A stretch of DNA of 47,359 bases from Candidatus Woesearchaeota archaeon. Its GTDB lineage: Archaea; Nanobdellota; Nanobdellia; SCGC-AAA011-G17; DATDVL01. The stretch is taken from assembly GCA_964365915.1 (NCBI GenBank), contig CAYIRJ010000004.1, positions 1 through 47,359 of the forward strand, written 5' to 3'. Both the position numbers and the translations under genes were made by a program. This document shows, piece after piece, positions 1 to 47,359 of the stretch (position 1 is the first letter of the stretch; every line of letters starts with the position of its first letter). A model generated the notes under the pieces. That model was not told the origin of the DNA. It was given only the letters and a program-made list of their open reading frames with translations, and made no database searches.

Positions 1-468
1 AGGAACTTTATTAAAGTGCTTGCTCATTTTATCAGATCAATGAAAAAATCAGTGAAGATAGTTTCAATAGATTTTCAGAAAGAATTTGATGAACATATGC
101 CCAGCAAGCTCAATAACAGGCTCCTCTGATGGATACCATATTAAAATGCCTTTAAAAACCTAGATTATTCCCTTCTGGTTAATATCCTGCAGTTTTGCTG
201 TGACTAGGTGATTTATTCTATGGAGTTATTTAAATTCGTTGATTACTAAAAAATTTATTGCCTGCAATAGTTGTATTGATTTTTCAGTATCTATATAAAT
301 AAGCTCCCCTTCTCATAGAATTGTGTATGTGGATTGGAAATAGGTAGAATTCTCTTCTGTAGAAAGTTTTATAAATAGTCATTTTCTTTTTTGTTTCATG
401 CTCCTCCTTGCTTCATCTTATTCATTATAATGCAATAGTAAGATGACTGTAAGCAGGCAGCAGACCAT

Positions 469-565
469 GCCCTAGTCGTCTAGTGGTTAGGATACAGCCC
501 TGTCATGGGCATGCAGATCGGTCCAAAGAAAGGCTGTGGCGCGAGTCCGATTCTCGCCTAGGGCG
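469..565 (+). tRNA. tRNA-Asp (anticodon GTC) with ~25-nt intron (506-530) 3' of position 37
   Basis: Acceptor stem GCCCTAG/CTAGGGC, D arm GTCT..GGAT, anticodon stem CAGCC/GGCTG with loop CTGTCA|intron|A, T arm GCGAG-TCCGATT-CTCGC, discriminator G. Mature length ~72 nt. Confidence 0.7.
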
Positions 566-567
566 TT

Positions 568-669
568 GGGCCGGTAGCTCAGCTTGGTAGAGCATTTGCC
601 TTTTATCAAGCAAGCATATCCTGCTTCAAAGCAAGCAAGTGGTCATGGGTTCAAATCCCATCCGGCCCG
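568..669 (+). tRNA. tRNA-Lys (anticodon TTT) with ~28-nt intron (606-633)
   Basis: Acceptor GGGCCGG/CCGGCCC, D arm GCTC-AGCTTGGTA-GAGC, anticodon stem TTTGC/GCAAG with loop CTTTTA|intron|A, T arm ATGGG-TTCAAAT-CCCAT. Starts 2 nt after tRNA-Asp. Confidence 0.7.
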
Positions 670-684
670 TTCAACTCGAGAGCA

Positions 685-927
685 ATGGCTGAAGACACCT
701 TCGACATCCGCGAACACACCCTTGTGCCAAAACACGAGCGATTGAGTGAGGAGGCTGCGCAGCAGCTCTTGCAGAGTTATCACATTGAAAGAAAGCATCT
801 GCCAAAGATTTCTGTTAAGGATCCCTCTATCAAACATCTTGAACCCAAAGAAGGAGACATCATTAAAATCACAAGAATAAGCCCGACTGCGGGGAAAATA
901 TTTTTTTATCGTGCGGTGATGGAATGA
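685..927 (+). CDS. rpoH: DNA-directed RNA polymerase subunit H (Rpo5)
   Basis: 80 aa. The ...HTLVPKHERLSEEAAQQLL..GDIIKITRISPTAG pattern is typical of RpoH. It lies immediately upstream of rpoB and its stop overlaps the rpoB'' start (ATGA). Confidence 0.9.
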   Translation: MAEDTFDIREHTLVPKHERLSEEAAQQLLQSYHIERKHLPKISVKDPSIKHLEPKEGDIIKITRISPTAGKIFFYRAVME

Positions 928-2405
928 AGAACGATTTATTAATCCAACGCTACTTTGAAGAACACAGTTTAATAGCAAGCAATATCCAGAGCTTTGACCA
1001 TTTTGTAGAAAAAGGCATGCAGGATATTATCAAGGAACTGCAGGATGTGGTGCCTACTATTATTCCTCAGGACATTGATGATTTCAGGATTCGTTTGGAC
1101 AAAGTTTGGGTGGAAAAGCCCAACCTTGTGGAAGCTGATGGAAGCAAACGCAACATCTTACCTATTGAAGCGCGGCTCAGGAACTTAACCTATTCTGCTC
1201 CTATCTATCTAGAAGTGTCTGCGCATATCAATGGTGTGCAGAAGGAAAGTTTTACCACACAGATTGGAAAGCTTCCTATCATGCTGAAGAGCAAGTACTG
1301 CCATCTGCATGGATTGAAACGAGATGATTTAATTAAGAACGGGGAAGATCCGCAGGATCCTGGAGGGTACTTTATTTTGAATGGCAATGAACGCGTGCTC
1401 ATTACTGTAGAAGACTTGGCGAGCAACAAGCTGTTTGTGGAGCAGCCGAGCAGCGGCACTGCCAAGTTTATTGGAAGAATCTTCTCAGAAAAAGGAAGCT
1501 ATAGGATTCCACACCTCATCGAGCAGATGAAGGATGGGATCATCACTGTTTCTTTTACGCGATTCACAAGAATTTCCGTGGTTGCGCTGATCAAGGCATT
1601 AGGAGTAACCAAGGATGTTGAAATCGTGAACTACATCGGAGAGGGGCATCAGTATGATGATGTGTACATCAATTTGTACGACATGGTGTATTTGAAAACC
1701 CAGCGGGATGCGCTTGATTACATTGCCAAGAAGGCGGGCATGGTGAACCAGCAGGAAGAGGATTATGTGAAAGTGCTGGATAACTTAGACAAATACTTGT
1801 TGCCGCACATTGGGACCACAGAAAAGGACAGAGTGTATAAAGCGTACAACCTCTGCAAGCTGCTGAAGCGCTTTTTGATTACTACGAAGCAGGACATGGA
1901 AAATCAGGACAAAGACCATTACATGAACAAACGGTTGAAACTGTCTGGAGATCTGCTTGCTGATCTTTTTAGGGTGAATATGCGTGCTTTGGTGAATGAT
2001 ATTCTCTACAACTTCCAAAGGCTGGTCAAGCGCGGCAAGTTTAGTAGCATCAAGATTATCATCAGGGATAAATTATTGACGAGTAGGGTGAAAAGTGCGA
2101 TGGCAACCGGAACATGGGTGGGAGGAAGGAAAGGCATTAGCCAGAACATGGACAGGACGAACTTCCTTGCCACATTAAGCCATCTGCAACGCGTGGTTTC
2201 CTTACTGAGTTCAAGTCAGGAAAACTTTAAAGCAAGAAGCTTGCATCCTACGAATTACTCGCGATTGTGTCCGATTGAGACTCCGGAAGGAACGCCCATC
2301 GGATTAAGAAAAAATTTAGCCATGCTTGCTTCCATAACGCAGGAAGAATATTCGGAAGAAAAAGTACGCAAGGTCTTGGAAGGCCTGGGACTGCACCATG
2401 ACTGA
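924..2405 (+). CDS. rpoB2: RNA polymerase subunit B'' (N-terminal half of the split Rpo2)
   Basis: 493 aa, N-terminal RpoB homology, followed by the C-terminal half as a separate overlapping ORF (the split-B arrangement of Euryarchaeota and relatives). Confidence 0.95.
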   Translation: MKNDLLIQRYFEEHSLIASNIQSFDHFVEKGMQDIIKELQDVVPTIIPQDIDDFRIRLDKVWVEKPNLVEADGSKRNILPIEARLRNLTYSAPIYLEVSAHINGVQKESFTTQIGKLPIMLKSKYCHLHGLKRDDLIKNGEDPQDPGGYFILNGNERVLITVEDLASNKLFVEQPSSGTAKFIGRIFSEKGSYRIPHLIEQMKDGIITVSFTRFTRISVVALIKALGVTKDVEIVNYIGEGHQYDDVYINLYDMVYLKTQRDALDYIAKKAGMVNQQEEDYVKVLDNLDKYLLPHIGTTEKDRVYKAYNLCKLLKRFLITTKQDMENQDKDHYMNKRLKLSGDLLADLFRVNMRALVNDILYNFQRLVKRGKFSSIKIIIRDKLLTSRVKSAMATGTWVGGRKGISQNMDRTNFLATLSHLQRVVSLLSSSQENFKARSLHPTNYSRLCPIETPEGTPIGLRKNLAMLASITQEEYSEEKVRKVLEGLGLHHD

Positions 2406-4200
2406 CGTCTTCATGGATGAGCGCTTTATCGGAACAGTGGACAATGTGCAGAAGTTTACTGAGCAGGTCAAGGAAGAGCGGAAAAGCGGAAAACTTCCCA
2501 GTACTCTGAATCTTTATTACAATGATCGGCATGACGAGCTGCATGTTGAGCTTTCCAAAGGAAGAGTGAGAAGGCCGTTGATTGTTGTGAAGAACGGCAA
2601 GAGCTTGTTCACTGAAGAGATTTACCAGCAAGTACAAGCAAAAAAGATGGGATGGAAGGAACTGGTGAGCCAGGGTATTATTGAATATCTTGATGCGGCT
2701 GAAGAAGAAAATACGTATGTTGCACTCTATGAAGAGGATCTTACTCCCGAGCATACCCATCTTGAAATCTCTCCTACCATCATGTTTGGCATTACTACCA
2801 GTTTGGTGCCTTATGCGAATTTTGGTCAGTCTACACGACTCAACAGAGGAAGCAAAACTCAGAAACAATCATTGGGATTGTATGCCTTGAACTATTTATT
2901 GCGCATGGACACTGATGTTTCTATCTTGCAGTATCCCCAGCAGCCTATTGTCAGAACGTTCATGCATGAAATTTCTGGGTACAATCATCATCCTGCAGGG
3001 CAAAATATTACCATTGCGCTCATGAGCTATGAAGGATATAATATGAGCGATGCGATTATTTTGAACAAGGGCAGTGTGGAGCGAGGATTGGCGCGCAGTT
3101 TTTACTTTAGACCGTACAATGCAGAGGAACTGAGATACTCTGGAGGATTGGTGGATGAAATTGGCATTCCTGACAAGGAAACCAAAGGATACCGCAGCGA
3201 AAAAGACTATCGATTCCTGGAAGATGATGGCATTATCTACCCTGAGCAGCGCGTGAGACCTGAGGACATTCTGATTGGAAAAACCAGCCCTCCGAGATTC
3301 CTAGGAGAGATGGAAGAGTTTAGCATCGCAGCAAGCACACGGAGAGAGAGCTCGGTTGCAGTCAAGCAGGGAGAGGAAGGGGTTGTTGACTTTGTCGTTA
3401 TTACTGAAAACGAGGAAGGCAACAAGATCATCCAAGTACGATTACGTGAACAACGCATTCCTGAAATTGGAGATAAATTCGCATCACGCTACGGGCAAAA
3501 AGGAGTGATTGGCATGATTGTGCCGCAAGCTGACATGCCCTTCTCGGTTTCTGGCATTGTTCCTGATTTGATTTTCTCTCCGCACTCGGTTCCCAGCAGA
3601 ATGACTGTAAGCCATCTGATTGAAGTAATAGGAGGAAAGATGGGAGCGCTCACCGGGCGGTACATTGATGGTACGACTTTCAATTCTGAGCCTGAAGTTA
3701 ACATCCGCAGCATGCTAGGAGAGATGGGATTCAGGGAAAACGGTACTGAGCGCATGATTAACGGCATTACAGGAGAGGAATTTGAAGTCACGATCTACAC
3801 AGGAAATATGTTTTATCTGCGTTTAAAACACATGGTTGCGAACAAGCTGCATGCGCGGGCATCAGGAAGAATCCAGCTCCTGACCCGGCAGCCGGTGGAA
3901 GGAAGAAGCAAAGGCGGAGGGTTGCGCTTGGGAGAAATGGAAAAAGACTGCTTTGTCGCGCATGGCGCGAGCTTACTGCTGAAAGAACGCTTTGACTCTG
4001 ACAAGACCATTGTGCATATCTGCGAAGAATGCGGCATGCTTGCAGTCTATGACAGCTTCAGGAACAGAAAATTCTGTGTGAAAGATGGAAGCAATGTGGA
4101 AATTACCCCCATTGAAATCAGTTATGCATTCAAATTGCTGCTCGACGAATTGAAATCCATGGGTATTGCACCGAGGTTGCGCCTGAAAAGCAAATACTAA
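2398..4200 (+). CDS. rpoB1: RNA polymerase subunit B' (C-terminal half of Rpo2)
   Basis: 600 aa. Contains the GDKFASRYGQKG motif and a C-terminal zinc-binding CEECG... motif. Overlaps rpoB'' by 8 nt. Confidence 0.95.
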   Translation: MTDVFMDERFIGTVDNVQKFTEQVKEERKSGKLPSTLNLYYNDRHDELHVELSKGRVRRPLIVVKNGKSLFTEEIYQQVQAKKMGWKELVSQGIIEYLDAAEEENTYVALYEEDLTPEHTHLEISPTIMFGITTSLVPYANFGQSTRLNRGSKTQKQSLGLYALNYLLRMDTDVSILQYPQQPIVRTFMHEISGYNHHPAGQNITIALMSYEGYNMSDAIILNKGSVERGLARSFYFRPYNAEELRYSGGLVDEIGIPDKETKGYRSEKDYRFLEDDGIIYPEQRVRPEDILIGKTSPPRFLGEMEEFSIAASTRRESSVAVKQGEEGVVDFVVITENEEGNKIIQVRLREQRIPEIGDKFASRYGQKGVIGMIVPQADMPFSVSGIVPDLIFSPHSVPSRMTVSHLIEVIGGKMGALTGRYIDGTTFNSEPEVNIRSMLGEMGFRENGTERMINGITGEEFEVTIYTGNMFYLRLKHMVANKLHARASGRIQLLTRQPVEGRSKGGGLRLGEMEKDCFVAHGASLLLKERFDSDKTIVHICEECGMLAVYDSFRNRKFCVKDGSNVEITPIEISYAFKLLLDELKSMGIAPRLRLKSKY

Positions 4201-4201
4201 C

Positions 4202-6811
4202 ATGGCAGAGGACTACGTTTACAAATATGTGGACCAGATCCAGTTTGGACTGTTAAGCCCGGAAGAGATCCAGAAAATGAGTGCAGTAAAAGTTGTGACG
4301 CCTGAGCTGTATGACAATGAAGGATACCCTGTGGATGGAGGATTGATGGATATTCGCCTGGGGGTGATTGATCCTGGCTTACGATGCAAGACTTGTGGAG
4401 GGAAACTCAAGGAATGCATGGGGCACTTTGGCTATATTGACTTGGCACGGCCTGTTATTCATATCAAGTACATCAAGATGCTTCTGGATTGCTTGCGGTC
4501 TTCCTGCAGAGAGTGTGGGAAATTATTGCTGCAAGATAAGGACATGGAGAAATGGGGTCATCGCTTAACAAAATCACAGGCAGAAGGGGGAGAAGATGCA
4601 CGCAGGGATGTGGTGAGTTCAGTCATTACTAGTGTGAAGAATATCAGAAAATGTCCGCACTGTAAGGCGAAACAATATAGTATCAAGATCGAGAAACCCA
4701 GCACCTTTATGGAAAATGACAGAAGATTGACTCCTATTGAGATCAGGACAAGGCTAGAACGCATTCCTGATGATGCACTAGTGTATCTGGGATTACAATC
4801 GAAATCTGCACGCCCTGAATGGGCAGTGATGAGTATTTTGAATATTCCTCCCGTAACCATGCGGCCGAGTATTACTTTGGAAACAGGAGAACGGAGCGAG
4901 GATGATTTGACGCACAAGTTGGGAGATGTGGTCAGGATCAACCAGCGGTTATTTGAGAACATCAATGCAGGCGCTCCTGAAATCATTGTGGAGGACTTGT
5001 GGGACTTACTGCAGTACCATGTGACAACCTACTTGGATAATACCATCAGCCAGGTTCCTCCTGCACGGCACAGAAGCGGACAGGCATTGAAAACCTTAAC
5101 CGAGCGCATCAAGAGCAAGGAAGGAAGATTCCGCCATAATCTCGCAGGGAAGCGCGTTAACTATGCTGCACGCACAGTCATCAGTCCTGATCCGAAAATC
5201 AAGTTCAATGAAGTGGGCATCCCCCAGCGGGTAGCAATGGAACTGACGGTTCCTGAGCGAGTGAATGTCTGGAATATTGCATTGCTGAAGGAACTGATTG
5301 AGCGCGGTCCTGAAGTGTATCCGGGAGCGAACTATGTCATTAGACATGACGGCAAGAAAAAACAGATTACTGAAGAAACACGAGAAGTGATTCTTGCGGA
5401 ATTGGGACCGGGCATGATTGTGGAACGGCATCTTGTGGATGGGGACATTGCTTTATTCAACCGGCAACCGAGCTTGCATAGGATGAGCATCATGTGCCAT
5501 CGCATTCGCGTACTTCCGGGAAAAAGTTTTCGGTTGAATCCGAGCGTGTGCAATGCGTTCAATGCAGACTTTGATGGAGATGAGATGAACTTGCACGTTC
5601 CGCAGACTGAGGAAGCGCGTGCAGAAGCAGAAATCCTGATGGAAGTGCAGACCCAGCTCATTACTCCGAAGCATGGCTATAATGTCATGGGATGTGTGGA
5701 AGATGCAGTTACCGGACTCTACTTGCTGACGAAGGGGGAGGGCATGCCATTTTCCAAAGAGGAGGCTGTACAACTGTTTGTTAGCATTGGTATTGAAGAT
5801 CCTAAGATCACCCGACAAAAAGTTAATGGAAAGGAATTGTTCAGCATGCTGCTGCCGAAGGATTTTACCTATGAAGGACTTGCCAAAGGTGTGCCGAAAG
5901 ATGCGGAATTAAAAAGAGGAGATGATGGCTTGGTTATTATTGAAAACGGGCAACTGGTGAGCGGCGTCATTGATGCCAATGCTGTCGGAGAAGAACGCGG
6001 AAAAATGATCATGGAATTTTATCGGCGCTATGGCCCGGTAACCACCATCGAATTTTTAGGGAACATCTTCAGGCTGGGGATTAAGGTCTTGCTGAAGCGC
6101 GGGTTTACGATCAGCATTGACGACATCGACATTACTGAGGAAGTGCAAGAGAAAATTACTACATCACTTAGCCAAGGGGATAAGGACGTGGATGAACTGG
6201 TCAAAGAATACCATGCAGGCAAGATGGAAACGCTGCCAGGAAGAACCCTTGCAGAAACTTTAGAAATCAAAACCTTAGGAGTCCTGAACAAGATCCGCGA
6301 CAAAATCGGACAATATGTTGCACAAAACACGCGTCCAAAAAATTCTGCGGTGATCATGGCAAAATCAGGTGCCAAAGGAAAAATTTTGAACCTTGCCCAG
6401 ATGTCAGGGTGCGTCGGGCAGCAGGCACTGATGGGACACCGCATTACTACGGGATACAAAGGAAGAACTTTGAGCATGTTCAAAAAGCACGATTTGTCTG
6501 CAAATGCGCACGGATTTGTGAAGAGCAGCTTCAAAAGAGGATTAAATCCTTACGAGTTTTTCTTCCATGCCATGACCGGAAGAGATGGATTAATGGATAC
6601 TGCACTGCGCACTCCTAAGTCTGGTTATCTTTATCGAAGGCTGGCAAATGCATTGCAAGACATGAAAGTGGAGTATGACAACAGTATCCGAGATGCCAAC
6701 AAGAACATCGTGCAGTTTGCCTATGGTGAAGACGGACTTGAAGTCAGCAAAACTTGGGGAGGCAATCTCAACATCAAGCGCATTGTGAAGAGTGTCAAAC
6801 ATGAAAGATAA
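4202..6811 (+). CDS. rpoA1: RNA polymerase subunit A' (Rpo1N)
   Basis: 869 aa. Has N-terminal zinc motifs (CKTCGG..C..C) and the catalytic NADFDGDEMNLHVPQ motif. Confidence 0.95.
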   Translation: MAEDYVYKYVDQIQFGLLSPEEIQKMSAVKVVTPELYDNEGYPVDGGLMDIRLGVIDPGLRCKTCGGKLKECMGHFGYIDLARPVIHIKYIKMLLDCLRSSCRECGKLLLQDKDMEKWGHRLTKSQAEGGEDARRDVVSSVITSVKNIRKCPHCKAKQYSIKIEKPSTFMENDRRLTPIEIRTRLERIPDDALVYLGLQSKSARPEWAVMSILNIPPVTMRPSITLETGERSEDDLTHKLGDVVRINQRLFENINAGAPEIIVEDLWDLLQYHVTTYLDNTISQVPPARHRSGQALKTLTERIKSKEGRFRHNLAGKRVNYAARTVISPDPKIKFNEVGIPQRVAMELTVPERVNVWNIALLKELIERGPEVYPGANYVIRHDGKKKQITEETREVILAELGPGMIVERHLVDGDIALFNRQPSLHRMSIMCHRIRVLPGKSFRLNPSVCNAFNADFDGDEMNLHVPQTEEARAEAEILMEVQTQLITPKHGYNVMGCVEDAVTGLYLLTKGEGMPFSKEEAVQLFVSIGIEDPKITRQKVNGKELFSMLLPKDFTYEGLAKGVPKDAELKRGDDGLVIIENGQLVSGVIDANAVGEERGKMIMEFYRRYGPVTTIEFLGNIFRLGIKVLLKRGFTISIDDIDITEEVQEKITTSLSQGDKDVDELVKEYHAGKMETLPGRTLAETLEIKTLGVLNKIRDKIGQYVAQNTRPKNSAVIMAKSGAKGKILNLAQMSGCVGQQALMGHRITTGYKGRTLSMFKKHDLSANAHGFVKSSFKRGLNPYEFFFHAMTGRDGLMDTALRTPKSGYLYRRLANALQDMKVEYDNSIRDANKNIVQFAYGEDGLEVSKTWGGNLNIKRIVKSVKHER

Positions 6812-9398
6812 CGCAATTGATTTTGCAGCAGCACTGCCGAAAAAAATTTTGGATGAGTTTGAAGAGCTGGCAGCAGCAGAAAAATTAACGCAGAAACAGA
6901 AACAGGAAGCACTGGCACTGCTGCATGAAGAATATCAGAACAGCAAGATCAGCCCTGGGGAGGCGATTGGGATCATCACTGCAGAGAGCTTTGGCGAACC
7001 AGGGACTCAAATGTCACTATTTTTTAGTAACAAAATAATTGTGAAAATAAACAACAATAAAATATTTACGGTAAAAATTGGACCGTTTGTTGATATGTTA
7101 ATGAAGATGAAAGGATCATTTAAACTCAACGATCATTCAGAAATTCTTCCTTTACATGATTTTGAAATTTATGTTCCTAGTTTAAATCAAGAAGAAAAGA
7201 TAGAATGGAAACGCGTGATTGAATGTAGTAGGCATATCACAAACAAAAAACTTATGAGAATTACTACTGCTTCTGGTAGGTCTGTTACCTGTACTGATAA
7301 TCACTCTTTTGTAAATCGTATTCATAATAAGATTACTCCAATAAAAGGGACAGAATTGCAAATTGGAAATAGAATTCCCGTTATTAATTCATTTGTGAAT
7401 CCCTTACCGATGCAAGAATTATCTATCAAAAACCACATCATCGATAATGAAGGAATAGTTGAAGAAAAAGGCGTACTTTCCAAACCAGGAACTAATGCTA
7501 AATCTATGAATGGAAGTTTACCATTAAATGAATCTACTGGATGGTTTATTGGTGCATATCTTGCAGAAGGCAATGGAGGAAAATACCACGCTTCTCTTTC
7601 CAATGTAAATGATAATTACATCAATAACGGTAAACGCTTCGCTGATTCTCTAGGTATTGAACCTGTCGACAGATTTTATATTGGAGAATATGGTCCAGGT
7701 AGATCATTAACATTACATTCTGGATTTTTAGGTAGTTTCATTATAACTCATTGTGGGCAAGGTTCAGATTTCAAAAAAGTCCCTTACTTTGCTTATTCTG
7801 CATCTGATGCGTTCATCTCTGGATTGCTGAGAGGCTACTTTGATGGCGATGGGAATTTCCATGTGGATAGAAAGATGATTCGCTGCTCTTCCAATTCCAA
7901 AGAATTAATAGATGGCATTGCCTTGCTGTTGTCACGATTCAGAATATTTTCCTTTAAAGTACAAGATAAGAAAGGGCAGCACTGGCTCTTGATTCCCTAT
8001 AAGTATGCTCCTTTATTCTTGCAGCACATTGGAAGCGATATTGATTACAAACGTGCTAGCCTCGAAACTTTAGCAGAAAAAGCCAAACGCTTCTGGAATT
8101 CGAGAAGCCAAGATTATACAGACATGATTTCAGGATTTGGAGAACTTTTCAGGAATACTGCAAAGAAGGTTGGCTATCCTACGCGTTACGTCAATAACTT
8201 TACGAACCGCCAAAAAATTGGAAGAACTGCCCTCTTCCGATACATGAAACTCTTTGAACATCTTGCCAAGGAAAAAAACATAGACATTAAGGATGAGCTT
8301 GCTATCATGCAGCGCATGTCTTCCTCTGATGTGGTGTGGGATGAGATTGTAAAGATTGAATATGTCGATAATGACAAGCCTGTTTATGACCTCAGCGTGC
8401 CAGGATTAGAAACATTCACGACAGCAGATGGCATTATCACCCATAACACTTTGAATGTTTTTCACTTTGCAGGCGTCGCGGAAGTGGCAGTGACCCAAGG
8501 ATTGCCCAGGCTTATTGAACTGTTTGATGCCAGAAAAGAAATCAAGACTCCTTTAATGGAAATTTATCTGGACAAGGATATTGCCAAGGATCCTGAAAAA
8601 GTGAGGAAGATGGCTGCACAAATCAGGGAAACCCGTGTCGAGGAAGTGGTCAGTGATTTTTCCATTGATGTTGCACGGCTGCAGATTGCATTGGTGCTGG
8701 ACAAACAGAAGATGAGAAACCTTTCCATTACCAACAATCAGCTAATGAAAGCACTGGAACAGGACATTAAAACTGCCTCGATCAAGGATGAAGGAGATAG
8801 CATTGTACTGAAAACTAAGGTAAAGGAAAATGAGCTGATGGAAACGTACAAGCTGAAGGAAAAAACAAAAACAGTGTTTGTCCGGGGAGTTGCGGGCATC
8901 ACCCAAGTATTGCCAGTGAAGGCAGGCAACGAGTTCATTATCCTTGCAGCAGGGTCGAATCTGAAGGAAGTGTTCGCACTGAAAGGAGTGGATGCTGCAC
9001 GTACGACTACGAACGACATCTTTGAAGTGCAAAAAGTGCTGGGTATTGAGGCAGCACGGCAGACCATCATTAACGAGGCGAAAAAAGTGATTGAGGACCA
9101 AGGACTGGAAGTGGATGTCCGTCATATTTTGTTTATTGCAGATGCCATGACTGCAACAGGAGTAGTAAAAGGGATTACTCGATCAGGCATTACTGGAGAG
9201 AAGGAAAGCGTGCTTGCCCGGGCCAGCTTTGAAACCCCTATTGAACACTTGGTGGATGCCTCGCTGGTGGGAGAAGTAGACTATTTGAATTCCGTCATTG
9301 AAAATGTGATGCTGAACCAGATTGTTCCTTTGGGAACAGGATTGCCTGACCTCAGGGCAGTGACCCAAACTGAGGACAAGGAAAAGAAGGAAGCATGA
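6792..9398 (+). CDS. rpoA2: RNA polymerase subunit A'' (Rpo1C), interrupted in frame by a 478-aa intein
   Basis: 868 aa in total. The extein flanks GEPGTQM | TLNVFHFAGVAEVAVTQGLPR match the conserved A'' motif. Without the intein the protein is ~390 aa, typical for A''. Confidence 0.95.
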   Translation: MSNMKDNAIDFAAALPKKILDEFEELAAAEKLTQKQKQEALALLHEEYQNSKISPGEAIGIITAESFGEPGTQMSLFFSNKIIVKINNNKIFTVKIGPFVDMLMKMKGSFKLNDHSEILPLHDFEIYVPSLNQEEKIEWKRVIECSRHITNKKLMRITTASGRSVTCTDNHSFVNRIHNKITPIKGTELQIGNRIPVINSFVNPLPMQELSIKNHIIDNEGIVEEKGVLSKPGTNAKSMNGSLPLNESTGWFIGAYLAEGNGGKYHASLSNVNDNYINNGKRFADSLGIEPVDRFYIGEYGPGRSLTLHSGFLGSFIITHCGQGSDFKKVPYFAYSASDAFISGLLRGYFDGDGNFHVDRKMIRCSSNSKELIDGIALLLSRFRIFSFKVQDKKGQHWLLIPYKYAPLFLQHIGSDIDYKRASLETLAEKAKRFWNSRSQDYTDMISGFGELFRNTAKKVGYPTRYVNNFTNRQKIGRTALFRYMKLFEHLAKEKNIDIKDELAIMQRMSSSDVVWDEIVKIEYVDNDKPVYDLSVPGLETFTTADGIITHNTLNVFHFAGVAEVAVTQGLPRLIELFDARKEIKTPLMEIYLDKDIAKDPEKVRKMAAQIRETRVEEVVSDFSIDVARLQIALVLDKQKMRNLSITNNQLMKALEQDIKTASIKDEGDSIVLKTKVKENELMETYKLKEKTKTVFVRGVAGITQVLPVKAGNEFIILAAGSNLKEVFALKGVDAARTTTNDIFEVQKVLGIEAARQTIINEAKKVIEDQGLEVDVRHILFIADAMTATGVVKGITRSGITGEKESVLARASFETPIEHLVDASLVGEVDYLNSVIENVMLNQIVPLGTGLPDLRAVTQTEDKEKKEA
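7014..8447 (+). mobile_element. Class 1 intein with LAGLIDADG homing endonuclease domain, inserted in rpoA''
   Basis: Begins with Ser (SLFFSNKIIV) right after extein GTQM. Has block B TCTDNHSF and LAGLIDADG motifs GWFIGAYLAEGNG and ISGLLRGYFDGDGNF. C-terminal block VYDLSVPGLETFTTADGIITHN is followed by +1 Thr (TLNVFHFAG). Length 1434 nt, in frame. Confidence 0.85.
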
Positions 9399-9649
9399 GT
9401 CTGGATGCACTGCGCAAAGCATTGAAGGAAAAAACCTTAGTCTATGGAAGTGATGCTACTTTGCGTAATCTCCGGCTGGGAAAAACGAAAACTATTTTCC
9501 TGGCGAAAAACTGCCCTGCTCTGGTGAAAGAAAGCATCCAAAGATACTCGCGGATAGCTGATGTCATGATTTATGCATTGGACGAGCCGAGCGACGAGCT
9601 TTCTCTTATCTGCAAGAAGAAATTCAATGTTGCGGTCGTGAGCTATTAA
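9395..9649 (+). CDS. rpl30e: 50S ribosomal protein L30e
   Basis: 84 aa. Lies between rpoA'' and nusA as in other archaea, has an L30e/L7Ae-fold pattern (..LAKNCP..), and its start overlaps the rpoA'' stop. Confidence 0.75.
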   Translation: MSLDALRKALKEKTLVYGSDATLRNLRLGKTKTIFLAKNCPALVKESIQRYSRIADVMIYALDEPSDELSLICKKKFNVAVVSY

Positions 9650-9652
9650 ACC

Positions 9653-10060
9653 ATGCAGTATGACCTCCAGTTGATTGGCTATCTCAATACTTTTGAATCC
9701 CTAACCCGATCGAAAGTGAAGGATGTGTTCTTTGATGCTACGGAGACCTTGGTGTTTGTGATGCAGCCAGGAGAGATGGGAAAAGCCATTGGCAAGAAAG
9801 GCAGCAATGTGAAACGCTTAGGAAACTTGCTGAAGAAGCGCATTCGCGTTATTGAATTTTCTTCTTCTGCCATTGATTTTGTTAAAAATTGCACGCTGCC
9901 CTTGATTCCGAAAAAGATGGTGCAGGAAGTGGATACTATCACTATCACCATGGAAAATACGCAACAGAAGGCTATGCTGCTGGGAAGGAACAAAAGCAAT
10001 TTCTTGAATATGCAGAAGATAGTGCAGAGATATTATCCGGTGCAGCTGAAAGTGTTATAG
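9653..10060 (+). CDS. nusA: Archaeal NusA-like KH-domain transcription termination/antitermination factor
   Basis: 135 aa with two KH-like segments (GEMGKAIGKKGSNVKRL); conserved position after L30e. Confidence 0.8.
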   Translation: MQYDLQLIGYLNTFESLTRSKVKDVFFDATETLVFVMQPGEMGKAIGKKGSNVKRLGNLLKKRIRVIEFSSSAIDFVKNCTLPLIPKKMVQEVDTITITMENTQQKAMLLGRNKSNFLNMQKIVQRYYPVQLKVL

Positions 10061-11266
10061 AAATATATCATCCTCAGCATCGTAGTCCATTCCTAAGGCC
10101 TTTGTGAATTTTACTTGGTTTTCCTTGATCTGCAGTTTTTGCAGTGCCTTGTTCCTTATTTGTCGAATTCTTTCTCGTGTCACGTTTCCCTCGATTGTAC
10201 CTACTTCTTCCAATGTTCTTTTTTCTCCTGTAAGATACAATAATCTTATTATTCTTTTTTCTCTTTCTTTTAAAGAAGTTTTATCAAGTGCTTGAATAAT
10301 CATTTCTTTATCATAGACTAAAATATTTTCCCTTATCCTTTCTTGGTAATCATGGCAATCTCTTTTTTCCAAATAATCAACTATTTCTTGATCTTGTTGA
10401 TTGTGCTGAATATTTTCTTTTGCTGGAGTTAAGTCCTGCTTAGCTCTGTCATCTAATGTCAACGTTCGATGAAGATTCTGATCTTTGGGTTCTTGGTAAA
10501 GAGTGTTTATTTCTAGATTTACAGGATTCAAAGCCTTGCATATTAATTCAGTTTTTTTATCCGCAATTTCTTCTCCTCTTATTACCTTTTCTGCCCTTAG
10601 GAATAAAAAAGAATCTAGATGCACTGCTGCATAGGAATAGTTATGATAATTTTCACTCATTACACCAAAAAAGGCAGCTCTATACACTGCTGTGTATCCT
10701 GGATGTTTTTCTGCTTTTCTCACGAAATTAATAATAGATATAGAAGCCCGCTGTATGAGATCTTCCAATGGTGGTGATTCTAAATTCCTTGATTTTCTAT
10801 AGCGAATAAATGATTTTCCTGCCTGCGTGGCTGTATGCAGAAAATACGTCTCCATAAATCGTTGCATCTCTTGTTCAGAATATCCTGCTTCTTTCAACGC
10901 TGGAGCAATATGCCCTCGATAATGATGTACAAATGTTGCATGGTATCTTTGATTTACTTCTTCTTGCGTGGCAGATGGGTGCTGCTGTAAAAATTTGAGA
11001 AAGTTCCTTTTTCTTTCATCCCAGACTTTCTCTGACAATTGCCCTTTTCCCCTATTCCAAGCTGATTTTGAAATGCCTACATCTTTTTTTGCATTGTTAA
11101 TTCTCAACCGGTAGAACTTTTTGAGAATGGATTCTAGTCCTGCTTTCCTTACATCCCTTATGCTCGCTCCTTGATGACTTGCTAAATAGTCATAAAATTC
11201 TGTTAATCCTCTTTCCCAATATGCGTAATCCTTCTGTACCTGTTTTTGCTCTGATATAGTAGTCAT
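10055..11266 (-). CDS. Sigma-70-family-like protein (region 2 DLIQ... and region 4.2 HTH) of bacterial type, antisense within the rpo-str cluster
   Basis: 403 aa. C-terminal LDKTSLKEREKRIIRLLYLTGEKRTLEEVGTIEGNVTRERIRQIRNKALQKL is a near-consensus sigma-70 region 4.2. EDLIQRASISIINFVRKAEKHPGYTAVYRAAFFGV resembles region 2.1-2.2 (DLIQEGNIGLMKAVEKFD..GFKFSTYATWWI). Lower GC than its neighbours; overlaps the nusA stop convergently. Confidence 0.7.
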   Translation of the reverse strand: MTTISEQKQVQKDYAYWERGLTEFYDYLASHQGASIRDVRKAGLESILKKFYRLRINNAKKDVGISKSAWNRGKGQLSEKVWDERKRNFLKFLQQHPSATQEEVNQRYHATFVHHYRGHIAPALKEAGYSEQEMQRFMETYFLHTATQAGKSFIRYRKSRNLESPPLEDLIQRASISIINFVRKAEKHPGYTAVYRAAFFGVMSENYHNYSYAAVHLDSFLFLRAEKVIRGEEIADKKTELICKALNPVNLEINTLYQEPKDQNLHRTLTLDDRAKQDLTPAKENIQHNQQDQEIVDYLEKRDCHDYQERIRENILVYDKEMIIQALDKTSLKEREKRIIRLLYLTGEKRTLEEVGTIEGNVTRERIRQIRNKALQKLQIKENQVKFTKALGMDYDAEDDIFL

Positions 11267-11308
11267 TTATCTCTTGTCATTCATTTTCTTTTTAAGACTT
11301 GTGAACTT

Positions 11309-11722
11309 TTAGAATTCCATAACGTGAGGAGATTCCTTTATTTCCTCATTAGCAATCAGTGGAGCTGGTTCCCTACGATACACTCTTCCTTTTGCAATCA
11401 GTTTCGAAGACTCTTCAGGGTGCACTAAAGGAGGATGTTTATACCGTACTTTGACAGCATCATTTTGATACAGTACTGTTCCCTCTGCTTGTAAAATACA
11501 TACCAACCCCTCATCAAGTCCTGCTAGTGGAATATGCCATCCTAAATGAGTTTTTACAGAAGCGAACTGGATACTTTGATTGGGATATGTACATACATAC
11601 CAAAATTTTCCTTCCTCCTCACCCCTTGTTATTCCTCGTGTGATAATGGTCAGAATTTCATTTTTCTTTACTGTCCTTAATACTTCTTCTAATGCAGAAA
11701 AGACCCCCATATGTGACTTCAT
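11309..11722 (-). CDS. Hypothetical protein (137 aa), upstream partner of the sigma-like gene
   Basis: ORF co-oriented with 10055-11266 and separated from it by 42 nt. No recognisable motif. Confidence 0.55.
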   Translation of the reverse strand: MKSHMGVFSALEEVLRTVKKNEILTIITRGITRGEEEGKFWYVCTYPNQSIQFASVKTHLGWHIPLAGLDEGLVCILQAEGTVLYQNDAVKVRYKHPPLVHPEESSKLIAKGRVYRREPAPLIANEEIKESPHVMEF

Positions 11723-11788
11723 ACGTGACTTATTAGGCGTTATGAGTATAAATACTTAATGTCTACCAAATAAAAAATCAGCACAATC

Positions 11789-11796
11789 TTTATAAA
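11789..11796 (+). promoter_or_regulatory. TATA-box-like element for rps12 (leaderless)
   Basis: TTTATAAA centred ~27 nt upstream of ATG 11820. Confidence 0.35.
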
Positions 11797-11819
11797 TGGC
11801 TTTCAGAAATTATTTTCTT

Positions 11820-12257
11820 ATGTCTGGAAAATCCAATGGATTATTTGCTGGAAAGCGCTTGAAGAATCGGAGAAAACAATTTCGGTGGAACTCTAAATGG
11901 TTCACTAGGAAAACACTGAATCTTAAGGAGAAAGCAGATCCTCTGGGAGGAGCTTCGCAGGCTAAGGGAATTGTTTTGGAAAAGACACAGCGGGAAGCGA
12001 AACAGCCAAATTCAGCGATGAGAAAATGCGTTCGCGTTCAGCTTCAGAAAAATGGAAAGATCATCACTGCATTTGCGCCAAGAGATGGAGCCATTAAGCA
12101 GATTGATGAGCATGATGAAGTCATTGTTGAATGCATTGGTGGTACTATGGGAAGGGCGAAAGGAGATTTGCCTGGTGTGAGATGGCAAGTGATCAAGATT
12201 AACGATCAAAGCTTGGATGCCTTACTGAAAGGCAAGATTGAAAAGGGACGACGATGA
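11820..12257 (+). CDS. rps12: 30S ribosomal protein S12 (uS12)
   Basis: [39 protein letters not shown] is a canonical S12 pattern. The start is chosen at MSGKSNG (11820), matching archaeal S12 N-termini, with a TATA at 11789-11796. The ORF track begins at 11796. Confidence 0.9.
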
Positions 12258-12844
12258 AGCTTTTTGGTAGATGGGATGTTGCTGGAATCCAGGTGGCTGA
12301 TCCTGGGCTGAAGGAGTACATTAATTTGAGAGCAATGCATGTGCCCCGCATGGCAGGTAGAAATATGAAAGTAAGATTCTGGAAGAACAAGTACACTTTA
12401 GTTGAACGCTTCATGAACAAGCTGATGGTGCCTGGGCATAAGGGAAAAAAACATCTCTTGAGTTCGGGAAGATGCGGAGGAAAGGGATTGACTTCTGTTG
12501 CTCTCACCTTGAAAACTTTCCAGCTTGTGGAGCAGAAGACCAAGAAAAACCCTATAGAAATTTTTGTGAAGGCTGTTGAGAATGCTGCTCCGCGCGAGGA
12601 TATTACTACTATTGAATATGGGGGTGCAAAATACCCGCATTCTGTTGACTGTGCACCACAACGCAGGATTGATATTGCCCTTCGCTTCATGATCCAGGGC
12701 AGCTACGGAAAAAGCTATGGCAAGAAAATTAAAGCGCATGAGGCTTTGGCAGATGAAATTATCAGAGCATATCAGAGTGATGGAAGGAGCTTTGCCATCT
12801 CCAAGAAACTGGAATTGGAACGGCAAGCTGATGCTGCGCGATAA
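12254..12844 (+). CDS. rps7: 30S ribosomal protein S7 (uS7)
   Basis: 196 aa. [25 protein letters not shown] is a typical archaeal S7 start. ATGA overlap with rps12. Confidence 0.95.
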
Positions 12845-13267
12845 TTACTCTTCTTCGATCCGTTTTTTCTCTACTCTATATCCAGCATATCGAAAAATAG
12901 ACTGATACTCTTTTTTACATACACTGCGTCGTGGTGATTGTTCGGGTTTTGGTTGATGGAGAAGTTCGTCAAGACTCTTGAGATTATAGTCCCATAATTT
13001 ACTTATTCTTCCTTGCGCAGCAAGTTCATTAAAAATTATTTTTATATTCTCTTCAGCATATACTCTCTTGTATCTTTCCCCTATACGTCCCAACATTTTT
13101 GCAATTTTTTCGTCTAGATACTGTACATAGGGAGCAAGTCTCCTTTCTAATCCTCCCCTTCTGCATCCTAATTGGAGTGCCATAGCTTTTACTTCTGGAA
13201 GGACATAGACCAACGTTTTCCCTTCCTGCGCTAATTGTTCTCGATACTGACGTAAACTTTCTGTCAT
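12845..13267 (-). CDS. Hypothetical protein (140 aa) antisense between rps7 and fusA
   Basis: ORF abuts the rps7 stop; charged C-terminus; no motif recognised. Confidence 0.5.
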   Translation of the reverse strand: MTESLRQYREQLAQEGKTLVYVLPEVKAMALQLGCRRGGLERRLAPYVQYLDEKIAKMLGRIGERYKRVYAEENIKIIFNELAAQGRISKLWDYNLKSLDELLHQPKPEQSPRRSVCKKEYQSIFRYAGYRVEKKRIEEE

Positions 13268-13339
13268 ATGTTACCATTATTAAGAGACTCTTTTTAAACA
13301 TTATGCATCAGGAAACGTTTCCTTTCAGTGTTGAAAAGG

Positions 13340-13348
13340 TTTTTAAAT
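13340..13348 (+). promoter_or_regulatory. TATA-box-like element for fusA
   Basis: TTTTTAAAT centred ~28 nt upstream of ATG 13372. Confidence 0.3.
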
Positions 13349-13371
13349 CATTTTCTTGATCTTCTTGAGTC

Positions 13372-15576
13372 ATGGGGAAAGCTACCACTATTGAAGATCT
13401 TAAGGCGTTGATGAAGAAGCCTGATAATATCAGGAATATCTGTACTTCAGCACACATCCATCACGGCAAAACGGCATTAACAGACAACCTTTTAGCAGCT
13501 GCTGGACTGATGAGTGAAAAGGCAGCAGGCAGTCTAGAAGAAGGCATGGCTACTTGGCAGCACAAGGATGAGCAAGAACGATTAATGACTGTGGATGCTG
13601 CGAACGTGAGCATGAGCCATGAGTATGAGGGGCAATCGTATTTGATTAATCTCATTGATACTCCTGGACACGTTGACTTTGGGGGCAATGTAACAAGGGC
13701 CATGCGCGCCATTGATGGTACGATTGTTTTGATTTGTGGGGTGGAAGGGATCATGCCCCAAACCGAGACTGTAATGAAGCAGGCCATCCGCGAACGGGTC
13801 AAACCAGTGTTGTTCATCAACAAAGTAGACAGGATGATCAATGAATTGAAATTGACTCCTGAGCAGATGCAGGAGCGATTCGTGAAACTGGTACTTGATT
13901 TCAACAAGTTAGTGGAAAATATTACAGAAGATGAATTCAAAGAAACATGGAAAGTTAACATTTTGGATGGTAGCGTGGCATTTGGATCTGCACGGGAAAA
14001 CTGGGGATTGAGCATTCCCAACATGAAGAAAAAAGGCATCACCTTCAAACACATCATTGAGCAATACACTTCAGGAAAACCCAAAGAGGAGATTACTGAC
14101 TGGTTCTGGAAGAACGCTCCTCTTTATGAAGTCATACTCGACATGGTGATTAAACATTTGCCGAATCCTCTGATTGCACAGCAATATAGAATTCCGCACA
14201 TCTGGAAAGGAGATATTCAAAGCCGTTTTGGGCAGGATCTGGTGCACTGCAATTCTGAGGGAAAAATTGCCTTTGTCATTACAAGAATTGTGATTGATCC
14301 GAAATTCAGCAGGGAGATGGCTGCAGGAAGGTTATTTTCTGGAACCATTAAAGATGGCATGCAGGTCTGGCTGAACAACGCCAAGCTGCACCAACGGGTA
14401 GGCCAAGTATTTCTCTATAAAGGAACAAGGCCTGAGCAGATTGGAGAAGCTGTTGCGGGGAATGTGATTGCCTTGGGAGGGGTTTCTGGATTTGCAGGAG
14501 AGACGATTACTTTAGAACAGGAGCAGCCGTTTGAGGATATGAAACACATCTTTGAACCTGTCATTACCAAGAGCATTGAACCTATGAAACCTCAAGATCT
14601 GCCGAAACTCGTAGAGATCCTGAAAAAAGTGAGCAAGGAAGATCCTTCCTTGAAAGTCACGATTAACCTGGAAACGGGAGAGAATTTAATTCACGGTATG
14701 GGAGAGTTGCATTTAGAGATTATTGAAAATAGGATCAAGGATGAGCGCGGTTTCCAGGTGAAGACAGGAGAGCCTATTGTTGTGTATCGAGAGACTGTGC
14801 AAAAGCCTTCTGTGGAAATGGAAGGGAAATCTCCGAACAAGCATAATAAATTCTACATTACTGTTGAACCTCTGAGCAAGGAATGGTACACATTAATAAA
14901 AGAAGACGTGCTCACAGGAGGAAAAATGAAGAAAGGCGATGCCGAGGCCTACTTGAAACTGGAAAAGGCAGGTATTCCTGTAAAGGAAGCAAAGAAAATC
15001 AGAGATGTCTACAATGAAAACGTGCTGATTGATGACACGAAAGGAATTGTGGCTATAGGAGAAGTGCAGGAACTGATTAATGAAGGATTTGAACAAGTGA
15101 TGCGCGAGGGTCCCATTGCTCGAGAGCCGTGCGTAAAATTAAAGGTATTTATCAAAGATTGCAAGCTGCATGAGGATGCAATCCATCGAGGGCCTGCTCA
15201 AGTGCTGCCTGCGATCAGAGAAGGTATCAAAGCTGCGATGGTGGATGCGAAGGCACTGCTCTACGAGCCGTACCAAGTTATTCTGATTGAGTGTCCCAGT
15301 GATTTCATGGGAGAAATCAACAAATTGGTTTCGAACAAGCGGGGTCAATTATTCGATATTGAGCATAAGGGCACAGAGATCTTAGTAAAATGCAGGATGC
15401 CGGTGGCTGAGATGATTGGGTTAGCTTCTGATCTGAGAAGCGCAACTGAAGGGAGAGGTACCTATTTCATGGTGGATCAGGAATTTGACAAGGTTCCTGG
15501 GGACTTGCAGGAAAAAGTGGCACGAAAGATTAGGGAAAGAAAAGGTTTGAATCCTGATCAAATGAACCTGAGCTAG
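13372..15576 (+). CDS. fusA: Elongation factor 2 (aEF-2)
   Basis: 734 aa. Has the GTPase motifs AHIHHGKT, DTPGHVDF and NKVD, and the diphthamide loop HEDAIHRGPAQ. Confidence 0.95.
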   Translation: MGKATTIEDLKALMKKPDNIRNICTSAHIHHGKTALTDNLLAAAGLMSEKAAGSLEEGMATWQHKDEQERLMTVDAANVSMSHEYEGQSYLINLIDTPGHVDFGGNVTRAMRAIDGTIVLICGVEGIMPQTETVMKQAIRERVKPVLFINKVDRMINELKLTPEQMQERFVKLVLDFNKLVENITEDEFKETWKVNILDGSVAFGSARENWGLSIPNMKKKGITFKHIIEQYTSGKPKEEITDWFWKNAPLYEVILDMVIKHLPNPLIAQQYRIPHIWKGDIQSRFGQDLVHCNSEGKIAFVITRIVIDPKFSREMAAGRLFSGTIKDGMQVWLNNAKLHQRVGQVFLYKGTRPEQIGEAVAGNVIALGGVSGFAGETITLEQEQPFEDMKHIFEPVITKSIEPMKPQDLPKLVEILKKVSKEDPSLKVTINLETGENLIHGMGELHLEIIENRIKDERGFQVKTGEPIVVYRETVQKPSVEMEGKSPNKHNKFYITVEPLSKEWYTLIKEDVLTGGKMKKGDAEAYLKLEKAGIPVKEAKKIRDVYNENVLIDDTKGIVAIGEVQELINEGFEQVMREGPIAREPCVKLKVFIKDCKLHEDAIHRGPAQVLPAIREGIKAAMVDAKALLYEPYQVILIECPSDFMGEINKLVSNKRGQLFDIEHKGTEILVKCRMPVAEMIGLASDLRSATEGRGTYFMVDQEFDKVPGDLQEKVARKIRERKGLNPDQMNLS

Positions 15577-15793
15577 AACTGAAAAACGAAATATTAATAA
15601 AGGGATTTTCTTTCATTTTTATATCTTTATTCCTGTACGATTGGGTTTTCTTTTTCCCGCAGGAAAGGAGATTTTCTCCTCATCGTTTTCTTAGAGGGTT
15701 TTTGCTCTTTTTTACTCTTTAGTAGTTACAAAACGAAAACTTTAAATATGCAAAGGATTTATTTCTCTTCATAACTTAATGAGGTGTTGACGA

Positions 15794-16117
15794 ATGAAAC
15801 TGATTACAGCAACGGAAAAAGTTGAAAGAATTCTTAATAAAGAAATTAGTGAATATAGAGTTGGGCATAGCTCTTATCAATCTGATTTTGCACGTGCCCT
15901 CCATCTTCGCGAACAGCTCTTCTCTTGTGTTGATCGCATTCTTGATGGGGACACAGAAATCCCACAGATTGTTGGCGTTATTCAACGTGCTTTAAATTAT
16001 GGACCTGAGGTAGAAAATCTTGTTTTACAACTTGGTGCTCAGAGGAATACTACTGTTAGTACTGTCTTACCTGCACCTATTGCAGAAGCAGTTTTTCACT
16101 ATCGACGGAAGAGGTGA
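15794..16117 (+). CDS. Hypothetical protein (107 aa)
   Basis: ORF with GAGGTG Shine-Dalgarno ~8 nt upstream; low-GC island between fusA and tuf. Confidence 0.5.
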   Translation: MKLITATEKVERILNKEISEYRVGHSSYQSDFARALHLREQLFSCVDRILDGDTEIPQIVGVIQRALNYGPEVENLVLQLGAQRNTTVSTVLPAPIAEAVFHYRRKR

Positions 16118-16122
16118 TAATC

Positions 16123-16617
16123 ATGAAGGAAAACGGTGCTGTTGCTGTTCTTGATCAATTTCCTTTTCATTTTGATGATGAGAGATATGTTTCTAGTGTT
16201 GGAGGCACTTATTGTGTTCCTTTACACACTTCGACGCTACGATGTTTCAGTAAGAAGGAAAGGATCTCCCTCCTTCGAGATAGAGAGGAAAGTCTTCAAG
16301 CAAGTCTTTTAGATGCGCGCCACGCATTCGCCAATGATGTTTTAGAACGATGGGTATGCAGAACTTATATTGCCCGACCGGAAGGAGGATCAGAACCATC
16401 TCTGGAAGATGCGGGCGACACTCGTTTATTGTGGTATATTATCGAGGAAAACACGGAACTCCAGTCACGCCTTGAAGATTTCAGAGAACTGAAAGAGGGT
16501 CCTGTGAATCGTGATAACCTTCTGCAAAGACTTTCCGGCTATATAAGGGGGAACTACGACTCGCTCGTTAATGAAGTTTTGGATACTCTCGCAGAAAAAA
16601 ACAGACTTACTGTTTAA
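16123..16617 (+). CDS. Hypothetical protein (~164 aa)
   Basis: ATG at 16123 preceded by AAGAGGTGA. The ORF-track start at 16114 is GTG and overlaps the upstream stop. Confidence 0.5.
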   Translation: MKENGAVAVLDQFPFHFDDERYVSSVGGTYCVPLHTSTLRCFSKKERISLLRDREESLQASLLDARHAFANDVLERWVCRTYIARPEGGSEPSLEDAGDTRLLWYIIEENTELQSRLEDFRELKEGPVNRDNLLQRLSGYIRGNYDSLVNEVLDTLAEKNRLTV

Positions 16618-16729
16618 ATTTATCCTTTTCTTTTTTATTCATGCTAAAAGGATTGAAAAATTCTTTTATGGGGTTAAGATCACAAGTTTTAAATATCCCC
16701 TAATTCTGGCAATTTCCCCACGAGGTTTT

Positions 16730-16954
16730 ATGGTTTATCTTTTCAAGAACGATCGAGGAAGATTTACCTACAAGTTTCATACTCTTCTTGAAGGCAGGCC
16801 TCTGCGTGTGGGTGATATTTATCAGGAACTTACCGCTATTCAGGAATGCCTTGGTCAGCCCTGGCATGAGCACCCTGTTGCGCGACGCAGGATGGGAAAA
16901 GGTGAGATTACGCTTCCGGTATGGAACCTTGTCTCTTGTCATCCTCCGTTATGA
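16730..16954 (+). CDS. Hypothetical small protein (74 aa from internal Met); alternative to 16788-17120
   Basis: ATG at 16730 with GAGGT 4 nt upstream. Overlaps the 16788-17120 ORF in another frame; one of the two may be spurious, or the locus may be frameshifted. Confidence 0.3.
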   Translation: MVYLFKNDRGRFTYKFHTLLEGRPLRVGDIYQELTAIQECLGQPWHEHPVARRRMGKGEITLPVWNLVSCHPPL

Positions 16955-17120
16955 ACGGAACAAAACTCTTGTTGATGCCACTTTGAAAGCAGAAAAGTTT
17001 CTATCGCTTGACACTCCCGCGCTTCTTGCTCTTGAAGATTATTTCTTATCTTATCAGCACAAAGGAAAAGTCCTCCAACTTCTTCGAGAAAAACCTGTAT
17101 CTGCGTTTTCTGCGCTTTAG
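16788..17120 (+). CDS. Hypothetical protein (110 aa); overlaps alternative ORF 16571/16730-16954
   Basis: The C-terminal half (TLKAEKFLSLDTPALLALEDYFLSYQHKGKVLQLL) is protein-like. Ends 4 nt inside the convergent gene 17117-17671. Confidence 0.35.
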   Translation: MKAGLCVWVIFIRNLPLFRNALVSPGMSTLLRDAGWEKVRLRFRYGTLSLVILRYERNKTLVDATLKAEKFLSLDTPALLALEDYFLSYQHKGKVLQLLREKPVSAFSAL

Positions 17121-17671
17121 AATTCTTTCCTTTCCCTGAGATGCTTTATCAGTCCTGGAGGAAGCAAGGGCTTTCCCTTCCTGAGAACGTAAGTGAACGG
17201 CAGCTCTACAGATTCTGTTGTGTTCAAGTGAATTTCAATACCGTCTCGGAATTGAAGATCGTTCAGCTTCTTTCCCTGCATAATCTTTCTTGCCACATAG
17301 ACTGCAGTGTCTGTAGAGAACTGTTTCTTTCCTAGGTTTCTTGTGGGATAGGGGAGCTTTAAGGAAAGCTCTTTTTTGGTTCTTGCACGCGGAGGATGAT
17401 CACCTAAAATGCCCCCTAAAATCAGCGTATCAAACCTGTCCTGCGGGGATAATGTTTTTTGAGCAGACGGATCTAACACATATGCATTTGGGAACTTCAG
17501 CTGGAGAATTGATTTTTTATATACTGTCCCCCACTTTTGGAGTTCCCTTTTTCCCTTCTTGATATTGGTGAAGATAACATTTTCCTTTCCCGCAATCTTG
17601 GAAATGTGCTTGTATTCTATCAGGCACCAGGGAAATAATTCAGGTTCACGATGCTCGACGATGAACTTCAT
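17117..17671 (-). CDS. Hypothetical protein (184 aa), possibly an alpha/beta-knot (SPOUT)-like RNA-modification enzyme
   Basis: Glycine-rich segment FDTLILGGILGDHPPRARTKKEL. The fold assignment is a guess. Confidence 0.5.
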   Translation of the reverse strand: MKFIVEHREPELFPWCLIEYKHISKIAGKENVIFTNIKKGKRELQKWGTVYKKSILQLKFPNAYVLDPSAQKTLSPQDRFDTLILGGILGDHPPRARTKKELSLKLPYPTRNLGKKQFSTDTAVYVARKIMQGKKLNDLQFRDGIEIHLNTTESVELPFTYVLRKGKPLLPPGLIKHLRERKEF

Positions 17672-17836
17672 GGTTGCTCTTCAATAAAAATAAGCAAGCA
17701 AAGGCAAGGTTTATAACAATATTTATCTTGTTCATTTAACTTAACAGTAATGAAATCTCAAGAAATAGAAACGCTTATAAATCATCATCTCCGCATCTCC
17801 ACACATCTTTATCCTAATAAACATGAGGTAACCACT

Positions 17837-19123
17837 ATGGCACGAACAAAACCCCATTTGAACGTTGTCTTTGTCGGACACGTTGACCATGGAAAAAGCA
17901 CTACGATAGGAAGATTGCTCTATGATTCTGGGAACATTGATGAAACTGCTATGCGCAAGCTGAAGGAAACTGCGCAGCAAGTAGGAAAAGTAGGATTTGA
18001 ATTTGCATTTGTCATGGATAACCTCAAGGAAGAGCGCGAGCGGGGAGTGACCATTGACCTTTCGTACAAGAAATTCATCACGCAAAAGTTTGAAATTACC
18101 ATTATTGATGCGCCGGGGCACAAGGATTTTATCAAGAACATGATTACTGGCACAAGTCAGGCAGATGCGGCATTTTTAGTGGTTGCTGCGCCTGAAGGTG
18201 CTATGGCCCAGACCAAGGAGCACTTATGGCTGCTCAAGACATTGGGAGTGCAGCAGCTTGCAGTGCTTATTAATAAAATGGATGTTTCTAAGTATGACCA
18301 GAAGCGCTTTGAAGAAGTGAAGAATGAATTAAGCAAGCTCATTCAAAGCGTTGGGTACAAGCTAGAGAAGGTACAGTTCATCCCCACTGCTGGATTCCCT
18401 GGGGACAATGTAGCAAAGAAATCCCAGAACATGTCCTGGTATACGGGGCCTACGTTACTAGAACAGCTGGACAAGTTTGACACTCCCGAAAAGCCGACGC
18501 AACTACCTTTACGCCTGCCTATCCAGGATGTGTACAACATCACGGGAATTGGTGTGGTCCCTGTAGGCAGAGTAGAAACTGGAATCATGAAAGTCAATGA
18601 CAAAGTTATTATTGTTCCTGGGAGAGATGGAAAAGGAGTGAAAGGAGAAGTCAAGACCATTGAAATGCACCATGAACAGATTCCTGAAGCATTGCCTGGA
18701 GACAATGTCGGATTTTCCATTAAAAACATTGGGAAGAAGGACATTGAACGGGGAGATGTGTTAGGGCATGAGAACAATGTGCCTACAGTGGTGAGCGAGT
18801 TTACTGCGCAGATTGCAGTGATCAACCATCCTACAGTCATTACTGTAGGCTATACTCCCGTGTTCCATATCCATACTGCACAAGTGGCATGCCAATTTGC
18901 AGAATTAATGTACAAGGTGGATCCTCGCACAGGACAGAAGATGGAAGGCAAAGTGGACTTCCTCAAGAATGGGGATGTGGCTGTAGTGAAGATCAAGCCT
19001 ACCAAGCCTGTAGTGCTGGAGAAGCAAAAAGACATTCCGCACATGGCACGATTTGCTATTCGAGATGCAGGCGCTACGGTTGCCGCAGGCATGTGCATTG
19101 ACTACGTGAAGAAGACGCTGTAA
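17837..19123 (+). CDS. tuf: Elongation factor 1-alpha (aEF-1A)
   Basis: [30 protein letters not shown] and NKMD. Start taken at 17837 (GAGGT 6 nt upstream) rather than the ORF-track start at 17750. Confidence 0.95.
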
Positions 19124-19126
19124 CAG

Positions 19127-19165
19127 CGGTTCTTTTCTTATTTTAATCTCTTGTTTTTTAATTCT
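19127..19165 (+). terminator. T-rich tract after tuf (archaeal oligo-T terminator candidate)
   Basis: CGGTTCTTTTCTTATTTTAATCTCTTGTTTTTTAATTC immediately after the tuf stop codon. Confidence 0.3.
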
Positions 19166-19332
19166 GCTTCTGTTAACATCATGTTAATTTATGAAGACTT
19201 AGTGATTGTAACATAGTTGCCCAGCTTTGCACATAAATCTATTTAAATCAGTTTGTCTAAAGAATATGGAAGGAATATGGATAAAATGCATGATTCATAT
19301 GAACCGCAGGATATTGATATTATATAACCAAA

Positions 19333-19917
19333 ATGGTAAAATTATTTTTAGTGCGCCACGGGGAAGCAATTGAAGCAGAGCCTGAGCCTATGCTTTCGAA
19401 AAAAGGTAAACAACAAGCAAAGGCTGTTGCAAAAAGGCTTGTACAATTTCGAATAACGAAAGTATATACGAGTAGCGCACGGCGAGCTTTGGAAACTTAT
19501 GAGCTATACAAAAAATTGAAACCTGATATTCCGGTTATAGTTTCTGATAAGTTAAAAGAAGTATATCGTACATTAGTTGGTGGTCCTGAACGTGAAGGTA
19601 CATCTCTCGATCGTGCAAAGAAAGATATGCAACGTGCAGATACTATCTTAAAAGAGATCCTTGATGATACTAAAGAAGATGATATTGTTCTTTTGTTTAT
19701 TCATGGAAATTTAATTCGATATATTCTTGCTCACTTTTTACAAATAAGTAAAGTGAACTTATGGGAAGAGTTAGAGATTCATGATGCTTCAATCTCATTA
19801 ATCGAAATTGTTAACAACAAACCACAAATCCGCTTGGTTAATTCCATCGAACATTTAGATAAAAAAGAAGTTGATGAATTCTACAATTGCTATGCAAAAA
19901 CAGAATATCTTTCTTAG
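19333..19917 (+). CDS. Histidine phosphatase superfamily protein (phosphoglycerate-mutase-like)
   Basis: LVRHGEA (RHG catalytic motif) at the N-terminus and a second His in LLFIHGNLIRY. Convergent, with a 4-nt overlap, with the glycosyltransferase operon. Confidence 0.7.
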   Translation: MVKLFLVRHGEAIEAEPEPMLSKKGKQQAKAVAKRLVQFRITKVYTSSARRALETYELYKKLKPDIPVIVSDKLKEVYRTLVGGPEREGTSLDRAKKDMQRADTILKEILDDTKEDDIVLLFIHGNLIRYILAHFLQISKVNLWEELEIHDASISLIEIVNNKPQIRLVNSIEHLDKKEVDEFYNCYAKTEYLS

Positions 19918-21086
19918 GAAAGAAGTGTAACTAAAGATTTTGAAGGGCTATCATTAAATTGGTTAATTCCTCGTATTCGTCCTTGCCTTCCCATTGTTGC
20001 TCGTAATTCTGAAAAATTGTATAGTTCAATCGTTTTTGCCTCTAATGCTCCTCTTGATTTTGGATTGATAAGATAACCTGTTGTTCCGTTAACTATTGCT
20101 TCAACAACTCCTCCACTGTTTCCTCCTATAACTGGTATTTGATGCATGCCAGCTTCAAGAAAGACAATTCCAAAACCCTCTACATCATTAGGTGGAATAA
20201 ATTCTGTTGGTAAAACAAAAATATCAGCAGCACCATAGTGCGTTGCTAAACCCACGTTATCAACTTGATCATGAATGTGCACTCTTTCTTCGAGATTATG
20301 AAGATTTATGGTTTCTTGAATATGTGCTTTATTTGGACCATCACCTACGATGGCATAATGGATGTTAGGTATAGCTGTTCGCAGATTAGGAAATATCTCA
20401 ACAAAGCTATACTGACCTTTTCTGTCTATGAGACGCCCTACAGAGAGCACAACAAAATCATCTGGAGTATAACCAAGTGCTATTTTACAATTTGCTTTAT
20501 CTTGTAATGTTGGCGTGCTTAAAGAAGGCGGAAGTAAATGGAATCTTGCATGAATACCTTGATGTACCAATAAATTTTGCGTGAATTTGCTAATACAAAA
20601 AACACGATCTGCATCTTGTAATACAGTTTTGTAAAATAGAGCTTCATCTTGTGTGTATCCTTGATGTGCCCCTGTCGAAGAGCGGTTTTCATTAACAATA
20701 GCATTATCAATGAATACTTCTTTTGCATGGGTAATAATTCCTGTTCGTACAGAAGGTTTATATATTTTATAATCTCGACCAGCTTCTGGATGTGAGCGGA
20801 GATAACCAAAAAGTGCTATATCTGTGTTTGTTTGTCTTAAGATGTCAACAATAGTACGATTCGTTTGTCTTCTGGGAGGAGTTTCATGTTCAAAGGGAAA
20901 AAAATCGGTCCTATACACATCAAATGGTAGACTTTGATAATCTGTAACTTGGCCAATATTATTAGGAACAATAACTTGAAAACGCTCACTTGCAAAATAC
21001 TTTCTATAAATTTGCATTAAGTAAGTTGCTATGCCTCCCTTCATAGGATGGAAATCTTGTGTGATCAGTGTAACACTTTTTACCAT
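19914..21086 (-). CDS. Glycosyltransferase family 4 (GT-B, retaining)
   Basis: EGFGIVFLEAGMHQIPVIGGNSGGVVEAI (E-x7-E region), 390 aa. Confidence 0.85.
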   Translation of the reverse strand: MVKSVTLITQDFHPMKGGIATYLMQIYRKYFASERFQVIVPNNIGQVTDYQSLPFDVYRTDFFPFEHETPPRRQTNRTIVDILRQTNTDIALFGYLRSHPEAGRDYKIYKPSVRTGIITHAKEVFIDNAIVNENRSSTGAHQGYTQDEALFYKTVLQDADRVFCISKFTQNLLVHQGIHARFHLLPPSLSTPTLQDKANCKIALGYTPDDFVVLSVGRLIDRKGQYSFVEIFPNLRTAIPNIHYAIVGDGPNKAHIQETINLHNLEERVHIHDQVDNVGLATHYGAADIFVLPTEFIPPNDVEGFGIVFLEAGMHQIPVIGGNSGGVVEAIVNGTTGYLINPKSRGALEAKTIELYNFSELRATMGRQGRIRGINQFNDSPSKSLVTLLS

Positions 21087-21090
21087 AGGA

Positions 21091-21876
21091 TTATTTGAAT
21101 ACCTCTCGGAATTGTCTTAAAGATGTTTTCGCCTCCCTTGGATGTCCCCATCGATGACGATCATATGCCTGAATTAAAAAGAAAATACCTCTGCCGAAGC
21201 GTAATTCTTCTTGACTTAAGTGAGATTTTCCTTGAAAATATTGATCAAGGTAAGTTGCTTGTTCTGTTCCATTACGACAAACTCGAAGAAGAGGTCTTGC
21301 TAAATCGAAGGCGACAGGTCCATCTAATACATGTTCTAAATCAATAGCAACGAGCCTTTGTTTTGTTTTAACAATATTGCTCAGCGAATAGTCTCCATGA
21401 ATCAACCCATAAGTAGAAAATTGAGGTGTAGGCAATTCATTTTTTCTTACTAACTGATGCTGTAAAAGATAGGTGTAAACACGATCAAGTTTTTCAGCCC
21501 AACCATCTAAATTATAATTATCTACCTGGTGGAATGCTGCTTGAAGCTGTGCGACAGCAAAAATATCTAGGGTAGGTAAGGTCTCTAACACCTCTCCATC
21601 GATAAATGTAGTTACAAATCCTCGTTCAAGTATTCCTACAATAGGTGAAGAAATTATTCTTGATCTATTTTTCTCATCGAGTCTTTGTTTATATTGTGTT
21701 ATATTTGACGTTCTATCTGTAGGATGATAAATAAACGTTCCATTTGCTGTTGTAAATAATAATGGGCTTTGTCTTGTTCCTGCTTTCCATCCCGTATTAA
21801 TAACTTGGTGATGAGTGATTTCTCCAAAATTTCTTGATAATGTAGACATTACTTCTCTTACATTATTTATACTCAT
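21091..21876 (-). CDS. Protein-kinase-like phosphotransferase (APH/choline-kinase/Kdo-kinase fold)
   Basis: GLIHGDYSLSNIV (Brenner HxDxxxxN) and LVAIDLEHV (DxE). Start taken at MSINNV (21876), giving an ATGA overlap with the upstream GT4; the ORF track gives 21915. Confidence 0.7.
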   Translation of the reverse strand: MSINNVREVMSTLSRNFGEITHHQVINTGWKAGTRQSPLLFTTANGTFIYHPTDRTSNITQYKQRLDEKNRSRIISSPIVGILERGFVTTFIDGEVLETLPTLDIFAVAQLQAAFHQVDNYNLDGWAEKLDRVYTYLLQHQLVRKNELPTPQFSTYGLIHGDYSLSNIVKTKQRLVAIDLEHVLDGPVAFDLARPLLRVCRNGTEQATYLDQYFQGKSHLSQEELRFGRGIFFLIQAYDRHRWGHPREAKTSLRQFREVFK

Positions 21877-23060
21877 TTGAATAATCCTCGGTATGTTTGG
21901 AAGATAATATTCCAATCAAATAATGTTTCTGCTCGTATTCTTCCCTTTACTCCCATAGCACGTCGTGTTGTAGGGTTTTGGATAAGCTCAACAAGCCTAT
22001 TGGCTGCTGTTTCATAATCTCTTTCAGATACTAAGAACCCCGTTTCACCATCTTGCACTATTTCAGGGACGCCTCCTACTCGAGAAGCGATGATGGGTAG
22101 ACCTGAAGCAGACGCTTCACAAAGACATCTTCCCATAGTTTCCGTGTGAACATAAGATGAGCCTCGTTCATGCTTTTCTAAGTGGATAGGCATATGTAAA
22201 AAAATATCTGCTGTCCTGAAATATGCAGGCATATCTTCTATTCTTCGTGCACCAAGTAAATGCACATTATTCAATCCACGATCAACCACTATCTTTTCGA
22301 TAGTTTCTCGTTCTGGACCATCACCTAAAATATGATATTGAAAATGGACATCTTGCCTTGTTGCTTGTTCTATTGCTCGAAGTGAATATTCCCAACCTTT
22401 AAAATCAACAAGTCGTGCAGCAGTTAGTATGTTAACAGTTTCTCTTGAGGATGATGTAGTGGGATAAAAAGTATTACAGTCAACACCACCAGTAACTTTA
22501 ACAAGTTTGTCAGAATTCACGCCGACCGATATTGTTCTATGATAAGAGTATTGACTATTGACTATGAATCTGTCTACGTATTTATTTACTAAGTTTACAA
22601 CTCTTGCTCGTGAAGCCTCTAAGCTTCTTGTAGTGTCTGTTTCATCTCCAATCCATCCAGCCACAATATCATTTCCACCTGATCGAACAATAACTTGTGT
22701 TTGTGGATATGTTTGCTTGATAATTGCAAGCGAAGGTAGCCATGTTGGACTATTTAAGTAGAAAATAGTGTTGTTAGGATCTTGATTTGCAAGGAGTATT
22801 ACTGCATCTTTCTCAAAGTTGCCAGTTAATGATTTGTTTACCAATACTTCTAAATCTTTATTTGCAAGTGCTTGTGCTGGTCCATGTGAACTGTCGCCTG
22901 GAGCTGGAACGCCGTCAGTGACTAAATCTTTAACAAATATCTTACTTATAGGAAATTCTTGATGCCCAGCAAATGCACGAGCGAATTCATACGCATGTGT
23001 TTCCATACCACCGATATGGCTAGAGAATTTTGGTGAGATAAAGCAAATTTGCTTAACCAT
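21873..23060 (-). CDS. Glycosyltransferase family 4
   Basis: ETMGRCLCEASASGLPIIASRVGGVPEIVQDGETGFLV, 395 aa. Confidence 0.85.
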   Translation of the reverse strand: MVKQICFISPKFSSHIGGMETHAYEFARAFAGHQEFPISKIFVKDLVTDGVPAPGDSSHGPAQALANKDLEVLVNKSLTGNFEKDAVILLANQDPNNTIFYLNSPTWLPSLAIIKQTYPQTQVIVRSGGNDIVAGWIGDETDTTRSLEASRARVVNLVNKYVDRFIVNSQYSYHRTISVGVNSDKLVKVTGGVDCNTFYPTTSSSRETVNILTAARLVDFKGWEYSLRAIEQATRQDVHFQYHILGDGPERETIEKIVVDRGLNNVHLLGARRIEDMPAYFRTADIFLHMPIHLEKHERGSSYVHTETMGRCLCEASASGLPIIASRVGGVPEIVQDGETGFLVSERDYETAANRLVELIQNPTTRRAMGVKGRIRAETLFDWNIIFQTYRGLFK

Positions 23061-23698
23061 TAAAACTCACCTCGTTCACGAAGAATATCGTCAACAGGTA
23101 CGCCCTTTTTAATATCTTCTTTTATCTTTTGTTCTAAATCGGCAACTGCAACACATTGTGTGAGAACTTCACTTTCAATTGTTTGAGGAATAACAGCGAC
23201 CGCATCATAATCACCAAATAATAAATCTCCTGGCTTGATAGTACATTCTCCAATAATGACTGATATATCTAATTTATCAACAATACCTCTCTTTTTAATA
23301 TCTCGAGCATAGTTGGTTCGCGCAAAGACAGGATAACACATATTTATGGTTTCAATAGTATCTCTTGTACAACCATCAATAATTGTTCCATCAACACCCC
23401 GATATTGAGCTAATGTTGCCATGAGTTCCCCAAAAAATGCCATTTCTTTGAAACCATTTCCAACAACAAGAACATCTCCCTTATTTAATTGCTCAAGAAA
23501 ATGGGGTCCTCTATAAACCTCTCGGTGGTCTTCACCATTAGTAATCGGTTTAAGAGACATTGGTCTTGCTCGCCCAAATAAACGTGCTTTAACAAAGTTA
23601 GGTTTAATGTCTGAAGGAAGTAATTGGTGTGTATACCCCATTTCGTCTAAAACATCAGAGATTATTGCTGAAGAGAGACGTGTTTTATAATCAATCAT
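23060..23698 (-). CDS. RraA-like family protein (class II pyruvate aldolase / RNase E regulator fold)
   Basis: GDVLVVGNGF..AFFGELMATLAQYRGVDGTIIDGCTRD matches the RraA/HMG-CHA aldolase signature. Confidence 0.8.
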   Translation of the reverse strand: MIDYKTRLSSAIISDVLDEMGYTHQLLPSDIKPNFVKARLFGRARPMSLKPITNGEDHREVYRGPHFLEQLNKGDVLVVGNGFKEMAFFGELMATLAQYRGVDGTIIDGCTRDTIETINMCYPVFARTNYARDIKKRGIVDKLDISVIIGECTIKPGDLLFGDYDAVAVIPQTIESEVLTQCVAVADLEQKIKEDIKKGVPVDDILRERGEF

Positions 23699-25112
23699 GG
23701 TTATTCACCCTTTTAAGCCCACGCATGACTGTTTCTGCAAATGCAAAATCTTCTTCAGTATTGATGTCAATACTTTCTATTAATTGGATTGGAAGAATAT
23801 GCGGGGTTTTTCCAATGCGGGATTTACCACTGAGAAGCGCAGCTCTTCTGATAGCATATAAACTCATAGTTTCAATAATGGTTGCGGGAAGGTCAACACT
23901 GTTAGGAATATGGATTGGATCATAGTTTCTTGGTGTACCATCTGCATTCCAAAGATATATCTTTTCTCTTCGTGCAGCAAAGACACTATCATGTTCTTTT
24001 CTTACTGTCAGACGAAATACTGCTTCATCAATAGTACTTCGTAAGAGAAATGGCGCTGTAGGAAGTACCTGCACATATATATCAGCATCTGGAACTCGTC
24101 CTGCCTCGTACAAAAGCAGTTGATTACCGTCAGTGCTATTAGAGGCAAGGCTCTCTGGTCGACGTAATTCTTTATGTCCTCGTCCACTTGCAATATCAAA
24201 TACGATTTGTGATTCACTATCTAAGTAAACGTCTTGAATAGTGTGGCAAGTGAGTAAGGTATCTAAGACATGAAGGAGTAATGGTTTATCACCGAGCTGT
24301 CTAATATTTTTACTTGTAACTCGAGTGCTTGTTCCTTTTGCAGGCACAAATGCTACAACATGATATTTTTGCGCAATTTTTCCTAATAAATCTTCTTGTA
24401 CAAATACATCTAATGAACTTGTTGCATCGTTGACAATACGTCGTCCTGCTTGTTCAAATTGTCGTTGCGCTTCTTGCATATAACTTATAATGAGTGCACG
24501 ATATTCAGGATGCCCAGGTAAACCTTTTTGGATAATGTGACTTTGTGTTCTTGGAAATATTAAATTTGGGAAGTCAGTATTTCGATGAATTTCATAAGCG
24601 TGACCATCTTTTCCCCAATCGTGGTTTGTGCTCAGATCCATGCCTATAATATTTACTCTATTAAATCCAAGGAAGTATGCAAGTTGTAATGCGTCATAGG
24701 CTACTGTTTTTCCTCGCCAAAACCCCTCTTGTAAAGGATTTTGTGCAAAACGAACAACTCCCTGCGGATGACATTGCGGTACAAAGTAGGTTCGCTCATC
24801 TGCTAATTCTTGAGGAAATGTTTTGCAGGCTCCAGCAGCAATAATCTTTATAGTTGGTGTGCCTCTCAATACTCGTTCATACACATCTCTGAACTGGGGA
24901 ATAACATCTTTGTCAGCAACAATGTTAAATGTAGGAGTTACACCTGATTGCCTTAAGATAAGTGGGCTGAGGTTAAGACCAATGGTTACTTCATTTCTCA
25001 GCGCTGAGAGGTCCCTATAGGCTAAACTTGGGCCCGTTCCTGCAATAAACCCATGCTTTCCTCTGAACTTATTTTCCAAGCTAAGAAGGGCTTCAAGACT
25101 ATTTGTAACCAT
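23691..25112 (-). CDS. Fusion protein: N-terminal DUF115 (Maf / MptE-like) domain plus C-terminal CMP-sugar cytidylyltransferase (NeuA/KdsB-like)
   Basis: N-terminal GKHGFIAGTGPSLAYRDL..VTIGLN (DUF115-like). C-terminal HVVAFVPAKGTSTRVTSKNIRQLGDKPLLLHVLDTLL (acylneuraminate/Kdo cytidylyltransferase N-terminal motif). 473 aa; a TATA-like element lies upstream at 25124-25138. Confidence 0.75.
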   Translation of the reverse strand: MVTNSLEALLSLENKFRGKHGFIAGTGPSLAYRDLSALRNEVTIGLNLSPLILRQSGVTPTFNIVADKDVIPQFRDVYERVLRGTPTIKIIAAGACKTFPQELADERTYFVPQCHPQGVVRFAQNPLQEGFWRGKTVAYDALQLAYFLGFNRVNIIGMDLSTNHDWGKDGHAYEIHRNTDFPNLIFPRTQSHIIQKGLPGHPEYRALIISYMQEAQRQFEQAGRRIVNDATSSLDVFVQEDLLGKIAQKYHVVAFVPAKGTSTRVTSKNIRQLGDKPLLLHVLDTLLTCHTIQDVYLDSESQIVFDIASGRGHKELRRPESLASNSTDGNQLLLYEAGRVPDADIYVQVLPTAPFLLRSTIDEAVFRLTVRKEHDSVFAARREKIYLWNADGTPRNYDPIHIPNSVDLPATIIETMSLYAIRRAALLSGKSRIGKTPHILPIQLIESIDINTEEDFAFAETVMRGLKRVNNHD

Positions 25113-25244
25113 TATTGGATAGTGGTTTTAATATTATATAAACCATTTGTTTTTCTAACATTTGTGGTAGGTTTCTTTATCAATCACATGCATTCGACTT
25201 AAGAATCATCACCCGTTATTGCGACAGAGAGGCTCACACAAAGT

Positions 25245-25254
25245 TTTATAAATC
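25245..25254 (+). promoter_or_regulatory. TATA-box-like element for rps10
   Basis: TTTTATAAAT centred ~25 nt upstream of ATG 25275. Confidence 0.35.
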
Positions 25255-25274
25255 ACTTTTTAGAAGATATTCTT

Positions 25275-25583
25275 ATGCCTCAAGCAAGAATCAACTTATC
25301 ATCCTTAGACATTGGAAAATTGAATGAGATCTGTACCAGCATTGTCGACATTGCAGATAAAACGAAGACCCAAATTTCCGGACCGATTCCTCTGCCGACG
25401 AAGCGATTGCGCCATACGGTGAGAAAAAGCCCGTGTGGAAATGGAAAAGCTTCCTTTGATAATTTTGAGATGCGCATCCATAAGCGCTTGATCTACATGG
25501 GCATTGATGATCGAGCATTGCGATTAGTCATGAGAGTTCCTATTCCTGAAGGGGTCCAAATCAGTATTGCAAGCGTTGAGTAA
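25275..25583 (+). CDS. rps10: 30S ribosomal protein S10 (uS10)
   Basis: RINLSSLDIGKLNEICTSIVDIADKTKTQISGPIPLPTKRLRHTVRKSPCGNGKASFDNFEMRIHKRLIYM is a canonical S10 pattern. Confidence 0.9.
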   Translation: MPQARINLSSLDIGKLNEICTSIVDIADKTKTQISGPIPLPTKRLRHTVRKSPCGNGKASFDNFEMRIHKRLIYMGIDDRALRLVMRVPIPEGVQISIASVE

Positions 25584-25632
25584 ATTAATGCTGTAGTGCT
25601 CTTAATTCTTCCTTTATTCCCAGCTGGGTTTA

Positions 25633-25655
25633 ATACCCCGCAGCTCTGCTGCGGT
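25633..25655 (+). repeat. IS left-end hairpin repeat
   Basis: Exact 23-nt copy of the repeat at 26119-26141. Confidence 0.8.
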
Positions 25656-25687
25656 ACTATTATAACTTCAGCAGACATTCCAGTTTA

Positions 25688-26119
25688 ATGGATGTTCAGC
25701 ATGCGTGCCATTGTTCATATAGGATTCGCTATCACATGGTGTTTGTGCTCAAGTATAGGAAAAATCTCATCAGCGATGAGATATTTGAATTTCTGAAAGA
25801 AATTTGCAAAGGGATTGAACAGCGTTACTTCATCAAGTTCGATGCTCTTGGCAGCGATGGAGATCATCTGCATTTGGTGATTGAAGCTGCTCCTCGCTAT
25901 GCTCCATCAAATGTTATGCAGATCTGCAAGAGCATTCTTGCAAAGCAAGTCTTCAAGCAATTTCCTGAAGTGCGTGAAGAGCTGTGGAATGGAGAGTTCT
26001 GGAGTGATGGAGGACACATTGATACTGTTGGAGATGGCAGAGGACTGGATGCAGTCAGGCAATATGTAGAAAAGCAAGGTAAGAAATCAGATCAGCTCAC
26101 ACTCTACTCGTTCGTCTGA
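25688..26119 (+). CDS. tnpA: IS200-like transposase TnpA (HUH present; catalytic Tyr apparently absent)
   Basis: YHMVFVLKYRK and HLHLVIE (HUH) match the IS200 family. The C-terminal motif reads FWSDGGHIDTVG where WSxSYFxG is expected. Confidence 0.8.
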   Translation: MDVQHACHCSYRIRYHMVFVLKYRKNLISDEIFEFLKEICKGIEQRYFIKFDALGSDGDHLHLVIEAAPRYAPSNVMQICKSILAKQVFKQFPEVREELWNGEFWSDGGHIDTVGDGRGLDAVRQYVEKQGKKSDQLTLYSFV

Positions 26120-26531
26120 TACCCCGCAGCTCTGCTGCGGTTGGGTAGTTCATTTGAGCAAATTCATTCCCGGATAGATCTTTGAGAAGAATATAATTTC
26201 CGGAAGGATCTCTTGCAAATAGTTGATACGTCGGAAGCTGTTGCGAATCTTTGATAATAAAACTTGTGGAGCCTATTGTCTGGTTTATCCTGATTTCCAA
26301 GGGGATTCCCAAACCGTAAATAATATACGAAAGCGCCGATGCAACCCCGAAATCGGATGGTCTTGCAGCAATTTCTATCCTTCTTTCAAAGTCTAAGGCA
26401 TACACCCCTTTCTTAAGCATCCAAGTCTCTCCCTCTTTCTTTTTCATTTCTTCTGCAGATGTGATGCGCTCGCGCTCAAGAAAATCCAAGATATCTTTGC
26501 TGATTAGTTTTCGCAATTGAGAAGTTATCAT
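26097..26531 (-). CDS. VOC (glyoxalase/bleomycin-resistance) family-like protein whose 3' end runs into the IS element
   Basis: DPSGNYILLKD-type motif. The last ~15 codons (..TAAELRGIRRTSRV) are encoded by the IS right-end repeat and the tnpA 3' end, implying the IS insertion replaced the C-terminus. Confidence 0.5.
   Translation of the reverse strand: MITSQLRKLISKDILDFLERERITSAEEMKKKEGETWMLKKGVYALDFERRIEIAARPSDFGVASALSYIIYGLGIPLEIRINQTIGSTSFIIKDSQQLPTYQLFARDPSGNYILLKDLSGNEFAQMNYPTAAELRGIRRTSRV
26119..26141 (+). repeat. IS right-end hairpin repeat
   Basis: Exact 23-nt copy of the repeat at 25633-25655. Confidence 0.8.
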
Positions 26532-26647
26532 ATTCTTTTCTTCTTTTCTTTCTTTTAAGACTTATGAACCACTGCAGCACTCTATGAACCTGGAACTACT
26601 CTTTAATACGGAATCTTTAAAAAAGAACTTTCTTGTTTTATTTCATT

Positions 26648-26767
26648 GCCGCAGTCGCATAACCTGGTATTGCACAAATCAAGTTTTGAGTGTAGGCCTG
26701 GAAACTTCCAGAATTACTAGGGAGCTTGACCTGAAAGGGTATCACGGTTCAAATCCGTGCTGCGGCG
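26648..26767 (+). tRNA. Intron-containing tRNA-like gene, best fit class II tRNA-Ser (TGA) with a 32-nt intron (26691-26722); non-canonical, possibly a pseudogene
   Basis: Acceptor GCCGCAG/CTGCGGC+G, D arm GCA(T)-9 nt-(T)TGC, T arm CACGG-TTCAAAT-CCGTG, long variable arm (ACCTGAAAGGGTAT), candidate anticodon stem CAAGT/GCTTG with loop TTTGAG|intron. However, 5 extra nt (CAAAT) lie between position 26 and the anticodon stem. Confidence 0.4.
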
Positions 26768-26808
26768 TACTTAATAACTAGAATATTTAAGAAAGAAAAT
26801 TGTTGAAA

Positions 26809-27012
26809 TCAATTAACCTTCTTTTCTAATTTATTCTGCTCTTCTAATTTCTTCTGCTCTGCTTCCAAATCCACGCCTAAGTCTTTCAATGCATTCAGAT
26901 GCGCTTGAATCAATTGCTCAGTAATTGCAACCATTCTCAATAATTCCTGGCGCTCTTTTGCCAAGGTTGTTAATGATCCTTTATGGAAACCCACTTGTTC
27001 TGCTTTGTCCAT
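26809..27012 (-). CDS. Small coiled-coil hypothetical protein (67 aa)
   Basis: ORF only; heptad-like charged sequence. Confidence 0.35.
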   Translation of the reverse strand: MDKAEQVGFHKGSLTTLAKERQELLRMVAITEQLIQAHLNALKDLGVDLEAEQKKLEEQNKLEKKVN

Positions 27013-27063
27013 GAAAAAAAGCAGGACAGAAACTATTTAAGGCTTCTTTTTTATTATCCTCTC

Positions 27064-27441
27064 ATGCACCTTATGGAATCTTATCCTGTAACGATTACTG
27101 CTTCCCTTGATGAAGAGCTACAGCATACAACAACTGCAAGCTTTGCAGGCTATCAACCTGATAATATTGAACGTGATGAGGATGGATTCTTACGGGTATT
27201 TCTGAACAGTTATCAAATAGGAGACACGGAAACGTTAGGATTTATGAACTGGTATTCTCCTGAAAAAGTTGTCTTCATTAATGCAGATAAAGTAAGAACG
27301 CAGCCCGCGCTTGAATGGATTGTGTTGCATGAAAAAGGGCATACTTTGCATACGAATGAATTAACAAACAGAAGACACACCTATACTTACAATAACTATG
27401 CCATGCGTTCTCCTGAATTGATTCTTTCGGGAACGTACTAA
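27064..27441 (+). CDS. Hypothetical protein with HExxH (VLHEKGHTLH) motif, putative small zinc metallohydrolase
   Basis: HExxHxxH motif. Start chosen at an internal Met (27064) to avoid overlap with the divergent ORF. Confidence 0.45.
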   Translation: MHLMESYPVTITASLDEELQHTTTASFAGYQPDNIERDEDGFLRVFLNSYQIGDTETLGFMNWYSPEKVVFINADKVRTQPALEWIVLHEKGHTLHTNELTNRRHTYTYNNYAMRSPELILSGTY

Positions 27442-27662
27442 GGCCTTCTGAAAAAGATCAGCATGAGAATAAAAATAATTATTGCAAGTATCCAGAGTAC
27501 GAAAAATATTTTTTTGTTGCCAAAACCAAACAACGGAATCGGGCCGAGAAAGATTCCTCCGGAAGCCTGCACATTATTTTTATTTTGCTGCAAAGATCCC
27601 ACAATAATAAGAAGGAGAGCAATGAACAATAAGATTATTCCGATATTGAACAAATTTGTCAT
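27438..27662 (-). CDS. Small membrane protein (two predicted TM helices)
   Basis: Hydrophobic segments IGIILLFIALLLIIVG and FVLWILAIIIFILMLIFF. Confidence 0.45.
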   Translation of the reverse strand: MTNLFNIGIILLFIALLLIIVGSLQQNKNNVQASGGIFLGPIPLFGFGNKKIFFVLWILAIIIFILMLIFFRRP

Positions 27663-27706
27663 GTCTTTTTCGCGGATAAATAACCATATAAACTTTTAGA
27701 AAAAAA

Positions 27707-27988
27707 TTACTCAGGATTAGGCATTAAGTCTGCAGGTGATGTGTGACCAATATTAATGAGCAGATCCACGCTTTTCAGATAAGCAGGATAGTCGCAGGAA
27801 CCCCAATTCGTGTCTAGCCAGATGACTATCTTTGCTTTTGTTTTCTTTCCTAGATAATCAGCAATAGCAGTGGCATAGGGCTTCAACCCATCTGCCAACT
27901 GGATACAGACTGTTCTCGCTTTCTCTTTTTTGATGCGCGCAATGATTTCCGGCCATTCCAAATCATATCCCTTGATGTGAGGTTGCAT
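27707..27988 (-). pseudogene. Truncated Dph2 (diphthamide synthase, 2-(3-amino-3-carboxypropyl)histidine synthase) N-terminal fragment
   Basis: WPEIIARIKKEKARTVCIQLADGLKPYATAIADYLGKKTKAKIVIWLDTNWGSCDYPAYLKSVDLLINIGHT aligns with the first ~90 residues of archaeal Dph2 (~340 aa). The ORF stops after 93 aa and no continuation is seen in any frame. Confidence 0.55.
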
Positions 27989-28059
27989 ATTTCCTTCAAG
28001 CAGTGAGCGCTTTTATTTGTATCGGAATCCTTTTATATAAATTCCTACAAGAAATATAT

Positions 28060-28974
28060 ATGCAGCGCAAGGTTGCCAAGATTGGGCCAAGCACGTTGAT
28101 GGTCAGCCTGCCCACGCAATGGGTAAAAAAGCACGGCATCAACAAAGGAGATGTGGTGAATGTGCTGGAGGATGGCGATAAATTAACCATCAATCTCGGA
28201 ACGCATACCCCTACAGAAAAGAGCGCAACACTTTCTGTCGAAGGACTTGATGTCATGCTGAGCAGGGCTATTGCTGGATATTATAAAAAAGGCTACTCTG
28301 AAATCAAGATTGTTTGCGATTCCCACAAAAAGCTTGCTGATGTCTATCAAGCATTAAATGTGCACTGGACAGGCATGGAAATTGTGGAACAAGGAGCTTC
28401 TCACATTTTGCTCCGTCAGGTTAGCGAGGTTACTAAGGAAAGTTTTCCTGCCATGCTTAACCGCGCCTTCCTTTTTTTGATTGCGACGAGTGATGCGTCC
28501 TGCCATGCGCTTACGTCTGGGAATAAAGAATCCTTACGGATGGTGGTTGCACGCGATCCTACACAAAATAAGTACTGTGATTTCTGCAGGAGAGTGCTGA
28601 ACAAAGAATCGATCACCGGAGCACCCATGATTTACTACATTGTGGAACAGCTTGAGCGGATGGGGGATTTGTATCGCGATCTTTGCAAGCATTTTCTGGA
28701 ACATCCCGCGAAGCTGAAAAAACATACTGCACTCTTCCAAGAGGCGCATGCATTGCTGCAACAGTTCTATACTCTTTATTACCGGTTTACTCTGGAACGC
28801 TATGAAACTCTGGGAACTTCCTTTAAAACATTGCAGAAGAGGATTGAAGATGCTCTTTCCCCTGCGGATAAACAAGATGTTTTCTTTCTGATGTATCTGC
28901 ACCAGATTGCAGAAGCCATTTTTGATATCAATGGTGCTGCACTGGTTCTTAACCTAGAAACACGGAAGGATTGA
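28060..28974 (+). CDS. PhoU-like phosphate-uptake regulator with N-terminal AbrB/SpoVT-type swapped-hairpin domain
   Basis: MQRKVAKIGPSTLMVSLPTQWVKKHGINKGDVV (AbrB-like) followed by helical PhoU-like repeats. TATA TTTTATATAA at 28031-28040, 24 nt upstream of the ATG. Confidence 0.6.
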   Translation: MQRKVAKIGPSTLMVSLPTQWVKKHGINKGDVVNVLEDGDKLTINLGTHTPTEKSATLSVEGLDVMLSRAIAGYYKKGYSEIKIVCDSHKKLADVYQALNVHWTGMEIVEQGASHILLRQVSEVTKESFPAMLNRAFLFLIATSDASCHALTSGNKESLRMVVARDPTQNKYCDFCRRVLNKESITGAPMIYYIVEQLERMGDLYRDLCKHFLEHPAKLKKHTALFQEAHALLQQFYTLYYRFTLERYETLGTSFKTLQKRIEDALSPADKQDVFFLMYLHQIAEAIFDINGAALVLNLETRKD

Positions 28975-30595
28975 TACTTTCTTCAAATGATTTATTTAAT
29001 TCTGGATATGTTTCAGCAATTGCACGCTTGGTTCCTACATAGATACGCTCTATTCTTTCTTTATCTTCAGGCTTGCGGCGCTCTGACAGTGCAGCAAGCT
29101 GACACAACGAGTTTTGAATGGTAATATTCTTCCACGTATCTATCCAAAGCTGATAATCGCGAGCAGGAAAATATTTTTTCCATTCGTTCCATGCATGCTG
29201 CAAGAGTTCATTACGCTGACCTGGACGGGCAGCCATGAATGCAGCAATGTCGTGCAAAGAATCGGAACGTCCACCGGTCTCCCAGTCAATGACATATCCC
29301 CCTTCCAAAACGTTTGATTCTGCAGCATCACGATGCGCAAGCACTTCAATCCCTAACAGATTACGAAGCTTCGCAAGATTTTCCAATTTTCTTTCGTACT
29401 GGTCCAAAAATTCCTGCTGCCTTGAATGCTGCAACCTTCTCCTGCACCTTCTCTTAAATTCATCTTGATAATCATGCACCGGCTCATCAGGAAAATGCTC
29501 TTGGTACGGGCCTGTTCCTGCTGCCATCAACTTGATGAGATGGGTAATGCCTTGCTTGAAATCATTTAAGTTATTTTCTGCACATTGGTTCAAAGTTTTT
29601 TTGTTTACTCGACGCGTTACAAGAATATACTCCTCCCCATATGGAAAACTGCTCAACGGATCTTCGCATGGCACCTGTTCAATATTCAGTACACCATAGC
29701 GTTGTATATATGCATCTCGCTGCAAACTGGCTATTGCTTCCTCTCGCTTCAATGCTTTTGGATCAATACTACGCTTGAAGAAATAACTATCTTTAGTGAA
29801 AAGATTCTCTTTGCATTCTAACAATACATGTGTCTTGCGGGATTGTGTAACTTTAGCTAATCGTGCAGGATTCTCTAAGATCTTTTCCAATGAAGAACGA
29901 AAATGCTGCTGTGCACGTTTGTATTCTCCCAGAGAACGACAAAAAATTCCTGCCAATAATTCAAGATTTACCGTGTTCTCAGGATATTTCTTAGGAAGCG
30001 ACTCGACTATTCGATGTGCAAGGTAATACCAACCCGATCTTTGATACATATCAAACCGCATAATATCCTTTCTTAATGTCCCACGGAAAGGAAATCCCAA
30101 CCATCCCAACAACGGCAGCATATATTCTGCAAATGTTTTAATATTATCATATTTTTTTTGGTTTTGGATCTTTTGTGCAGTATACAAAAAATATTGATCA
30201 TATCTCTGATTGAGGAACGCTTCCTTTGCACATAGGTCCAAATAAATAGTTGGATTATTTGTTTGTTCTTTTATTGTATCGATTTTTTCAAGGATTTTCT
30301 TTTTTTTCCCAAAAACAGTTTTCGCAAGAGGGAGTATTCCCGTTTTTGGTTCTGCACTTGTTAAGAAGCAAGATGTCATGAACGTCCCACCAAAAAAGCC
30401 CAAAAAAAACAAACGAAGATGATCTTCAATAGGTAGATCTATGTCTGATAACCAATATCGTATTCCTCCATAGATAACTGCGCCCCCTCCTATGGAAAGA
30501 CCATTCATTTCTTTTACCCATTTTTGATGCTTTCGTAATCTCTCCTCAAGCGTTTGTTCCTGATACATCAACTTTTTCTCGTTTTTGAAATTCAA
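28949..30595 (-). CDS. Membrane-anchored protein-kinase-like phosphotransferase (APH family fold)
   Basis: N-terminal hydrophobic segments. C-terminal VLAHRDAAESNVL and YVIDWETGGRSDSLHDIAAF (HxDxxxxN / DxE APH-like motifs). Confidence 0.6.
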   Translation of the reverse strand: MNFKNEKKLMYQEQTLEERLRKHQKWVKEMNGLSIGGGAVIYGGIRYWLSDIDLPIEDHLRLFFLGFFGGTFMTSCFLTSAEPKTGILPLAKTVFGKKKKILEKIDTIKEQTNNPTIYLDLCAKEAFLNQRYDQYFLYTAQKIQNQKKYDNIKTFAEYMLPLLGWLGFPFRGTLRKDIMRFDMYQRSGWYYLAHRIVESLPKKYPENTVNLELLAGIFCRSLGEYKRAQQHFRSSLEKILENPARLAKVTQSRKTHVLLECKENLFTKDSYFFKRSIDPKALKREEAIASLQRDAYIQRYGVLNIEQVPCEDPLSSFPYGEEYILVTRRVNKKTLNQCAENNLNDFKQGITHLIKLMAAGTGPYQEHFPDEPVHDYQDEFKRRCRRRLQHSRQQEFLDQYERKLENLAKLRNLLGIEVLAHRDAAESNVLEGGYVIDWETGGRSDSLHDIAAFMAARPGQRNELLQHAWNEWKKYFPARDYQLWIDTWKNITIQNSLCQLAALSERRKPEDKERIERIYVGTKRAIAETYPELNKSFEESINPSVFLG

Positions 30596-30644
30596 AAATT
30601 TTTCGCCAAAAAGCTTATATAAACCCTTTTTAACTGACTTGATT

Positions 30645-32486
30645 ATGGCGAAGAAAACACCTGACGCACCTTCTTCTCAACCTGATTTGGCTTCCAAGCT
30701 TCCAGAACTGCCTGATGCAGTGAAACAGCGCTTTGAAGAAGTCAAGAAAAAACTAGAAACTTTTAAAGATAAGACCTTAGAAAAATTTGACAAATATATT
30801 CTGGGCATTTCATTATTGCCGCCAGAGAAACAGCCTTTTGAAGGTCCCCCTCCTGCGGCTGCAACACCTCCTCCCGGACCTGAACAGAAAAGTGATGAAC
30901 TGAACATTCTTGTCTTGATAAATGATAGTGACAGTGAGAAAATGAGCAAGTTTGAGCTGCGGGAAAAAATGTTTACTGTTCTTGACAAGATTGCTGCGGA
31001 CATTGACAAAAGCTTCAAGCCTGAAGTGATGCTGCTGACAGAACTGCGCGAAAGTTTGTATGACGCGAAATATGAAATTTTGCGACTTATCGGCATGAGC
31101 GCTCCTATTTACGATCCCAAGGATCTGCTTGCTGCACTCAGGATCAGCGAAGTGCACAAAAGCATGGTCATCAAGAAATTTGAGAAATATGTGGTGAGCT
31201 ATGTTGCTGTGGGAAGCTTGTTTAGAGGAGATGCAAAGAGCAATGACATTGACGTTGCGGTGATCATTGATGATACTGATGTGAAAAAGATGAGCAGGGC
31301 AGAGCTGAGAGACAAGCTTGGAGCAATCATCAGAAGCATGGGATACGAGGCTTCTTCCATTACTGGAGTGAAAAAGAGCTTTCACATTCAAGTATACATC
31401 TTAACTGACTATTGGGAAAGCATCAAGGAAGCGAATCCCGTAATCTTTACGTTCTTGAGAGATGGCGTGCCGCTCTATGACCGAGGGACGTTCATGCCCT
31501 GGAAACTGCTGTTGGAACAGGGAAGAATTCGACCCAGCCCGGAAGCCATTGACTTGTTCATGGACATGGGAAAACGGCTGATTGAGAGGGCAAAAGGAAG
31601 GATGATTGGTATTGTTGCAGAAGATATTTACTATGCAGCCTTGAATCCGAGTCAGGCTGCGTTGATGCTGTATGGCATTCCTCCTCCTACGCCGAAGGAA
31701 ACGGTGAAACTGCTGGAGGATATTTTTGTGAAGAAAGAAAAATTACTGGAAATGAAGTATGTCAACACGCTTGAAAAGATCAGGAAGTGCTACAAGGACA
31801 TTGAGCATGGCACGATCAAGGACATTACGGGAAAAGAAATTGACCAGATGCTGCAGGAGACTGAGGATTATTTGAAGAGGATTGATCATTTGTTCAAGCA
31901 GATTGAGAAGCAGGCTGACAAGAAAGCAGTTGAGGAATTTTACAGCACTTTTGCTAAGGCGGTAAATGATGTTCTTGCTACTGAAAACATTATTGCCAAC
32001 AAAGACTTGGAAAAGGACTTCAAGCTGCTTGTCAAGAAAAACATCATTCCCAAGACCTTTGAAAAAAATCTTGAAGCTGTTGTTGGGCTGAAAAAGAAAA
32101 AATTAACGCGCTTTGAACAGAACAAAGTCATTCGTGAGAATACTTTTTTGATCCGCATCTTGTTTGAACATATCCAACGGAAAAAGGCGCTGGAGCTGGA
32201 ACGGGCAAAGATACGGGTGAAATACGGGGAGAAGTTTGCAGATGTTTACTTATTGGATAAGGTGGCTTATCTGGTGGAGGATGCGGATGGAACGGAAAAA
32301 CGCATCAACAAGGCTCTCTTGACTAAGGAAGGGGGATTAGAAAACATCCAGGAAAGTAACTTAAATGAACTGGAGACGGCATTGACTGCAGTGCCGATTC
32401 CCCAGAAGGTGTTCATCAAGGAAAAGATCTTTGAAGACTTAAGAAAATTGTATGGCGAAGATATTGAGATTGCTGTCGGACGATAA
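30645..32486 (+). CDS. Pol-beta-superfamily nucleotidyltransferase with an internally duplicated (degenerate) NTase module and C-terminal helical HEPN-like region
   Basis: Active-type motif VAVGSLFRGDAKSNDIDVAVIIDD preceded by a degenerate copy ILVLINDSDSEKMSKFEL. Shares LLEQGRIRP and GIPPPTPKE with its paralog at 42354-43166. RILFEH (Rx4H) lies in the C-terminal region. Start at MAKKTP (30645) with TATA at 30614-30623. Confidence 0.65.
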   Translation: MAKKTPDAPSSQPDLASKLPELPDAVKQRFEEVKKKLETFKDKTLEKFDKYILGISLLPPEKQPFEGPPPAAATPPPGPEQKSDELNILVLINDSDSEKMSKFELREKMFTVLDKIAADIDKSFKPEVMLLTELRESLYDAKYEILRLIGMSAPIYDPKDLLAALRISEVHKSMVIKKFEKYVVSYVAVGSLFRGDAKSNDIDVAVIIDDTDVKKMSRAELRDKLGAIIRSMGYEASSITGVKKSFHIQVYILTDYWESIKEANPVIFTFLRDGVPLYDRGTFMPWKLLLEQGRIRPSPEAIDLFMDMGKRLIERAKGRMIGIVAEDIYYAALNPSQAALMLYGIPPPTPKETVKLLEDIFVKKEKLLEMKYVNTLEKIRKCYKDIEHGTIKDITGKEIDQMLQETEDYLKRIDHLFKQIEKQADKKAVEEFYSTFAKAVNDVLATENIIANKDLEKDFKLLVKKNIIPKTFEKNLEAVVGLKKKKLTRFEQNKVIRENTFLIRILFEHIQRKKALELERAKIRVKYGEKFADVYLLDKVAYLVEDADGTEKRINKALLTKEGGLENIQESNLNELETALTAVPIPQKVFIKEKIFEDLRKLYGEDIEIAVGR

Positions 32487-32540
32487 CCTGCTTAGAAGTT
32501 ATCACCATCGCTTGCCTTCTTTCCCTTTTTTGTTCAGCGA

Positions 32541-32918
32541 TCACCACATAAATACTAAATCTTCTGCTGTTTTCCTTATCCGATCCATCAGCTCCCTTCG
32601 CTCTTTTCTCTCAGTAATAGGTTCAAAAAAGGAAACACGTGACTGATCATTTTTCCTCGGTTGATAAAACGGATAGGGTAATTTATTTTCCTTTTCCCTT
32701 GACCCTTTATAGTATCCTAAAATCACCCGGTAATTGGCATTGAGCATTATTGATTCTTTGGGATCCTTTCCTAACTCTCTTAAGAATGCTTCCTTTTGTG
32801 ATTGCGCAACATATTCTGGAAAACTTGAACCGGGAAGAGTTAGAACGATGACTTCTTTATTTTTATAAATTATTCTTTCTAAGTGTTCATCCTTTTTATG
32901 GCAGTAATGTATGATCAT
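32541..32918 (-). CDS. Hypothetical protein (125 aa)
   Basis: ORF only. Confidence 0.45.
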   Translation of the reverse strand: MIIHYCHKKDEHLERIIYKNKEVIVLTLPGSSFPEYVAQSQKEAFLRELGKDPKESIMLNANYRVILGYYKGSREKENKLPYPFYQPRKNDQSRVSFFEPITERKERRELMDRIRKTAEDLVFMW

Positions 32919-32949
32919 TTTTTTCTTGCTTTATCAAAAGGAAACATCT

Positions 32950-33705
32950 TCATTGCTTTACCACCTTGAGCAACCCTTCCATGCGCTCCACCAAACCCCC
33001 AACATTCGCTTGCGTATATGGCTCTTCATGATATCCAATAAGCAACTGCAATATTGAAGATTCCTTTTCAGCGAATGAAGTGATGTGGAATCTCTTTCCT
33101 TGGCTCCCTTCTATAAACACTTGAGGTGTGCCTGATCTGTAGGTCCAGTCATGAACATCCTCTCCATACGTGTAGGCATTCACTATTCTTCCTGGTAATT
33201 GCATGCAGAGAACTCCTTTGATCATACGTGTTATTGCTGCGGGGCGATCTGCTGCATATTTGATCGTTACATTCTCTCTGTGTTCATCTTTTGTATTATG
33301 AAGGTAGCGTTCTAATTCTTGCGCATTCTTAATTAGCACAGGTCGTTGTTTCGCCTCTTCTGCAACATTGGTAAGACGGTACTCCAGACCCAGCCATCCT
33401 CTCGCAACCTTGATGGGACTGCATTCCTGTATATAGAGGACACCATTAAAATGCTTAGTGAATGCTTCTTGAATGCATCTATCGGAAGGAATGGTGGGAC
33501 AGGGATAAAATATTTCTTGTATTACGCGCATCTCATGCAGTGCTGCGCCATATTGTCGATGTTGCCATACTACTCCTTGCATGTGCTGGAGCTGTTGTCC
33601 CAATATATTCATTCCCATGATCTTGATTGGTTCATTCCTTCTTTTAAATCTTTCTATTAATGTCACTTTAGAGTAATTATTATAATCTTCTCGTCTCTTG
33701 GGCAA
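32950..33705 (-). CDS. Hypothetical protein (251 aa)
   Basis: ORF co-oriented with 32541-32918. Confidence 0.5.
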   Translation of the reverse strand: MPKRREDYNNYSKVTLIERFKRRNEPIKIMGMNILGQQLQHMQGVVWQHRQYGAALHEMRVIQEIFYPCPTIPSDRCIQEAFTKHFNGVLYIQECSPIKVARGWLGLEYRLTNVAEEAKQRPVLIKNAQELERYLHNTKDEHRENVTIKYAADRPAAITRMIKGVLCMQLPGRIVNAYTYGEDVHDWTYRSGTPQVFIEGSQGKRFHITSFAEKESSILQLLIGYHEEPYTQANVGGLVERMEGLLKVVKQ

Positions 33706-33737
33706 AGTTTTTTAAACCTTTTTTGACAGTTACGATT

Positions 33738-33995
33738 ATGGCACAAGCATTAATTACCCAGTTCCGTAGAGGAAAAACCACAAAACAAGAACGGCAAATG
33801 CTCATTTGTATTACCGGCGTAGATAAAAAGAAGGCTGTAGGTTACTTAGGTAAGCAAGTCGTCTGGAAAAGCACTGCAGGAAAAGAAATCAAGGGTATGA
33901 TCAGCAGAATCCATGGCAATAAGGGAGTGATGAGTGTTATTTTCGAGAAAGGCATGCCTGGCCAGGCCATTGGCACAGCAGTAGAGGTGCAATAA
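33738..33995 (+). CDS. rpl35ae: 50S ribosomal protein L35Ae
   Basis: FRRGKTT..QMLICITGVD..AVGYLGKQVVWKSTAGKEIKGMISRIHGNKGVMSVIFEKGMPGQAIGTAV matches the L35Ae pattern. Start at MAQALI (33738), with TATA-like TTTTTTAAA 26 nt upstream. Confidence 0.8.
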   Translation: MAQALITQFRRGKTTKQERQMLICITGVDKKKAVGYLGKQVVWKSTAGKEIKGMISRIHGNKGVMSVIFEKGMPGQAIGTAVEVQ

Positions 33996-33996
33996 T

Positions 33997-34551
33997 ATGG
34001 CAGGATTACGACCCGCGCATTGCTATACTGAAATTAAGCGTGCGTACACCAGAAAAAGCAAGTTCAAAAGCAAGGGATATGTCAAGGCAGCACCGAATTC
34101 CAAGATTGTGAAATACTTCTTTGGCGATGTTACAAAAAATTTCAGCCATCAGCTGGATTTTGTTGCAATAGTTCCTGTGCAAATTCGGCATAATGCATTG
34201 GAAAGCGTGCGCCAGATTGTGAACAGGAGATTAAGCATTGATATTGGGAAGAATTACCGCCTAATTATTCGAGGGCATCCCCATCATGTGCTGCGCGAGC
34301 ATAAAATGTTAACGGGAGCGGGTGCAGACCGCATGAGCCCGGGAATGGCCCATGCCTTTGGAAGGCCTATTGGACTAGCAGTGCAAGCAAAGAGAGGCAA
34401 AGTGCTGATGAGTATATGGGTGGACAAATCTGATATTGAGAAAGCGAAATACGCGTACAGCAAGGCCTTTCCCCGATTGCCAGGACGATGGAATGTGGTT
34501 GTAACAGACATTGTAAAAATTCCTGAAATTACTTCCTTTCCAAGCAGATAA
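33997..34551 (+). CDS. rpl10e: 50S ribosomal protein L10e (uL16)
   Basis: MAGLRPAHCYTEIKRAYTRKSKF..; 184 aa. Confidence 0.9.
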   Translation: MAGLRPAHCYTEIKRAYTRKSKFKSKGYVKAAPNSKIVKYFFGDVTKNFSHQLDFVAIVPVQIRHNALESVRQIVNRRLSIDIGKNYRLIIRGHPHHVLREHKMLTGAGADRMSPGMAHAFGRPIGLAVQAKRGKVLMSIWVDKSDIEKAKYAYSKAFPRLPGRWNVVVTDIVKIPEITSFPSR

Positions 34552-34630
34552 AAAGAATTCTGAATTTTTGATTATTTTCTACTCTTATTCTGTTGTCTTT
34601 AAGACCTATATCTTTTTATAGATAATTTTT

Positions 34631-36292
34631 ATGCGCGGGGGTATGTTGATTGCCTGGTTGAATGCTGCAACGCCTGAAACCTTTATTGGAGAGAAAGCAA
34701 GAACCCTTGCTGCATTAGCAACTCATGGGATCAATGTGCCGAAAGGATTTGTCATTACCCAAGAGGCATTTACCCACTTTCTTGCGGCAAACCAGATTGA
34801 CTTGCAGTTTCTTGAAAACTTGAACTTGGAGGATCAGGAACAAGTGGCGCATGCGGCAGCAGAACTCCAGCATCTTTTCCAGCAGGCCTATTTTCCAGAA
34901 ACACTACAGCAGGAAATTCTTTCAGCGTATGACCAGATGCTGGTGAGTGCTGAAGTGTATCATCATGTCAGCGCAGAAGCCTTGAACATTCTGAAGACAG
35001 GAAGAGACCTTCCTAAGGTCCTGATTCGGTCCAGCTGGAAGGAAGGAAAAGCGCTTTTTCATATTAAAGGGAAGGAAGCACTGCTGCAAGCCATCAAGGA
35101 AAGTTGGATGCTCCGCTTTCAGCCTGCACTATTGCAGCACCACATGCATGACATGGAAGTTATTGTACAAAAAATGCTTACTGTAGAACGCTCGGGTGTT
35201 GTTGTCCCTGATCAGCAGACTCACATTGAAGTAGTGTTAGGACTCTATGATGCGGTTACTCAGCAGCTTGTTCAGCCTGATGTGTATGCTCTTGATGAGC
35301 AGGGCACGTTTATTACCAAACAAGTGGTGAAGCAGGAATTCCTCTTCGTACGCGATTCCCAGGGAAGCTTGATCAAAAAGCATTTATTCTACCATGGGGA
35401 AAGCCAGAAACTCAGCGATTATGATGCACGCCAAATAGCAAAGCTCTACCAGAAAATTACGAGCATACTTGGATACATGTCTATTCTTGAATTTGCATTT
35501 GATGGTAATCAATTGTATGTACTGCAGGCTACCCAGCAGAAGCAGGAACCTGTCGTGGAACACGTAATGCAGCAAGCACAACCAGATATGCAAGCACAGG
35601 AACCGGAAACGCTTTCTTCAGAAGATCTGCATACTGTGACTGAACTGAAGGTGTTTCTTGAACAGAAGGACAGCTCTATTCCCTGTGATGGAGTGTTTAC
35701 TACTGCCTCTCTCCAAGATCTTCAAGAGATAGCCAAGGAATACCAACAAAATACGGTGTGGTATGCATTGCGCGATGCGCAGGATCTCCTGGACATTGCT
35801 AAGTTCCATGATGCAGGAGCGAACAATGTGGGGATTGCTATTTGTGGACTCACGGAAATTGAGCAGCTGCGGATGGTGAAGAACTCCCTGAAGAAGGCGG
35901 GGCTGGAACCTTTGGAGGAAATTGAAGTAGGATTAGTTATCGATTCCCCTCTTCTCCTCTATTTGCTTGATGACATTGACAGAGAAGGAATTGATTTCTT
36001 AGTAGTGGATTTTGCAACGCTGGCAGAGCGGAGTGCGGGAAAAGTCACGGACGGAAAAAACAAGGGATACTTGAAGTTACTGCATCATTTAGTGAAGGAA
36101 TGCAAATTGAGAAATATTGAAATTGGGGTTGCGGGGACCTTTGATGACGAACTGATTGACTTCTTTGTGAAGGCAGGATTTGACAGCTTGATATTGCCGA
36201 AGGCACAGCTGGAAAATGTGAAGAAAACAGTTGCGCGTGCGGAAAAAAGGCTGTTATTAAACGCTGCACGAAGAGACTTGAAAGAGATATGA
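34631..36292 (+). CDS. PEP-utilising-enzyme-like protein (pyruvate phosphate dikinase / PEP synthase N-terminal nucleotide-binding domain homolog)
   Basis: FIGEKARTLAALATHGINVPKGFVITQEAF resembles the PPDK_N motif. 553 aa; the true start may be M5. Confidence 0.55.
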   Translation: MRGGMLIAWLNAATPETFIGEKARTLAALATHGINVPKGFVITQEAFTHFLAANQIDLQFLENLNLEDQEQVAHAAAELQHLFQQAYFPETLQQEILSAYDQMLVSAEVYHHVSAEALNILKTGRDLPKVLIRSSWKEGKALFHIKGKEALLQAIKESWMLRFQPALLQHHMHDMEVIVQKMLTVERSGVVVPDQQTHIEVVLGLYDAVTQQLVQPDVYALDEQGTFITKQVVKQEFLFVRDSQGSLIKKHLFYHGESQKLSDYDARQIAKLYQKITSILGYMSILEFAFDGNQLYVLQATQQKQEPVVEHVMQQAQPDMQAQEPETLSSEDLHTVTELKVFLEQKDSSIPCDGVFTTASLQDLQEIAKEYQQNTVWYALRDAQDLLDIAKFHDAGANNVGIAICGLTEIEQLRMVKNSLKKAGLEPLEEIEVGLVIDSPLLLYLLDDIDREGIDFLVVDFATLAERSAGKVTDGKNKGYLKLLHHLVKECKLRNIEIGVAGTFDDELIDFFVKAGFDSLILPKAQLENVKKTVARAEKRLLLNAARRDLKEI

Positions 36293-36580
36293 TTACTTCT
36301 TTGAATACTGCTCACTGGGATCGTAGGGAAGAGGATTCTCTGCATACGAGATGATCATTTCTTTCTTTCCCAGATTGTGGTACATCATGAAAAACTGCTC
36401 AAGAGGTGGAGGGGCAGGTAAAGACTTTTCTGGTTTGGGAGGAGCTACAGGCATTTGGCTCATGATCTTTCCTCTTTGATATTGTTCTTGTTTATCTGGT
36501 AATGTTTTTTTGGTCATGCATGCAACAGTTAATGCACTGAGTATGGCAAGCAATGATGAAGTACGTGCAAGCGATCTCAT
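36293..36580 (-). CDS. Small secreted protein or lipoprotein
   Basis: Signal peptide MRSLARTSSLLAILSALTVAC (lipobox-like LTVAC); proline-rich. Confidence 0.5.
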   Translation of the reverse strand: MRSLARTSSLLAILSALTVACMTKKTLPDKQEQYQRGKIMSQMPVAPPKPEKSLPAPPPLEQFFMMYHNLGKKEMIISYAENPLPYDPSEQYSKK

Positions 36581-37806
36581 TTTCTTCCTCCGCTTTTATC
36601 TAAGACTTCTGGTAGCATAGGAAGCGCTTCTGGAGTTAATCTCTCAGTTCCATACACCACTTCTCCTGTTATTTCTCCTTCTTTCCTGTTTATCTGGAGG
36701 CGAAGATGAGAACTTTTGAATTTTACTTTCCCGTTACCAATCTTTTCATCAATGTGCTCAGGCCGGACTAATGCATATGCTATCTGTGCATCCTCTGATG
36801 GCAATTTTATTCCGATGACTTCTCCTTCATTGTCTAAATTGAGAAAATCAAACTTCAGCACGGGTATTTCCTTGACGGTTCCTTCTGTGACTGTGATATC
36901 CCCCCAGTAATGTGCAGAAGTTCCCTTTGGGACAAAGAGGCTTGATTGCTTCGGCTGGACTGAGTTTTGACGCATCAATTCTTTCTTTTCTGCATCATAT
37001 TTTTGTTGCAAATCCAGAATGAGGCCATTGGTCCCTTTGATCATTTCCTTTGTGTTTCCCATGTCGTCAATTACTTTTTCTAGATTATTATTGACGGCAC
37101 CTAGGGAAGTCTCTACTCCTTCCACTCTTTCGTTCAATGTCCTTGTCATTCCTGCAGTCTTTTGCATATCTTGTGAGATCCTATTATAGGTTCCATCCTG
37201 TTTTCTTTGCATTCCGCGAAATTGGCGCTGCAATTCTCTTTTCTCTCTGCCTGCTGCATTCTTCACTTCATCCCGATATTGCTGCAATGTTTGCTGCTCT
37301 GCAGCATGCATCTGATCATGCACTTCCCATCCTTTTCTTGTTATGTAATATGCAGTAATACCCATAGCAAGTGCTGCAATGCCAATTCCTATTCCGAGAC
37401 CCCATCCTATTCTTTCTGGTAGTTGCGGTGGAACTTGTGGGACTGGGGCAGGTGGAGCTAGAGTTTGAGGAAGAACATAGATGGGTGGTTGATTTTTTCC
37501 TGCTTGCTTCACTTCTTCTCGTAACTGACCATAATTTTGCTGCGCTTCTGCCCGCAGAGCATCCACCTTTGCATGTAACCTTTCTTGATTCTTGTCTATT
37601 TTATCCATTCCTCTTAATCCTACTGCGGCAGCTTCTCCATATACTACTAATGTTTCTTTAGTGAGGTCATTCTCCTTGCGGTACTGTTCTTCAAATTTGT
37701 TTAGTGTGGTATTTACATTCTTCACATCTGTTGTTAAACCTGCAAGGGAGCATTCTATTCTAAGCCCTTGTTCGAGAATATCAGAGAAACTTCCGTCCGC
37801 AGTCAT
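36577..37806 (-). CDS. Coiled-coil membrane protein (409 aa)
   Basis: Long heptad-rich regions and one TM segment GWGLGIGIGIAALAMGITAYYI; overlaps the downstream gene by 4 nt. Confidence 0.55.
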   Translation of the reverse strand: MTADGSFSDILEQGLRIECSLAGLTTDVKNVNTTLNKFEEQYRKENDLTKETLVVYGEAAAVGLRGMDKIDKNQERLHAKVDALRAEAQQNYGQLREEVKQAGKNQPPIYVLPQTLAPPAPVPQVPPQLPERIGWGLGIGIGIAALAMGITAYYITRKGWEVHDQMHAAEQQTLQQYRDEVKNAAGREKRELQRQFRGMQRKQDGTYNRISQDMQKTAGMTRTLNERVEGVETSLGAVNNNLEKVIDDMGNTKEMIKGTNGLILDLQQKYDAEKKELMRQNSVQPKQSSLFVPKGTSAHYWGDITVTEGTVKEIPVLKFDFLNLDNEGEVIGIKLPSEDAQIAYALVRPEHIDEKIGNGKVKFKSSHLRLQINRKEGEITGEVVYGTERLTPEALPMLPEVLDKSGGRK

Positions 37807-37808
37807 AC

Positions 37809-38222
37809 TTATTTCCTTGTCCGAATATCAAACTTCTCTTTCCCACAGTCAACTTGTACCCGAGATTCTGGAGATTTTCGTTCTCCCATTGGGCCATATT
37901 GGGGATGGCTGGAAGCAGGTGCTGATGGCAAGGATTGCTGAATCATATGCTGCAATAATTGCTGGTACTGTTGCATGAGCATTTGTATTTGTACATCTCC
38001 CTGAGGCTGATATGTCGGTATAGGGATTATTGTCGAGGCATTTGCTGGCTGGTTCAGGACATAGCTTAGTCCAGATCCTTGAGGAACGCCTTGAAATACG
38101 AAAACTTGTGGTTCAGGTTTTTCACATTTCTTGCTACAATCTATGTTAATTCCTGGTGCAGTGCACGCGGCAAGCGCAATGCCTACTAAAGAACTTTCTG
38201 TTAATGCTTTGAACATCTTCAT
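37809..38222 (-). CDS. Secreted protein or lipoprotein
   Basis: Start at MKMFKALTESSLVGIALAAC (38222) with GGGGAGG 9-15 nt upstream. Lipobox LAAC; Cys-rich. Confidence 0.5.
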   Translation of the reverse strand: MKMFKALTESSLVGIALAACTAPGINIDCSKKCEKPEPQVFVFQGVPQGSGLSYVLNQPANASTIIPIPTYQPQGDVQIQMLMQQYQQLLQHMIQQSLPSAPASSHPQYGPMGERKSPESRVQVDCGKEKFDIRTRK

Positions 38223-38223
38223 T

Positions 38224-38754
38224 TTATTTTCCTCCCCTGCTTTGAGCATACTGTTCCACTTCATTGATCAAACCCACAAGATCGTCTTGCGACTGGACCT
38301 CGATATCATTCCAAAATGCATAAACCCCAGTATCACACGGATCTTTTGACCTTCCGAAATAGAAATGCGGACGGACGGTAGTTTCTCCATCATGATATAC
38401 AACCCATGCACGATCTCCCTCTTTTTCTCCATAGAAATGTTCTCTGACTTTTCCACCTACTATTAGTGCACATCTTTCCGGCGCTGCCTTTGCACGCTCT
38501 TCTAAGTTCTTTTTTTGTGAAGAAGCAGCTTCCTTTGGCTTTTTTTCTGGCTCTTCTATCAACTCGTCTGAATCCTTTGGCATGGAATCTGGGTTTTCAA
38601 CAAGGTACTCTTTGCCATTTTTATCAGTTTTTTCTTCCCTTCTCACTGTTTCTTGTGGTACATAGGCTTTATTGCAGTGAGTAGCAACAAGAATTCCCGC
38701 TAATCCTGCTAAAGTAAGTGTACTGGTGATCGCAGTATATTTTGCTGTATTCAT
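38224..38754 (-). CDS. Secreted protein or lipoprotein (176 aa)
   Basis: Signal peptide MNTAKYTAITSTLTLAGLAGILVATHC; charged linker. Confidence 0.55.
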   Translation of the reverse strand: MNTAKYTAITSTLTLAGLAGILVATHCNKAYVPQETVRREEKTDKNGKEYLVENPDSMPKDSDELIEEPEKKPKEAASSQKKNLEERAKAAPERCALIVGGKVREHFYGEKEGDRAWVVYHDGETTVRPHFYFGRSKDPCDTGVYAFWNDIEVQSQDDLVGLINEVEQYAQSRGGK

Positions 38755-38836
38755 TTTTCAAACCCCTCTTTTTTGCAAATGCTAAGATTATTTAAAGCTT
38801 TCTATTGTTCTTATCCTTAAGTGGTTACTTAGGTTG

Positions 38837-39703
38837 TTATGATTGGGTGGCTTTTGCTGTAAGTCCTAAGAAAGGTTCTACGCCAATGAATAGGTTAGGA
38901 TTTGCTCTTTGGGTTTCTACAAGATTGTCTAGAGACTGTAAACGCCGTATATCCATTGCTTTAGGATGTTGTTCGTAGAATTCTGCGGCTTTTGCATACT
39001 CTGCTGCCATTTCTGTTTCTTTTTTGGCCAAATTTAAACGTCCTTCTGCTTCTTCGGCTGCAAGAGTTGCTTCTGCTAATCTTGCCTCTAATTCAGGAGG
39101 GAGATCTATGCGACGGTATAATAGTGCATCTGCCGTTATCCCTAATTGTTCTATTGCGAATTTTTTTGTATCCTCAGAGAGGGTATCAATAGTCTTCTGT
39201 CCACCAACAGTTGCTTGCGCGAGTTCTCTCATTTCTTTTAACTTTTTAGAAAGCACGAATTGCCGCAAGTCTGCTTCTGCGCGATGAATGAGTAAAGTTT
39301 TATAATCAATCTTTTCTGATTCGCTATCATATGCGGCTTGTACAGTTTTTTTTGGATCAGTAATACGGTAATAAAGTGATGCTGACGCCGAAAGGACATC
39401 AATATAATCCCCAGTCTGCACTGTCTTTACCTCGATGTGTTCATTTCTTGGTCTTACGGTATTAATGACCATTCCGCTGCCCCATAATTTAGCTGGGCTA
39501 AAAATAATACGCCATCCTGCACCCTTTACTTCCTCACTTAATTTTCCCCTTCTCCAATAAATCCATTCTTGACCCGACCGTATTTGTAATAATTTAAGAA
39601 ATCTTGTTTCAATAATCATTTCTTCATGAGGACTTTCTAAATAGAACTTGTTTTGCGTATCTTCATCACTTGATTCTGAAAGTTCTGGCTCTTCTGTTGA
39701 CAT
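38837..39703 (-). CDS. SPFH/Band-7 (stomatin/prohibitin-like) domain protein
   Basis: VKTVQTGDYIDVLSASASLYYRITDPKKTVQAAYD..LRQFVLSKKLKEMRE resembles the SPFH core, followed by an Ala/Glu-rich coiled coil. Confidence 0.65.
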   Translation of the reverse strand: MSTEEPELSESSDEDTQNKFYLESPHEEMIIETRFLKLLQIRSGQEWIYWRRGKLSEEVKGAGWRIIFSPAKLWGSGMVINTVRPRNEHIEVKTVQTGDYIDVLSASASLYYRITDPKKTVQAAYDSESEKIDYKTLLIHRAEADLRQFVLSKKLKEMRELAQATVGGQKTIDTLSEDTKKFAIEQLGITADALLYRRIDLPPELEARLAEATLAAEEAEGRLNLAKKETEMAAEYAKAAEFYEQHPKAMDIRRLQSLDNLVETQRANPNLFIGVEPFLGLTAKATQS

Positions 39704-39824
39704 ATTATTTTACAGTCATTTCCCCTTTAAAAATCTTTCTTTTGTCGTCTTTTTATGGTGATTACAAATGCATAAGGTTTATATAGGAGTTCAACTATTA
39801 TGATTACTATTAAGTAGTATACTT

Positions 39825-40145
39825 ATGGAGAGAAAAATGGATGTTAAAACAAAAGTAAAAGAAAAGGGAAAGAAACATTGGAAATACGCAGTGGGTTTAG
39901 CAATTGGAATTCCCTTAGGTACGTGTGCAGGATCTTGCGCGGGCGAACCTGATAAATATTATAGAATAGATGCAACAGGAGACGGCAAGCAGGATATTGT
40001 CCTAGAAGACAGGGGCTATTGTTTTGGTCTTTGGGGTGTTGATCATTATGTCCTTACTAGAGATGGAAGCAAGAACCGTATCTTGGATGGGAAAACTCTT
40101 ATTGAACGCATTGCTGAAAATGCGGAGAATGTTGAGGTAGAATAA
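39825..40145 (+). CDS. Small membrane-anchored protein with DxTGDGxxD motif
   Basis: TM segment YAVGLAIGIPLGTCAGSCAG, then IDATGDGKQDIV (FG-GAP / calcium-binding-like). Confidence 0.5.
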   Translation: MERKMDVKTKVKEKGKKHWKYAVGLAIGIPLGTCAGSCAGEPDKYYRIDATGDGKQDIVLEDRGYCFGLWGVDHYVLTRDGSKNRILDGKTLIERIAENAENVEVE

Positions 40146-40146
40146 T

Positions 40147-40269
40147 ATGAAATGCGCTAAATGTTATTACATCTGGGAAAGCAGAATCGAAGATCCGAAA
40201 AGCTGTCCACGCTGCAAAACGCGCTTGGATTATGGAAAAGCTTTAGAAGCTGTAATGATAGGAGCATAA
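40147..40269 (+). CDS. 40-aa zinc-ribbon protein (CxxC..CxxC), not in the ORF track
   Basis: MKCAKCYYIWESRIEDPKSCPRCKTRLDYGKALEAVMIGA. Sits in a 125-nt gap between tightly packed co-oriented genes; the next ATG is 1 nt after its stop. Confidence 0.45.
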   Translation: MKCAKCYYIWESRIEDPKSCPRCKTRLDYGKALEAVMIGA

Positions 40270-40270
40270 T

Positions 40271-40582
40271 ATGAAAGAAGAAAATAGCAATACGGGAAGA
40301 ATCTTAGTACTTAGTTTTATTGGTGGAATCGCAGCTACGACCTGTGTTCGAACAGGTGATATCAAGGAGAGATTAAATGAAATAGATCAGAAACAGATAA
40401 GGTATATACAACATCAATTAGATGAATTAGACAAAAAAACGAAACAAGAAACCGTTACTTCAAGCAACGTTTTTGGTGATGAGAAACCAGAAACTTTTTA
40501 TGAAGTCAATGGCCAGCGCGCTTATCTTACCATTGACGGAAAACCTGTTGAAGAATATATAAGGGATATAAGGGAACGATAA
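40271..40582 (+). CDS. Small membrane-anchored hypothetical protein
   Basis: N-terminal TM segment ILVLSFIGGIAATTCV. Confidence 0.5.
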   Translation: MKEENSNTGRILVLSFIGGIAATTCVRTGDIKERLNEIDQKQIRYIQHQLDELDKKTKQETVTSSNVFGDEKPETFYEVNGQRAYLTIDGKPVEEYIRDIRER

Positions 40583-40584
40583 CA

Positions 40585-41226
40585 ATGGCAGAAACAAAAG
40601 AAACAAAGAAACCTGTATACACGCTTGAAAGCGCTCGCAAGAGCTTGCCTTTTACTGGGTATGGCATTCATAGACATCTTGTTGAAACGTATTCTGGCAT
40701 GCTGAAAAAGACCAAGGGATCACTTTACATTGATCCTCAACAGATTGAAGCCTTGAATAACGTTCTTGCTGAGGAAACAGAAAAGGCAGTTTTACGTGAA
40801 GTGGGAGTCAAAGAACTTGCAACTCCTGCTAAAGGTTCAGAAGCTATGGGTGCTTTTTTTCAACGTGCCTTGGGCTTGAAAGAACTTACCCCAAAATTTG
40901 GAAAAGATGGCTCGCTTCTTGGTGTTTATGAGCAGATTAACCGATTTACTCAAGGATATCGCCAACGCGTACAAAGTACTATGGTTCAGGAAATGCCTGG
41001 AGATGATAGAAAATCCCTTGCTGGAGAAATTCAGAAATACGGGAATTTCAAACTCAAAGAAGAAGTTGTAAATACTCCTGAAGCACTCGCTGCAGCTTGG
41101 GCCACCTACGAGAATATTAAACAAAGTGAAGAGAAGGATGAAGATAAGAAGTTCGCATTACGAAAAAGTCTTGAAAAACTGATCAAAGAAGAGGAAGAAA
41201 AACAAGAAATGAGGAAAGCTGCTTAA
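40585..41226 (+). CDS. Hypothetical protein (213 aa)
   Basis: ORF 2 nt after the previous stop; charged C-terminus. Confidence 0.5.
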   Translation: MAETKETKKPVYTLESARKSLPFTGYGIHRHLVETYSGMLKKTKGSLYIDPQQIEALNNVLAEETEKAVLREVGVKELATPAKGSEAMGAFFQRALGLKELTPKFGKDGSLLGVYEQINRFTQGYRQRVQSTMVQEMPGDDRKSLAGEIQKYGNFKLKEEVVNTPEALAAAWATYENIKQSEEKDEDKKFALRKSLEKLIKEEEEKQEMRKAA

Positions 41227-41237
41227 GGAGAAAAACC

Positions 41238-41534
41238 ATGAAAACATTACCAAAACTCGGATTGCTGGGATTATTGGGTGGTGGTTTAATGGGTTGTGGA
41301 GATGTAGGATATCAACCTGCTAATGAACCTCTCGAAAGAGATACTTCCCAGGATACTGTTCCTTTCTTTAACCAGTTTGGGGTGCTCTATCCTGTAGAGT
41401 CTACTTTTGGAATTGACTATCCAGTTAATTCCCTTGCTACTGGTGATTTTGATGGTGATGGGGATTTAGATCTTGCTGTGGGAAGTGAAGATGCGATAAT
41501 TATTTACGAGAACAAAATTCCTCAGAAGAAATAA
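41238..41534 (+). CDS. Small lipoprotein with FG-GAP-like DxDGDGDxD motif
   Basis: Signal/lipobox LLGLLGGGLMGC; TGDFDGDGDLDLAVG. Confidence 0.55.
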   Translation: MKTLPKLGLLGLLGGGLMGCGDVGYQPANEPLERDTSQDTVPFFNQFGVLYPVESTFGIDYPVNSLATGDFDGDGDLDLAVGSEDAIIIYENKIPQKK

Positions 41535-41535
41535 C

Positions 41536-41952
41536 ATGAAACTGTTGCAAACGCTGGGACTCATTGGTGCAGGATTAGCATCTTTGCTCCAGGGATGCAG
41601 TAAAACCCCTTCCGTTTCTATCAATAACAATGTCGTGCCGAAAGAAGGGGACAGGGCTATTCTGCAGTTACCCAGTCTGATTAAACCTCCTTACTACTAT
41701 GCCTATATCTGGGATTTAAATGGTGATGGGAACATTGATGAAGCAGTCCATGTCTATGACGTTGATCATCTCAACATAGGTGTAGATCTCAACAAATTGG
41801 CAGGAATTCTTAACACATTAAATAAAGAACAATGGGCTCATTTCCGAGCTGAGGATATTCAACAACCTTATTTTGTTACTCCTCAAACGCGAATCATGTC
41901 TGAAGACCAAAGAACATTTTTCACGCAATCCTATCAACGTTTGCAAAGATAA
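41536..41952 (+). CDS. Small lipoprotein with DxNGDGNxD motif (paralog of 41238-41534)
   Basis: Signal/lipobox LIGAGLASLLQGC; IWDLNGDGNIDEAVHVY. Confidence 0.55.
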   Translation: MKLLQTLGLIGAGLASLLQGCSKTPSVSINNNVVPKEGDRAILQLPSLIKPPYYYAYIWDLNGDGNIDEAVHVYDVDHLNIGVDLNKLAGILNTLNKEQWAHFRAEDIQQPYFVTPQTRIMSEDQRTFFTQSYQRLQR

Positions 41953-41953
41953 C

Positions 41954-42352
41954 ATGACTCATCCTACAAAACCTTCAGTTGAATTTAAGGAAGAACCCTT
42001 ACGCTATCTTTGTAATGAATCCTTCTTTGGATTACGAAAACTTTTTCCTGAACATTGGAACGATGGAAATATTGCATATATTGAAGGACTGATTGGAGGA
42101 TACTTTTTGGCAGATGCAGGCACAAGCCTTTATGGAGAAGCTGCTGTTCTTCCTAATATTAATCAACCTACGTTTTCACGCGATACAGAATTGCAAGGAA
42201 TAGTTAAAGGATCATTACTTGTCGAAGGCATTTACAGTTTAATTGCACCTAAGAAATTAAAACAATTCTGGAATGAAAATCCCATTTATTCCCGTGGCGC
42301 ACTCGGAACCATGATTGGCGCATCAGCACGAGGCATTCAACAACTTTTGTAA
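41954..42352 (+). CDS. Hypothetical protein (132 aa from internal Met)
   Basis: ATG 2 nt after the previous stop. The ORF-track start at 41873 overlaps the upstream gene. Confidence 0.45.
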   Translation: MTHPTKPSVEFKEEPLRYLCNESFFGLRKLFPEHWNDGNIAYIEGLIGGYFLADAGTSLYGEAAVLPNINQPTFSRDTELQGIVKGSLLVEGIYSLIAPKKLKQFWNENPIYSRGALGTMIGASARGIQQLL

Positions 42353-42353
42353 T

Positions 42354-43166
42354 TCACATTCCCTTTTTCTTCTCAATATATTCCTTCATTGCATGTACAA
42401 AATCCTCTGCCTTTTCCTTTAATTCATCGTAGTGCTTTCCAGAAATTTCCTTGATGTCGCGATGTACAATGTGCTTGAATGTTAGATACAGTTCTTGCAT
42501 GATCTTGGCATGCTTATGCTTAATATGGGTTCCTGCTAGTTTTCTTTCCACCATTTCAGCAACATGGCTCGGAGTGGGGGGAATCTCGCCTGCAGCCATT
42601 AAAGCAGCATGTGCAGCGTCAATAGCAGCCCAATACAAATCAATGGTTGCTCCGAGCAGGTGATCCCGCGACCTGGCAAGAGAAGCAGGAGCCAAGGTAA
42701 AATAGGTCCAGACTGATTCGTCTGTTGGTCTGATCCTTCCTTGTTCCAGCAATGCCTGCAGAGGATCAAAGAAGCCTGTGTCAATGACTGCAATGCCATA
42801 GCGCATGACATTAATGGCAACAGGATCGCCTGCACGCACATATTCCCACCAGGCAGTCAACTTCATGGACTGGACATGCAATCTCCTTGGATCGACATCA
42901 TTCATTGCCCTTGCCACGATAACCCGGTAAGCCTCGACCAATTCTTTATTGAACTGAAAACGGAGATCATCTACGATAATAAGAATGTCCAGATCGCGCT
43001 TCTTTCCTCCCGGATCCTTGACTGCAGAACCAAACAAGACCAAGGCGCGGATAAAATTGCCAAATTCCTTGTAAAGAATCTTAGCGAATTTCTGCGTGGT
43101 TTCAATATCCTCTGCAAGATAACGGGAGAAATTCCTCTGCTCACGCTGCGGAATAGAAAACTTCAC
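42354..43166 (-). CDS. Pol-beta-superfamily nucleotidyltransferase with helical C-terminal domain (paralog of 30645-32486)
   Basis: LFGSAVKDPGGKKRDLDILIIVDD (GS..D.D NTase motif). Shares DPLQALLEQGRIRPTDE and GEIPPTPSH with the larger paralog. TATA-like TATATAAAT at 43205-43213 on the promoter side. Confidence 0.7.
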   Translation of the reverse strand: MKFSIPQREQRNFSRYLAEDIETTQKFAKILYKEFGNFIRALVLFGSAVKDPGGKKRDLDILIIVDDLRFQFNKELVEAYRVIVARAMNDVDPRRLHVQSMKLTAWWEYVRAGDPVAINVMRYGIAVIDTGFFDPLQALLEQGRIRPTDESVWTYFTLAPASLARSRDHLLGATIDLYWAAIDAAHAALMAAGEIPPTPSHVAEMVERKLAGTHIKHKHAKIMQELYLTFKHIVHRDIKEISGKHYDELKEKAEDFVHAMKEYIEKKKGM

Positions 43167-43296
43167 GGTATCACCTCTGGACTAAAAGGCAGGAAAAGAG
43201 TATATAAATGTTATTCTTGATCTGGGCTAAGGCATCGAGAATTGAATTCCTTCATCCTCTTTCTGCTTGAAGCGCGACCTTCTTCAACGCTTTTTC

Positions 43297-43458
43297 TTAA
43301 TGATCAGCTTGTTCTTTACTTAACATTCCTGCAAATTTTAGAATACTTCCTTTATTTGTAATCCTCTTAATAACACCACTAAAGCTTTCATTTTCTCTTT
43401 TCTTGCTTGCAAGACGTTTGTATGCTTCTTCTGTGATCTTTATTTTTTTGGTAGCCAT
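43297..43458 (-). CDS. 53-aa VapB-like putative antitoxin (PF02697-like), not in the ORF track
   Basis: MATKKIKITEEAYKRLASKKRENESFSGVIKRITNKGSILKFAGMLSKEQADH matches the K.I.VsdEvYe.L...K...ESFSdvI consensus of archaeal putative-antitoxin proteins. Confidence 0.45.
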   Translation of the reverse strand: MATKKIKITEEAYKRLASKKRENESFSGVIKRITNKGSILKFAGMLSKEQADH

Positions 43459-43486
43459 GCTTATTTTCTTATTCGTAAAATTTTAT

Positions 43487-45355
43487 CTATTCTAATGGCA
43501 CTTGGCTCCAGAGCGTCCAGTCCTTGGAGGGGGCGAAATCTCCTACAATATAGCTGGGAGCCTGCGTTCTGCCGAAGTAACTGCCCTGAATATCTGTCCA
43601 TGCGCGTGACGTAGTATCTGTCCTGTAAATAGGAGAGGCATTCATTCCTAGGGCGCTTGTCCAGGGGGTATGGAACTGCCCTTGCTTTTGCCCACCTGGC
43701 TCTGCAATGATTTTTCCTTTATAGCCTGCTTTTTCTAGTTCCTTCAAAAATTCCTTAATCGGAGCATTGCCTTCTCCTGGACGGAGATGCTCGTCATGAA
43801 AACCAAAATTATCTGAAATATGCACATTGCCAAGAATGCCTTCTTCAAAAAGGGTTTTGACATTCTGCACTGCCCACTTTTTGAAATCCTCATCACTGCC
43901 TTCATAGTACTTCTTCCAAAAATTAAGATGGCCAATGTCAAACGTGCCTTTGATATGGTCATTTGCAATGCGCTTGGCATCTTCTGGATCTACTTCTTTC
44001 TTGATGAGCTCTTTCTCCATCTCCTTGCGCGCATCCACAATGAGCTCTTTCATTTCTTTGGGATGCGATCCGTACAATTCCGGAGTCCAGTTTTCAGGAG
44101 CTATCCATAAGGGCTTATCTAAGTCCTGCTTCTTTTCTACTTCATATGCATACAATGCAGCCTGCGCAAGATTATGTGCAGACTGTTCTTTTCCGTATTC
44201 TTCTATAGGCACGGTGTTTTCCAAGCGCTTCTTTGCTTCATCAATGCGGGATTGCGCAGCAAGTGCAGTTTGCTGGCCTGATTCCATCACCTTTTTCAGC
44301 CTGTCTTGCTCCTTTCCCAAATATTGCATAGGATCCAAGACTTGTGCAGGAAGAAATGGCTGGTTCTGGAATTTGAATGACTCCTTTAATATTGCCCATT
44401 TTTTTTCTTTCTCCTCTTCAGAACGATCAGGATTCTCAAAGATCGCGTCCTTTAGTTGCTTAAATTTCACATATTCCTGATGAGTACGTTCATAGAGCTC
44501 TTTTGCTTGGTCATACTGCGCTTCATATTCTCGTGCTTGCCCCTCTGCCTGCCTGATCTGTACCGCATTCTGCTCCTTGTAAAATTCCTTTGCAATTTTT
44601 CCTTCGTCTACGATGCCTTTTTTCTTTTGAATTTCAACATACTCTTTCCAAGGAACTGGCTTCAGCTCGATATCTCCTGTTTCCGTATGCTTGAACTCCT
44701 TCAATCCTATGCCTTCTTCCTTCCAGATGATGTTTCCTTCGTTGTCGAGAGGGCGATAAATGACTTCATCATTGCGCACGGTTTGAATGACTTCTCCGGT
44801 TTTCTTGTCCACCAGATAATGGCGCGCAGTCTCTTCTTCTTTTTCATATTGCCTGAACTTTCCAGGAGCTTTTTCTCCGTACCATTCACCCTCATCCACA
44901 TTATAGATGGGGCGGGGAAACTCATGTGTGTGCACGACTACTGGGCCGCCTTCAGCAACGTCTGCTGCAAACTCAATCGCGCGCTTCACTTCGTGAATGC
45001 TCTGCTCTGCTGCTTCCTTGGAAAATGACCTTCCATCAAAACCTGAAAGCGCTCCTAAATCTGGAGCTGCGTGGGTAGATAATTCAACCTCATTGATCTT
45101 TGCAAGCTGGCGCATCTCCTCGCGCTCGTCCTTGCCGTAACTTTCCGGAGTGTGACCTGTGGGGTTGGAACGTGACCCTTTGCCGCGACCGAAGAATCCC
45201 AATTCCACAGTGGAGGCGCCTAGGAAAATGTCTGCCTTTAATCCTTCTGCGACGTCTCCAATGCCATGGGAAATGCCAATGTTCTTCAAGTCTAAACGTA
45301 AATCTTCGTCAAAGATCCTATCGTTCGCGTTGAAATACTCATCTTCAAATGCCAT
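43487..45355 (-). CDS. Xylose-isomerase-like TIM-barrel (AP-endonuclease-2 superfamily) protein split by a ~300-aa charged coiled-coil insertion
   Basis: N-terminal region (…VELGFFGRGKGS…) and C-terminal FDIGHLNFW..GNVHISDNFGFHDEHLRPGEGNAPIKEFLKELEKAGYKGKIIAEPGG fit the sugar-phosphate isomerase/epimerase barrel. The middle region is K/E-rich and helical. Confidence 0.55.
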   Translation of the reverse strand: MAFEDEYFNANDRIFDEDLRLDLKNIGISHGIGDVAEGLKADIFLGASTVELGFFGRGKGSRSNPTGHTPESYGKDEREEMRQLAKINEVELSTHAAPDLGALSGFDGRSFSKEAAEQSIHEVKRAIEFAADVAEGGPVVVHTHEFPRPIYNVDEGEWYGEKAPGKFRQYEKEEETARHYLVDKKTGEVIQTVRNDEVIYRPLDNEGNIIWKEEGIGLKEFKHTETGDIELKPVPWKEYVEIQKKKGIVDEGKIAKEFYKEQNAVQIRQAEGQAREYEAQYDQAKELYERTHQEYVKFKQLKDAIFENPDRSEEEKEKKWAILKESFKFQNQPFLPAQVLDPMQYLGKEQDRLKKVMESGQQTALAAQSRIDEAKKRLENTVPIEEYGKEQSAHNLAQAALYAYEVEKKQDLDKPLWIAPENWTPELYGSHPKEMKELIVDARKEMEKELIKKEVDPEDAKRIANDHIKGTFDIGHLNFWKKYYEGSDEDFKKWAVQNVKTLFEEGILGNVHISDNFGFHDEHLRPGEGNAPIKEFLKELEKAGYKGKIIAEPGGQKQGQFHTPWTSALGMNASPIYRTDTTSRAWTDIQGSYFGRTQAPSYIVGDFAPSKDWTLWSQVPLE

Positions 45356-45363
45356 GCTTTACT

Positions 45364-45930
45364 TCAGATCCCCAATCTTTTATATTTTTCCGTTTTCTTC
45401 AGCTCGCGCTCTGCAGGACTTTTCGTAGCTTCTTCAAGCTGCTCTTGTGCAGTCTTTTCTGGCTTAAATGTTTCTGTAGGAGTGCCGCCAGGCTTCCATT
45501 CTGCTGGTTTATAACTTTCTTCTTTTCCATAGGCGGGACGTTCAGCTCCATACGTAATCACAGGAACAGGTTCCTCTTTCTTCACTGGAGTTTCTTCCAC
45601 TACAGTATCTAAGGTGGGAGTTTGCGCCTTGACTTCAGAAAAACGCCTTCTTTCCTCTCGCCCCCTTTCTTCTCGTGCTTCTGTTGATTCTGGCTGCAGG
45701 GCAAGTTCATCCACAGATTTTCCTAAAGATTTCCAGGGCTCTTGCTTTTTCTGCTTGATAGGATGCTCAAGATGGGGTGTAGGAGAAAAAGTTGCCAGCA
45801 GCTGCAGCATTTCCTGCTTGATTTTGGGATCCCCTACTGTGGATAATTCCTTCTCTATGGTAAGCCGCTGGTCTATAAGGGGGAGCTTCTTCAATGATTC
45901 CTTGAGCTTCATCCAGGAACGCTGATCCAT
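45364..45930 (-). CDS. Charged low-complexity hypothetical protein (188 aa)
   Basis: ORF 8 nt upstream of the TIM-barrel gene; E/K/P-rich, likely disordered. Confidence 0.45.
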   Translation of the reverse strand: MDQRSWMKLKESLKKLPLIDQRLTIEKELSTVGDPKIKQEMLQLLATFSPTPHLEHPIKQKKQEPWKSLGKSVDELALQPESTEAREERGREERRRFSEVKAQTPTLDTVVEETPVKKEEPVPVITYGAERPAYGKEESYKPAEWKPGGTPTETFKPEKTAQEQLEEATKSPAERELKKTEKYKRLGI

Positions 45931-47327
45931 TAGGGAGTGTACATTTTATGCGCCTTCTTAAAGATATCATACAACAACAATGCTTCAGTTTTAGCGCTAT
46001 CGTTTGCTGCCTTTTTCTCAACAGCTAGTTCCTTCTTTGATACTACTCTTTCTTTTTCTTCCTTGTCTTCAGTTTTCCACTGGAAGGGAATTTTTCCTAT
46101 TTCTGCAAAGCCAGAAAGCAAGGCTTTGAATGGCTCGAAAAGAGAATTGGATTCCTTTTGCTTTTTTTCTTCAGCAATGGGATACAAGCCTTGCACATTC
46201 TCCAGCTTGTACAGCTCTACTGCTTCCTTCAGATATTTATCCAGGTCATCCTTCAATGCCTCGACTGTCTGGTCCACTGCAGCAAGCACTTCAAAAGTGT
46301 CATAGTCCTGTTGTTTTTTGTACATTTCCAAGTCTTCTTTCTTGGCAACAAATCCTTCGATAGTGATTTCTGTATGACCTGTATGAATAGCGCCGCGCTG
46401 GTATTCTTGCTGGTATGCCATCTGCGGAATCGTCACATGCTTGATGCGCGCCCTGATGACAGGAAAATACTTTGCAAAAAACCGTTCTTCCTTGTTGCCA
46501 TAGTACGTTTCTATTTCGTATCTCTTTCGGATGGCAATGACCTCCAGCTCAATCTTTGCAGTATCAAATGCAGTAGCAATATCATAGCTTGCGAGGTCTG
46601 CGCGCTGCTGCAGTTTTTTGATATTTTCCAAGTACGGCTTGAGCCACTGCGCATACATCTTGATGATATTGAATTCCTGGATCAGATACACCAGCACAAA
46701 CTTTCTGCGTTGACGTAATTCCCGCTCGGTATTGTCACGCCATAAGATGTACTGCTCCAGCTTTCTTTTCAGCACTTCCCTCACTTTCCTGTTGATGCCT
46801 TTGCTTTCATAGCCCTCTACAATTTTATCTACGCTTTCTCCTGACTTGACAAACGTATCGAAGAACAGATCAGGCAACGTAACAAATCCTACTTGGCTTG
46901 CCAATCCATAGACAGAAGAAGGATTCTTTCCTGCGCCTTCCACAATATCTACCCAGATGCCTTTTAACGCAATGTCTGCTGCTTTTTCTCCTTTCAGAAT
47001 GCCATCGTAAAATCCTAAACGCTCATCAAGAATGCGGAGCTCGCGAATGATCTGGAACAAGTCCTTGATGAATTTTCCGATGTTGGCAAGATATTGTCCT
47101 ACCCGATCCTGCTGGACTCCCTTGCGCTGCTCTACATTTCCCCAGTAAGAAGAAGTTTCTGCAGAGGTATAGACATCCTTGATCTTGATGATCTCTCCAT
47201 TTTCTCCGGAGAACTCCCTGCCAAACGCCCCTGCCTTTTCCAGATAGCGGATGATCCAGAAATAATAGCGCTCCACATTTGCAGTAGGAGCATTGATAGT
47301 AATGCGAAAAGGGCCTCCATCATCCAC
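45930..47327 (-). CDS. Hypothetical protein (465 aa), first gene of the three-gene operon
   Basis: Long ORF with a 1-nt stop/start overlap with the next gene. The N-terminus may extend beyond the window edge. Confidence 0.5.
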   Translation of the reverse strand: MDDGGPFRITINAPTANVERYYFWIIRYLEKAGAFGREFSGENGEIIKIKDVYTSAETSSYWGNVEQRKGVQQDRVGQYLANIGKFIKDLFQIIRELRILDERLGFYDGILKGEKAADIALKGIWVDIVEGAGKNPSSVYGLASQVGFVTLPDLFFDTFVKSGESVDKIVEGYESKGINRKVREVLKRKLEQYILWRDNTERELRQRRKFVLVYLIQEFNIIKMYAQWLKPYLENIKKLQQRADLASYDIATAFDTAKIELEVIAIRKRYEIETYYGNKEERFFAKYFPVIRARIKHVTIPQMAYQQEYQRGAIHTGHTEITIEGFVAKKEDLEMYKKQQDYDTFEVLAAVDQTVEALKDDLDKYLKEAVELYKLENVQGLYPIAEEKKQKESNSLFEPFKALLSGFAEIGKIPFQWKTEDKEEKERVVSKKELAVEKKAANDSAKTEALLLYDIFKKAHKMYTP

Positions 47328-47359
47328 AGGCCTTTTGAAGCTTTCGGGAAGTTCCCAGC

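Follow-up and report, generated by a model that had tools for sequence, protein, structure and literature searches.

The genome examined here, that of a very small groundwater archaeon, encodes, antisense between nusA and rps12, a 403-aa protein that its sequence assigns to a rare DPANN family with the architecture repeat, sigma-2, and sigma-4. We consider it somewhat probable that this protein is a sequence-specific, DNA-binding transcription regulator of DPANN lineage that uses a sigma-derived module. Transcription initiation is defined in bacteria by sigma factors and in archaea by TBP/TFB. The retention of a sigma-derived protein in archaeal genomes would represent the reuse of initiation-factor modules after they had crossed between domains.

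The window, meaning the whole 47,359-nucleotide stretch that was analyzed, carries the 403-aa ORF on its minus strand at 10055..11266, stop codon included. NCBI names the product, in a Nanoarchaeota archaeon MAG, “sigma factor-like helix-turn-helix DNA-binding protein.” Located 5′ of it on the same strand, across a 42-nt gap, is an orphan ORF of 137 aa (11309..11722). Two plus-strand genes flank the pair: one for a 135-aa archaeal NusA-type KH protein (9653..10060), convergent with the sigma-like ORF, and one for ribosomal protein S12 (11796..12257), divergent from the 137-aa ORF, with a 73-nt spacer between. The nusA stop codon TAG (10058-10060) and the minus-strand stop codon TAA (10055-10057) together form TTATAG, a 6-nt overlap. 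Upstream of nusA lie genes for split RpoB, RpoA′, and RpoA″ (Rpb1/Rpb2 type), followed by L30e. The RNAP encoded in the window is exclusively of the archaeal type, with split Rpb2-like B″/B′ and Rpb1-like A′/A″ subunits; the Rpo1N clamp coiled-coil is encoded within 4202-6811 and the RpoB flap within 2398-4200. A first-pass annotation had placed both minus-strand ORFs between nusA and rps12, in an archaeal RNAP/str cluster and with a 6-nt overlap of the nusA stop, and all of these points are borne out. It had also judged a chimeric assembly improbable. Two independent Hainich assemblies, L001 (99.84%, window 3098-16192) and L011 (99.69%, window 6425-11881), are collinear with the window over both junctions, and the 137-aa ORF is likewise found in them. 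Because two independent assemblies contain both junctions, the contig is not chimeric.

The antisense position between nusA and rps12 is most likely an accident of a cluster that has been broken repeatedly in this genome; further breaks occur at S7/EF-2, EF-2/EF-1a, and EF-1a/S10. At homolog loci, the gene is found after rps2 or next to rtcB, so genomic position is not conserved and there is no constant linkage to RNAP genes. The functional tie to the RNAP operon that the earlier reading implied is not supported, given these other locations and the interruption of the cluster at other points. The 137-aa ORF is possibly co-transcribed with the sigma-like ORF. Its product has no matches in Pfam, NCBIfam, PHROGs, PADLOC, or PDB, and no counterpart was detected beside other family members at the homolog loci; it appears to stand outside the conserved context of the sigma-like family. 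A conserved partner gene was considered and rejected: the 137-aa ORF and a 140-aa ORF are without family, structure, or defense matches, and neither is similar to the 140-aa gene adjoining the homolog P0132.

The protein carries a sigma-4 domain (residues 320-380; 10127..10309, minus strand), which comprises the region 4.1–4.2 helix-turn-helix with the recognition helix T363-RERIRQ-I370. The claim that the C-terminus is a sigma-70 region 4.2 helix-turn-helix holds: region 4 scores 41.1 bits against Pfam PF04545 (E 1.3e-10), above the cut-off of 24.1 and well past anything expected by chance, and its top PDB sequence matches are SigA chains. TIGR02393 (RpoD_Cterm) spans residues 284-386. For sigma-4, hhalign gives 99.6% (E 7e-25), and the family profile aligns colinearly with RpoD across 223 columns that span regions 2.1 through 4.2 (99.7%, E 2e-25). 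The signature TLEEVG...VTRERIRQI is found in the 403-aa protein, and R364, E365, R366, R368, and Q369 are the same as in the RpoD consensus VTRERIRQIE. We take these to be the equivalents of sigma-70 R584, E585, R586, R588, and Q589, the five −35-contacting residues. The five residues vary in some family members, and one allele carries R364Q. The C-terminal tail (residues 381-403; 10058..10126, minus strand), with its family-conserved LQI..N..KF.K.LGMD and acidic end, aligns onto the RHPSRSxKLKDYL tail of RpoD. Region 4 has Sigma70_r4 and not GerE as its best match, which sets it apart from GerE/LuxR-type helix-turn-helix domains. In the window, TTGACA shows no enrichment and tends rather toward depletion (23 found versus 37.8 +/- 6 expected), and a scan of the window for sigma-70 promoter-like sequences gave counts at or below shuffle expectation. 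Neither the count nor the scan yielded a −35-like target motif in the window, and the lack of TTGACA enrichment speaks against the proposed regulator role.

Preceding sigma-4 in the order typical of sigma factors is a sigma-2-like domain (residues 132-204; 10655..10873, minus strand), with equivalents of regions 2.1 and 2.2 and a degenerate region 2.3. The domain contains LEDLIQ and is basic (pI about 10). A template-free AlphaFold model, for which the input was five family sequences only, yields both a sigma-2 fold and a sigma-4 fold, and the folded domains are confidently predicted. PF04542 (Sigma70_r2) has zero matches at E<=1 to the 403-aa protein and likewise none to the homologs P0131, P0132, P0138, and P0147, and the match to TIGR02937 (sigma70-ECF superfamily), at 28.6 bits, is under its cut-off of 42.9. 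Thus, of the region-2-like block proposed earlier, the fold and its order are retained in the model, but the curated models are not reached. Alignment with RpoD places Y191, R196, F199/F200, M203, and E205 at the key positions of regions 2.3/2.4. In this alignment, Y191 falls on sigma-70 Y425, R196 on Y430, F199/F200 on W433/W434, M203 on Q437, and E205 on T440, which we take to be the region 2.3/2.4 residues for melting and −10 recognition. These positions differ among family members. Judged by alignment, the residues for melting and −10 readout are mostly lost. Region 2.2 is different: its L-E-D-L-I/V-Q-E block is the best conserved in the family outside region 4, and D169 and Q172 are invariant. 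The equivalent of E407 is E in 4/5 members and R in the window protein, and that of N409 is S, M, or A, and so is not conserved; we take both to be sigma-70 positions within the region 2.2 core-binding motif DLIQEGN. In true sigma factors, region 2.2 is the core-binding helix and makes no DNA contact. It is not evident why a regulator that only binds DNA should require a core-binding helix, and the conservation of region 2.2 is to that extent at odds with such a role.

Between the two sigma domains lies an acidic linker (residues 205-319; 10310..10654, minus strand) that is modeled with low confidence (pLDDT 25-49) and has a net charge of −8. It holds the family motif L-x-P-x-x-LE, which full-length hhalign sets on P-x-SLE of sigma region 3.2, and an acidic run likewise occupies the position of the region 3.2 finger. 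A sigma-3 domain is not detectable, and this middle segment alone gives no signal in hhalign. The earlier description of a full sigma-like protein is overstated in view of the undetectable sigma-3 domain and the unconserved −10/melting residues.

Regions 1.1/1.2 are absent, and the N-terminus consists instead of two copies of a basic, helical, HTH-like repeat of ~50 aa (mean +3 per copy). Repeat 1 occupies residues 18-67 (11066..11215, minus strand) and repeat 2 occupies residues 83-131 (10874..11020, minus strand); the second is identified by the repeat HMM at 48 bits and by the structure model. We found no Pfam model or published description of this repeat, the HMM consensus of which is EERKEELLEYLRENPEATKKDIRKAGYGSVLRKFYKGRINEAKKDAGIPV. 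Such repeats are typical of DPANN proteins. Elsewhere, the repeat is fused with sigma-4 alone, with ECF-like sigma-2 plus sigma-4, with TFIIB cyclin repeats (P0143, P0160, and P0162), and with the RNAP alpha-CTD. It is also present on one or more contigs that combine bacterial core genes with genes for TFB-like proteins; the 92-kb contig Ga0453288_0328 is a candidate for a bacterium encoding such proteins.

True relatives of the 403-aa protein surfaced only in an exhaustive HMMER search of 1.84 billion representatives, which returned 3 matches at E<=1e-30 and 14 at E<=1e-10. Word-indexed searches with the full protein or with residues 1-290 recovered only the protein itself and, via region 4, bacterial RpoD; when the family alignment served as query, bacterial sigma factors dominated the results. 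The nearest relatives are DPANN proteins of identical architecture at 33-37% identity. P0131 scores 343 bits with 37% identity over query residues 7-399, and P0132 reaches 224 bits; P0138 and P0147 likewise belong to the family. All full-length relatives with a source name are from DPANN (Ca. Nanoarchaeia and Ca. Pacearchaeota). Family members reside at loci L002/L012/L013, L003, and L007, and on the other homolog contigs the neighboring genes are archaeal. In the family alignment A1, members share 23-37% identity and some columns are invariant. Membership was defined by at least two N-terminal ~50-aa repeats, a G-L-P-S-P-x-L-E-D-L-x-Q-E block, L-x-P-x-x-LE-Y, sigma-4, and the LQI..N..KF tail. 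The 403-aa protein has all of these features, its second motif reading LNPVNLEI in place of LEY. DGR-type diversification of a hypervariable segment in the P0131 lineage was considered and discarded; no reverse transcriptase was seen nearby, and the substitutions are not adenine-specific.

The first-pass annotation started from the view that archaea rely on TBP/TFB and are not known to use sigma factors. That premise was already outdated: the passage on sigma factors in Castelle 2021 (PMC8204110) describes sigma-70-type genes, fam00359, as prevalent in DPANN Woesearchaeota, excludes mis-binning by virtue of archaeal neighbor genes, and gives the control mechanism as unknown.

That the 403-aa protein is a genuine sigma-70-family homolog with a sigma-2-like and a sigma-4 domain, encoded by an archaeon on a sound contig, is established by these results; DNA binding, the type of target, and a regulatory role are inferred. 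How might such a protein function? We propose that the C-terminal module of sigma-2, linker, and sigma-4 has a bacterial sigma factor of the primary (RpoD-like) type as its ultimate ancestor, and that the pair of basic HTH-like repeats at the N-terminus constitutes a second building block. The sigma-4 helix-turn-helix would bind a specific hexamer-type DNA site; this site could be −35-like because the five −35-contacting residues match those of sigma-70. The basic repeats would supply additional contacts to DNA or to a partner. The sigma-2-like domain, given its apparent loss of −10/melting residues, would not open promoters in the manner of a sigma factor, and the protein would thus act as a repressor or activator beside TBP/TFB/TFE and not as an initiation factor. 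In favor of a regulator, repeat-bearing proteins combine the repeat with other promoter-DNA-binding modules.

A second explanation, which we regard as unlikely, is that the protein is an RNAP-binding factor. In this view, the Rpo1N clamp coiled-coil is the docking site of the sigma-2-like domain, and promoter DNA is held by sigma-4 and the repeats; the protein would then be an alternative factor for initiation or recruitment, or else would compete with TFE/Spt4-5. The clamp coiled-coil is universally conserved: bacterial sigma factors engage it through region 2.2, and archaeal TFE and Spt5 bind at the same site. The prominence of region 2.2 among the conserved blocks and the preservation of the sigma-2 fold are consistent with docking, as are the P-x-x-LE motif and the acidic run at the position of the region 3.2 finger. 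That one repeat scaffold bears either sigma or TFIIB cyclin modules is expected if these are functionally interchangeable. The sigma/TFB homology hypothesis argues for such an equivalence (PMC4581349), and, per the sigma passage of PMC8204110, anti-sigma factors are not known in DPANN. However, the degenerate regions 2.3/2.4, the undetectable sigma-3 domain, and the unconserved N409 position of region 2.2 all weigh against a working initiation factor. So does the rarity of the family (the 3 and 14 matches above), which is unlike a core factor, and linkage to RNAP genes is not kept among homologs. Improbable, too, is a more inclusive proposal: that the sigma module is a working RNAP partner, with region 2.2 on the Rpo1N clamp coiled-coil; that a sigma-type pathway operates beside TBP/TFB in some DPANN; and that the repeat is a cross-domain scaffold for interchangeable sigma, TFB-cyclin, and alpha-CTD modules, both in DPANN and, in mirror image, in a bacterium encoding TFB-like proteins.

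We assign a comparably low probability to the possibility, raised by the first-pass annotation, that both ORFs arrived recently on a mobile cassette of virus, plasmid, or bacterial DNA, as a passenger or as a transcription hijacker. The antisense orientation within a highly conserved cluster, the orphan 137-aa neighbor, and the match of PHROG sigma families to region 4 all fit this scenario. A lower GC than in the flanking core genes had been cited, and this was indeed measured: GC is 0.356 and 0.391 in the ORF pair versus 0.43-0.47 in core genes, and GC3 is 0.28 versus 0.40-0.57. The difference is not distinctive, as eight other chromosomal genes of the window have GC3 values as low or lower (0.19-0.27). 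With GC3 of 0.19-0.28 common among its non-core genes, we rejected low GC as a sign of horizontal transfer. The window does contain an IS200-like transposase gene (25688-26119); it is the only one, and it lies 14 kb off. Searches for terminal or flanking repeats, an integrase, or a tRNA around the ORF pair were negative. Residues 1-260 have no relative among INPHARED phages and PLSDB plasmids (tblastn), and a scan of IMG/VR with the A2 family profile (query residues 15-235) likewise gave no relative. Matches to the PHROG sigma families and to MzaA models are confined to region 4. Finally, the closest homologs are chromosomal DPANN genes, and identity of only 33-37% to them argues for long residence. 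The suggestion of a recent phage, plasmid, or bacterial cassette is thus not sustained.

Degeneration of regions 2.3/2.4, absence of sigma-3, and the extreme sparseness of the family could also describe a gene left over from an old transfer of a bacterial sigma factor, now in decay and lacking present function. We deem this very improbable: the ORF is undisrupted in three assemblies (0 differences versus L001 and two amino-acid differences versus L011), members at 23-37% identity still share invariant columns, the recognition helix of sigma-4 lies near consensus, and folded domains are predicted with confidence. Least probable of all, and entirely speculative, is action on a bacterial RNAP, for instance after delivery of the protein into a partner bacterium as an effector: primary-sigma −35-reading residues, an RpoD-type tail, a repeat found on a contig with bacterial core genes, and the presumed episymbiotic lifestyle of DPANN (PMC8204110) speak for it, but neither a signal peptide nor a secretion context was seen, and loss of the −10/melting residues would leave a decoy at best. 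The known hosts of DPANN are, moreover, archaea, which PMC8204110 states only for “some cases.”

The probable regulator shares with bacterial RpoD-like group 1/2 sigma factors the colinear regions 2.1, 2.2, 4.1, and 4.2, a possible remnant of region 3.2, and the tail, as well as the sigma-2 and sigma-4 folds, the −35-contacting residues, and the TLEEVG...VTRERIRQI signature. It differs in that its host possesses an archaeal Rpb1/Rpb2-type RNAP, and in that the protein has no regions 1.1/1.2, no detectable sigma-3, a degenerate 2.3/2.4, a basic sigma-2, repeats at its N-terminus, and scores under the Pfam Sigma70_r2 and TIGR02937 cut-offs. Regulators possessing sigma-4 only or a LuxR/GerE HTH, including archaeal “LuxR solos,” have neither the sigma-2 fold nor the sigma domain order that the 403-aa protein keeps. 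MzaA of the MZA antiphage system likewise belongs to the sigma-70 family and has a long N-terminal extension that is not of the sigma type. We rejected identity with MzaA: the match to NCBIfam NF041931 is 39.5 bits versus a cut-off of 800, the PADLOC match is 27.8 bits, both involve region 4 only, and Mza partner genes are not nearby.

A published precedent is fam00359, which is likewise a sigma-70-like gene in DPANN genomes of the Nanoarchaeota/Woesearchaeota type with archaeal neighbors. The existence of such genes is known from PMC8204110, the sigma passage of which makes no mention of the repeat architecture, the TFIIB/alpha-CTD fusions, or the operon position. Beyond that passage, our analysis adds that the sigma-2 and sigma-4 folds are both kept while the melting residues appear lost; that a small DPANN family is built on a ~50-aa HTH-like repeat; and that this repeat is fused with sigma-4, ECF-type sigma, TFIIB cyclin, and alpha-CTD modules, including on contigs with bacterial core genes encoding TFB-like proteins. 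Should the protein prove to be no more than a DNA-binding regulator, it would extend the list of bacterial-type regulators in archaea only modestly. The fusion set nonetheless provides a testable handle on the interchangeability of sigma and TFB modules and on the rewiring of transcription in ultra-small symbionts (DPANN and perhaps CPR bacteria). Relative to archaeal TFB and eukaryotic TFIIB, the 403-aa protein lacks the Zn ribbon, the B-reader, and the cyclin fold, and its modules are sigma-type; what it would share with them is the proposed role of a promoter-binding module, along with a repeat scaffold common to the TFIIB-cyclin fusions. Were the protein an RNAP partner and the repeat a scaffold for interchangeable modules, that would be direct evidence from nature that sigma and TFB are functionally equivalent.

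The window encodes an archaeal RNAP/str cluster that begins with a split RpoB (924-2405 and 2398-4200) and RpoA' (4202-6811). These genes are followed by RpoA'' (Rpo1C; 6792-9398, plus strand), which contains an intein with Intein_splicing and LAGLIDADG_3 domains, then by L30e, a 135-aa NusA-type KH protein (9653-10060), and, in this order, S12, S7, EF-2, EF-1a, and S10. The RpoA'' intein carries a LAGLIDADG homing-endonuclease domain, and local GC dips to 0.34 at 7001-8000. nusA and S12 are separated by two ORFs on the minus strand, the 403-aa sigma-like ORF (10055-11266) and a 137-aa orphan (11309-11722). The stops of nusA and of the 403-aa ORF share 6 nt, as TTATAG. Interruptions of the conserved cluster are repeated in this genome. 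Specifically, a 140-aa minus-strand orphan ORF (12845-13267; GC3 0.27) starts at the S7 stop, antisense between S7 and EF-2; the EF-2/EF-1a interval (15794-17671) holds several genes, an SFM1-like methyltransferase and orphans; and the EF-1a/S10 interval (19333-25112) holds a 6-kb low-GC3 glycosyltransferase block, in which a plus-strand histidine phosphatase gene is followed, on the minus strand, by glycosyltransferase, kinase-like, RraA-like, and cytidylyltransferase genes. The 140-aa ORF is found on three contigs and has no family match above cut-off, only a sub-threshold match to PhoH (19.4 bits versus 27). An IS200-like transposase (25688-26119) lies after S10.

The exact 403-aa protein is on record at NCBI and ENA, and its cluster includes the near-identical MEK6813056.1, which carries the name [quoted passage not shown]. 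The samples came from Hainich groundwater (well H51, 0.1 µm fraction). The first-pass annotation considered a chimeric assembly unlikely, and two replicate-sample assemblies bear this out: contig L001 is collinear over window 3098-16192 (99.84%), contig L011 over 6425-11881 (99.69%), and each spans both junctions. Thus, a chimeric contig is very unlikely. The L001 allele of the sigma-like gene is identical to that of the window. The L011 allele (616-1824, corresponding to window 10058-11266) differs by S5V and R364Q, the latter replacing the leading arginine in the recognition helix TRERIRQ. R364Q may be an error because coverage of L011 is only ~4x.

Judged by its sequence, region 4 of the 403-aa protein is unambiguously sigma-like, as the first-pass annotation had proposed for a C-terminal region 4.2 helix-turn-helix. 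Pfam Sigma70_r4 scores 41.1 bits against a cut-off of 24.1, the NCBIfam RpoD_Cterm match spans residues 284-386, and SigA chains are the top matches among solved structures. The claim of a region-2-like "DLIQ" block fared less simply. The block has no Pfam Sigma70_r2 match, and superfamily model TIGR02937 spans residues 167-379 but below its cut-off. Nonetheless, BLASTP aligns residue 166 through the C-terminus colinearly with Chloroflexi RpoD, and comparison of the family profile with an RpoD alignment yields a match of 223 columns that extends from region 2.1 to region 4.2 (99.7% probability, E 2e-25). Region 2 alone is placed correctly by profile comparison (79.5%, E 1.5e-5). These lines agree in pointing to a sigma-2 domain. 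Residues 205-317 are acidic and predicted to be disordered, and this segment alone gives no sigma-3 signal. In region 4, R364, E365, R366, R368, and Q369 are the same as the residues with which primary sigma contacts the -35 element, and the C-terminal tail of RpoD type is retained.

Word-indexed searches gave no matches beyond the protein itself and, via region 4, bacterial RpoD. An exhaustive HMMER search of 1.84 billion representatives gave 14 matches at E<=1e-10. Full-length relatives are among them: P0131 (835 aa), which is 37% identical over query residues 7-399, P0132 (775 aa; its gene adjoins rtcB and archease), P0138, a partial protein from Ca. Pacearchaeota, and P0147 (330 aa; E 3.2e-10). 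Common to the family are a G-L-P-S-P-x-L-E-D-L-x-Q-E block, the motif L-x-P-x-x-LE-Y with an acidic run after it, the sigma-4 domain, and an LQI..N..KF tail. When a region-2 pattern was run against GTDB species genomes and JGI metagenomes, every family member returned came from a DPANN-named record or belonged to the P0131 lineage: Ca. Nanoarchaeia SMAG_U8190, Ca. Pacearchaeota CG10, and JGI contigs L012 and L013. In the metagenomes, the pattern additionally picked up the window's own population (L011) and a single canonical sigma factor that lacks the repeat described below (L014). In the P0131 cluster (P0394-P0398; L002:6957-9464, L012:18-1784), the closest homolog recovered from multiple samples, 14 of the 19-22 allelic amino-acid differences fall within residues 523-552, a stretch of 30 residues aligned with sigma region 2.3/2.4. 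Of the changes in codons 540-552, 6 are nonsynonymous and 1 is synonymous, and L012 is a mosaic of the two alleles. This segment could be under diversifying selection or could be a recombination tract.

The N-terminus carries a ~50-aa repeat twice, at residues 18-67 and 83-131; its consensus is EERKEELLEYLRENPEATKKDIRKAGYGSVLRKFYKGRINEAKKDAGIPV, and it matches no Pfam model. In all, 115 copies were counted across 34 proteins, each with 2-8 in tandem: the query and 33 of the 150 best matches. Pfam scans of the repeat-bearing matches reveal fusions to Sigma70_r4 alone (P0136, P0150, P0154, P0155, and P0165), to an ECF-like Sigma70_r2 plus region 4 (P0148), to the TFIIB cyclin repeat (P0143, P0160, and P0162), and, with three copies, to a bacterial RNAP alpha-CTD (P0171, 371 aa, on a 1.8-kb JGI contig; PF03118, 29.8 bits versus 23.8). 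P0148, P0165, and P0137 have archaeal-type neighbors (PcrB and eIF-5A; GatD/GatE with TrmB regulators; diphthamide synthase), and P0135 comes from Ca. Aenigmarchaeota. Thus, the window protein is one architecture in a DPANN-centered set pairing the repeat with promoter-DNA-binding modules. The repeat-only protein P0137 (five copies) is encoded 2 nt downstream of, and in the same orientation as, a 1177-aa SNF2-family helicase (4465-8996 of the 236-kb contig L010). Several multi-HTH proteins surround it, and the diphthamide synthase carried by the contig points to an archaeon. The repeat profile weakly matches the TFIIS-N-terminal-type domain of IWS1 (E 0.03; LL..L...P....E.L...G.G..V..LYKH); the fold search gave this identity no support and preferred TetR-type HTH domains.

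Two syntenic contigs present a mirror image of the archaeon with a sigma-like protein. L004 (JGI Ga0453288_0328, 92 kb; 3643-8870) and L015 (Ga0453688_0006789; 422-5963) carry bacterial DnaX, DnaB, bL21, and RecR genes, each scoring above its NCBIfam trusted cut-off, together with genes for a 278-aa TFB-like protein (Zn_Ribbon_TF plus TFIIB cyclin; TFIIB model E 9e-71) and for the repeat-bearing TFIIB-cyclin proteins P0160 and P0162. A text search of the literature returned no paper linking TFIIB with Patescibacteria/CPR.

On balance, we lean toward the 403-aa protein being a lineage-specific DNA-binding regulator. Sigma-4 would provide sequence-specific binding, the basic HTH-like repeats would add DNA or partner contacts, and the sigma-2-like domain would no longer be able to open promoters. 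In the alignment, the melting and -10 readout positions (Y430, W433/W434, Q437, and T440 in sigma-70 numbering) are mostly replaced and variable within the family: R196 pairs with Y430, M203 with Q437, and E205 with T440, and only F199/F200 keep the aromatic character at W433/W434. No target was found: the candidate hexamer TTGACA is depleted across the window, not enriched (23 occurrences, whereas dinucleotide shuffling predicts 37.8 +/- 6.1, and none of 100 shuffles gave fewer than 23).

The main alternative, itself rather unlikely, is that the conserved region 2.2 helix still binds polymerase, its contact now being the archaeal clamp coiled-coil. In its favor, conservation outside region 4 peaks in region 2.2, although this block makes no DNA contact in real sigma factors. 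Moreover, sigma-type and TFB-type modules are both found fused to this repeat scaffold, consistent with the sigma/TFB homology that has been proposed (PMC4581349).

A recent mobile cassette, whether of phage, plasmid, or bacterial origin as first suggested, is unlikely. Searches of INPHARED and PLSDB with residues 1-260, and of IMG/VR with the family profile (query residues 15-235), recovered no relative, and no flanking repeats, integrase, or tRNA were found. The lower GC of the ORF pair relative to flanking core genes holds at third codon positions (GC3 0.27-0.28 for the three antisense ORFs versus 0.40-0.57 in highly expressed core genes), but these values equal or exceed those of eight other window genes, for example at 19333-25112 (0.19-0.25). 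Linkage to the RNAP operon likewise found no support: the cluster is broken repeatedly, and homologs reside elsewhere, after rps2 (L002) and next to rtcB (L007), with no counterpart of the 137-aa ORF beside them. That the protein is a decaying relic seems improbable. We give almost no credence to a factor directed at a bacterial polymerase.

The premise that archaea are not known to use sigma factors, which had made this gene unexpected, is overstated. Sigma-70-type genes of DPANN, with prevalence in Woesearchaeota, were described earlier by Castelle et al. (2021), whose passage on sigma factors excludes mis-binning, notes that anti-sigma factors were not found, and does not settle the mechanism (PMC8204110). 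Text searches of the literature returned no other paper on such genes in DPANN. The mere presence of a sigma homolog in a DPANN archaeon is therefore no novelty. What the window protein and its relatives add to that passage is the architecture of two undescribed repeats, sigma-2, linker, and sigma-4, the window protein's loss of melting residues, and the repeat's other fusions.

Follow-up and report, generated by a model that had tools for sequence, protein, structure and literature searches.

In the window analysed here, a 47,359-nucleotide stretch from a groundwater Woesearchaeon (DPANN), the gene array rpoH-B''-B'-A'-A''-L30e-nusA-S12-S7-EF2-EF1a-S10 is intact in order and carries extra genes at four junctions: nusA/S12, S7/EF2, EF2/EF1a and EF1a/S10. 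These interruptions, filled with accessory genes of mixed age, are real, yet they are ordinary gene turnover at permissive sites. With a probability of roughly 70%, we read the region as a series of colinear units, each with its own promoter, at whose boundaries genes can be gained, lost or replaced. The array would then be colinear without being one operon: (i) S12-S7, EF-2 and S10 would each have their own TATA box and give leaderless mRNAs, and (ii) EF-1alpha would be transcribed from a promoter about 55 nt upstream, with a Shine-Dalgarno motif in its leader. The self-sufficiency of the units would make the gaps between them permissive sites, where accessory genes can turn over and essential genes are not silenced. 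Three age classes of accessory gene may be distinguished: (i) old residents common to sister species (an SFM1-like methyltransferase gene and the orf167 and orf137 families), (ii) lineage-specific orphans (a decayed sigma-70 gene, orf140 and orf107), and (iii) a glycan cassette, which probably relocated in one piece, promoter included, to a tuf/S10 gap that was already separated.

The core genes of the array are as follows.

685-927, + strand: rpoH (NCBIfam equivalog)
924-2405, + strand: rpoB'' (NCBIfam equivalog)
2398-4200, + strand: rpoB' (NCBIfam equivalog)
4202-6811, + strand: rpoA' (NCBIfam equivalog)
6792-9398, + strand: rpoA'' (NCBIfam equivalog), containing an intein
7014-8447, + strand: rpoA'' intein, LAGLIDADG, 478 aa
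9395-9649, + strand: L30e (NCBIfam, below cut-off)
9653-10060, + strand: nusA-like KH protein (NCBIfam; Pfam KH domains)
11820 (start), + strand: S12 (Pfam); S12-S7 unit 11820-12844
12254-12844, + strand: S7 (Pfam)
13372-15576, + strand: EF-2 (aEF-2), 734 aa (TIGR00490, 923 bits)
17837-19123, + strand: EF-1alpha, 428 aa (NCBIfam)
25275-25583, + strand: S10 (Pfam)

These identities bear out the claim of an earlier note on this DNA that the rpoH-to-S10 order is kept. Matches to NCBIfam equivalogs lie above curated cut-offs for rpoH, B'', B', A', A'', nusA, aEF-2 and EF-1alpha; L30e matches its own NCBIfam model, yet below the cut-off (55.5 vs 77 bits), and S12, S7 and S10 are Pfam identifications. 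The upstream part, rpoH to nusA (685-10060, + strand), has no interruptions, and its orthologues stand in identical order in the relatives L001, L007, L009 and L175. Two starts were revised: S12 was moved from 11796 to 11820 (the L001, L002 and L175 proteins begin MSGKSNG), and a 457-aa EF-1alpha ORF from 17750 was rejected as an over-extension (the L001 protein begins MARAKPH). EF-2 has no intein, and the EF-1alpha stop codon is followed by a T-rich tract (T-runs). Clustered at 90%, the proteins EF-2, S7, rpoA', rpoB', S10 and the SFM1-like one group with no sequences from outside the source population.

The conserved archaeal cluster was first described in Methanococcus vannielii. A 2023 survey (PMC10833476), in which inserts within the cluster are not addressed, reports it as intact in the DPANN genome GW2011_AR10 and split in other lineages. 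Our window matches it in genes, order and orientation, down to the division of both rpoB and rpoA into two genes; it differs in the 0.4-6 kb of unrelated genes at four junctions and in the promoter motif belonging to each downstream unit.

The inserts, and an insertion sequence next to the last of them, comprise the following features.

10055-11266, - strand: insert 1a, sig403, 403-aa degenerate sigma-70 homologue (Pfam Sigma70_r4)
11309-11722, - strand: insert 1b, orf137, 137-aa ORF (family homologue P0243)
12845-13267, - strand: insert 2, orf140, 140-aa orphan ORF (coding log-odds)
15794-17671: insert 3, whole span
15794-16117, + strand: orf107, 107-aa orphan (GC3 0.23)
16114-16617, + strand: orf167, 167 aa (family matches in L001, L175)
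16571-17120: doubtful stretch, two overlapping ORFs with weak codon log-odds
17117-17671, - strand: SFM1-like SPOUT arginine methyltransferase, 184 aa (Pfam SFM1-like, 1.4e-52)
19320-25156: insert 4, six-gene glycan cassette, 5.84 kb (Pfam and NCBIfam)
19333-19917, + strand: His-phosphatase
19914-21086, - strand: GT4
21091-21915, - strand: APH-like kinase
21873-23060, - strand: second GT4
23060-23698, - strand: RraA-like aldolase
23691-25112, - strand: MptE/DUF115 and CMP-sugar cytidylyltransferase fusion
25135-25142: MptE TATA, the cassette's own promoter motif
25620-26145, + strand: IS200/IS605-type element, immediately 3' of S10
25736-26119, + strand: Y1 transposase (Pfam Y1_Tnp; NCBIfam transpos_IS200, 98 bits, cut-off 55)
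25628-25655 and 26114-26141: 28-nt hairpin-containing repeat (family D6) flanking the transposase

The earlier note had described the contents of the gaps well: two antisense genes, one sigma-like, at nusA/rps12; a single antisense 140-aa ORF at rps7/fusA; three to four small ORFs and an antisense 184-aa ORF at fusA/tuf (here two sense ORFs, two doubtful ones and the SFM1-like gene); and a 6-kb glycosylation island at tuf/rps10. Its statement that every junction from nusA onward carries extra genes stands for these four and fails at S12/S7, an intact two-gene unit with a 4-nt overlap. In a survey of junction sizes at about 170 Woesearchaeal loci, S12 and S7 lie within 300 nt of each other in 27 of 29 loci, while the same is true of S7 and EF2 in only 5/30, of EF2 and EF1a in 31/79 (with 27 more unlinked) and of EF1a and S10 in 60/94. 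Expanded junctions are usual, and are occupied by unrelated genes. Since some relatives retain tight junctions—L007 has 71 nt between nusA and S12 and 167 nt between EF2 and EF1a, and many loci have 70 to 150 nt between EF1a and S10—the compact layout is the older state. Operon fragmentation in reduced DPANN genomes is known from Nanoarchaeum equitans. The likeness is that the informational cluster would no longer be one transcription unit and that EF-2, EF-1alpha and S10 are unlinked in many Woesearchaeal loci; the window differs in keeping colinearity, with genes spaced apart, not scattered.

Several insert genes are long established. The SFM1-like gene, head-to-head with EF1a and native-like in GC3 (0.476), keeps this place and direction in L001, L002, L011 and L175 (59-65% identity), and is an old resident common to sister species. 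The orf137 family, too, is an old resident of its junction: orf137 is head-to-head with S12, and its homologue P0243 (39% identity, E 2e-11) is encoded on the antisense strand in the nusA-S12 gap of L175. For orf167 the matches are weak (L001 o169, E 3e-3; L175 o140, E 6e-4); compared with each other, these two hits give E 3e-19, which suggests an old family at the EF2/EF1a junction. These same-junction relatives contradict recent acquisition, as the earlier note's "acquired" reading would have it, for all three families.

The orphans sig403, orf140 and orf107 are coding-like by codon log-odds and absent from the corresponding junctions in all other loci compared. Sister species sharing insert families have EF-2 identities of 85-89% and saturated synonymous sites; because of this saturation, the arrival of the three orphans is not bracketed in time. 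The first of them, sig403 (GC3 0.277), is convergent with nusA, overlaps it by 6 nt, and has positive codon log-odds in its own frame only. Pfam Sigma70_r4 scores 41 bits (cut-off 24), and no Sigma70 r2 or r3 match was found even at E<=10. BLASTP aligns the protein collinearly with regions 2.1 to 4.2 of bacterial RpoD (29% over 236 aa, E 5e-11), with regions 2.3/2.4 and 3 degenerate and only region 4 above the family threshold; the AlphaFold model is confident for residues 320-385 only. We conclude that sig403 is a decayed bacterial-type sigma-70 gene in which region 4 alone is recognisable. Sigma-70 genes in Woesearchaeota are not new: Castelle et al. 2021 (PMC8204110) described them in DPANN as "particularly prevalent in Woesearchaeota", and full-length copies occur in L152 and L156. 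Like the published cases, sig403 is a bacterial-type homologue on a Woesearchaeal contig bearing archaeal marker genes; it differs in being an orphan, known from the source population alone (self only among 5.8 billion clusters), with a single region above threshold. The same search returned only itself for orf140 (GC3 0.270), which abuts the S7 stop with zero gap, is head-to-head with EF2, has a TATA box 23 nt before its ATG and gives positive coding log-odds solely in its own frame. At this site sister species keep another antisense family (L001 o204 and L175 o139; 31% mutual identity, E 8e-16), to which orf140 is unrelated; orf140 has replaced it.

The tuf/S10 island is, on nucleotide comparison, demonstrably a relocated block. 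Its nearest copy lies at positions 2694-8529 of L086, another Nanoarchaeia genome, and aligns as a single 5839-nt HSP of 85.7% identity, which breaks off sharply 13 nt ahead of the phosphatase ATG on one side and 44 nt ahead of the MptE ATG on the other. The block recurs in L086-L094 in other contexts (four genomes, four different contexts) and is absent from the EF1a/S10 junction in all other loci compared. Its synonymous divergence from L086 is far below that of core genes from their nearest species: pooled four-fold degenerate site identity is 0.71 for the cassette, vs 0.39 and 0.33 for the core against the two nearest species. The L086 context is unrelated, with flanks as GC-poor as the cassette (GC3 0.19-0.25). 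As to direction and mechanism, transfer from a lower-GC Woesearchaeon is most likely; a move within the genome of some close relative that has not been sampled is possible. An origin outside the Woesearchaeal gene pool was rejected, as the block comes from that pool. In flexible-genome glycosylation islands, related strains or species trade surface-glycan cassettes of low GC, and the likeness is close: a compact multi-gene glycan cassette with GC below its surroundings, conserved at different sites in relatives and diverging more slowly than the core genome. The differences are that (i) no integrase, tRNA or repeats were found at the edges, (ii) the site is the genome's most conserved gene array, and (iii) the enzyme matches all fall below family cut-offs and so point to no particular sugar product.

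Composition across the region is not uniform. GC is 42.6-46.7% in core genes and 34.2-39.6% in inserts 1, 2 and 4, so that both ranges given earlier (~45-48% and ~30-38%) were off, and the description of four lower-GC insertions applies to these three; insert 3 (39.8-46.5%) is mostly not lower. Third codon positions account for most of the contrast (GC3 0.19-0.28 in the low-GC inserts, 0.40-0.57 in the core). These data bear on a rival in which all junction genes were inherited vertically, their low GC3 reflecting weak codon selection while the highly expressed core was pushed to C/G-ending codons. Three tiers of mean GC3 are in keeping with it (0.49 in the core, 0.38 in other window genes and 0.27 in the inserts, which differ from the core at p = 6e-5 and from the other window genes at p = 5e-4 by Mann-Whitney test), as are the three families common to sister species, including the old resident orf137 at GC3 0.28, and the unrelated junction ORFs of L001, likewise low (0.23-0.37). 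In the sister lineage L175 the core genes themselves are low in GC3. GC3 was compared within 47 kb of the genome, and on that scale a low value is not in itself proof of foreign origin. Vertical inheritance throughout is nonetheless improbable: the rpoA'' intein has GC3 0.32 vs 0.48 for RpoA'', though both are one polypeptide; ordinary window genes (a nucleotidyltransferase, a TIM-barrel fusion, a MazE-domain protein) are core-like at 0.46-0.49; sig403 and orf140 lack relatives among the clusters searched; sister species share another gene at S7/EF2; and the cassette combines four contexts with low synonymous divergence.

Promoter motifs were scored as 8-mers with at least 7 of 8 positions matching TTTAWATA.

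11789-11796, + strand: S12 TATA, 23 nt before the ATG; leaderless promoter predicted
13342-13349, + strand: EF-2 TATA; leaderless promoter predicted
17774-17781, + strand: EF-1alpha TATA-like CTTATAAA, weaker (6 of 8), ~55 nt upstream of the start
17825-17829 (-12 to -8), + strand: EF-1alpha Shine-Dalgarno GAGGT
25245-25252, + strand: S10 TATA, 22 nt before the ATG; leaderless promoter predicted

The earlier note had placed a TATA box 24-28 nt before each downstream core gene. Boxes do precede S12, EF2 and S10, ending 22-23 nt before the ATG (the S12 spacing follows from the corrected start); EF1a has a Shine-Dalgarno motif and the weaker, more distant box instead. Upstream of orf137 no match of at least 7/8 was found; a TATA-like ATTTATAC (6 of 8) lies 23 nt from its ATG. 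That the inserts split an operon into separately promoted units is contradicted by relatives, in which the S12, EF2 and EF1a motifs are conserved whatever the junction state. Relatives have the same CTTTATAAA box 23-27 nt upstream of S12, L007 with its 71-nt gap among them; the EF-2 arrangement recurs in L001 and, despite a 58-nt S7-EF2 gap, in L003; and for EF1a, 26/29 tight and 60/88 expanded relatives have the Shine-Dalgarno motif, while 20/29 and 56/88, respectively, have a TATA box 40-62 nt upstream. Standing at the same positions in tight-junction relatives, these motifs are older than the inserts. At S10 the same CTTTATAAA box, 22-23 nt upstream, is common to L004, L007 and L009, none of which has the cassette, and thus predates its insertion. 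The predicted promoters are not a consequence of the inserts.

Four recent foreign insertions that broke a single co-transcribed operon, each downstream core gene then gaining a new promoter, would explain the three lower-GC inserts, the TATA boxes before S12, EF2 and S10, the tight junctions of some relatives, and one correlation: across the order, the S10 leaderless promoter tracks junction expansion (28/37 expanded vs 10/59 tight loci; Fisher p = 1e-8). Such a history already fails for three of the four promoters and for two of the inserts (1b and 3), given the conserved motif spacing, the cassette-free S10 promoters, the three families shared across saturated synonymous distances and the GC of insert 3, and we regard it as less probable still than vertical inheritance. 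In Sulfolobus and haloarchaea, the opening cistrons of transcripts are leaderless, and Shine-Dalgarno motifs serve the internal ones. The S10 pattern resembles this rule: a stand-alone S10 is preceded by a TATA box, at about -23 to -30, and by no Shine-Dalgarno motif, while S10 directly after EF1a rarely has a TATA box and more frequently a Shine-Dalgarno motif (15/59 tight vs 2/37 expanded loci). The likeness differs in kind, coming from motif statistics in uncultivated Woesearchaeota and not from transcript mapping; promoter firing, leaderless mRNAs and unit boundaries are accordingly motif-based predictions.

An assembly or binning artefact joining fragments of different organisms is very improbable: the contig is metagenome-derived, with only about 4x coverage in replicate assemblies, but S7/orf140/EF2 and MptE/S10/IS200 recur in independent assemblies of the same population, from three replicates and from a Logan run, making a chimera unlikely at the junctions covered (nusA through orf107 and MptE through IS200; the EF1a/cassette edge, 19124-19320, lies outside all of these independent assemblies). 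The whole rpoA'-to-orf107 stretch is recovered gapless at 99.84% identity, and flanking synteny with L001, L004 and L175 runs on across the inserts.

The window carries the complete archaeal rpo-L30e/nusA-str array: 12 of 12 genes (rpoH-B''-B'-A'-A''-L30e-nusA-S12-S7-EF2-EF1a-S10), all on the (+) strand and in the order that is canonical for archaea (PMC10833476). Conservation of this order, as described in the earlier note, is thus confirmed by NCBIfam and Pfam. RpoH, rpoB'', rpoB', rpoA', the intein-containing rpoA'', the nusA-like gene, aEF-2 and EF-1alpha are NCBIfam equivalogs, all above curated cut-offs; L30e matches its NCBIfam model under the cut-off (55.5 vs 77 bits), and S12, S7 and S10 were assigned by Pfam. 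The starts of S12 and EF-1alpha were corrected to 11820 and 17837, matching relatives. Directly upstream of rpoH lie two adjoining tRNA genes (469-565 and 568-669; 97 and 102 nt), presumably intron-containing, which score 49 and 61 bits with Rfam and are not detected by ARAGORN.

The array is not contiguous. Extra genes had been claimed for every junction from nusA onward; they are present at four of these, listed below, but S12/S7 is uninterrupted (a 4-nt overlap) and is the only contiguous pair among the str junctions.

Extra genes at the interrupted junctions, with GC and GC3 (core genes: GC 42.6-46.7%, GC3 0.40-0.57)
nusA/S12, gap 1.76 kb: sig403, 10055-11266, antisense, sigma-like 403-aa ORF; GC 35.6%, GC3 0.277
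nusA/S12: orf137, antisense, 137-aa ORF; GC 39.1%, GC3 0.283
S7/EF2, gap 0.53 kb: orf140, antisense, 140-aa ORF; GC 38.1%, GC3 0.270
EF2/EF1a, gap 2.26 kb: orf107, sense, 107-aa ORF; GC 39.8%, GC3 0.231
EF2/EF1a: orf167, sense, 167-aa ORF; GC 43.1%, GC3 0.345
EF2/EF1a: 16571-17120, doubtful stretch
EF2/EF1a: SFM1, 17117-17671, antisense, 184-aa SFM1-like SPOUT methyltransferase; GC 42.7%, GC3 0.476
EF1a/S10, gap 6.15 kb: cassette, 19320-25156, six genes (histidine phosphatase, two GT4 glycosyltransferases, APH-like kinase, RraA-like aldolase, DUF115/MptE-CMP-sugar cytidylyltransferase fusion; Pfam, NCBIfam); GC 34.2-39.6%, GC3 0.19-0.25

The SFM1-like product is a predicted SPOUT protein arginine methyltransferase (PF04252, 1.4e-52, 178.6 bits, spanning 1-197 of 201). 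In sig403, orf137, orf140, orf107 and orf167, codon log-odds over the six frames are positive for the annotated frame alone, while control antisense ORFs within EF-2 and S7 score negative. Long antisense ORFs inside EF-2, S7 and rpoA' (13461-14084, 12199-12690 and 4558-4986, all on the (-) strand, and others) also have negative log-odds and were rejected as genes; they look conserved in relatives only because the sense gene is. At 16571-17120, flanked by orf167 and the 3' end of SFM1, two overlapping ORFs (127 and 110 aa) score weakly as coding and do not resemble the 141-aa ORF that occupies this place in the closest species; either a decayed gene or non-coding DNA may be present here.

The window organism is a DPANN archaeon of the Woesearchaeota/Nanoarchaeia. 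Among GTDB species representatives its EF-2 is closest to that of L001 (89% identity) and then L002 (85%), followed by 77%, 74% and ~70%. Identical or 99.84%-identical DNA is found on contigs from Hainich groundwater well H51, and the 90%-identity protein clusters of EF-2, S7, rpoA', rpoB', S10 and SFM1 contain Hainich sequences only. A search for closer relatives without the inserts found none: JGI metagenome contigs reach at most 77% EF-1alpha identity, and the only protein-cluster mates above 90% come from the 99.84% strain variant, which carries the same inserts. This co-occurring variant (contig L177, equivalent to window 3372-16192) differs by 21 SNPs, a number too small to gauge selection on the orphans. 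They are confined to core genes, where they cluster in rpoA' and S7, and the 2.4 kb of insert genes is free of them; recombination tracts may account for this pattern, as may noise from low-coverage assembly.

We compared the junctions with those in 80 GTDB loci around EF-2 and 80 metagenome loci around EF-1alpha, as well as in contigs reached via individual proteins. The S12-S7 junction is at most 300 nt long in 27/29 loci. The same is true of S7-EF2 in only 5/30 (median 1.4 kb), of EF2-EF1a in 31 of 79 (with another 27 loci unlinked), and of EF1a-S10 in 60/94. Interrupted junctions are therefore the norm for the Woesearchaeal order, and the window holds one of its better-preserved arrays. 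A head-to-head rule was also considered, since the core units that follow inserts in the window each face an antisense gene; it was rejected, because upstream genes in ~170 loci are mostly co-directional (114 vs 56).

The earlier note took the inserts to be acquired. Synteny divides them into shared and unshared genes. On the one hand, three families are shared with sister species. Firstly, SFM1-like genes occupy the same junction in the same orientation in L001, L002, L011 and L175 (59-65% identity). Secondly, the orf167 family has members with matching junction and orientation in L001 (o169) and L175 (o140); these two match each other with E 3e-19, and orf167 matches them with E 3e-3 and 6e-4. 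Thirdly, an orf137 homologue (P0243, 39% identity) lies antisense between nusA and S12 in L175. On the other hand, sig403, orf140, orf107 and the cassette are not shared. Among 5.8 billion clusters sig403 and orf140 each retrieve only themselves (the next matches of sig403 being bacterial RpoD, E ~1e-6, in region 4), and orf107 has no homologue among the relatives' loci compared. A viral origin for the orphans was rejected: sig403, orf137 and orf140 are without relatives in IMG/VR, and PHROGs matches are to sigma region 4 only. A defence system was likewise rejected, the PADLOC match to MzaA being at region-4 level only.

The gaps in relatives are filled differently. At S7/EF2, L001 and L175 have in common another antisense gene (31% identity, E 8e-16). 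The possibility that orf140 is a diverged orthologue of this family fails, with alignment scores no better than those of shuffled sequences; the two being unrelated, one gene has replaced another at this junction. The nusA/S12 junction of L001 holds an unrelated 242-aa ORF. After EF-1alpha, L001 (16000-20500) carries Fic, a truncated tyrosine integrase, an AbrB/PIN toxin-antitoxin pair and a NUDIX hydrolase, which points to a different mobile-element scar at this junction; S10 was not found within 5 kb after EF-1alpha in this closest species. The junctions of L002 and L004 hold still other genes.

The inserts had been described as lower in GC than the core. That direction is right, but the contrast given was a few points too large, and most of the fusA/tuf insert is not GC-poor. 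The remaining 23 window genes have a GC3 of 0.26-0.49, and the three classes differ from one another (core vs inserts, p = 6e-5; inserts vs others, p = 5e-4; core vs others, p = 1e-4). Tetranucleotide and dinucleotide signatures place the inserts further from the core than the other parts of the window, on segments of 2-6 kb that are too short to be decisive. Expression level is not the whole cause of low GC3, as the LAGLIDADG intein in rpoA'' (7014-8447) has a GC3 of 0.32 vs 0.48 in the exteins with which it forms one polypeptide. In L175 (GCA_030648755.1, JAUSGY010000016.1; EF-2 85%) the core genes themselves have a GC3 of only 0.28-0.35, vs about 0.45-0.57 in the window and L001, so GC content is shifting within the clade. 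Low GC3 here marks old and new accessory genes alike, and is an unreliable clock.

The glycan cassette is well documented as a relocated block. Its composition is atypical (GC 0.371; core 0.45, remainder of the window 0.42), with a GC3 below that of every other window gene. Its MptE-cytidylyltransferase fusion has many homologues in Nanoarchaeia (86, 85, 81, 77, 70, 64 ... % identity); the contigs that encode them hold the same gene block, never adjoining EF-1alpha or S10, and none of 170 loci has cassette genes adjoining EF1a/S10. The block was found in other contexts on contigs L086-L094. Positions 19320-25156 align with L086 in a single HSP of 5839 nt at 85.7% identity; homology ends 13 nt upstream of the phosphatase start codon and 44 nt upstream of that of MptE, and the latter edge indicates that the block carries the MptE promoter. 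Outside the block, L086, L089 and L092 match neither the 47-kb window nor one another, and the L086 genes flanking the block are as low in GC as the block itself. Pooled four-fold degenerate identity between the window and L086 is 0.71 for the cassette (chance 0.34), vs 0.39 and 0.33 for the core against L001 and L175 (chance 0.26 for both); the cassette is thus less diverged from the donor-like L086 copy than the core is from the nearest species. The L086 contig, listed under NCBI protein MFA4887112.1 and as JGI 3300028032 Ga0265296_1004517, has been assembled in three other data sets, unlike the Hainich-only core clusters.

The simplest reading is that the cassette arrived by block transfer from a lower-GC Woesearchaeon, after the split from the nearest known species. 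It may instead have been translocated within an unsampled close relative. No integrase, tRNA or direct repeat was found at the cassette edges, and no repeats or att sites beyond chance at the insert borders. The sole meaningful repeat belongs to an apparently intact IS200/IS605-type element (25620-26145) directly after S10, on the far side from the cassette and also present in replicate assemblies. This element encodes a Y1 (HUH) transposase (25736-26119; NF033573, 97.8 bits vs a cut-off of 55) and carries copies of a 28-nt hairpin repeat at its two ends (25628-25655 and 26114-26141; palindrome CCGCAGC-TCT-GCTGCGG). Block transfer would make the cassette one clean, dated example of a surface-glycan block moving among Woesearchaeota.

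We considered the claim that the insertions split an ancestral operon, each downstream core gene acquiring its own TATA box. Boxes were scored as 8-mers matching TTTAWATA at 7 or more of 8 positions. Such boxes end 22-23 nt upstream of the start codons of S12, EF2, S10, orf140 and MptE, the spacing expected for predicted leaderless mRNAs; orf137 and sig403 have weaker TATA-like boxes ~23 nt from the ATG, neither reaching 7/8. The claim of an own TATA box at close range therefore holds for S12, EF2 and S10, but EF-1alpha instead has GAGGT at -12 to -8 plus CTTATAAA (6/8) ~55 nt upstream. On motif evidence, internal TATA motifs, intervening antisense genes and T-runs after EF2 and EF1a argue against a single str operon.

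That the inserts created these promoters is not supported by the relatives, where the boxes of S12, EF2 and EF1a occur in tight loci and that of S10 in loci lacking the cassette. In relatives, S12 has the same CTTTATAAA box 23-27 nt upstream of its ATG even where nusA is only 71 nt off (L007), and the EF2 box is kept where S7 is only 58 nt away (L003). For EF-1alpha, the Shine-Dalgarno motif is present in 26/29 tight and 60/88 expanded loci, and a TATA box 40-62 nt upstream in 20/29 and 56/88. The S10 box of the window is that of L004, L007 and L009, which have 0.5-1.7 kb of other DNA in place of the cassette. Across loci, a TATA box at 19-28 nt precedes S10 more often where the junction is expanded or unlinked (28 of 37) than where it is tight (10 of 59; Fisher p = 1e-8), while S10 Shine-Dalgarno motifs are commoner in tight loci (15/59 vs 2/37, p = 0.013). 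In archaea, first cistrons are typically leaderless and internal cistrons Shine-Dalgarno-led, a pattern that the S10 split fits. The sharing of promoter motifs with relatives suggests that the units were separately promoted before the present inserts arrived, and that insertion was tolerated for this reason.

The sigma-like gene sig403 is best seen as a decayed primary sigma gene of bacterial type in which the region-4 helix-turn-helix is intact. Region 4 is well supported (PF04545, 41.1 bits vs a cut-off of 24.1; PDB SigA region 4, E 9e-9) and is the only part modelled confidently by AlphaFold (residues 320-385, pLDDT 72-85; overall mean 49.9). BLASTP shows collinearity with RpoD from region 2.1 to 4.2. 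However, regions 2 and 3 have no Pfam match even at E ≤ 10, all NCBIfam sigma models fall far under their cut-offs (TIGR02937, 28.6 vs 42.9 bits), and pairwise matching in region 2 is confined to 2.1/2.2; TYATWWIRQ has become AVYRAAFFGV, with loss of the -10 recognition/melting motif. The host RNA polymerase is archaeal, and the window contains no bacterial RNA polymerase core genes. Sigma-70 genes of unknown function have been reported in DPANN, Woesearchaeota especially (PMC8204110). Sigma-70-like genes also lie directly after S10 in L152 (2546-3433; full-length by Pfam, regions 1.2, 2, 3 and 4) and L156 (2968-4257; found only via a phmmer match to the L152 copy, E 2e-12). Enrichment of sigma genes near the cluster was rejected: the 2.4 Mb of loci yielded three more cases, judged to be at most what chance would give if there are one or two such genes per genome.

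The finding of the earlier note is real and the sequence was correctly read in most details. The arrangement probably reflects accessory-gene turnover at the promoter-bounded gaps of a colinear, multi-unit informational array, an ordinary process typical of Woesearchaeota. As such it is a new example of known phenomena with no new molecular mechanism, and sigma-70 in Woesearchaeota is already published. We think it unlikely that, beyond this, (i) the boundaries of independently promoted rpo-str units in Woesearchaeota are recurrent safe-harbour sites of gene gain, (ii) an autonomous leaderless promoter, as for S10, licenses insertion, and (iii) the sig403 remnant, tail-to-tail with nusA beside the RNA polymerase genes, is not junk but a repurposed region-4 DNA-binding regulator working with the archaeal transcription machinery. 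Turnover at promoter-bounded gaps would mean that colinearity is not co-transcription: in a DPANN lineage, the most conserved array of archaea would be a string of separate units. Rapid turnover in its gaps bears on binning checks, synteny-based annotation and operon prediction in DPANN genomes.

Inteins vary across the same loci. In the window, rpoA'' (6792-9398) contains a 478-aa intein with LAGLIDADG and S...HN|T motifs, which splits GEPGTQM|TLNVFHFAG; L001, L003, L005 and L009 have an intein at this site, and L007 and L175 lack one. Absent from the window are EF-2 inteins (a 198-aa mini-intein in L001, 10103-10696; large LAGLIDADG ones in L002, L004, L008 and L009) and S12 inteins (L003 and L004); coordinates for these relatives are 3414-7211 in L002, 6523-10197 and 3398-5452 in L004, and 1401-3356 in L003. 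Finally, a 93-aa ORF at 27707-27988 (-) matches only the first ~55 of 302 positions of a diphthamide synthase profile. Its L004 counterpart is also 93 aa (67% identity), indicating a stable mini-protein rather than a fresh truncation.

What the first reader, a model, noticed from the sequence alone, without database searches (positions are those of the whole stretch)
25625..26145. IS200/IS605-like element with identical 23-nt hairpin ends; TnpA appears to lack the catalytic Tyr
The element is small: tnpA alone, ~520 bp between the repeat outer edges. tnpA is flanked by perfect direct copies of ATACCCCGCAGCTCTGCTGCGGT, each forming the hairpin CCGCAGC-TCT-GCTGCGG, the kind of subterminal structure recognised by Y1 transposases. 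TnpA keeps the HUH motif (HLHLVIE), but where the family has W-S-x-S-Y-F-x-G with the nucleophilic Tyr, it reads FWSDGGHIDTVG with Gly at the Tyr position. That would make it catalytically dead, either a recently decayed or trans-mobilised element or a domesticated DNA-binding protein.
Basis: seen in the sequence. Interest (0 to 1): 0.6.

Follow-up and report, generated by a model that had tools for sequence, protein, structure and literature searches.

The report
Intact IS200-type insertion sequence, not dead

Summary
The sequence features are real. Two perfect 23-nt hairpin copies (25633-25655, 26119-26141) flank a 143-aa Y1_Tnp gene (25688-26119) with HUH (H60/H62) and the string FWSDGGHIDTVG.

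The claim that the catalytic Tyr is missing is wrong. In IS608 and ISDra2 the nucleophile is the Tyr of the Y-x-x-x-Q motif on helix alphaD (Y127, Y132). It aligns with query Y126 in RQY126VEKQ130. Y126 is present in all 121 clade members; Q130 in 120.

DGGH is the fixed signature of a large DPANN clade under strong purifying selection. The clade is multi-copy in several genomes, with different flanks.

Cis features fit single-strand transposition:
- The hairpin stems covary.
- The four bases 5' of each hairpin (LE AATA, RE GATA) pair with TTATT in the left flank and TCATT at the right tip. This code covaries across 81 ends.

The element is therefore 25619-26154, inserted 3' of TTATT into the 3' end of an orphan ORF.

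Verdict: a new member of a known kind, low interest. Activity was not shown directly.

The parts
25614..25618 (+). Left cleavage/target site CL: TTATT. It lies in the left flank, and the element is inserted 3' of it.
   Evidence: A T-N-A-T-T motif precedes every LE in 45 related ends and covaries with the LE guide. In four copies from one genome (L075-L078) the second base of this motif varies while the downstream sequence is identical, so the motif belongs to the flank.
25619..26154 (+). The insertion sequence: 536 bp, tnpA only. The boundaries are uncertain by 1 nt because a T follows both cleavage motifs.
   Evidence: Near-identical copies in different flanks diverge right after ...TT(C/T)ATT on the right and before or within T(T)TATT on the left: L002 vs L009/L015/L016, L029 vs L030, L035 vs L036, L054 vs L055.
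25619..25631 (+). LE linker (19 nt from the cleavage site to the hairpin foot if the guide and CC are counted). It contains the CCCAGCTGGG mini-palindrome and a TGGGT box.
   Evidence: ATTCC(C)-N4-5-TGGGT is conserved in LEs of this subtype. It folds as a weak 3-bp stem. Its function is inferred only.
25632..25635 (+). Left guide GL: AATA, the 4 nt that precede the CC at the foot of the LE hairpin.
   Evidence: It pairs with TTATT as g1:c2, g2:c1, g3:c3, g4:c4.
25638..25654 (+). LE subterminal hairpin: CCGCAGC-TCT-GCTGCGG.
   Evidence: Stem covariation across 38 distinct family hairpins: 92% of cells paired, 6 of 7 pairs with compensatory changes, 0 of 500 shuffles as good.
25658..25665 (+). 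TATTATAA, a possible archaeal TATA box about 26 nt upstream of the tnpA ATG (would give a leaderless mRNA).
   Evidence: Read from the sequence. A TTAATAA/TTTAAAG-like box follows the LE hairpin in relatives. Inference, not tested.
25688..26119 (+). tnpA: a 143-aa Y1 HUH transposase.
   Evidence: Pfam PF01797 at 1.8e-30 and NF033573 at 2.1e-33. AF2 model with pLDDT 82; the best 29 PDB matches are all IS200/IS605 TnpA structures.
25865..25873 (+). HUH motif: H60-L61-H62.
   Evidence: Aligned with ISDra2 H67/H69. H60 is present in 119 of 121 members and H62 in 121 of 121.
26012..26014 (+). It is part of the clade signature W-S/T-D-G-G-H-I/V-D-T-V/I-G-D-G.
   Evidence: It aligns with ISDra2 Y116 and IS608 C111, neither of which is the nucleophile. 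The column is Y/F/G/K/S in relatives that keep Y-x-x-x-Q.
26063..26077 (+). Y126-V-E-K-Q130: the catalytic Tyr, and the Gln that is the third metal ligand in homologues.
   Evidence: Aligned with ISDra2 Y132..Q136 and IS608 Y127..Q131. Y126 is present in 121 of 121 members and Q130 in 120 of 121. The model places it in helix 119-129.
26118..26121 (+). Right guide GR: GATA. It overlaps the tnpA stop codon TGA.
   Evidence: It pairs with TCATT. The single LE/RE guide difference (A vs G) lies just outside the 23-nt repeat and matches the T vs C difference between TTATT and TCATT.
26124..26140 (+). RE subterminal hairpin: CCGCAGC-TCT-GCTGCGG. It can be extended by TACC/GGTA pairing across a bulge on the 3' side (GTT/TTG).
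   Evidence: The TTGGG box 3' of the hairpin is conserved in the family.
26150..26154 (+). Right cleavage site CR: TCATT, the last bases of the element.
   Evidence: Copies in different flanks diverge immediately after this motif. The motif covaries with GR: GATA-TCATT, CATA-TGATT, GATG-TCACT, AATG-TTAC(T).
26097..26531 (-). Orphan ORF (144 aa) whose last 18 codons are encoded by the RE of the element. It is probably the gene that was hit.
   Evidence: The only database match is itself. Removing 25619-26154 gives a 136-aa ORF ending ...EFAQIKEELRALQH, with its stop 2 nt from the S10 stop.

Best explanation
Positions 25619-26154 are a complete IS200-group member of the IS200/IS605 family. It carries tnpA only and has no tnpB. 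It belongs to a clade that is widespread in DPANN archaea.

Its 143-aa TnpA is a normal Y1 HUH transposase. H60 and H62, plus Q130, would bind the metal. Y126, on the mobile C-terminal helix, is the nucleophile.

By analogy with IS608 and ISDra2, a TnpA dimer binds the two top-strand hairpins when the DNA is single-stranded. The four bases 5' of each hairpin (AATA at LE, GATA at RE) base-pair with TTATT in the left flank and with TCATT at the right tip. That brings both sites into the active sites.

The top strand is cut 3' of each motif and excised as a single-stranded circle. The circle is then reinserted 3' of another T-T-A-T-T site. No target duplication results.

Here the element landed in the 3' end of an orphan ORF that converges on the ribosomal protein S10 gene.

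Shown: the fold and family, the catalytic residues, the hairpins and their covariation, the guide/site covariation, the boundaries, multi-copy status in relatives, and purifying selection.

Inferred: the chemistry, strand specificity, and current activity in this genome.
For: Family assignment: Pfam Y1_Tnp at 1.8e-30 and NF033573 at 2.1e-33. The AF2 model has pLDDT 82, and the best 29 PDB matches are all IS200/IS605 TnpA structures.

Catalytic residues:
- Query Y126/Q130 align with ISDra2 Y132/Q136. The deposited Y132F mutant differs from wild type only there.
- They also align with IS608 Y127/Q131.
- The literature places Y127 on alphaD.
- Y126 is present in 121 of 121 members, Q130 in 120, H62 in 121 and H60 in 119.

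Selection: dN is 0.15-0.38 with saturated dS, and dN/dS is 0.07-0.12 where it can be computed.

Mobility:
- The same protein sits in two contexts.
- Two to five copies occur per MAG, in different flanks.
- Many matches are cut at contig ends.

Cis sites:
- Hairpins lie on the tnpA strand at both ends in nearly all loci.
- The stems covary: 92% paired, 6 of 7 pairs compensatory, 0 of 500 shuffles as good.
- Guide/site pairs are Watson-Crick at 231 of 243 variable positions. Shuffles gave a mean of 162 and a maximum of 180 in 10,000 trials.
- The code predicts TTAC for AATG guides, and TTAC is found at the expected place in all 7 such right ends.

The guide/cleavage principle and the 19-nt LE linker match IS608 (PMC3201880).
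Against: - No empty site and no RE-LE junction was found.
- No second copy lies in this 47-kb window, so transposition in this genome is not demonstrated.
- The same insertion is present in a second MAG (L001), so it may be fixed in that population.
- The 81 ends are phylogenetically related. The LE sites were picked with a pattern that required N-N-A-T/C-T. The covariation statistics therefore overstate independence.
- The invariant D-G-G-H-I-D replacement of the usual x-S-Y-F/C strand start has unknown consequences.
- The left boundary rests on analogy plus one four-copy genome.
Confidence: 0.85

Rival explanations
1. One reading: TnpA has lost its nucleophilic Tyr and is catalytically dead. 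The element would then be decayed, mobilised in trans, or a domesticated DNA-binding protein.
For: G109 does replace the Tyr of the common W-S-x-S-Y-F motif. Only one copy is in the window.
Against: - That Tyr is not the nucleophile. The column is Cys in active IS608 and F/G/K/S in relatives.
- The true nucleophile column is Y126, which is invariant.
- dN/dS is about 0.1 or lower.
- The element is multi-copy, with varied flanks, in related genomes.
Confidence: 0.03
2. A REP/RAYT-like system: the hairpins are genome-wide repeated extragenic palindromes and the protein is a domesticated REP-associated tyrosine transposase that maintains them.
For: Weak NCBIfam hit to REP_Tyr_transpos at 3.6e-05. 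A RAYT structure, 4er8, appears as a distant fold match.
Against: - The RAYT score is 23.7 bits against a cutoff of 80, while transpos_IS200 scores 115 against a cutoff of 55.
- The hairpins occur only as the LE/RE pair, in direct orientation around the gene. No stray copy is in the 47-kb window, and almost none in 89 loci.
- The flanks of copies differ, whereas RAYT genes are single-copy and vertically inherited (established knowledge).
Confidence: 0.03
3. An intact-looking but no longer mobile copy: a fixed insertion in this lineage whose transposase is kept by selection elsewhere, or is too young to have decayed.
For: The same insertion at the same site is in a second MAG, with a 99% identical protein (L001). 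No empty site or junction is found in metagenomes.
Against: The ORF is intact. The two hairpins are identical, and the guide/site pairs are matched at both ends. These features are needed only for mobility. Nothing in the sequence is defective.
Confidence: 0.09

Closest known systems
IS608 (Helicobacter pylori), the IS200/IS605-family paradigm
   Same: - HUH plus Tyr-on-alphaD plus Gln active site.
- Top-strand subterminal hairpins at both ends.
- A 4-nt guide 5' of each hairpin that pairs with a T-N-A-N cleavage site.
- A 19-nt LE linker.
- Insertion 3' of a fixed short motif, without duplication.
   Different: - IS608 also carries tnpB; this element does not.
- The cleavage motifs here are TTATT/TCATT rather than TTAC/TCAA, and carry an extra T.
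- Guide position 3 is T, opposite the site's A, so all four positions could form Watson-Crick pairs. In IS608, A-2 is unpaired.
- The RE spacer is 9 nt to the motif and 14 nt to the cut, against 10 nt in IS608.
- Protein identity is about 25%.
ISDra2 (Deinococcus radiodurans)
   Same: Y1 transposase. Y132/Q136 correspond to Y126/Q130. The target is a pentanucleotide ending in AT (TTGAT, from established knowledge), which resembles the T-G-A-T-T seen in part of this clade.
   Different: ISDra2 has tnpB. It has S-Y-C where this clade has G-G-H. Identity is about 26%.
IS200-group elements (tnpA only), e.g. Salmonella IS200 and the Sulfolobus TnpA structures 2ec2/2f4f
   Same: - tnpA-only organisation and a small size.
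- These are the best PDB sequence matches (1.2e-19 and 2.2e-19, about 30% identity).
- NCBI already names clade members 'IS200/IS605 family transposase'.
   Different: This clade has an invariant W-S/T-D-G-G-H-I/V-D-T-V-G-D-G segment and a conserved C-terminal Q-L-x-L-x-E-F tail. At 536 bp it is shorter than IS200, which is about 700 bp (established knowledge).
REP/RAYT systems
   Same: The same HUH-Y1 fold, and recognition of a GC-rich hairpin.
   Different: The NCBIfam RAYT cutoff is not met. There are no dispersed REP copies. The gene is multi-copy and mobile in relatives.

Membership tests
IS200/IS605 family (Y1 HUH single-strand transposons) | Transposase of the Y1_Tnp family above the curated threshold | tested here: met
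   PF01797 scores 106 bits against a cutoff of 23. NF033573 scores 115 bits against a cutoff of 55.
IS200/IS605 family (Y1 HUH single-strand transposons) | HUH motif, plus a single catalytic Tyr on the C-terminal helix, followed four residues later by Gln | tested here: met
   H60/H62 and Y126/Q130 align with ISDra2 H67/H69 and Y132/Q136, and with IS608 Y127/Q131. They are invariant or nearly so in the clade.
IS200/IS605 family (Y1 HUH single-strand transposons) | Subterminal hairpins at both ends on the same strand, and no terminal inverted repeats | tested here: met
   Both hairpins are on the + strand. The stems covary. The tips CCCAGC... and ...GTTCATT are not inverted repeats.
IS200/IS605 family (Y1 HUH single-strand transposons) | Cleavage sites recognised by guide bases 5' of each hairpin | tested here: met
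   Guide/site covariation gives 231 of 243 Watson-Crick pairs, against a shuffled maximum of 180. It predicts the sites of the AATG-guided right ends. This is comparative evidence, not biochemical.
IS200/IS605 family (Y1 HUH single-strand transposons) | Insertion 3' of a specific short motif, without target-site duplication | tested here: met
   T-N-A-T-T lies to the left of every LE. The right flank (TGAGC...) does not repeat the left flank. No empty site was available to confirm this.
IS200/IS605 family (Y1 HUH single-strand transposons) | Strand-specific excision as a single-stranded DNA circle | not testable with these tools
   This needs biochemistry or read-level junction detection. A junction pattern found nothing in metagenome contigs.
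IS200 subgroup (tnpA only) | No tnpB/IscB-type gene inside the element | tested here: met
   The 536-bp element holds one 143-aa ORF.
REP/RAYT | RAYT-type protein above the curated threshold | tested here: not met
   NF047646 scores 23.7 bits against a cutoff of 80.
REP/RAYT | Many dispersed REP copies, typically as inverted pairs, around a single-copy gene | tested here: not met
   Only the two flanking copies are in the window. In 89 loci the hairpins are essentially confined to LE/RE positions. The gene is multi-copy in several MAGs. Whole genomes were not scanned.

The most novel reading that the evidence does not exclude
The DPANN clade may be a functionally distinct IS200 variant. The invariant D107-G-G-H110-I-D112 segment replaces the usual x-S-Y-F/C start of the last beta-strand. 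It could add a His/Asp pair near the HUH metal site or the ssDNA path. The guide code could be fully Watson-Crick at four positions plus a fixed T, which would make target choice more simply programmable than in IS608.
Probability: 0.12. Interest if true: 0.3.

Novelty: new member of a known kind. Interest (0 to 1): 0.13.

Why it matters
- It removes a false lead: there is no Tyr-less or domesticated transposase here.
- It documents a small, well-defined IS200 clade spread across DPANN archaea. These reduced genomes are usually thought poor in mobile elements.
- The clade is annotated only generically, and it gives a clean comparative illustration of the IS608-type guide/cleavage-site code.
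- For annotation pipelines: the catalytic Tyr of Y1 transposases is the Y of Y-x-x-x-Q, not the Y of S-Y-F.

Tried and rejected
- **Empty site.** The orphan ORF at 26097-26531 has no homologue other than itself among 5.8 billion proteins. An exact 24-nt empty-site pattern found nothing in metagenome contigs.
- **RE-LE junction or tandem pattern.** It found nothing in the fetched loci or in metagenome contigs.
- **C-terminal Y140 as an alternative nucleophile.** Rejected, because the column is Y/F/H in the clade.
- **Frameshift or sequencing error restoring S-Y-F.** Rejected, because D-G-G-H is in all but one or two of the 120 homologues at 64-99% identity.
- **REP/RAYT.** Rejected on score and on the distribution of hairpins.
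- **Position of H110/D112 in the model.** The coordinates are not exposed to scripts, so this remains open.
- **Subtilisin-like protease hit** (YWSAGGHIDGV, E=0.37). Treated as chance.
- **Literature searches.** They found no description of this DPANN clade.

Full report
**1. Observation**

The 23-mer ATACCCCGCAGCTCTGCTGCGGT occurs at 25633-25655 and 26119-26141. Both copies are on the + strand with no mismatch. None is found in 100 shuffles, and there is no third copy at up to 3 mismatches.

Each copy folds as single-stranded DNA into a 7-bp stem with a TCT loop. Between them lies one ORF, 25688-26119 (143 aa). It matches Pfam Y1_Tnp (1.8e-30) and NCBIfam transpos_IS200 (2.1e-33), both far above their cutoffs. 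HLHLVIE and FWSDGGHIDTVG are present. The sequence-level observation is therefore correct.

The window is chromosomal DNA of a DPANN archaeon:
- The RNA polymerase B/A subunits, EF-2, EF-1alpha and S10 are all present.
- It has long tRNA genes, probably intron-containing.
- The closest TnpA homologues come from Nanoarchaeota and Woesearchaeota MAGs.

**2. The catalytic tyrosine is present**

HMMER alignments to solved TnpA structures place query G109 opposite the Tyr of the S-Y-F/C motif (S. tokodaii Y108, ISDra2 Y116). That residue is not the nucleophile. Three lines of evidence show this.

- Counting from chain residue 17 in the ISDra2 alignment gives H67 and H69 for HUH. It gives Y132 for the Tyr in QKY-IESQ.
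- The PDB holds a Y132F mutant (2xo6, named as such). Its sequence differs from wild type only at that Tyr. The position aligns with query Y126 in RQY126VEKQ130.
- A direct alignment to IS608 TnpA gives LWTNSCFISTVG-GAPLNVVKQY127IENQ131 against FWSDGGHIDTVGDGRGLDAVRQY126VEKQ130.

It also reproduces the G117/G118 loop and the Y127-on-helix-alphaD arrangement described in PMC3597680.

The AlphaFold model (pLDDT 82) puts Y126 in a helix spanning 119-129, after a Gly-rich loop. The best 29 PDB matches are all IS200/IS605 TnpA structures.

**3. D-G-G-H is a clade signature, not decay**

All 120 best homologues (64-99% identity) carry W-S/T-D-G-G-H-I/V-D-T-V/I-G-D-G, with only one or two single-residue exceptions. 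Conservation of the catalytic residues among the 120 homologues plus the query (121 sequences):

| Residue | Present in |
|---|---|
| Y126 | 121 of 121 |
| Q130 | 120 of 121 |
| H62 | 121 of 121 |
| H60 | 119 of 121 |

Y140 in the tail is Y/F/H, so it is not an alternative nucleophile.

Against relatives, dN is 0.15-0.38 while synonymous sites are saturated. Where it can be computed, dN/dS is 0.07-0.12.

An exhaustive search of 1.84 billion cluster representatives shows what the nearest outgroups carry. They have W-S-D-G-Y/F-F/Y. The column is Y, F, G, K or S in proteins that all keep Y-x-x-x-Q.

**4. The element is mobile in the clade**

- One protein (P0005) is found in two different right-flank contexts. 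A second Y1_Tnp gene lies about 3 kb away on the same contig.
- A scan of one genome per species found 96 relatives. They are in Woese-, Pace-, Nano-, Aenigm-, Micr- and Nanohalarchaeota MAGs, and in a few bins labelled Thermoplasmatota or bacteria.
- Several MAGs carry two to five copies on different contigs.
- Many matches stop at contig ends, as expected for repeats that break assemblies.

**5. Ends and boundaries**

In 45 full loci, both ends carry a hairpin on the tnpA strand, preceded by (N)ATACCCC.

The stems differ between elements, and sometimes between LE and RE of one element, yet stay complementary. Variants include CGCAGC/GCTGCG, CGGGGC/GCCCCG, CGGAGC/GCTCCG, CGATGC/GCATCG, CGCCCC/GGGGCG, CGACCC/GGGTCG and CCACAG/CTGTGG. 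On 38 distinct hairpins, 92% of cells pair, 6 of 7 pairs show compensatory changes, and no shuffle or slid register comes close.

Near-identical copies in different flanks diverge immediately after ...TT(C/T)ATT on the right (L002 vs L009/L015/L016, L029/L030, L035/L036, L054/L055). In the window this is TCATT at 26150-26154.

On the left, identity begins at T(T)TATT. Four copies from one Pacearchaeota genome (L075-L078) have T-A-N-A-T-T with a variable N, followed by identical sequence. The motif is therefore flank, that is, the target.

The window element is thus 25619-26154 (536 bp), inserted 3' of TTATT (25614-25618). A 1-nt ambiguity remains because a T follows both motifs.

The LE cleavage site lies 19 nt from the hairpin foot, as in IS608.

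**6. Guide code**

In IS608 the cleavage sites are read by the four bases 5' of each hairpin foot (PMC3201880). In this element those four bases lie just before the CC at the foot. They are AATA at LE (25632-25635) and GATA at RE (26118-26121). It matches the single difference between TTATT and TCATT.

Guide and site combinations across 81 ends:

| Guide | Cleavage site |
|---|---|
| AATA | TTATT |
| GATA | TCATT (or TTATT, a G-T wobble) |
| CATA | TGATT |
| TATA | TAATT or TGATT |
| TTTA | AAATT |
| CTTA | AGATT |
| GATG | TCACT |

The pairing scheme is g1:c2, g2:c1, g3:c3, g4:c4. At the three variable positions, 231 of 243 pairs are Watson-Crick. Shuffling gave a mean of 162 and a maximum of 180 in 10,000 trials.

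The rule also predicts TTAC for right ends with an AATG guide, which were not in that set. TTAC is found at the expected place, just past an outer stem, in all seven.

Two caveats apply. The ends are related by descent, and the LE sites were located with a pattern that fixed A-T/C-T.

**7. What the insertion did**

The minus-strand ORF 26097-26531 is an orphan: its only database match is itself. It reads into the RE for its last 18 codons.

Deleting 25619-26154 in silico gives a 136-aa ORF ending ...EFAQIKEELRALQH. Its stop lies 2 nt from the stop of the convergent S10 gene. That is a plausible pre-insertion state.

The same insertion is present in a second MAG (L001). No empty site or circle/tandem junction was found. 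Activity in this genome is therefore inferred, not shown.

**8. Comparison and verdict**

Every testable defining feature of the IS200/IS605 family is met. The REP/RAYT alternative fails on its score threshold and on repeat distribution. NCBI already names clade members as IS200/IS605 family transposases. IS200/IS605 is reported as the most widespread IS family in archaea (PMC13343696).

What is specific here is modest: a DPANN-wide tnpA-only clade with the D-G-G-H-I-D signature, a conserved Q-L-x-L-x-E-F tail, and T-N-A-T-T sites.

The finding as stated, a Tyr-less dead transposase, is refuted. What remains is a new member of a known kind, and interest is low.

Noticed in passing
window 6792-9398 (+): The RNA polymerase A'' subunit ORF (868 aa) carries an intein with a LAGLIDADG homing-endonuclease domain (Intein_splicing 1.3e-18, LAGLIDADG_3 3.5e-11). 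GC drops to 0.34 at 7001-8000.
   Followed up: no
window 469-565 and 568-669 (+): Two adjacent tRNA genes of 97 and 102 nt are found by Rfam but missed by ARAGORN in bacterial mode. They probably contain introns, as is common in archaea.
   Followed up: no
window 19914-25112 (-): A minus-strand cassette of about 5.2 kb lies between EF-1alpha (17750-19123) and S10 (25275-25583). It holds two group-1 glycosyltransferases, an APH-like kinase, an RraA-like aldolase and an MptE-like/cytidylyltransferase fusion. EF-1alpha and S10 are usually adjacent in archaea (own knowledge).
   Followed up: no
L014, L018, L022, L023, L027, L029-L031, L040, L041, L062 (right ends): Many right ends carry a conserved insert of about 20 nt, AGTGAGCGnAGCGAACGGTGGG, between the hairpin and the terminal T-N-A-T-T. 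Its function is unknown.
   Followed up: partly
L032, L037, L039, L040, L045, L058 (right ends); also L018, L022, L043, L056, L060: A third RE type has a long outer stem around the hairpin (for example GAATCGCCGTCTTGAAAATCTGC ... GCAGATTTTAGGCGATTC). The cleavage motif lies just past it. Guides AATG/AATA match TTAC(T)/TTATT there.
   Followed up: partly
L042, L046-L055, L065, L072-L078 (left ends): A second LE subtype lacks the upstream ATTCC..TGGGT box. It has TTGGG after the hairpin, like an RE, and a short linker of 5-8 nt.
   Followed up: partly
L048 about 2405-2440: One copy is inserted directly after the 3' end of a tRNA-like sequence (...GGTTCGATTCCCCGTGGGGCCA|TTTATT|...).
   Followed up: no
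L032, L061, L070, L073: A few clade members sit in bins labelled as bacteria (Tenebribacter, WOR-3, Paceibacteria, 'bacterium'). This could be binning error or transfer between episymbiont-rich communities.
   Followed up: no
window 25688-26119, residues C9, C40, C80 and H8: The clade has invariant or nearly invariant Cys9, Cys40 and Cys80, plus His8. Cys9 and Cys80 are absent from the two aligned solved TnpA sequences, S. tokodaii and ISDra2. Their role, for example metal binding or a disulfide, is unknown.
   Followed up: no
window 10055-11266 (-) and 28003-28974 (+): A 403-aa archaeal ORF has a C-terminal Sigma70_r4-type HTH (1.3e-10). A 323-aa ORF has an N-terminal MazE/AbrB-like domain (6.6e-08).
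   Followed up: no

Follow-up and report, generated by a model that had tools for sequence, protein, structure and literature searches.

HEPN domains fused to MNT domains are usually domesticated toxin-antitoxin (TA) modules without RNase residues (Anantharaman et al., 2013; PMC3710099). A DPANN-specific cluster of this kind, cls.004259 (NEQ050), was described as 'MNT fused to HEPN' in a typically house-keeping context, and its unusual conservation suggests an important role (Makarova, Wolf and Koonin, 2019; PMC6393860). Here, we describe a Woesearchaeota locus in which a long nucleotidyltransferase (NTase)-HEPN protein is encoded divergently from a kinase. We interpret the NTase protein as a domesticated single-chain nucleotidyltransferase, which probably belongs to the dark-matter family of DPANN MNT-HEPN fusions with a house-keeping context flagged in 2019. 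Its family is large, lineage-wide and uncharacterised. The locus as a whole is likely to hold two separately evolving divergent neighbours in one Woesearchaeota sub-lineage, namely a lineage-wide NTase enzyme and a kinase acquired once.

The window, that is, the whole stretch of 47,359 nucleotides analysed, is a core RNAP/EF-2/EF-1alpha region. A sequence-only reading of this DNA had proposed a divergent gene pair, and the two long open reading frames were confirmed. The genes that enter the argument are arranged as follows.

28003-28974, forward strand: AbrB/MazE-type plus PhoU-like regulator gene (Pfam MazE_antitoxin and PhoU; synteny)
28949-30568, reverse strand: kinase gene (open reading frame, 539 aa counted from ATG)
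30569-30644, no strand: divergent intergenic spacer, 76 nt (sequence)
30645-32486, forward strand: long-form NTase-HEPN gene (613 aa plus stop, ATG start)
33723-33995, forward strand: L35Ae gene (Pfam on orthologs)
33997-34551, forward strand: L10e/uL16 gene (Pfam on orthologs)
42354-43166, reverse strand: short single-module paralog, 270 aa (BLASTP and Pfam)

The longest kinase open reading frame starts at a TTG and extends to 30595, and the database protein P0001 uses the same ATG as the NTase start at 30645. The region shared by the two genes had been put at about 50 nt with a TATA element; the length was an underestimate, and the TATA box holds. This box, TATATAAA at 30616-30623, stands 21 nt upstream of the NTase ATG and is preceded by an A-rich BRE-like stretch. 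A similar A-rich/TATA element lies 20-30 nt upstream of the orthologous NTase ATG in three other loci (L001, L002 and L003). The AbrB-PhoU regulator gene, which is present in most kinase-bearing loci (synteny), is convergent with the kinase gene and overlaps its 3' end.

Because the long form falls under the Pfam NTase and HEPN cut-offs (17 bits against a GA of 21-27 on NTP_transf_2/Polbeta), its domains were assigned from motifs, from comparison with the paralog and from a predicted structure (pTM 0.50; AF2 model pLDDT 76.6). The resulting architecture, all on the forward strand, is given below.

30714-31124: module 1, degenerate (pseudo) NTase, residues 24-160 (BLASTP and hhalign to module 2; column counts)
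31125-31529: module 2, intact NTase, residues 161-295, with the active-site stretch GSLFRGDAKSNDIDVAVIIDDTD at 31212-31280
31530-31820: HEPN domain 1 (HEPN1), UPF0332-like four-helix bundle, residues 296-392
31821-32207: second helical bundle, residues 393-521 (hhalign to HEPN1 68%, E 4.7e-5)
32208-32483: C-terminal beta-rich domain, residues 522-613

The internal duplication and the succession of a degenerate and an intact NTase motif, both noticed in the sequence-only reading, are borne out by alignment. Residues 24-160 match residues 161-295 (BLASTP E 7e-14; hhalign 98.7%, E 2.9e-16), and the alpha-beta-alpha-beta NTase fold is present. The Pol-beta pattern, hG[GS] and then, 9-13 residues further on the next strand, [DE]h[DE]h, is found in module 2 (G190-S191, D201-I-D203) and not in module 1. 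The four residues G190, S191, D201 and D203 are kept in 32 of 32 family members, whereas GS and DxD are gone from module 1 in every member (32 aligned, column counts), where LLPP plus a low-complexity insert replaces GS and I-N-[VIA] replaces DxD (I-N-I in the window). DDTD follows the same pattern, conserved without exception in module 2 and missing from module 1. The NTase strand after DxD carries an invariant H247-x-Q249, and D209/D210/D212 or D255 are sequence-based candidates for the third acid. Since module 1 is dead and module 2 live, one active site is expected.

The earlier NTase-HEPN call was right at the level of folds. HEPN1 is modelled with the up-and-down topology of a HEPN four-helix bundle, and the protein shows the KNTase-like two-domain geometry of an NTase with a C-terminal helical domain; a profile match to KNTase_C, the other possibility raised for this region, did not appear. 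HEPN1 contains an invariant K384-x-x-E387-H388-G389 (31794-31811), a potential non-canonical catalytic site. HEPN1 lacks the canonical Arg, with Y/F/H at the aligned position in the family alignment, and the Arg nearest to the invariant H388, R380 (23/32 members), is 7 residues off. RILFEH, singled out previously as an Rx4H HEPN signature, does occur in the window, at 32154-32171 inside the second bundle. Across the family this position varies as [RK]-x4-[HYF] (R 20/32, H 15/32), and so it is no conserved HEPN motif. Column counts over 32 members place a conserved Rx4-6H endoRNase motif in neither helical domain. The second bundle has a weak Pfam HepT-like match (E 0.02) and is possibly a diverged HEPN copy, and the C-terminal beta-rich domain has no clear counterpart among solved structures.

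The short paralog combines an active-type NTase, an LLEQGRIRP linker and a HEPN domain, and it aligns with long-form residues 174-410 (BLASTP E 5e-34, 28% identity). It scores 23.2 bits on Pfam NTP_transf_2 (GA 21), for which scores of up to 37 bits are seen in other short paralogs. The NTase GS/DxD motifs are invariant in the short paralogs too, and these invariants are common with the long form.

The NTase protein behaves like a housekeeping-type gene, near-ubiquitous in its lineage and conserved at the level of ribosomal proteins. The family comprises more than 4,115 database clusters, all of about 600 aa, and at least 593 GTDB species genomes encode it, every one of them from Woesearchaeota/Nanoarchaeota. 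Over 21 loci, median identity to the window is 56% for the NTase, 51% for L10e and 46% for L35Ae, and within the NTase protein the catalytic NTase domain is 80% identical and HEPN1 72%. L35Ae and L10e/uL16 are also its commonest downstream neighbours: in 31/77 loci L35Ae/L10e lie no more than 3 kb downstream, and in 16/77 they directly follow the NTase gene on the same strand. Linkage to ribosomal genes is limited to about 40% of loci, and the rest of the neighbourhood varies, with RNA polymerase subunit D (RpoD) and the rRNA methyltransferase RsmB as further neighbours.

We infer that the NTase gene descends from a domesticated MNT-HEPN (TA-like) module. With one dead and one live NTase copy, a HEPN four-helix bundle, a diverged second bundle and a beta domain, the single chain would mimic a dimer of kanamycin-NTase-like enzymes. 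Its one active site may modify a conserved cellular target by nucleotide transfer, most likely of AMP, with the HEPN part probably acting as a nucleotide- or substrate-binding domain rather than an RNase. The extreme conservation, together with the L35Ae/L10e, RNA polymerase subunit D and rRNA methyltransferase neighbours, suggests that this target, a protein or an RNA, is part of the gene-expression machinery.

In the kinase, a hydrophobic segment near the N-terminus is followed by a TPR-like middle region and, at the C-terminus, by the APH/choline-kinase-like domain. Its landmarks, on the reverse strand, are as follows.

30356-30418: only marked hydrophobic segment, LRLFFLGFFGGTFMTSCFLTS, residues 51-71 (Kyte-Doolittle)
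29312-29335: catalytic loop HRDAAESN, residues 412-419 (translation)
29279-29287: Mg-binding DWE, residues 428-430 (translation)

Its assignment to the APH/choline kinases, made at the outset from the HRDAAESN and DWE motifs, stands. The protein scores 27.0 bits on Pfam APH (PF01636) against a gathering cut-off of 23.2, seven of eight kinase homologs match the same family (best E 4.4e-14), and a profile search against the PDB returned the APH-family protein 3csv (E 2e-7), choline kinases and a designed TPR (E 1e-6). Both motifs are present, with equivalents in 7/8 divergent homologs: K265 and E276 (the beta3 Lys and alphaC Glu equivalents), D414, D428 and E430 are invariant across the eight (12-34% identity), H412 and N419 are retained in seven, and the HxDxxxxN and D-x-E patterns are found. 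Judged by these residues, the protein looks like an active phosphotransferase of the APH/choline-kinase fold. The N-terminal transmembrane helices once assigned to it come down to the single segment at residues 51-71, whose Kyte-Doolittle 19-residue mean of 1.5 is borderline; this is a possible membrane anchor, and such segments number 0-2 in homologs.

The kinase is a fast-evolving gene confined to one monophyletic Woesearchaeota sub-clade. With 73 representatives at E<=1e-3 in a set of 1.84 billion proteins, its family is small, and its identity is 22-35% where that of the NTase, compared at the same loci, is 56-85%. Such grossly mismatched evolutionary rates argue against the two genes forming a module, in which a small molecule would be phosphorylated and nucleotidylated in sequence, or the kinase would regulate the NTase, under co-regulation from a shared divergent promoter region. 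This arrangement seems unlikely, even though the catalytic residues of both proteins are intact, all examined kinase homologs are found within about 2.6 kb upstream of the NTase gene and in divergent orientation to it, and four loci have a divergent control region common to both. The kinase-NTase pairing is not a recurrent module. Among the 59 informative loci, defined as those with enough upstream flank, 8 contain kinase homologs and 51 have the NTase without the kinase. In the NTase tree, all eight map to a single clade of 12 leaves, and they share the same synteny block, which implies a single ancestral arrangement; in the other four leaves, the kinase is absent or the upstream flank too short. 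Two further kinase loci have the same synteny block, one of them at a contig end with a putative NTase as the neighbouring fragment. The kinase directly adjoins the NTase in the window, L001 and L002, and a 461-nt spacer with no called gene separates them in L003. A gene intervenes in half of the eight loci, and a 400-aa gene sits between the pair in L004, L007, L008, L011 and L084. In addition, a conserved TATA box of its own precedes the NTase gene. Under the preferred reading of separately evolving neighbours, the kinase would have been acquired once upstream of the NTase, with the AbrB-PhoU regulator gene and, in most relatives, the 400-aa gene, and would then have diverged rapidly.

A TA or defence role had also been suggested for the NTase protein. 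In its specific form, the long protein would be a fused type VII (HepT/MntA-like, FhepTA-like) module whose HEPN RNase is restrained by self-oligoAMPylation. MNT plus HEPN is indeed the architecture of HepT/MntA and the fused FhepTA (PMC13000451), both partners of HepT/MntA complexes are recovered as structural matches, the short paralog has weak PADLOC NTase matches (PDC-S09/PDC-M05A), and a TA origin was first suggested by Makarova et al. (PMC6393860). However, the long form has no PADLOC match, Rx4-6H is unconserved in either helical domain, and a lineage-wide syntenic distribution, ribosomal-protein-level conservation and a housekeeping context differ from the patchy, mobile TA pattern; a present-day TA role is quite improbable.

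We regard as very doubtful a joint resistance locus, in which a KNTase/Lnu/ANT-type antibiotic nucleotidyltransferase would be paired with an APH-type antibiotic kinase. The sequence-only reading had likened the pair to antibiotic- or small-molecule-modifying systems. An ANT-like resistance role of the NTase is hard to reconcile with its conservation; resistance enzymes are not normally universal, nor as conserved as ribosomal proteins, within an organism class. Searches of the NTase protein against Pfam, NCBIfam and PDB profiles gave no match to the KNTase (including KNTase_C) or ANT families, ANTs have no extra pseudo-NTase, second bundle or beta domain, and the kinase matches are confined to the generic catalytic core. 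[quoted passage not shown] Other RNA-directed NTase activity may belong within the main explanation.

Compared with known systems, the window kinase shares the HxDxxxxN loop, D-x-E, beta3 Lys and alphaC Glu of the APH/choline-ethanolamine kinases (PF01636), but it has about 245 extra N-terminal residues, comprising the hydrophobic segment and TPR-like region, and belongs to a very small, fast-diverging family of one Woesearchaeota clade. The NTase protein has no detected sequence similarity to GlnE or to the DrrA/SidM AMPylases; both GlnE modules are active and catalyse opposing reactions, whereas module 1 here is without any catalytic residue. With HepT/MntA and FhepTA, it shares the same two folds and, as in FhepTA, the MNT-then-HEPN order. 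It differs from them in being neither mobile nor patchy, in lacking a conserved Rx4-6H(xY) RNase/AMPylation motif, and in its domain order, NT'-NT-HEPN-HEPN', which is not a simple tandem of NT-HEPN units. The ANT(4')/ANT/Lnu enzymes are homodimers of an NTase plus a HEPN-like substrate-binding domain, whereas the protein described here is a single-chain pseudo-dimer with one live NTase and an extra beta domain, and its distribution is lineage-wide and vertical, unlike that of a patchy resistance gene. Compared by published description, it resembles cls.004259 (NEQ050) in its DPANN restriction, its MNT plus HEPN on one polypeptide, its unusual conservation and its housekeeping neighbours. The published note is silent on the duplicated dead NTase, the second helical bundle and the C-terminal beta domain, and the counterpart of cls.004259 may be the short, 240-295-aa paralog instead of the long form of 600 aa.

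The window covers a core housekeeping stretch of a DPANN (Woesearchaeota/Nanoarchaeota-type) genome, in which the NTase gene is preceded by genes for RNA polymerase B/A subunits, EF-2 and EF-1alpha and followed by those for L35Ae, L10e and a PEP-synthase-like protein. Both of the long divergent ORFs proposed at 28949-32486 are present, and the NTase start codon is the one used by a public database protein. A TATA-containing promoter region of about 50 nt, shared by the two genes, had also been proposed; the TATA box holds, and the length of the spacer needs correction:

28949-30568, minus strand: kinase gene, ORF from ATG, 539 aa
30569-30644: intergenic spacer, 76 nt between the divergent kinase and NTase genes
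30616-30623: TATA box TATATAAA, 21 nt upstream of the NTase ATG, identified by sequence
30645-32486, plus strand: NTase gene, ORF from ATG, 613 aa

The orthologous NTase ATG in three related contigs is likewise preceded, 20-30 nt upstream, by a similar TATA-like box, which argues that the NTase gene has its own promoter. Its transcript leader is probably short or absent. Base composition at the locus is not unusual and thus gives no sign of recent horizontal transfer.

Several other genes of the window deserve mention. Within the RNA polymerase A'' ORF (6792-9398, plus strand, 868 aa) lies an intein, at approximately residues 123-552, that bears a LAGLIDADG homing endonuclease (Pfam Intein_splicing and LAGLIDADG_3). 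An IS200-like Y1 transposase gene (25688-26119, plus strand; Pfam Y1_Tnp, E 2e-30) sits amid otherwise housekeeping genes; in the related contig L001 the transposase is of the IS66 type instead. At 23691-25112 on the minus strand, a 473-aa protein fuses an MptE-like (6-hydroxymethylpterin diphosphokinase-like) domain to a cytidylyltransferase domain. The PEP-synthase-like protein (34631-36292, plus strand) is only 553 aa long, with no match to the PEP-utilizers mobile (phospho-histidine) domain; its ortholog in locus L066 has 767 aa and includes that domain. The window protein may be degenerate or repurposed.

The 613-aa NTase-HEPN protein, referred to here as the long form, divides into five parts according to a 32-sequence alignment and an AlphaFold model (pLDDT 76.6):

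Part (i), residues 24-160: NTase-like module in which an LLPP (invariant) and a low-complexity insert (variable) stand in for the lost GS and DxD
Part (ii), residues 161-295: intact NTase with invariant G190, S191, D201, D203 and D209-D212
Part (iii), residues 296-392: HEPN four-helix bundle (HEPN1)
Part (iv), residues 393-521: second helical bundle, whose resemblance to HEPN1 is weak (hhalign 68%, E 4.7e-5)
Part (v), residues 522-613: beta-rich domain with no clear structural match

The claim of a degenerate and then an intact NTase arising by internal duplication is thus borne out, the similarity between the first two modules being significant (BLASTP E 7e-14; hhalign 98.7%, E 2.9e-16). Median identity is 80% in the live NTase, 72% in HEPN1 and 41-49% in the other parts. 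The two-domain geometry resembles that of KNTase, DrrA and GlnE, and a profile of the whole family, compared with PDB sequences, matches AF0298 and designed coiled coils alone.

The sequence-only reading had assigned the APH, NTase and HEPN folds correctly, but its choice of RILFEH as an HEPN-like Rx4H signature does not survive alignment. Among the 32 sequences, the first position is R in 20 and K in 12, and the last is H in 15, Y in 14 and F in three. The invariant residues of HEPN1 in this alignment are K384, E387, H388 and G389, and the position aligned to the canonical Arg of AF0298 is Y, F or H. Because RILFEH varies and the canonical Arg is replaced, the long form lacks a canonical Rx4-6H RNase site. 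The result agrees with a generalisation in the literature, by which an HEPN domain joined to an MNT is usually inactive and marks a domesticated TA module (PMC3710099).

A second, single-module member of the family is encoded in the same window:

42354-43166, minus strand: short paralog ORF, 270 aa, with GS...DxD...DD motifs, an LLEQGRIRP linker and an HEPN domain

Its NTase motifs are those of the long form, as is the LLEQGRIRP linker, to which the sequence-only reading had drawn attention. This protein passes the Pfam NTP_transf_2 cut-off, aligns to residues 174-410 of the long form (E 5e-34) and has in common with it a distinctive set of invariant residues. Similar paralogs of 240-295 aa occur in six other loci (L005, L011, L019, L033, L055 and L066), and in L019 and L033 the paralog adjoins rpoD and is located a short way upstream of the long-form gene.

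The family of the long form is very large. More than 4,115 clusters match at E<=1e-3 among 8,000 candidates scored. The best 120 matches are about 600 aa long, save a few partial proteins, and every one whose source is named comes from Woesearchaeota/Nanoarchaeota. Scanning GTDB species genomes with a pattern places the long form in at least 593 species. In the 21 loci where L10e and L35Ae are present as well, the NTase has a median identity of 56% to its window counterpart, against 51% for L10e and 46% for L35Ae. Some contigs, including L029, L036, L044, L048, L054 and L059, are titled "uncultured Methanosarcinales archaeon" yet carry a Woesearchaeota-type NTase gene; the titles are probably a taxonomic mislabel of MAGs.

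Of 77 loci, 31 have L35Ae or L10e no more than 3 kb downstream of the NTase gene, and in 16 one of the two follows it directly on the same strand. RNA polymerase subunit D, an RsmB/F rRNA methyltransferase, a CBS-domain protein and MoxR/VWA genes also recur as neighbours. An alternative conserved downstream context, found in L021, L029, L041, L043, L068, L075, L077 and L079, consists of a CBS-domain protein followed by two to four tandem paralogs of a 165-210-aa protein without a Pfam match.

The kinase and NTase had been read as a functional pair. ORFs of 80 loci from GTDB genomes and two close relatives were searched with an iterated kinase HMM, which detected kinase homologs in eight loci only, out of 59 whose upstream flank reached 3.5 kb or more. 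All eight fall within one 12-leaf clade of the neighbour-joining tree of NTase proteins. Three of the remaining four leaves have too little upstream flank, and in the fourth, L073, which has ample flank and a 400-aa gene, no kinase was detected. The block runs in a constant order: an AbrB-PhoU regulator, the kinase on the opposite strand, the 400-aa gene (in about half of the loci), the NTase, L35Ae and L10e. Two further kinase look-ups agree, one showing the whole block and the other, at a contig end, a partial divergent neighbour only. Every kinase homolog recovered sits near an NTase gene, and the majority of NTase genes are without a kinase neighbour. Since the kinase loci belong to a single NTase clade and have the same block, the arrangement arose once and was then inherited. 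Identity to the window is also mismatched (56-85% for the NTase, 55-77% for L10e and 22-35% for the kinase). Co-localization is real within one clade, recurrent pairing is not seen, and the functional pairing is unsupported; the association is ordinary inherited synteny.

The protein of about 400 aa, which has no Pfam match, is encoded directly upstream of the NTase on the opposite strand in L004, L007, L008, L011, L016, L073 and L084. In those of these relatives that have a kinase, its gene lies between kinase and NTase; the window, L001, L002 and L003 lack it. In L084 this gene directly adjoins that of the kinase, both on one strand, and looks operon-like.

The kinase itself scores 27 bits against Pfam APH (cut-off 23.2), which seven of the eight homologs match. 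Its family profile matches structures of APH-family, choline-kinase and spectinomycin-phosphotransferase proteins, and the middle region matches a designed TPR protein. The catalytic motifs HRDAAESN and DWE occur where they had been placed. K265, E276, D414, D428 and E430, equivalents of the beta3 Lys, alphaC Glu, catalytic Asp and metal-binding D-x-E, are invariant among the eight homologs despite identities of 12-34%, and on this residue pattern the kinase is probably enzymatically active. The proposed N-terminal TM helices reduce to one segment (residues 51-71, borderline hydropathy 1.5), and homologs carry zero to two such segments. Word-index searches returned the kinase alone and then three proteins, an artefact of a fast-diverging family. 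Local HMM iteration on the fetched loci and an exhaustive profile search of 1.84 billion representatives recovered the family, which is tiny (73 matches at E<=1e-3, of which 27 reach E<=1e-10; some are TPR-only). The kinase is a putative accessory phosphotransferase limited to one lineage.

The long form would be an active nucleotidyltransferase with a single catalytic site, whose HEPN bundle(s) probably bind nucleotide or acceptor; the acceptor would be a conserved macromolecule of the cell and probably belongs to the gene-expression machinery. A possible but doubtful proposal is that an ex-TA module became an essential, DPANN-specific, single-chain pseudo-dimeric NTase that covalently nucleotidylates a translation or transcription component (e.g., a ribosomal protein, rRNA or tRNA), a lineage-defining housekeeping modification without counterpart in other archaea, with the short paralog as the homodimeric ancestor-like form. 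It is unlikely that the long form replaces the CCA-adding enzyme, since, according to a 2026 preprint, CCA1 or CCA2 is found in DPANN genomes (bioRxiv 10.64898/2026.05.29.728689). The window contains no tRNA genes. The earlier suggestion of a defence or antibiotic-resistance system is unsupported. On the defence side, PADLOC gives no match to the kinase, the AbrB-PhoU protein or the long form; the conservation and context of the long form are of housekeeping type.

Genomes of DPANN archaea are tiny, and few of their conserved genes are specific to the lineage. A protein of 600 aa that is conserved like ribosomal proteins across hundreds of Woesearchaeota/Nanoarchaeota species, and is unknown elsewhere, is thus a prime candidate for a lineage-defining function. 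The proposed housekeeping nucleotidyltransferase would be a clear case of TA architecture domesticated into a core gene. Its anatomy offers biochemical handles, namely one dead and one live NTase, HEPN domains without the RNase motif and an extra domain without a clear structural match; invariant D201/D203 and K384/E387/H388 are obvious mutation targets.

The long-form NTase family is a known-unknown of DPANN biology. A 2019 paper described a cluster to which it probably belongs, cls.004259 (NEQ050), as a DPANN-specific MNT fused to HEPN, typically in a housekeeping context, and suggested an important role from its unusual conservation; compared by description only, that note makes no mention of the pseudo-dimeric five-part architecture of the long form (Makarova et al., PMC6393860). 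The architecture of the short form is exactly like that of kanamycin NTase, and the long form resembles a dimer of the short form made as one chain, with one of its sites inactivated.
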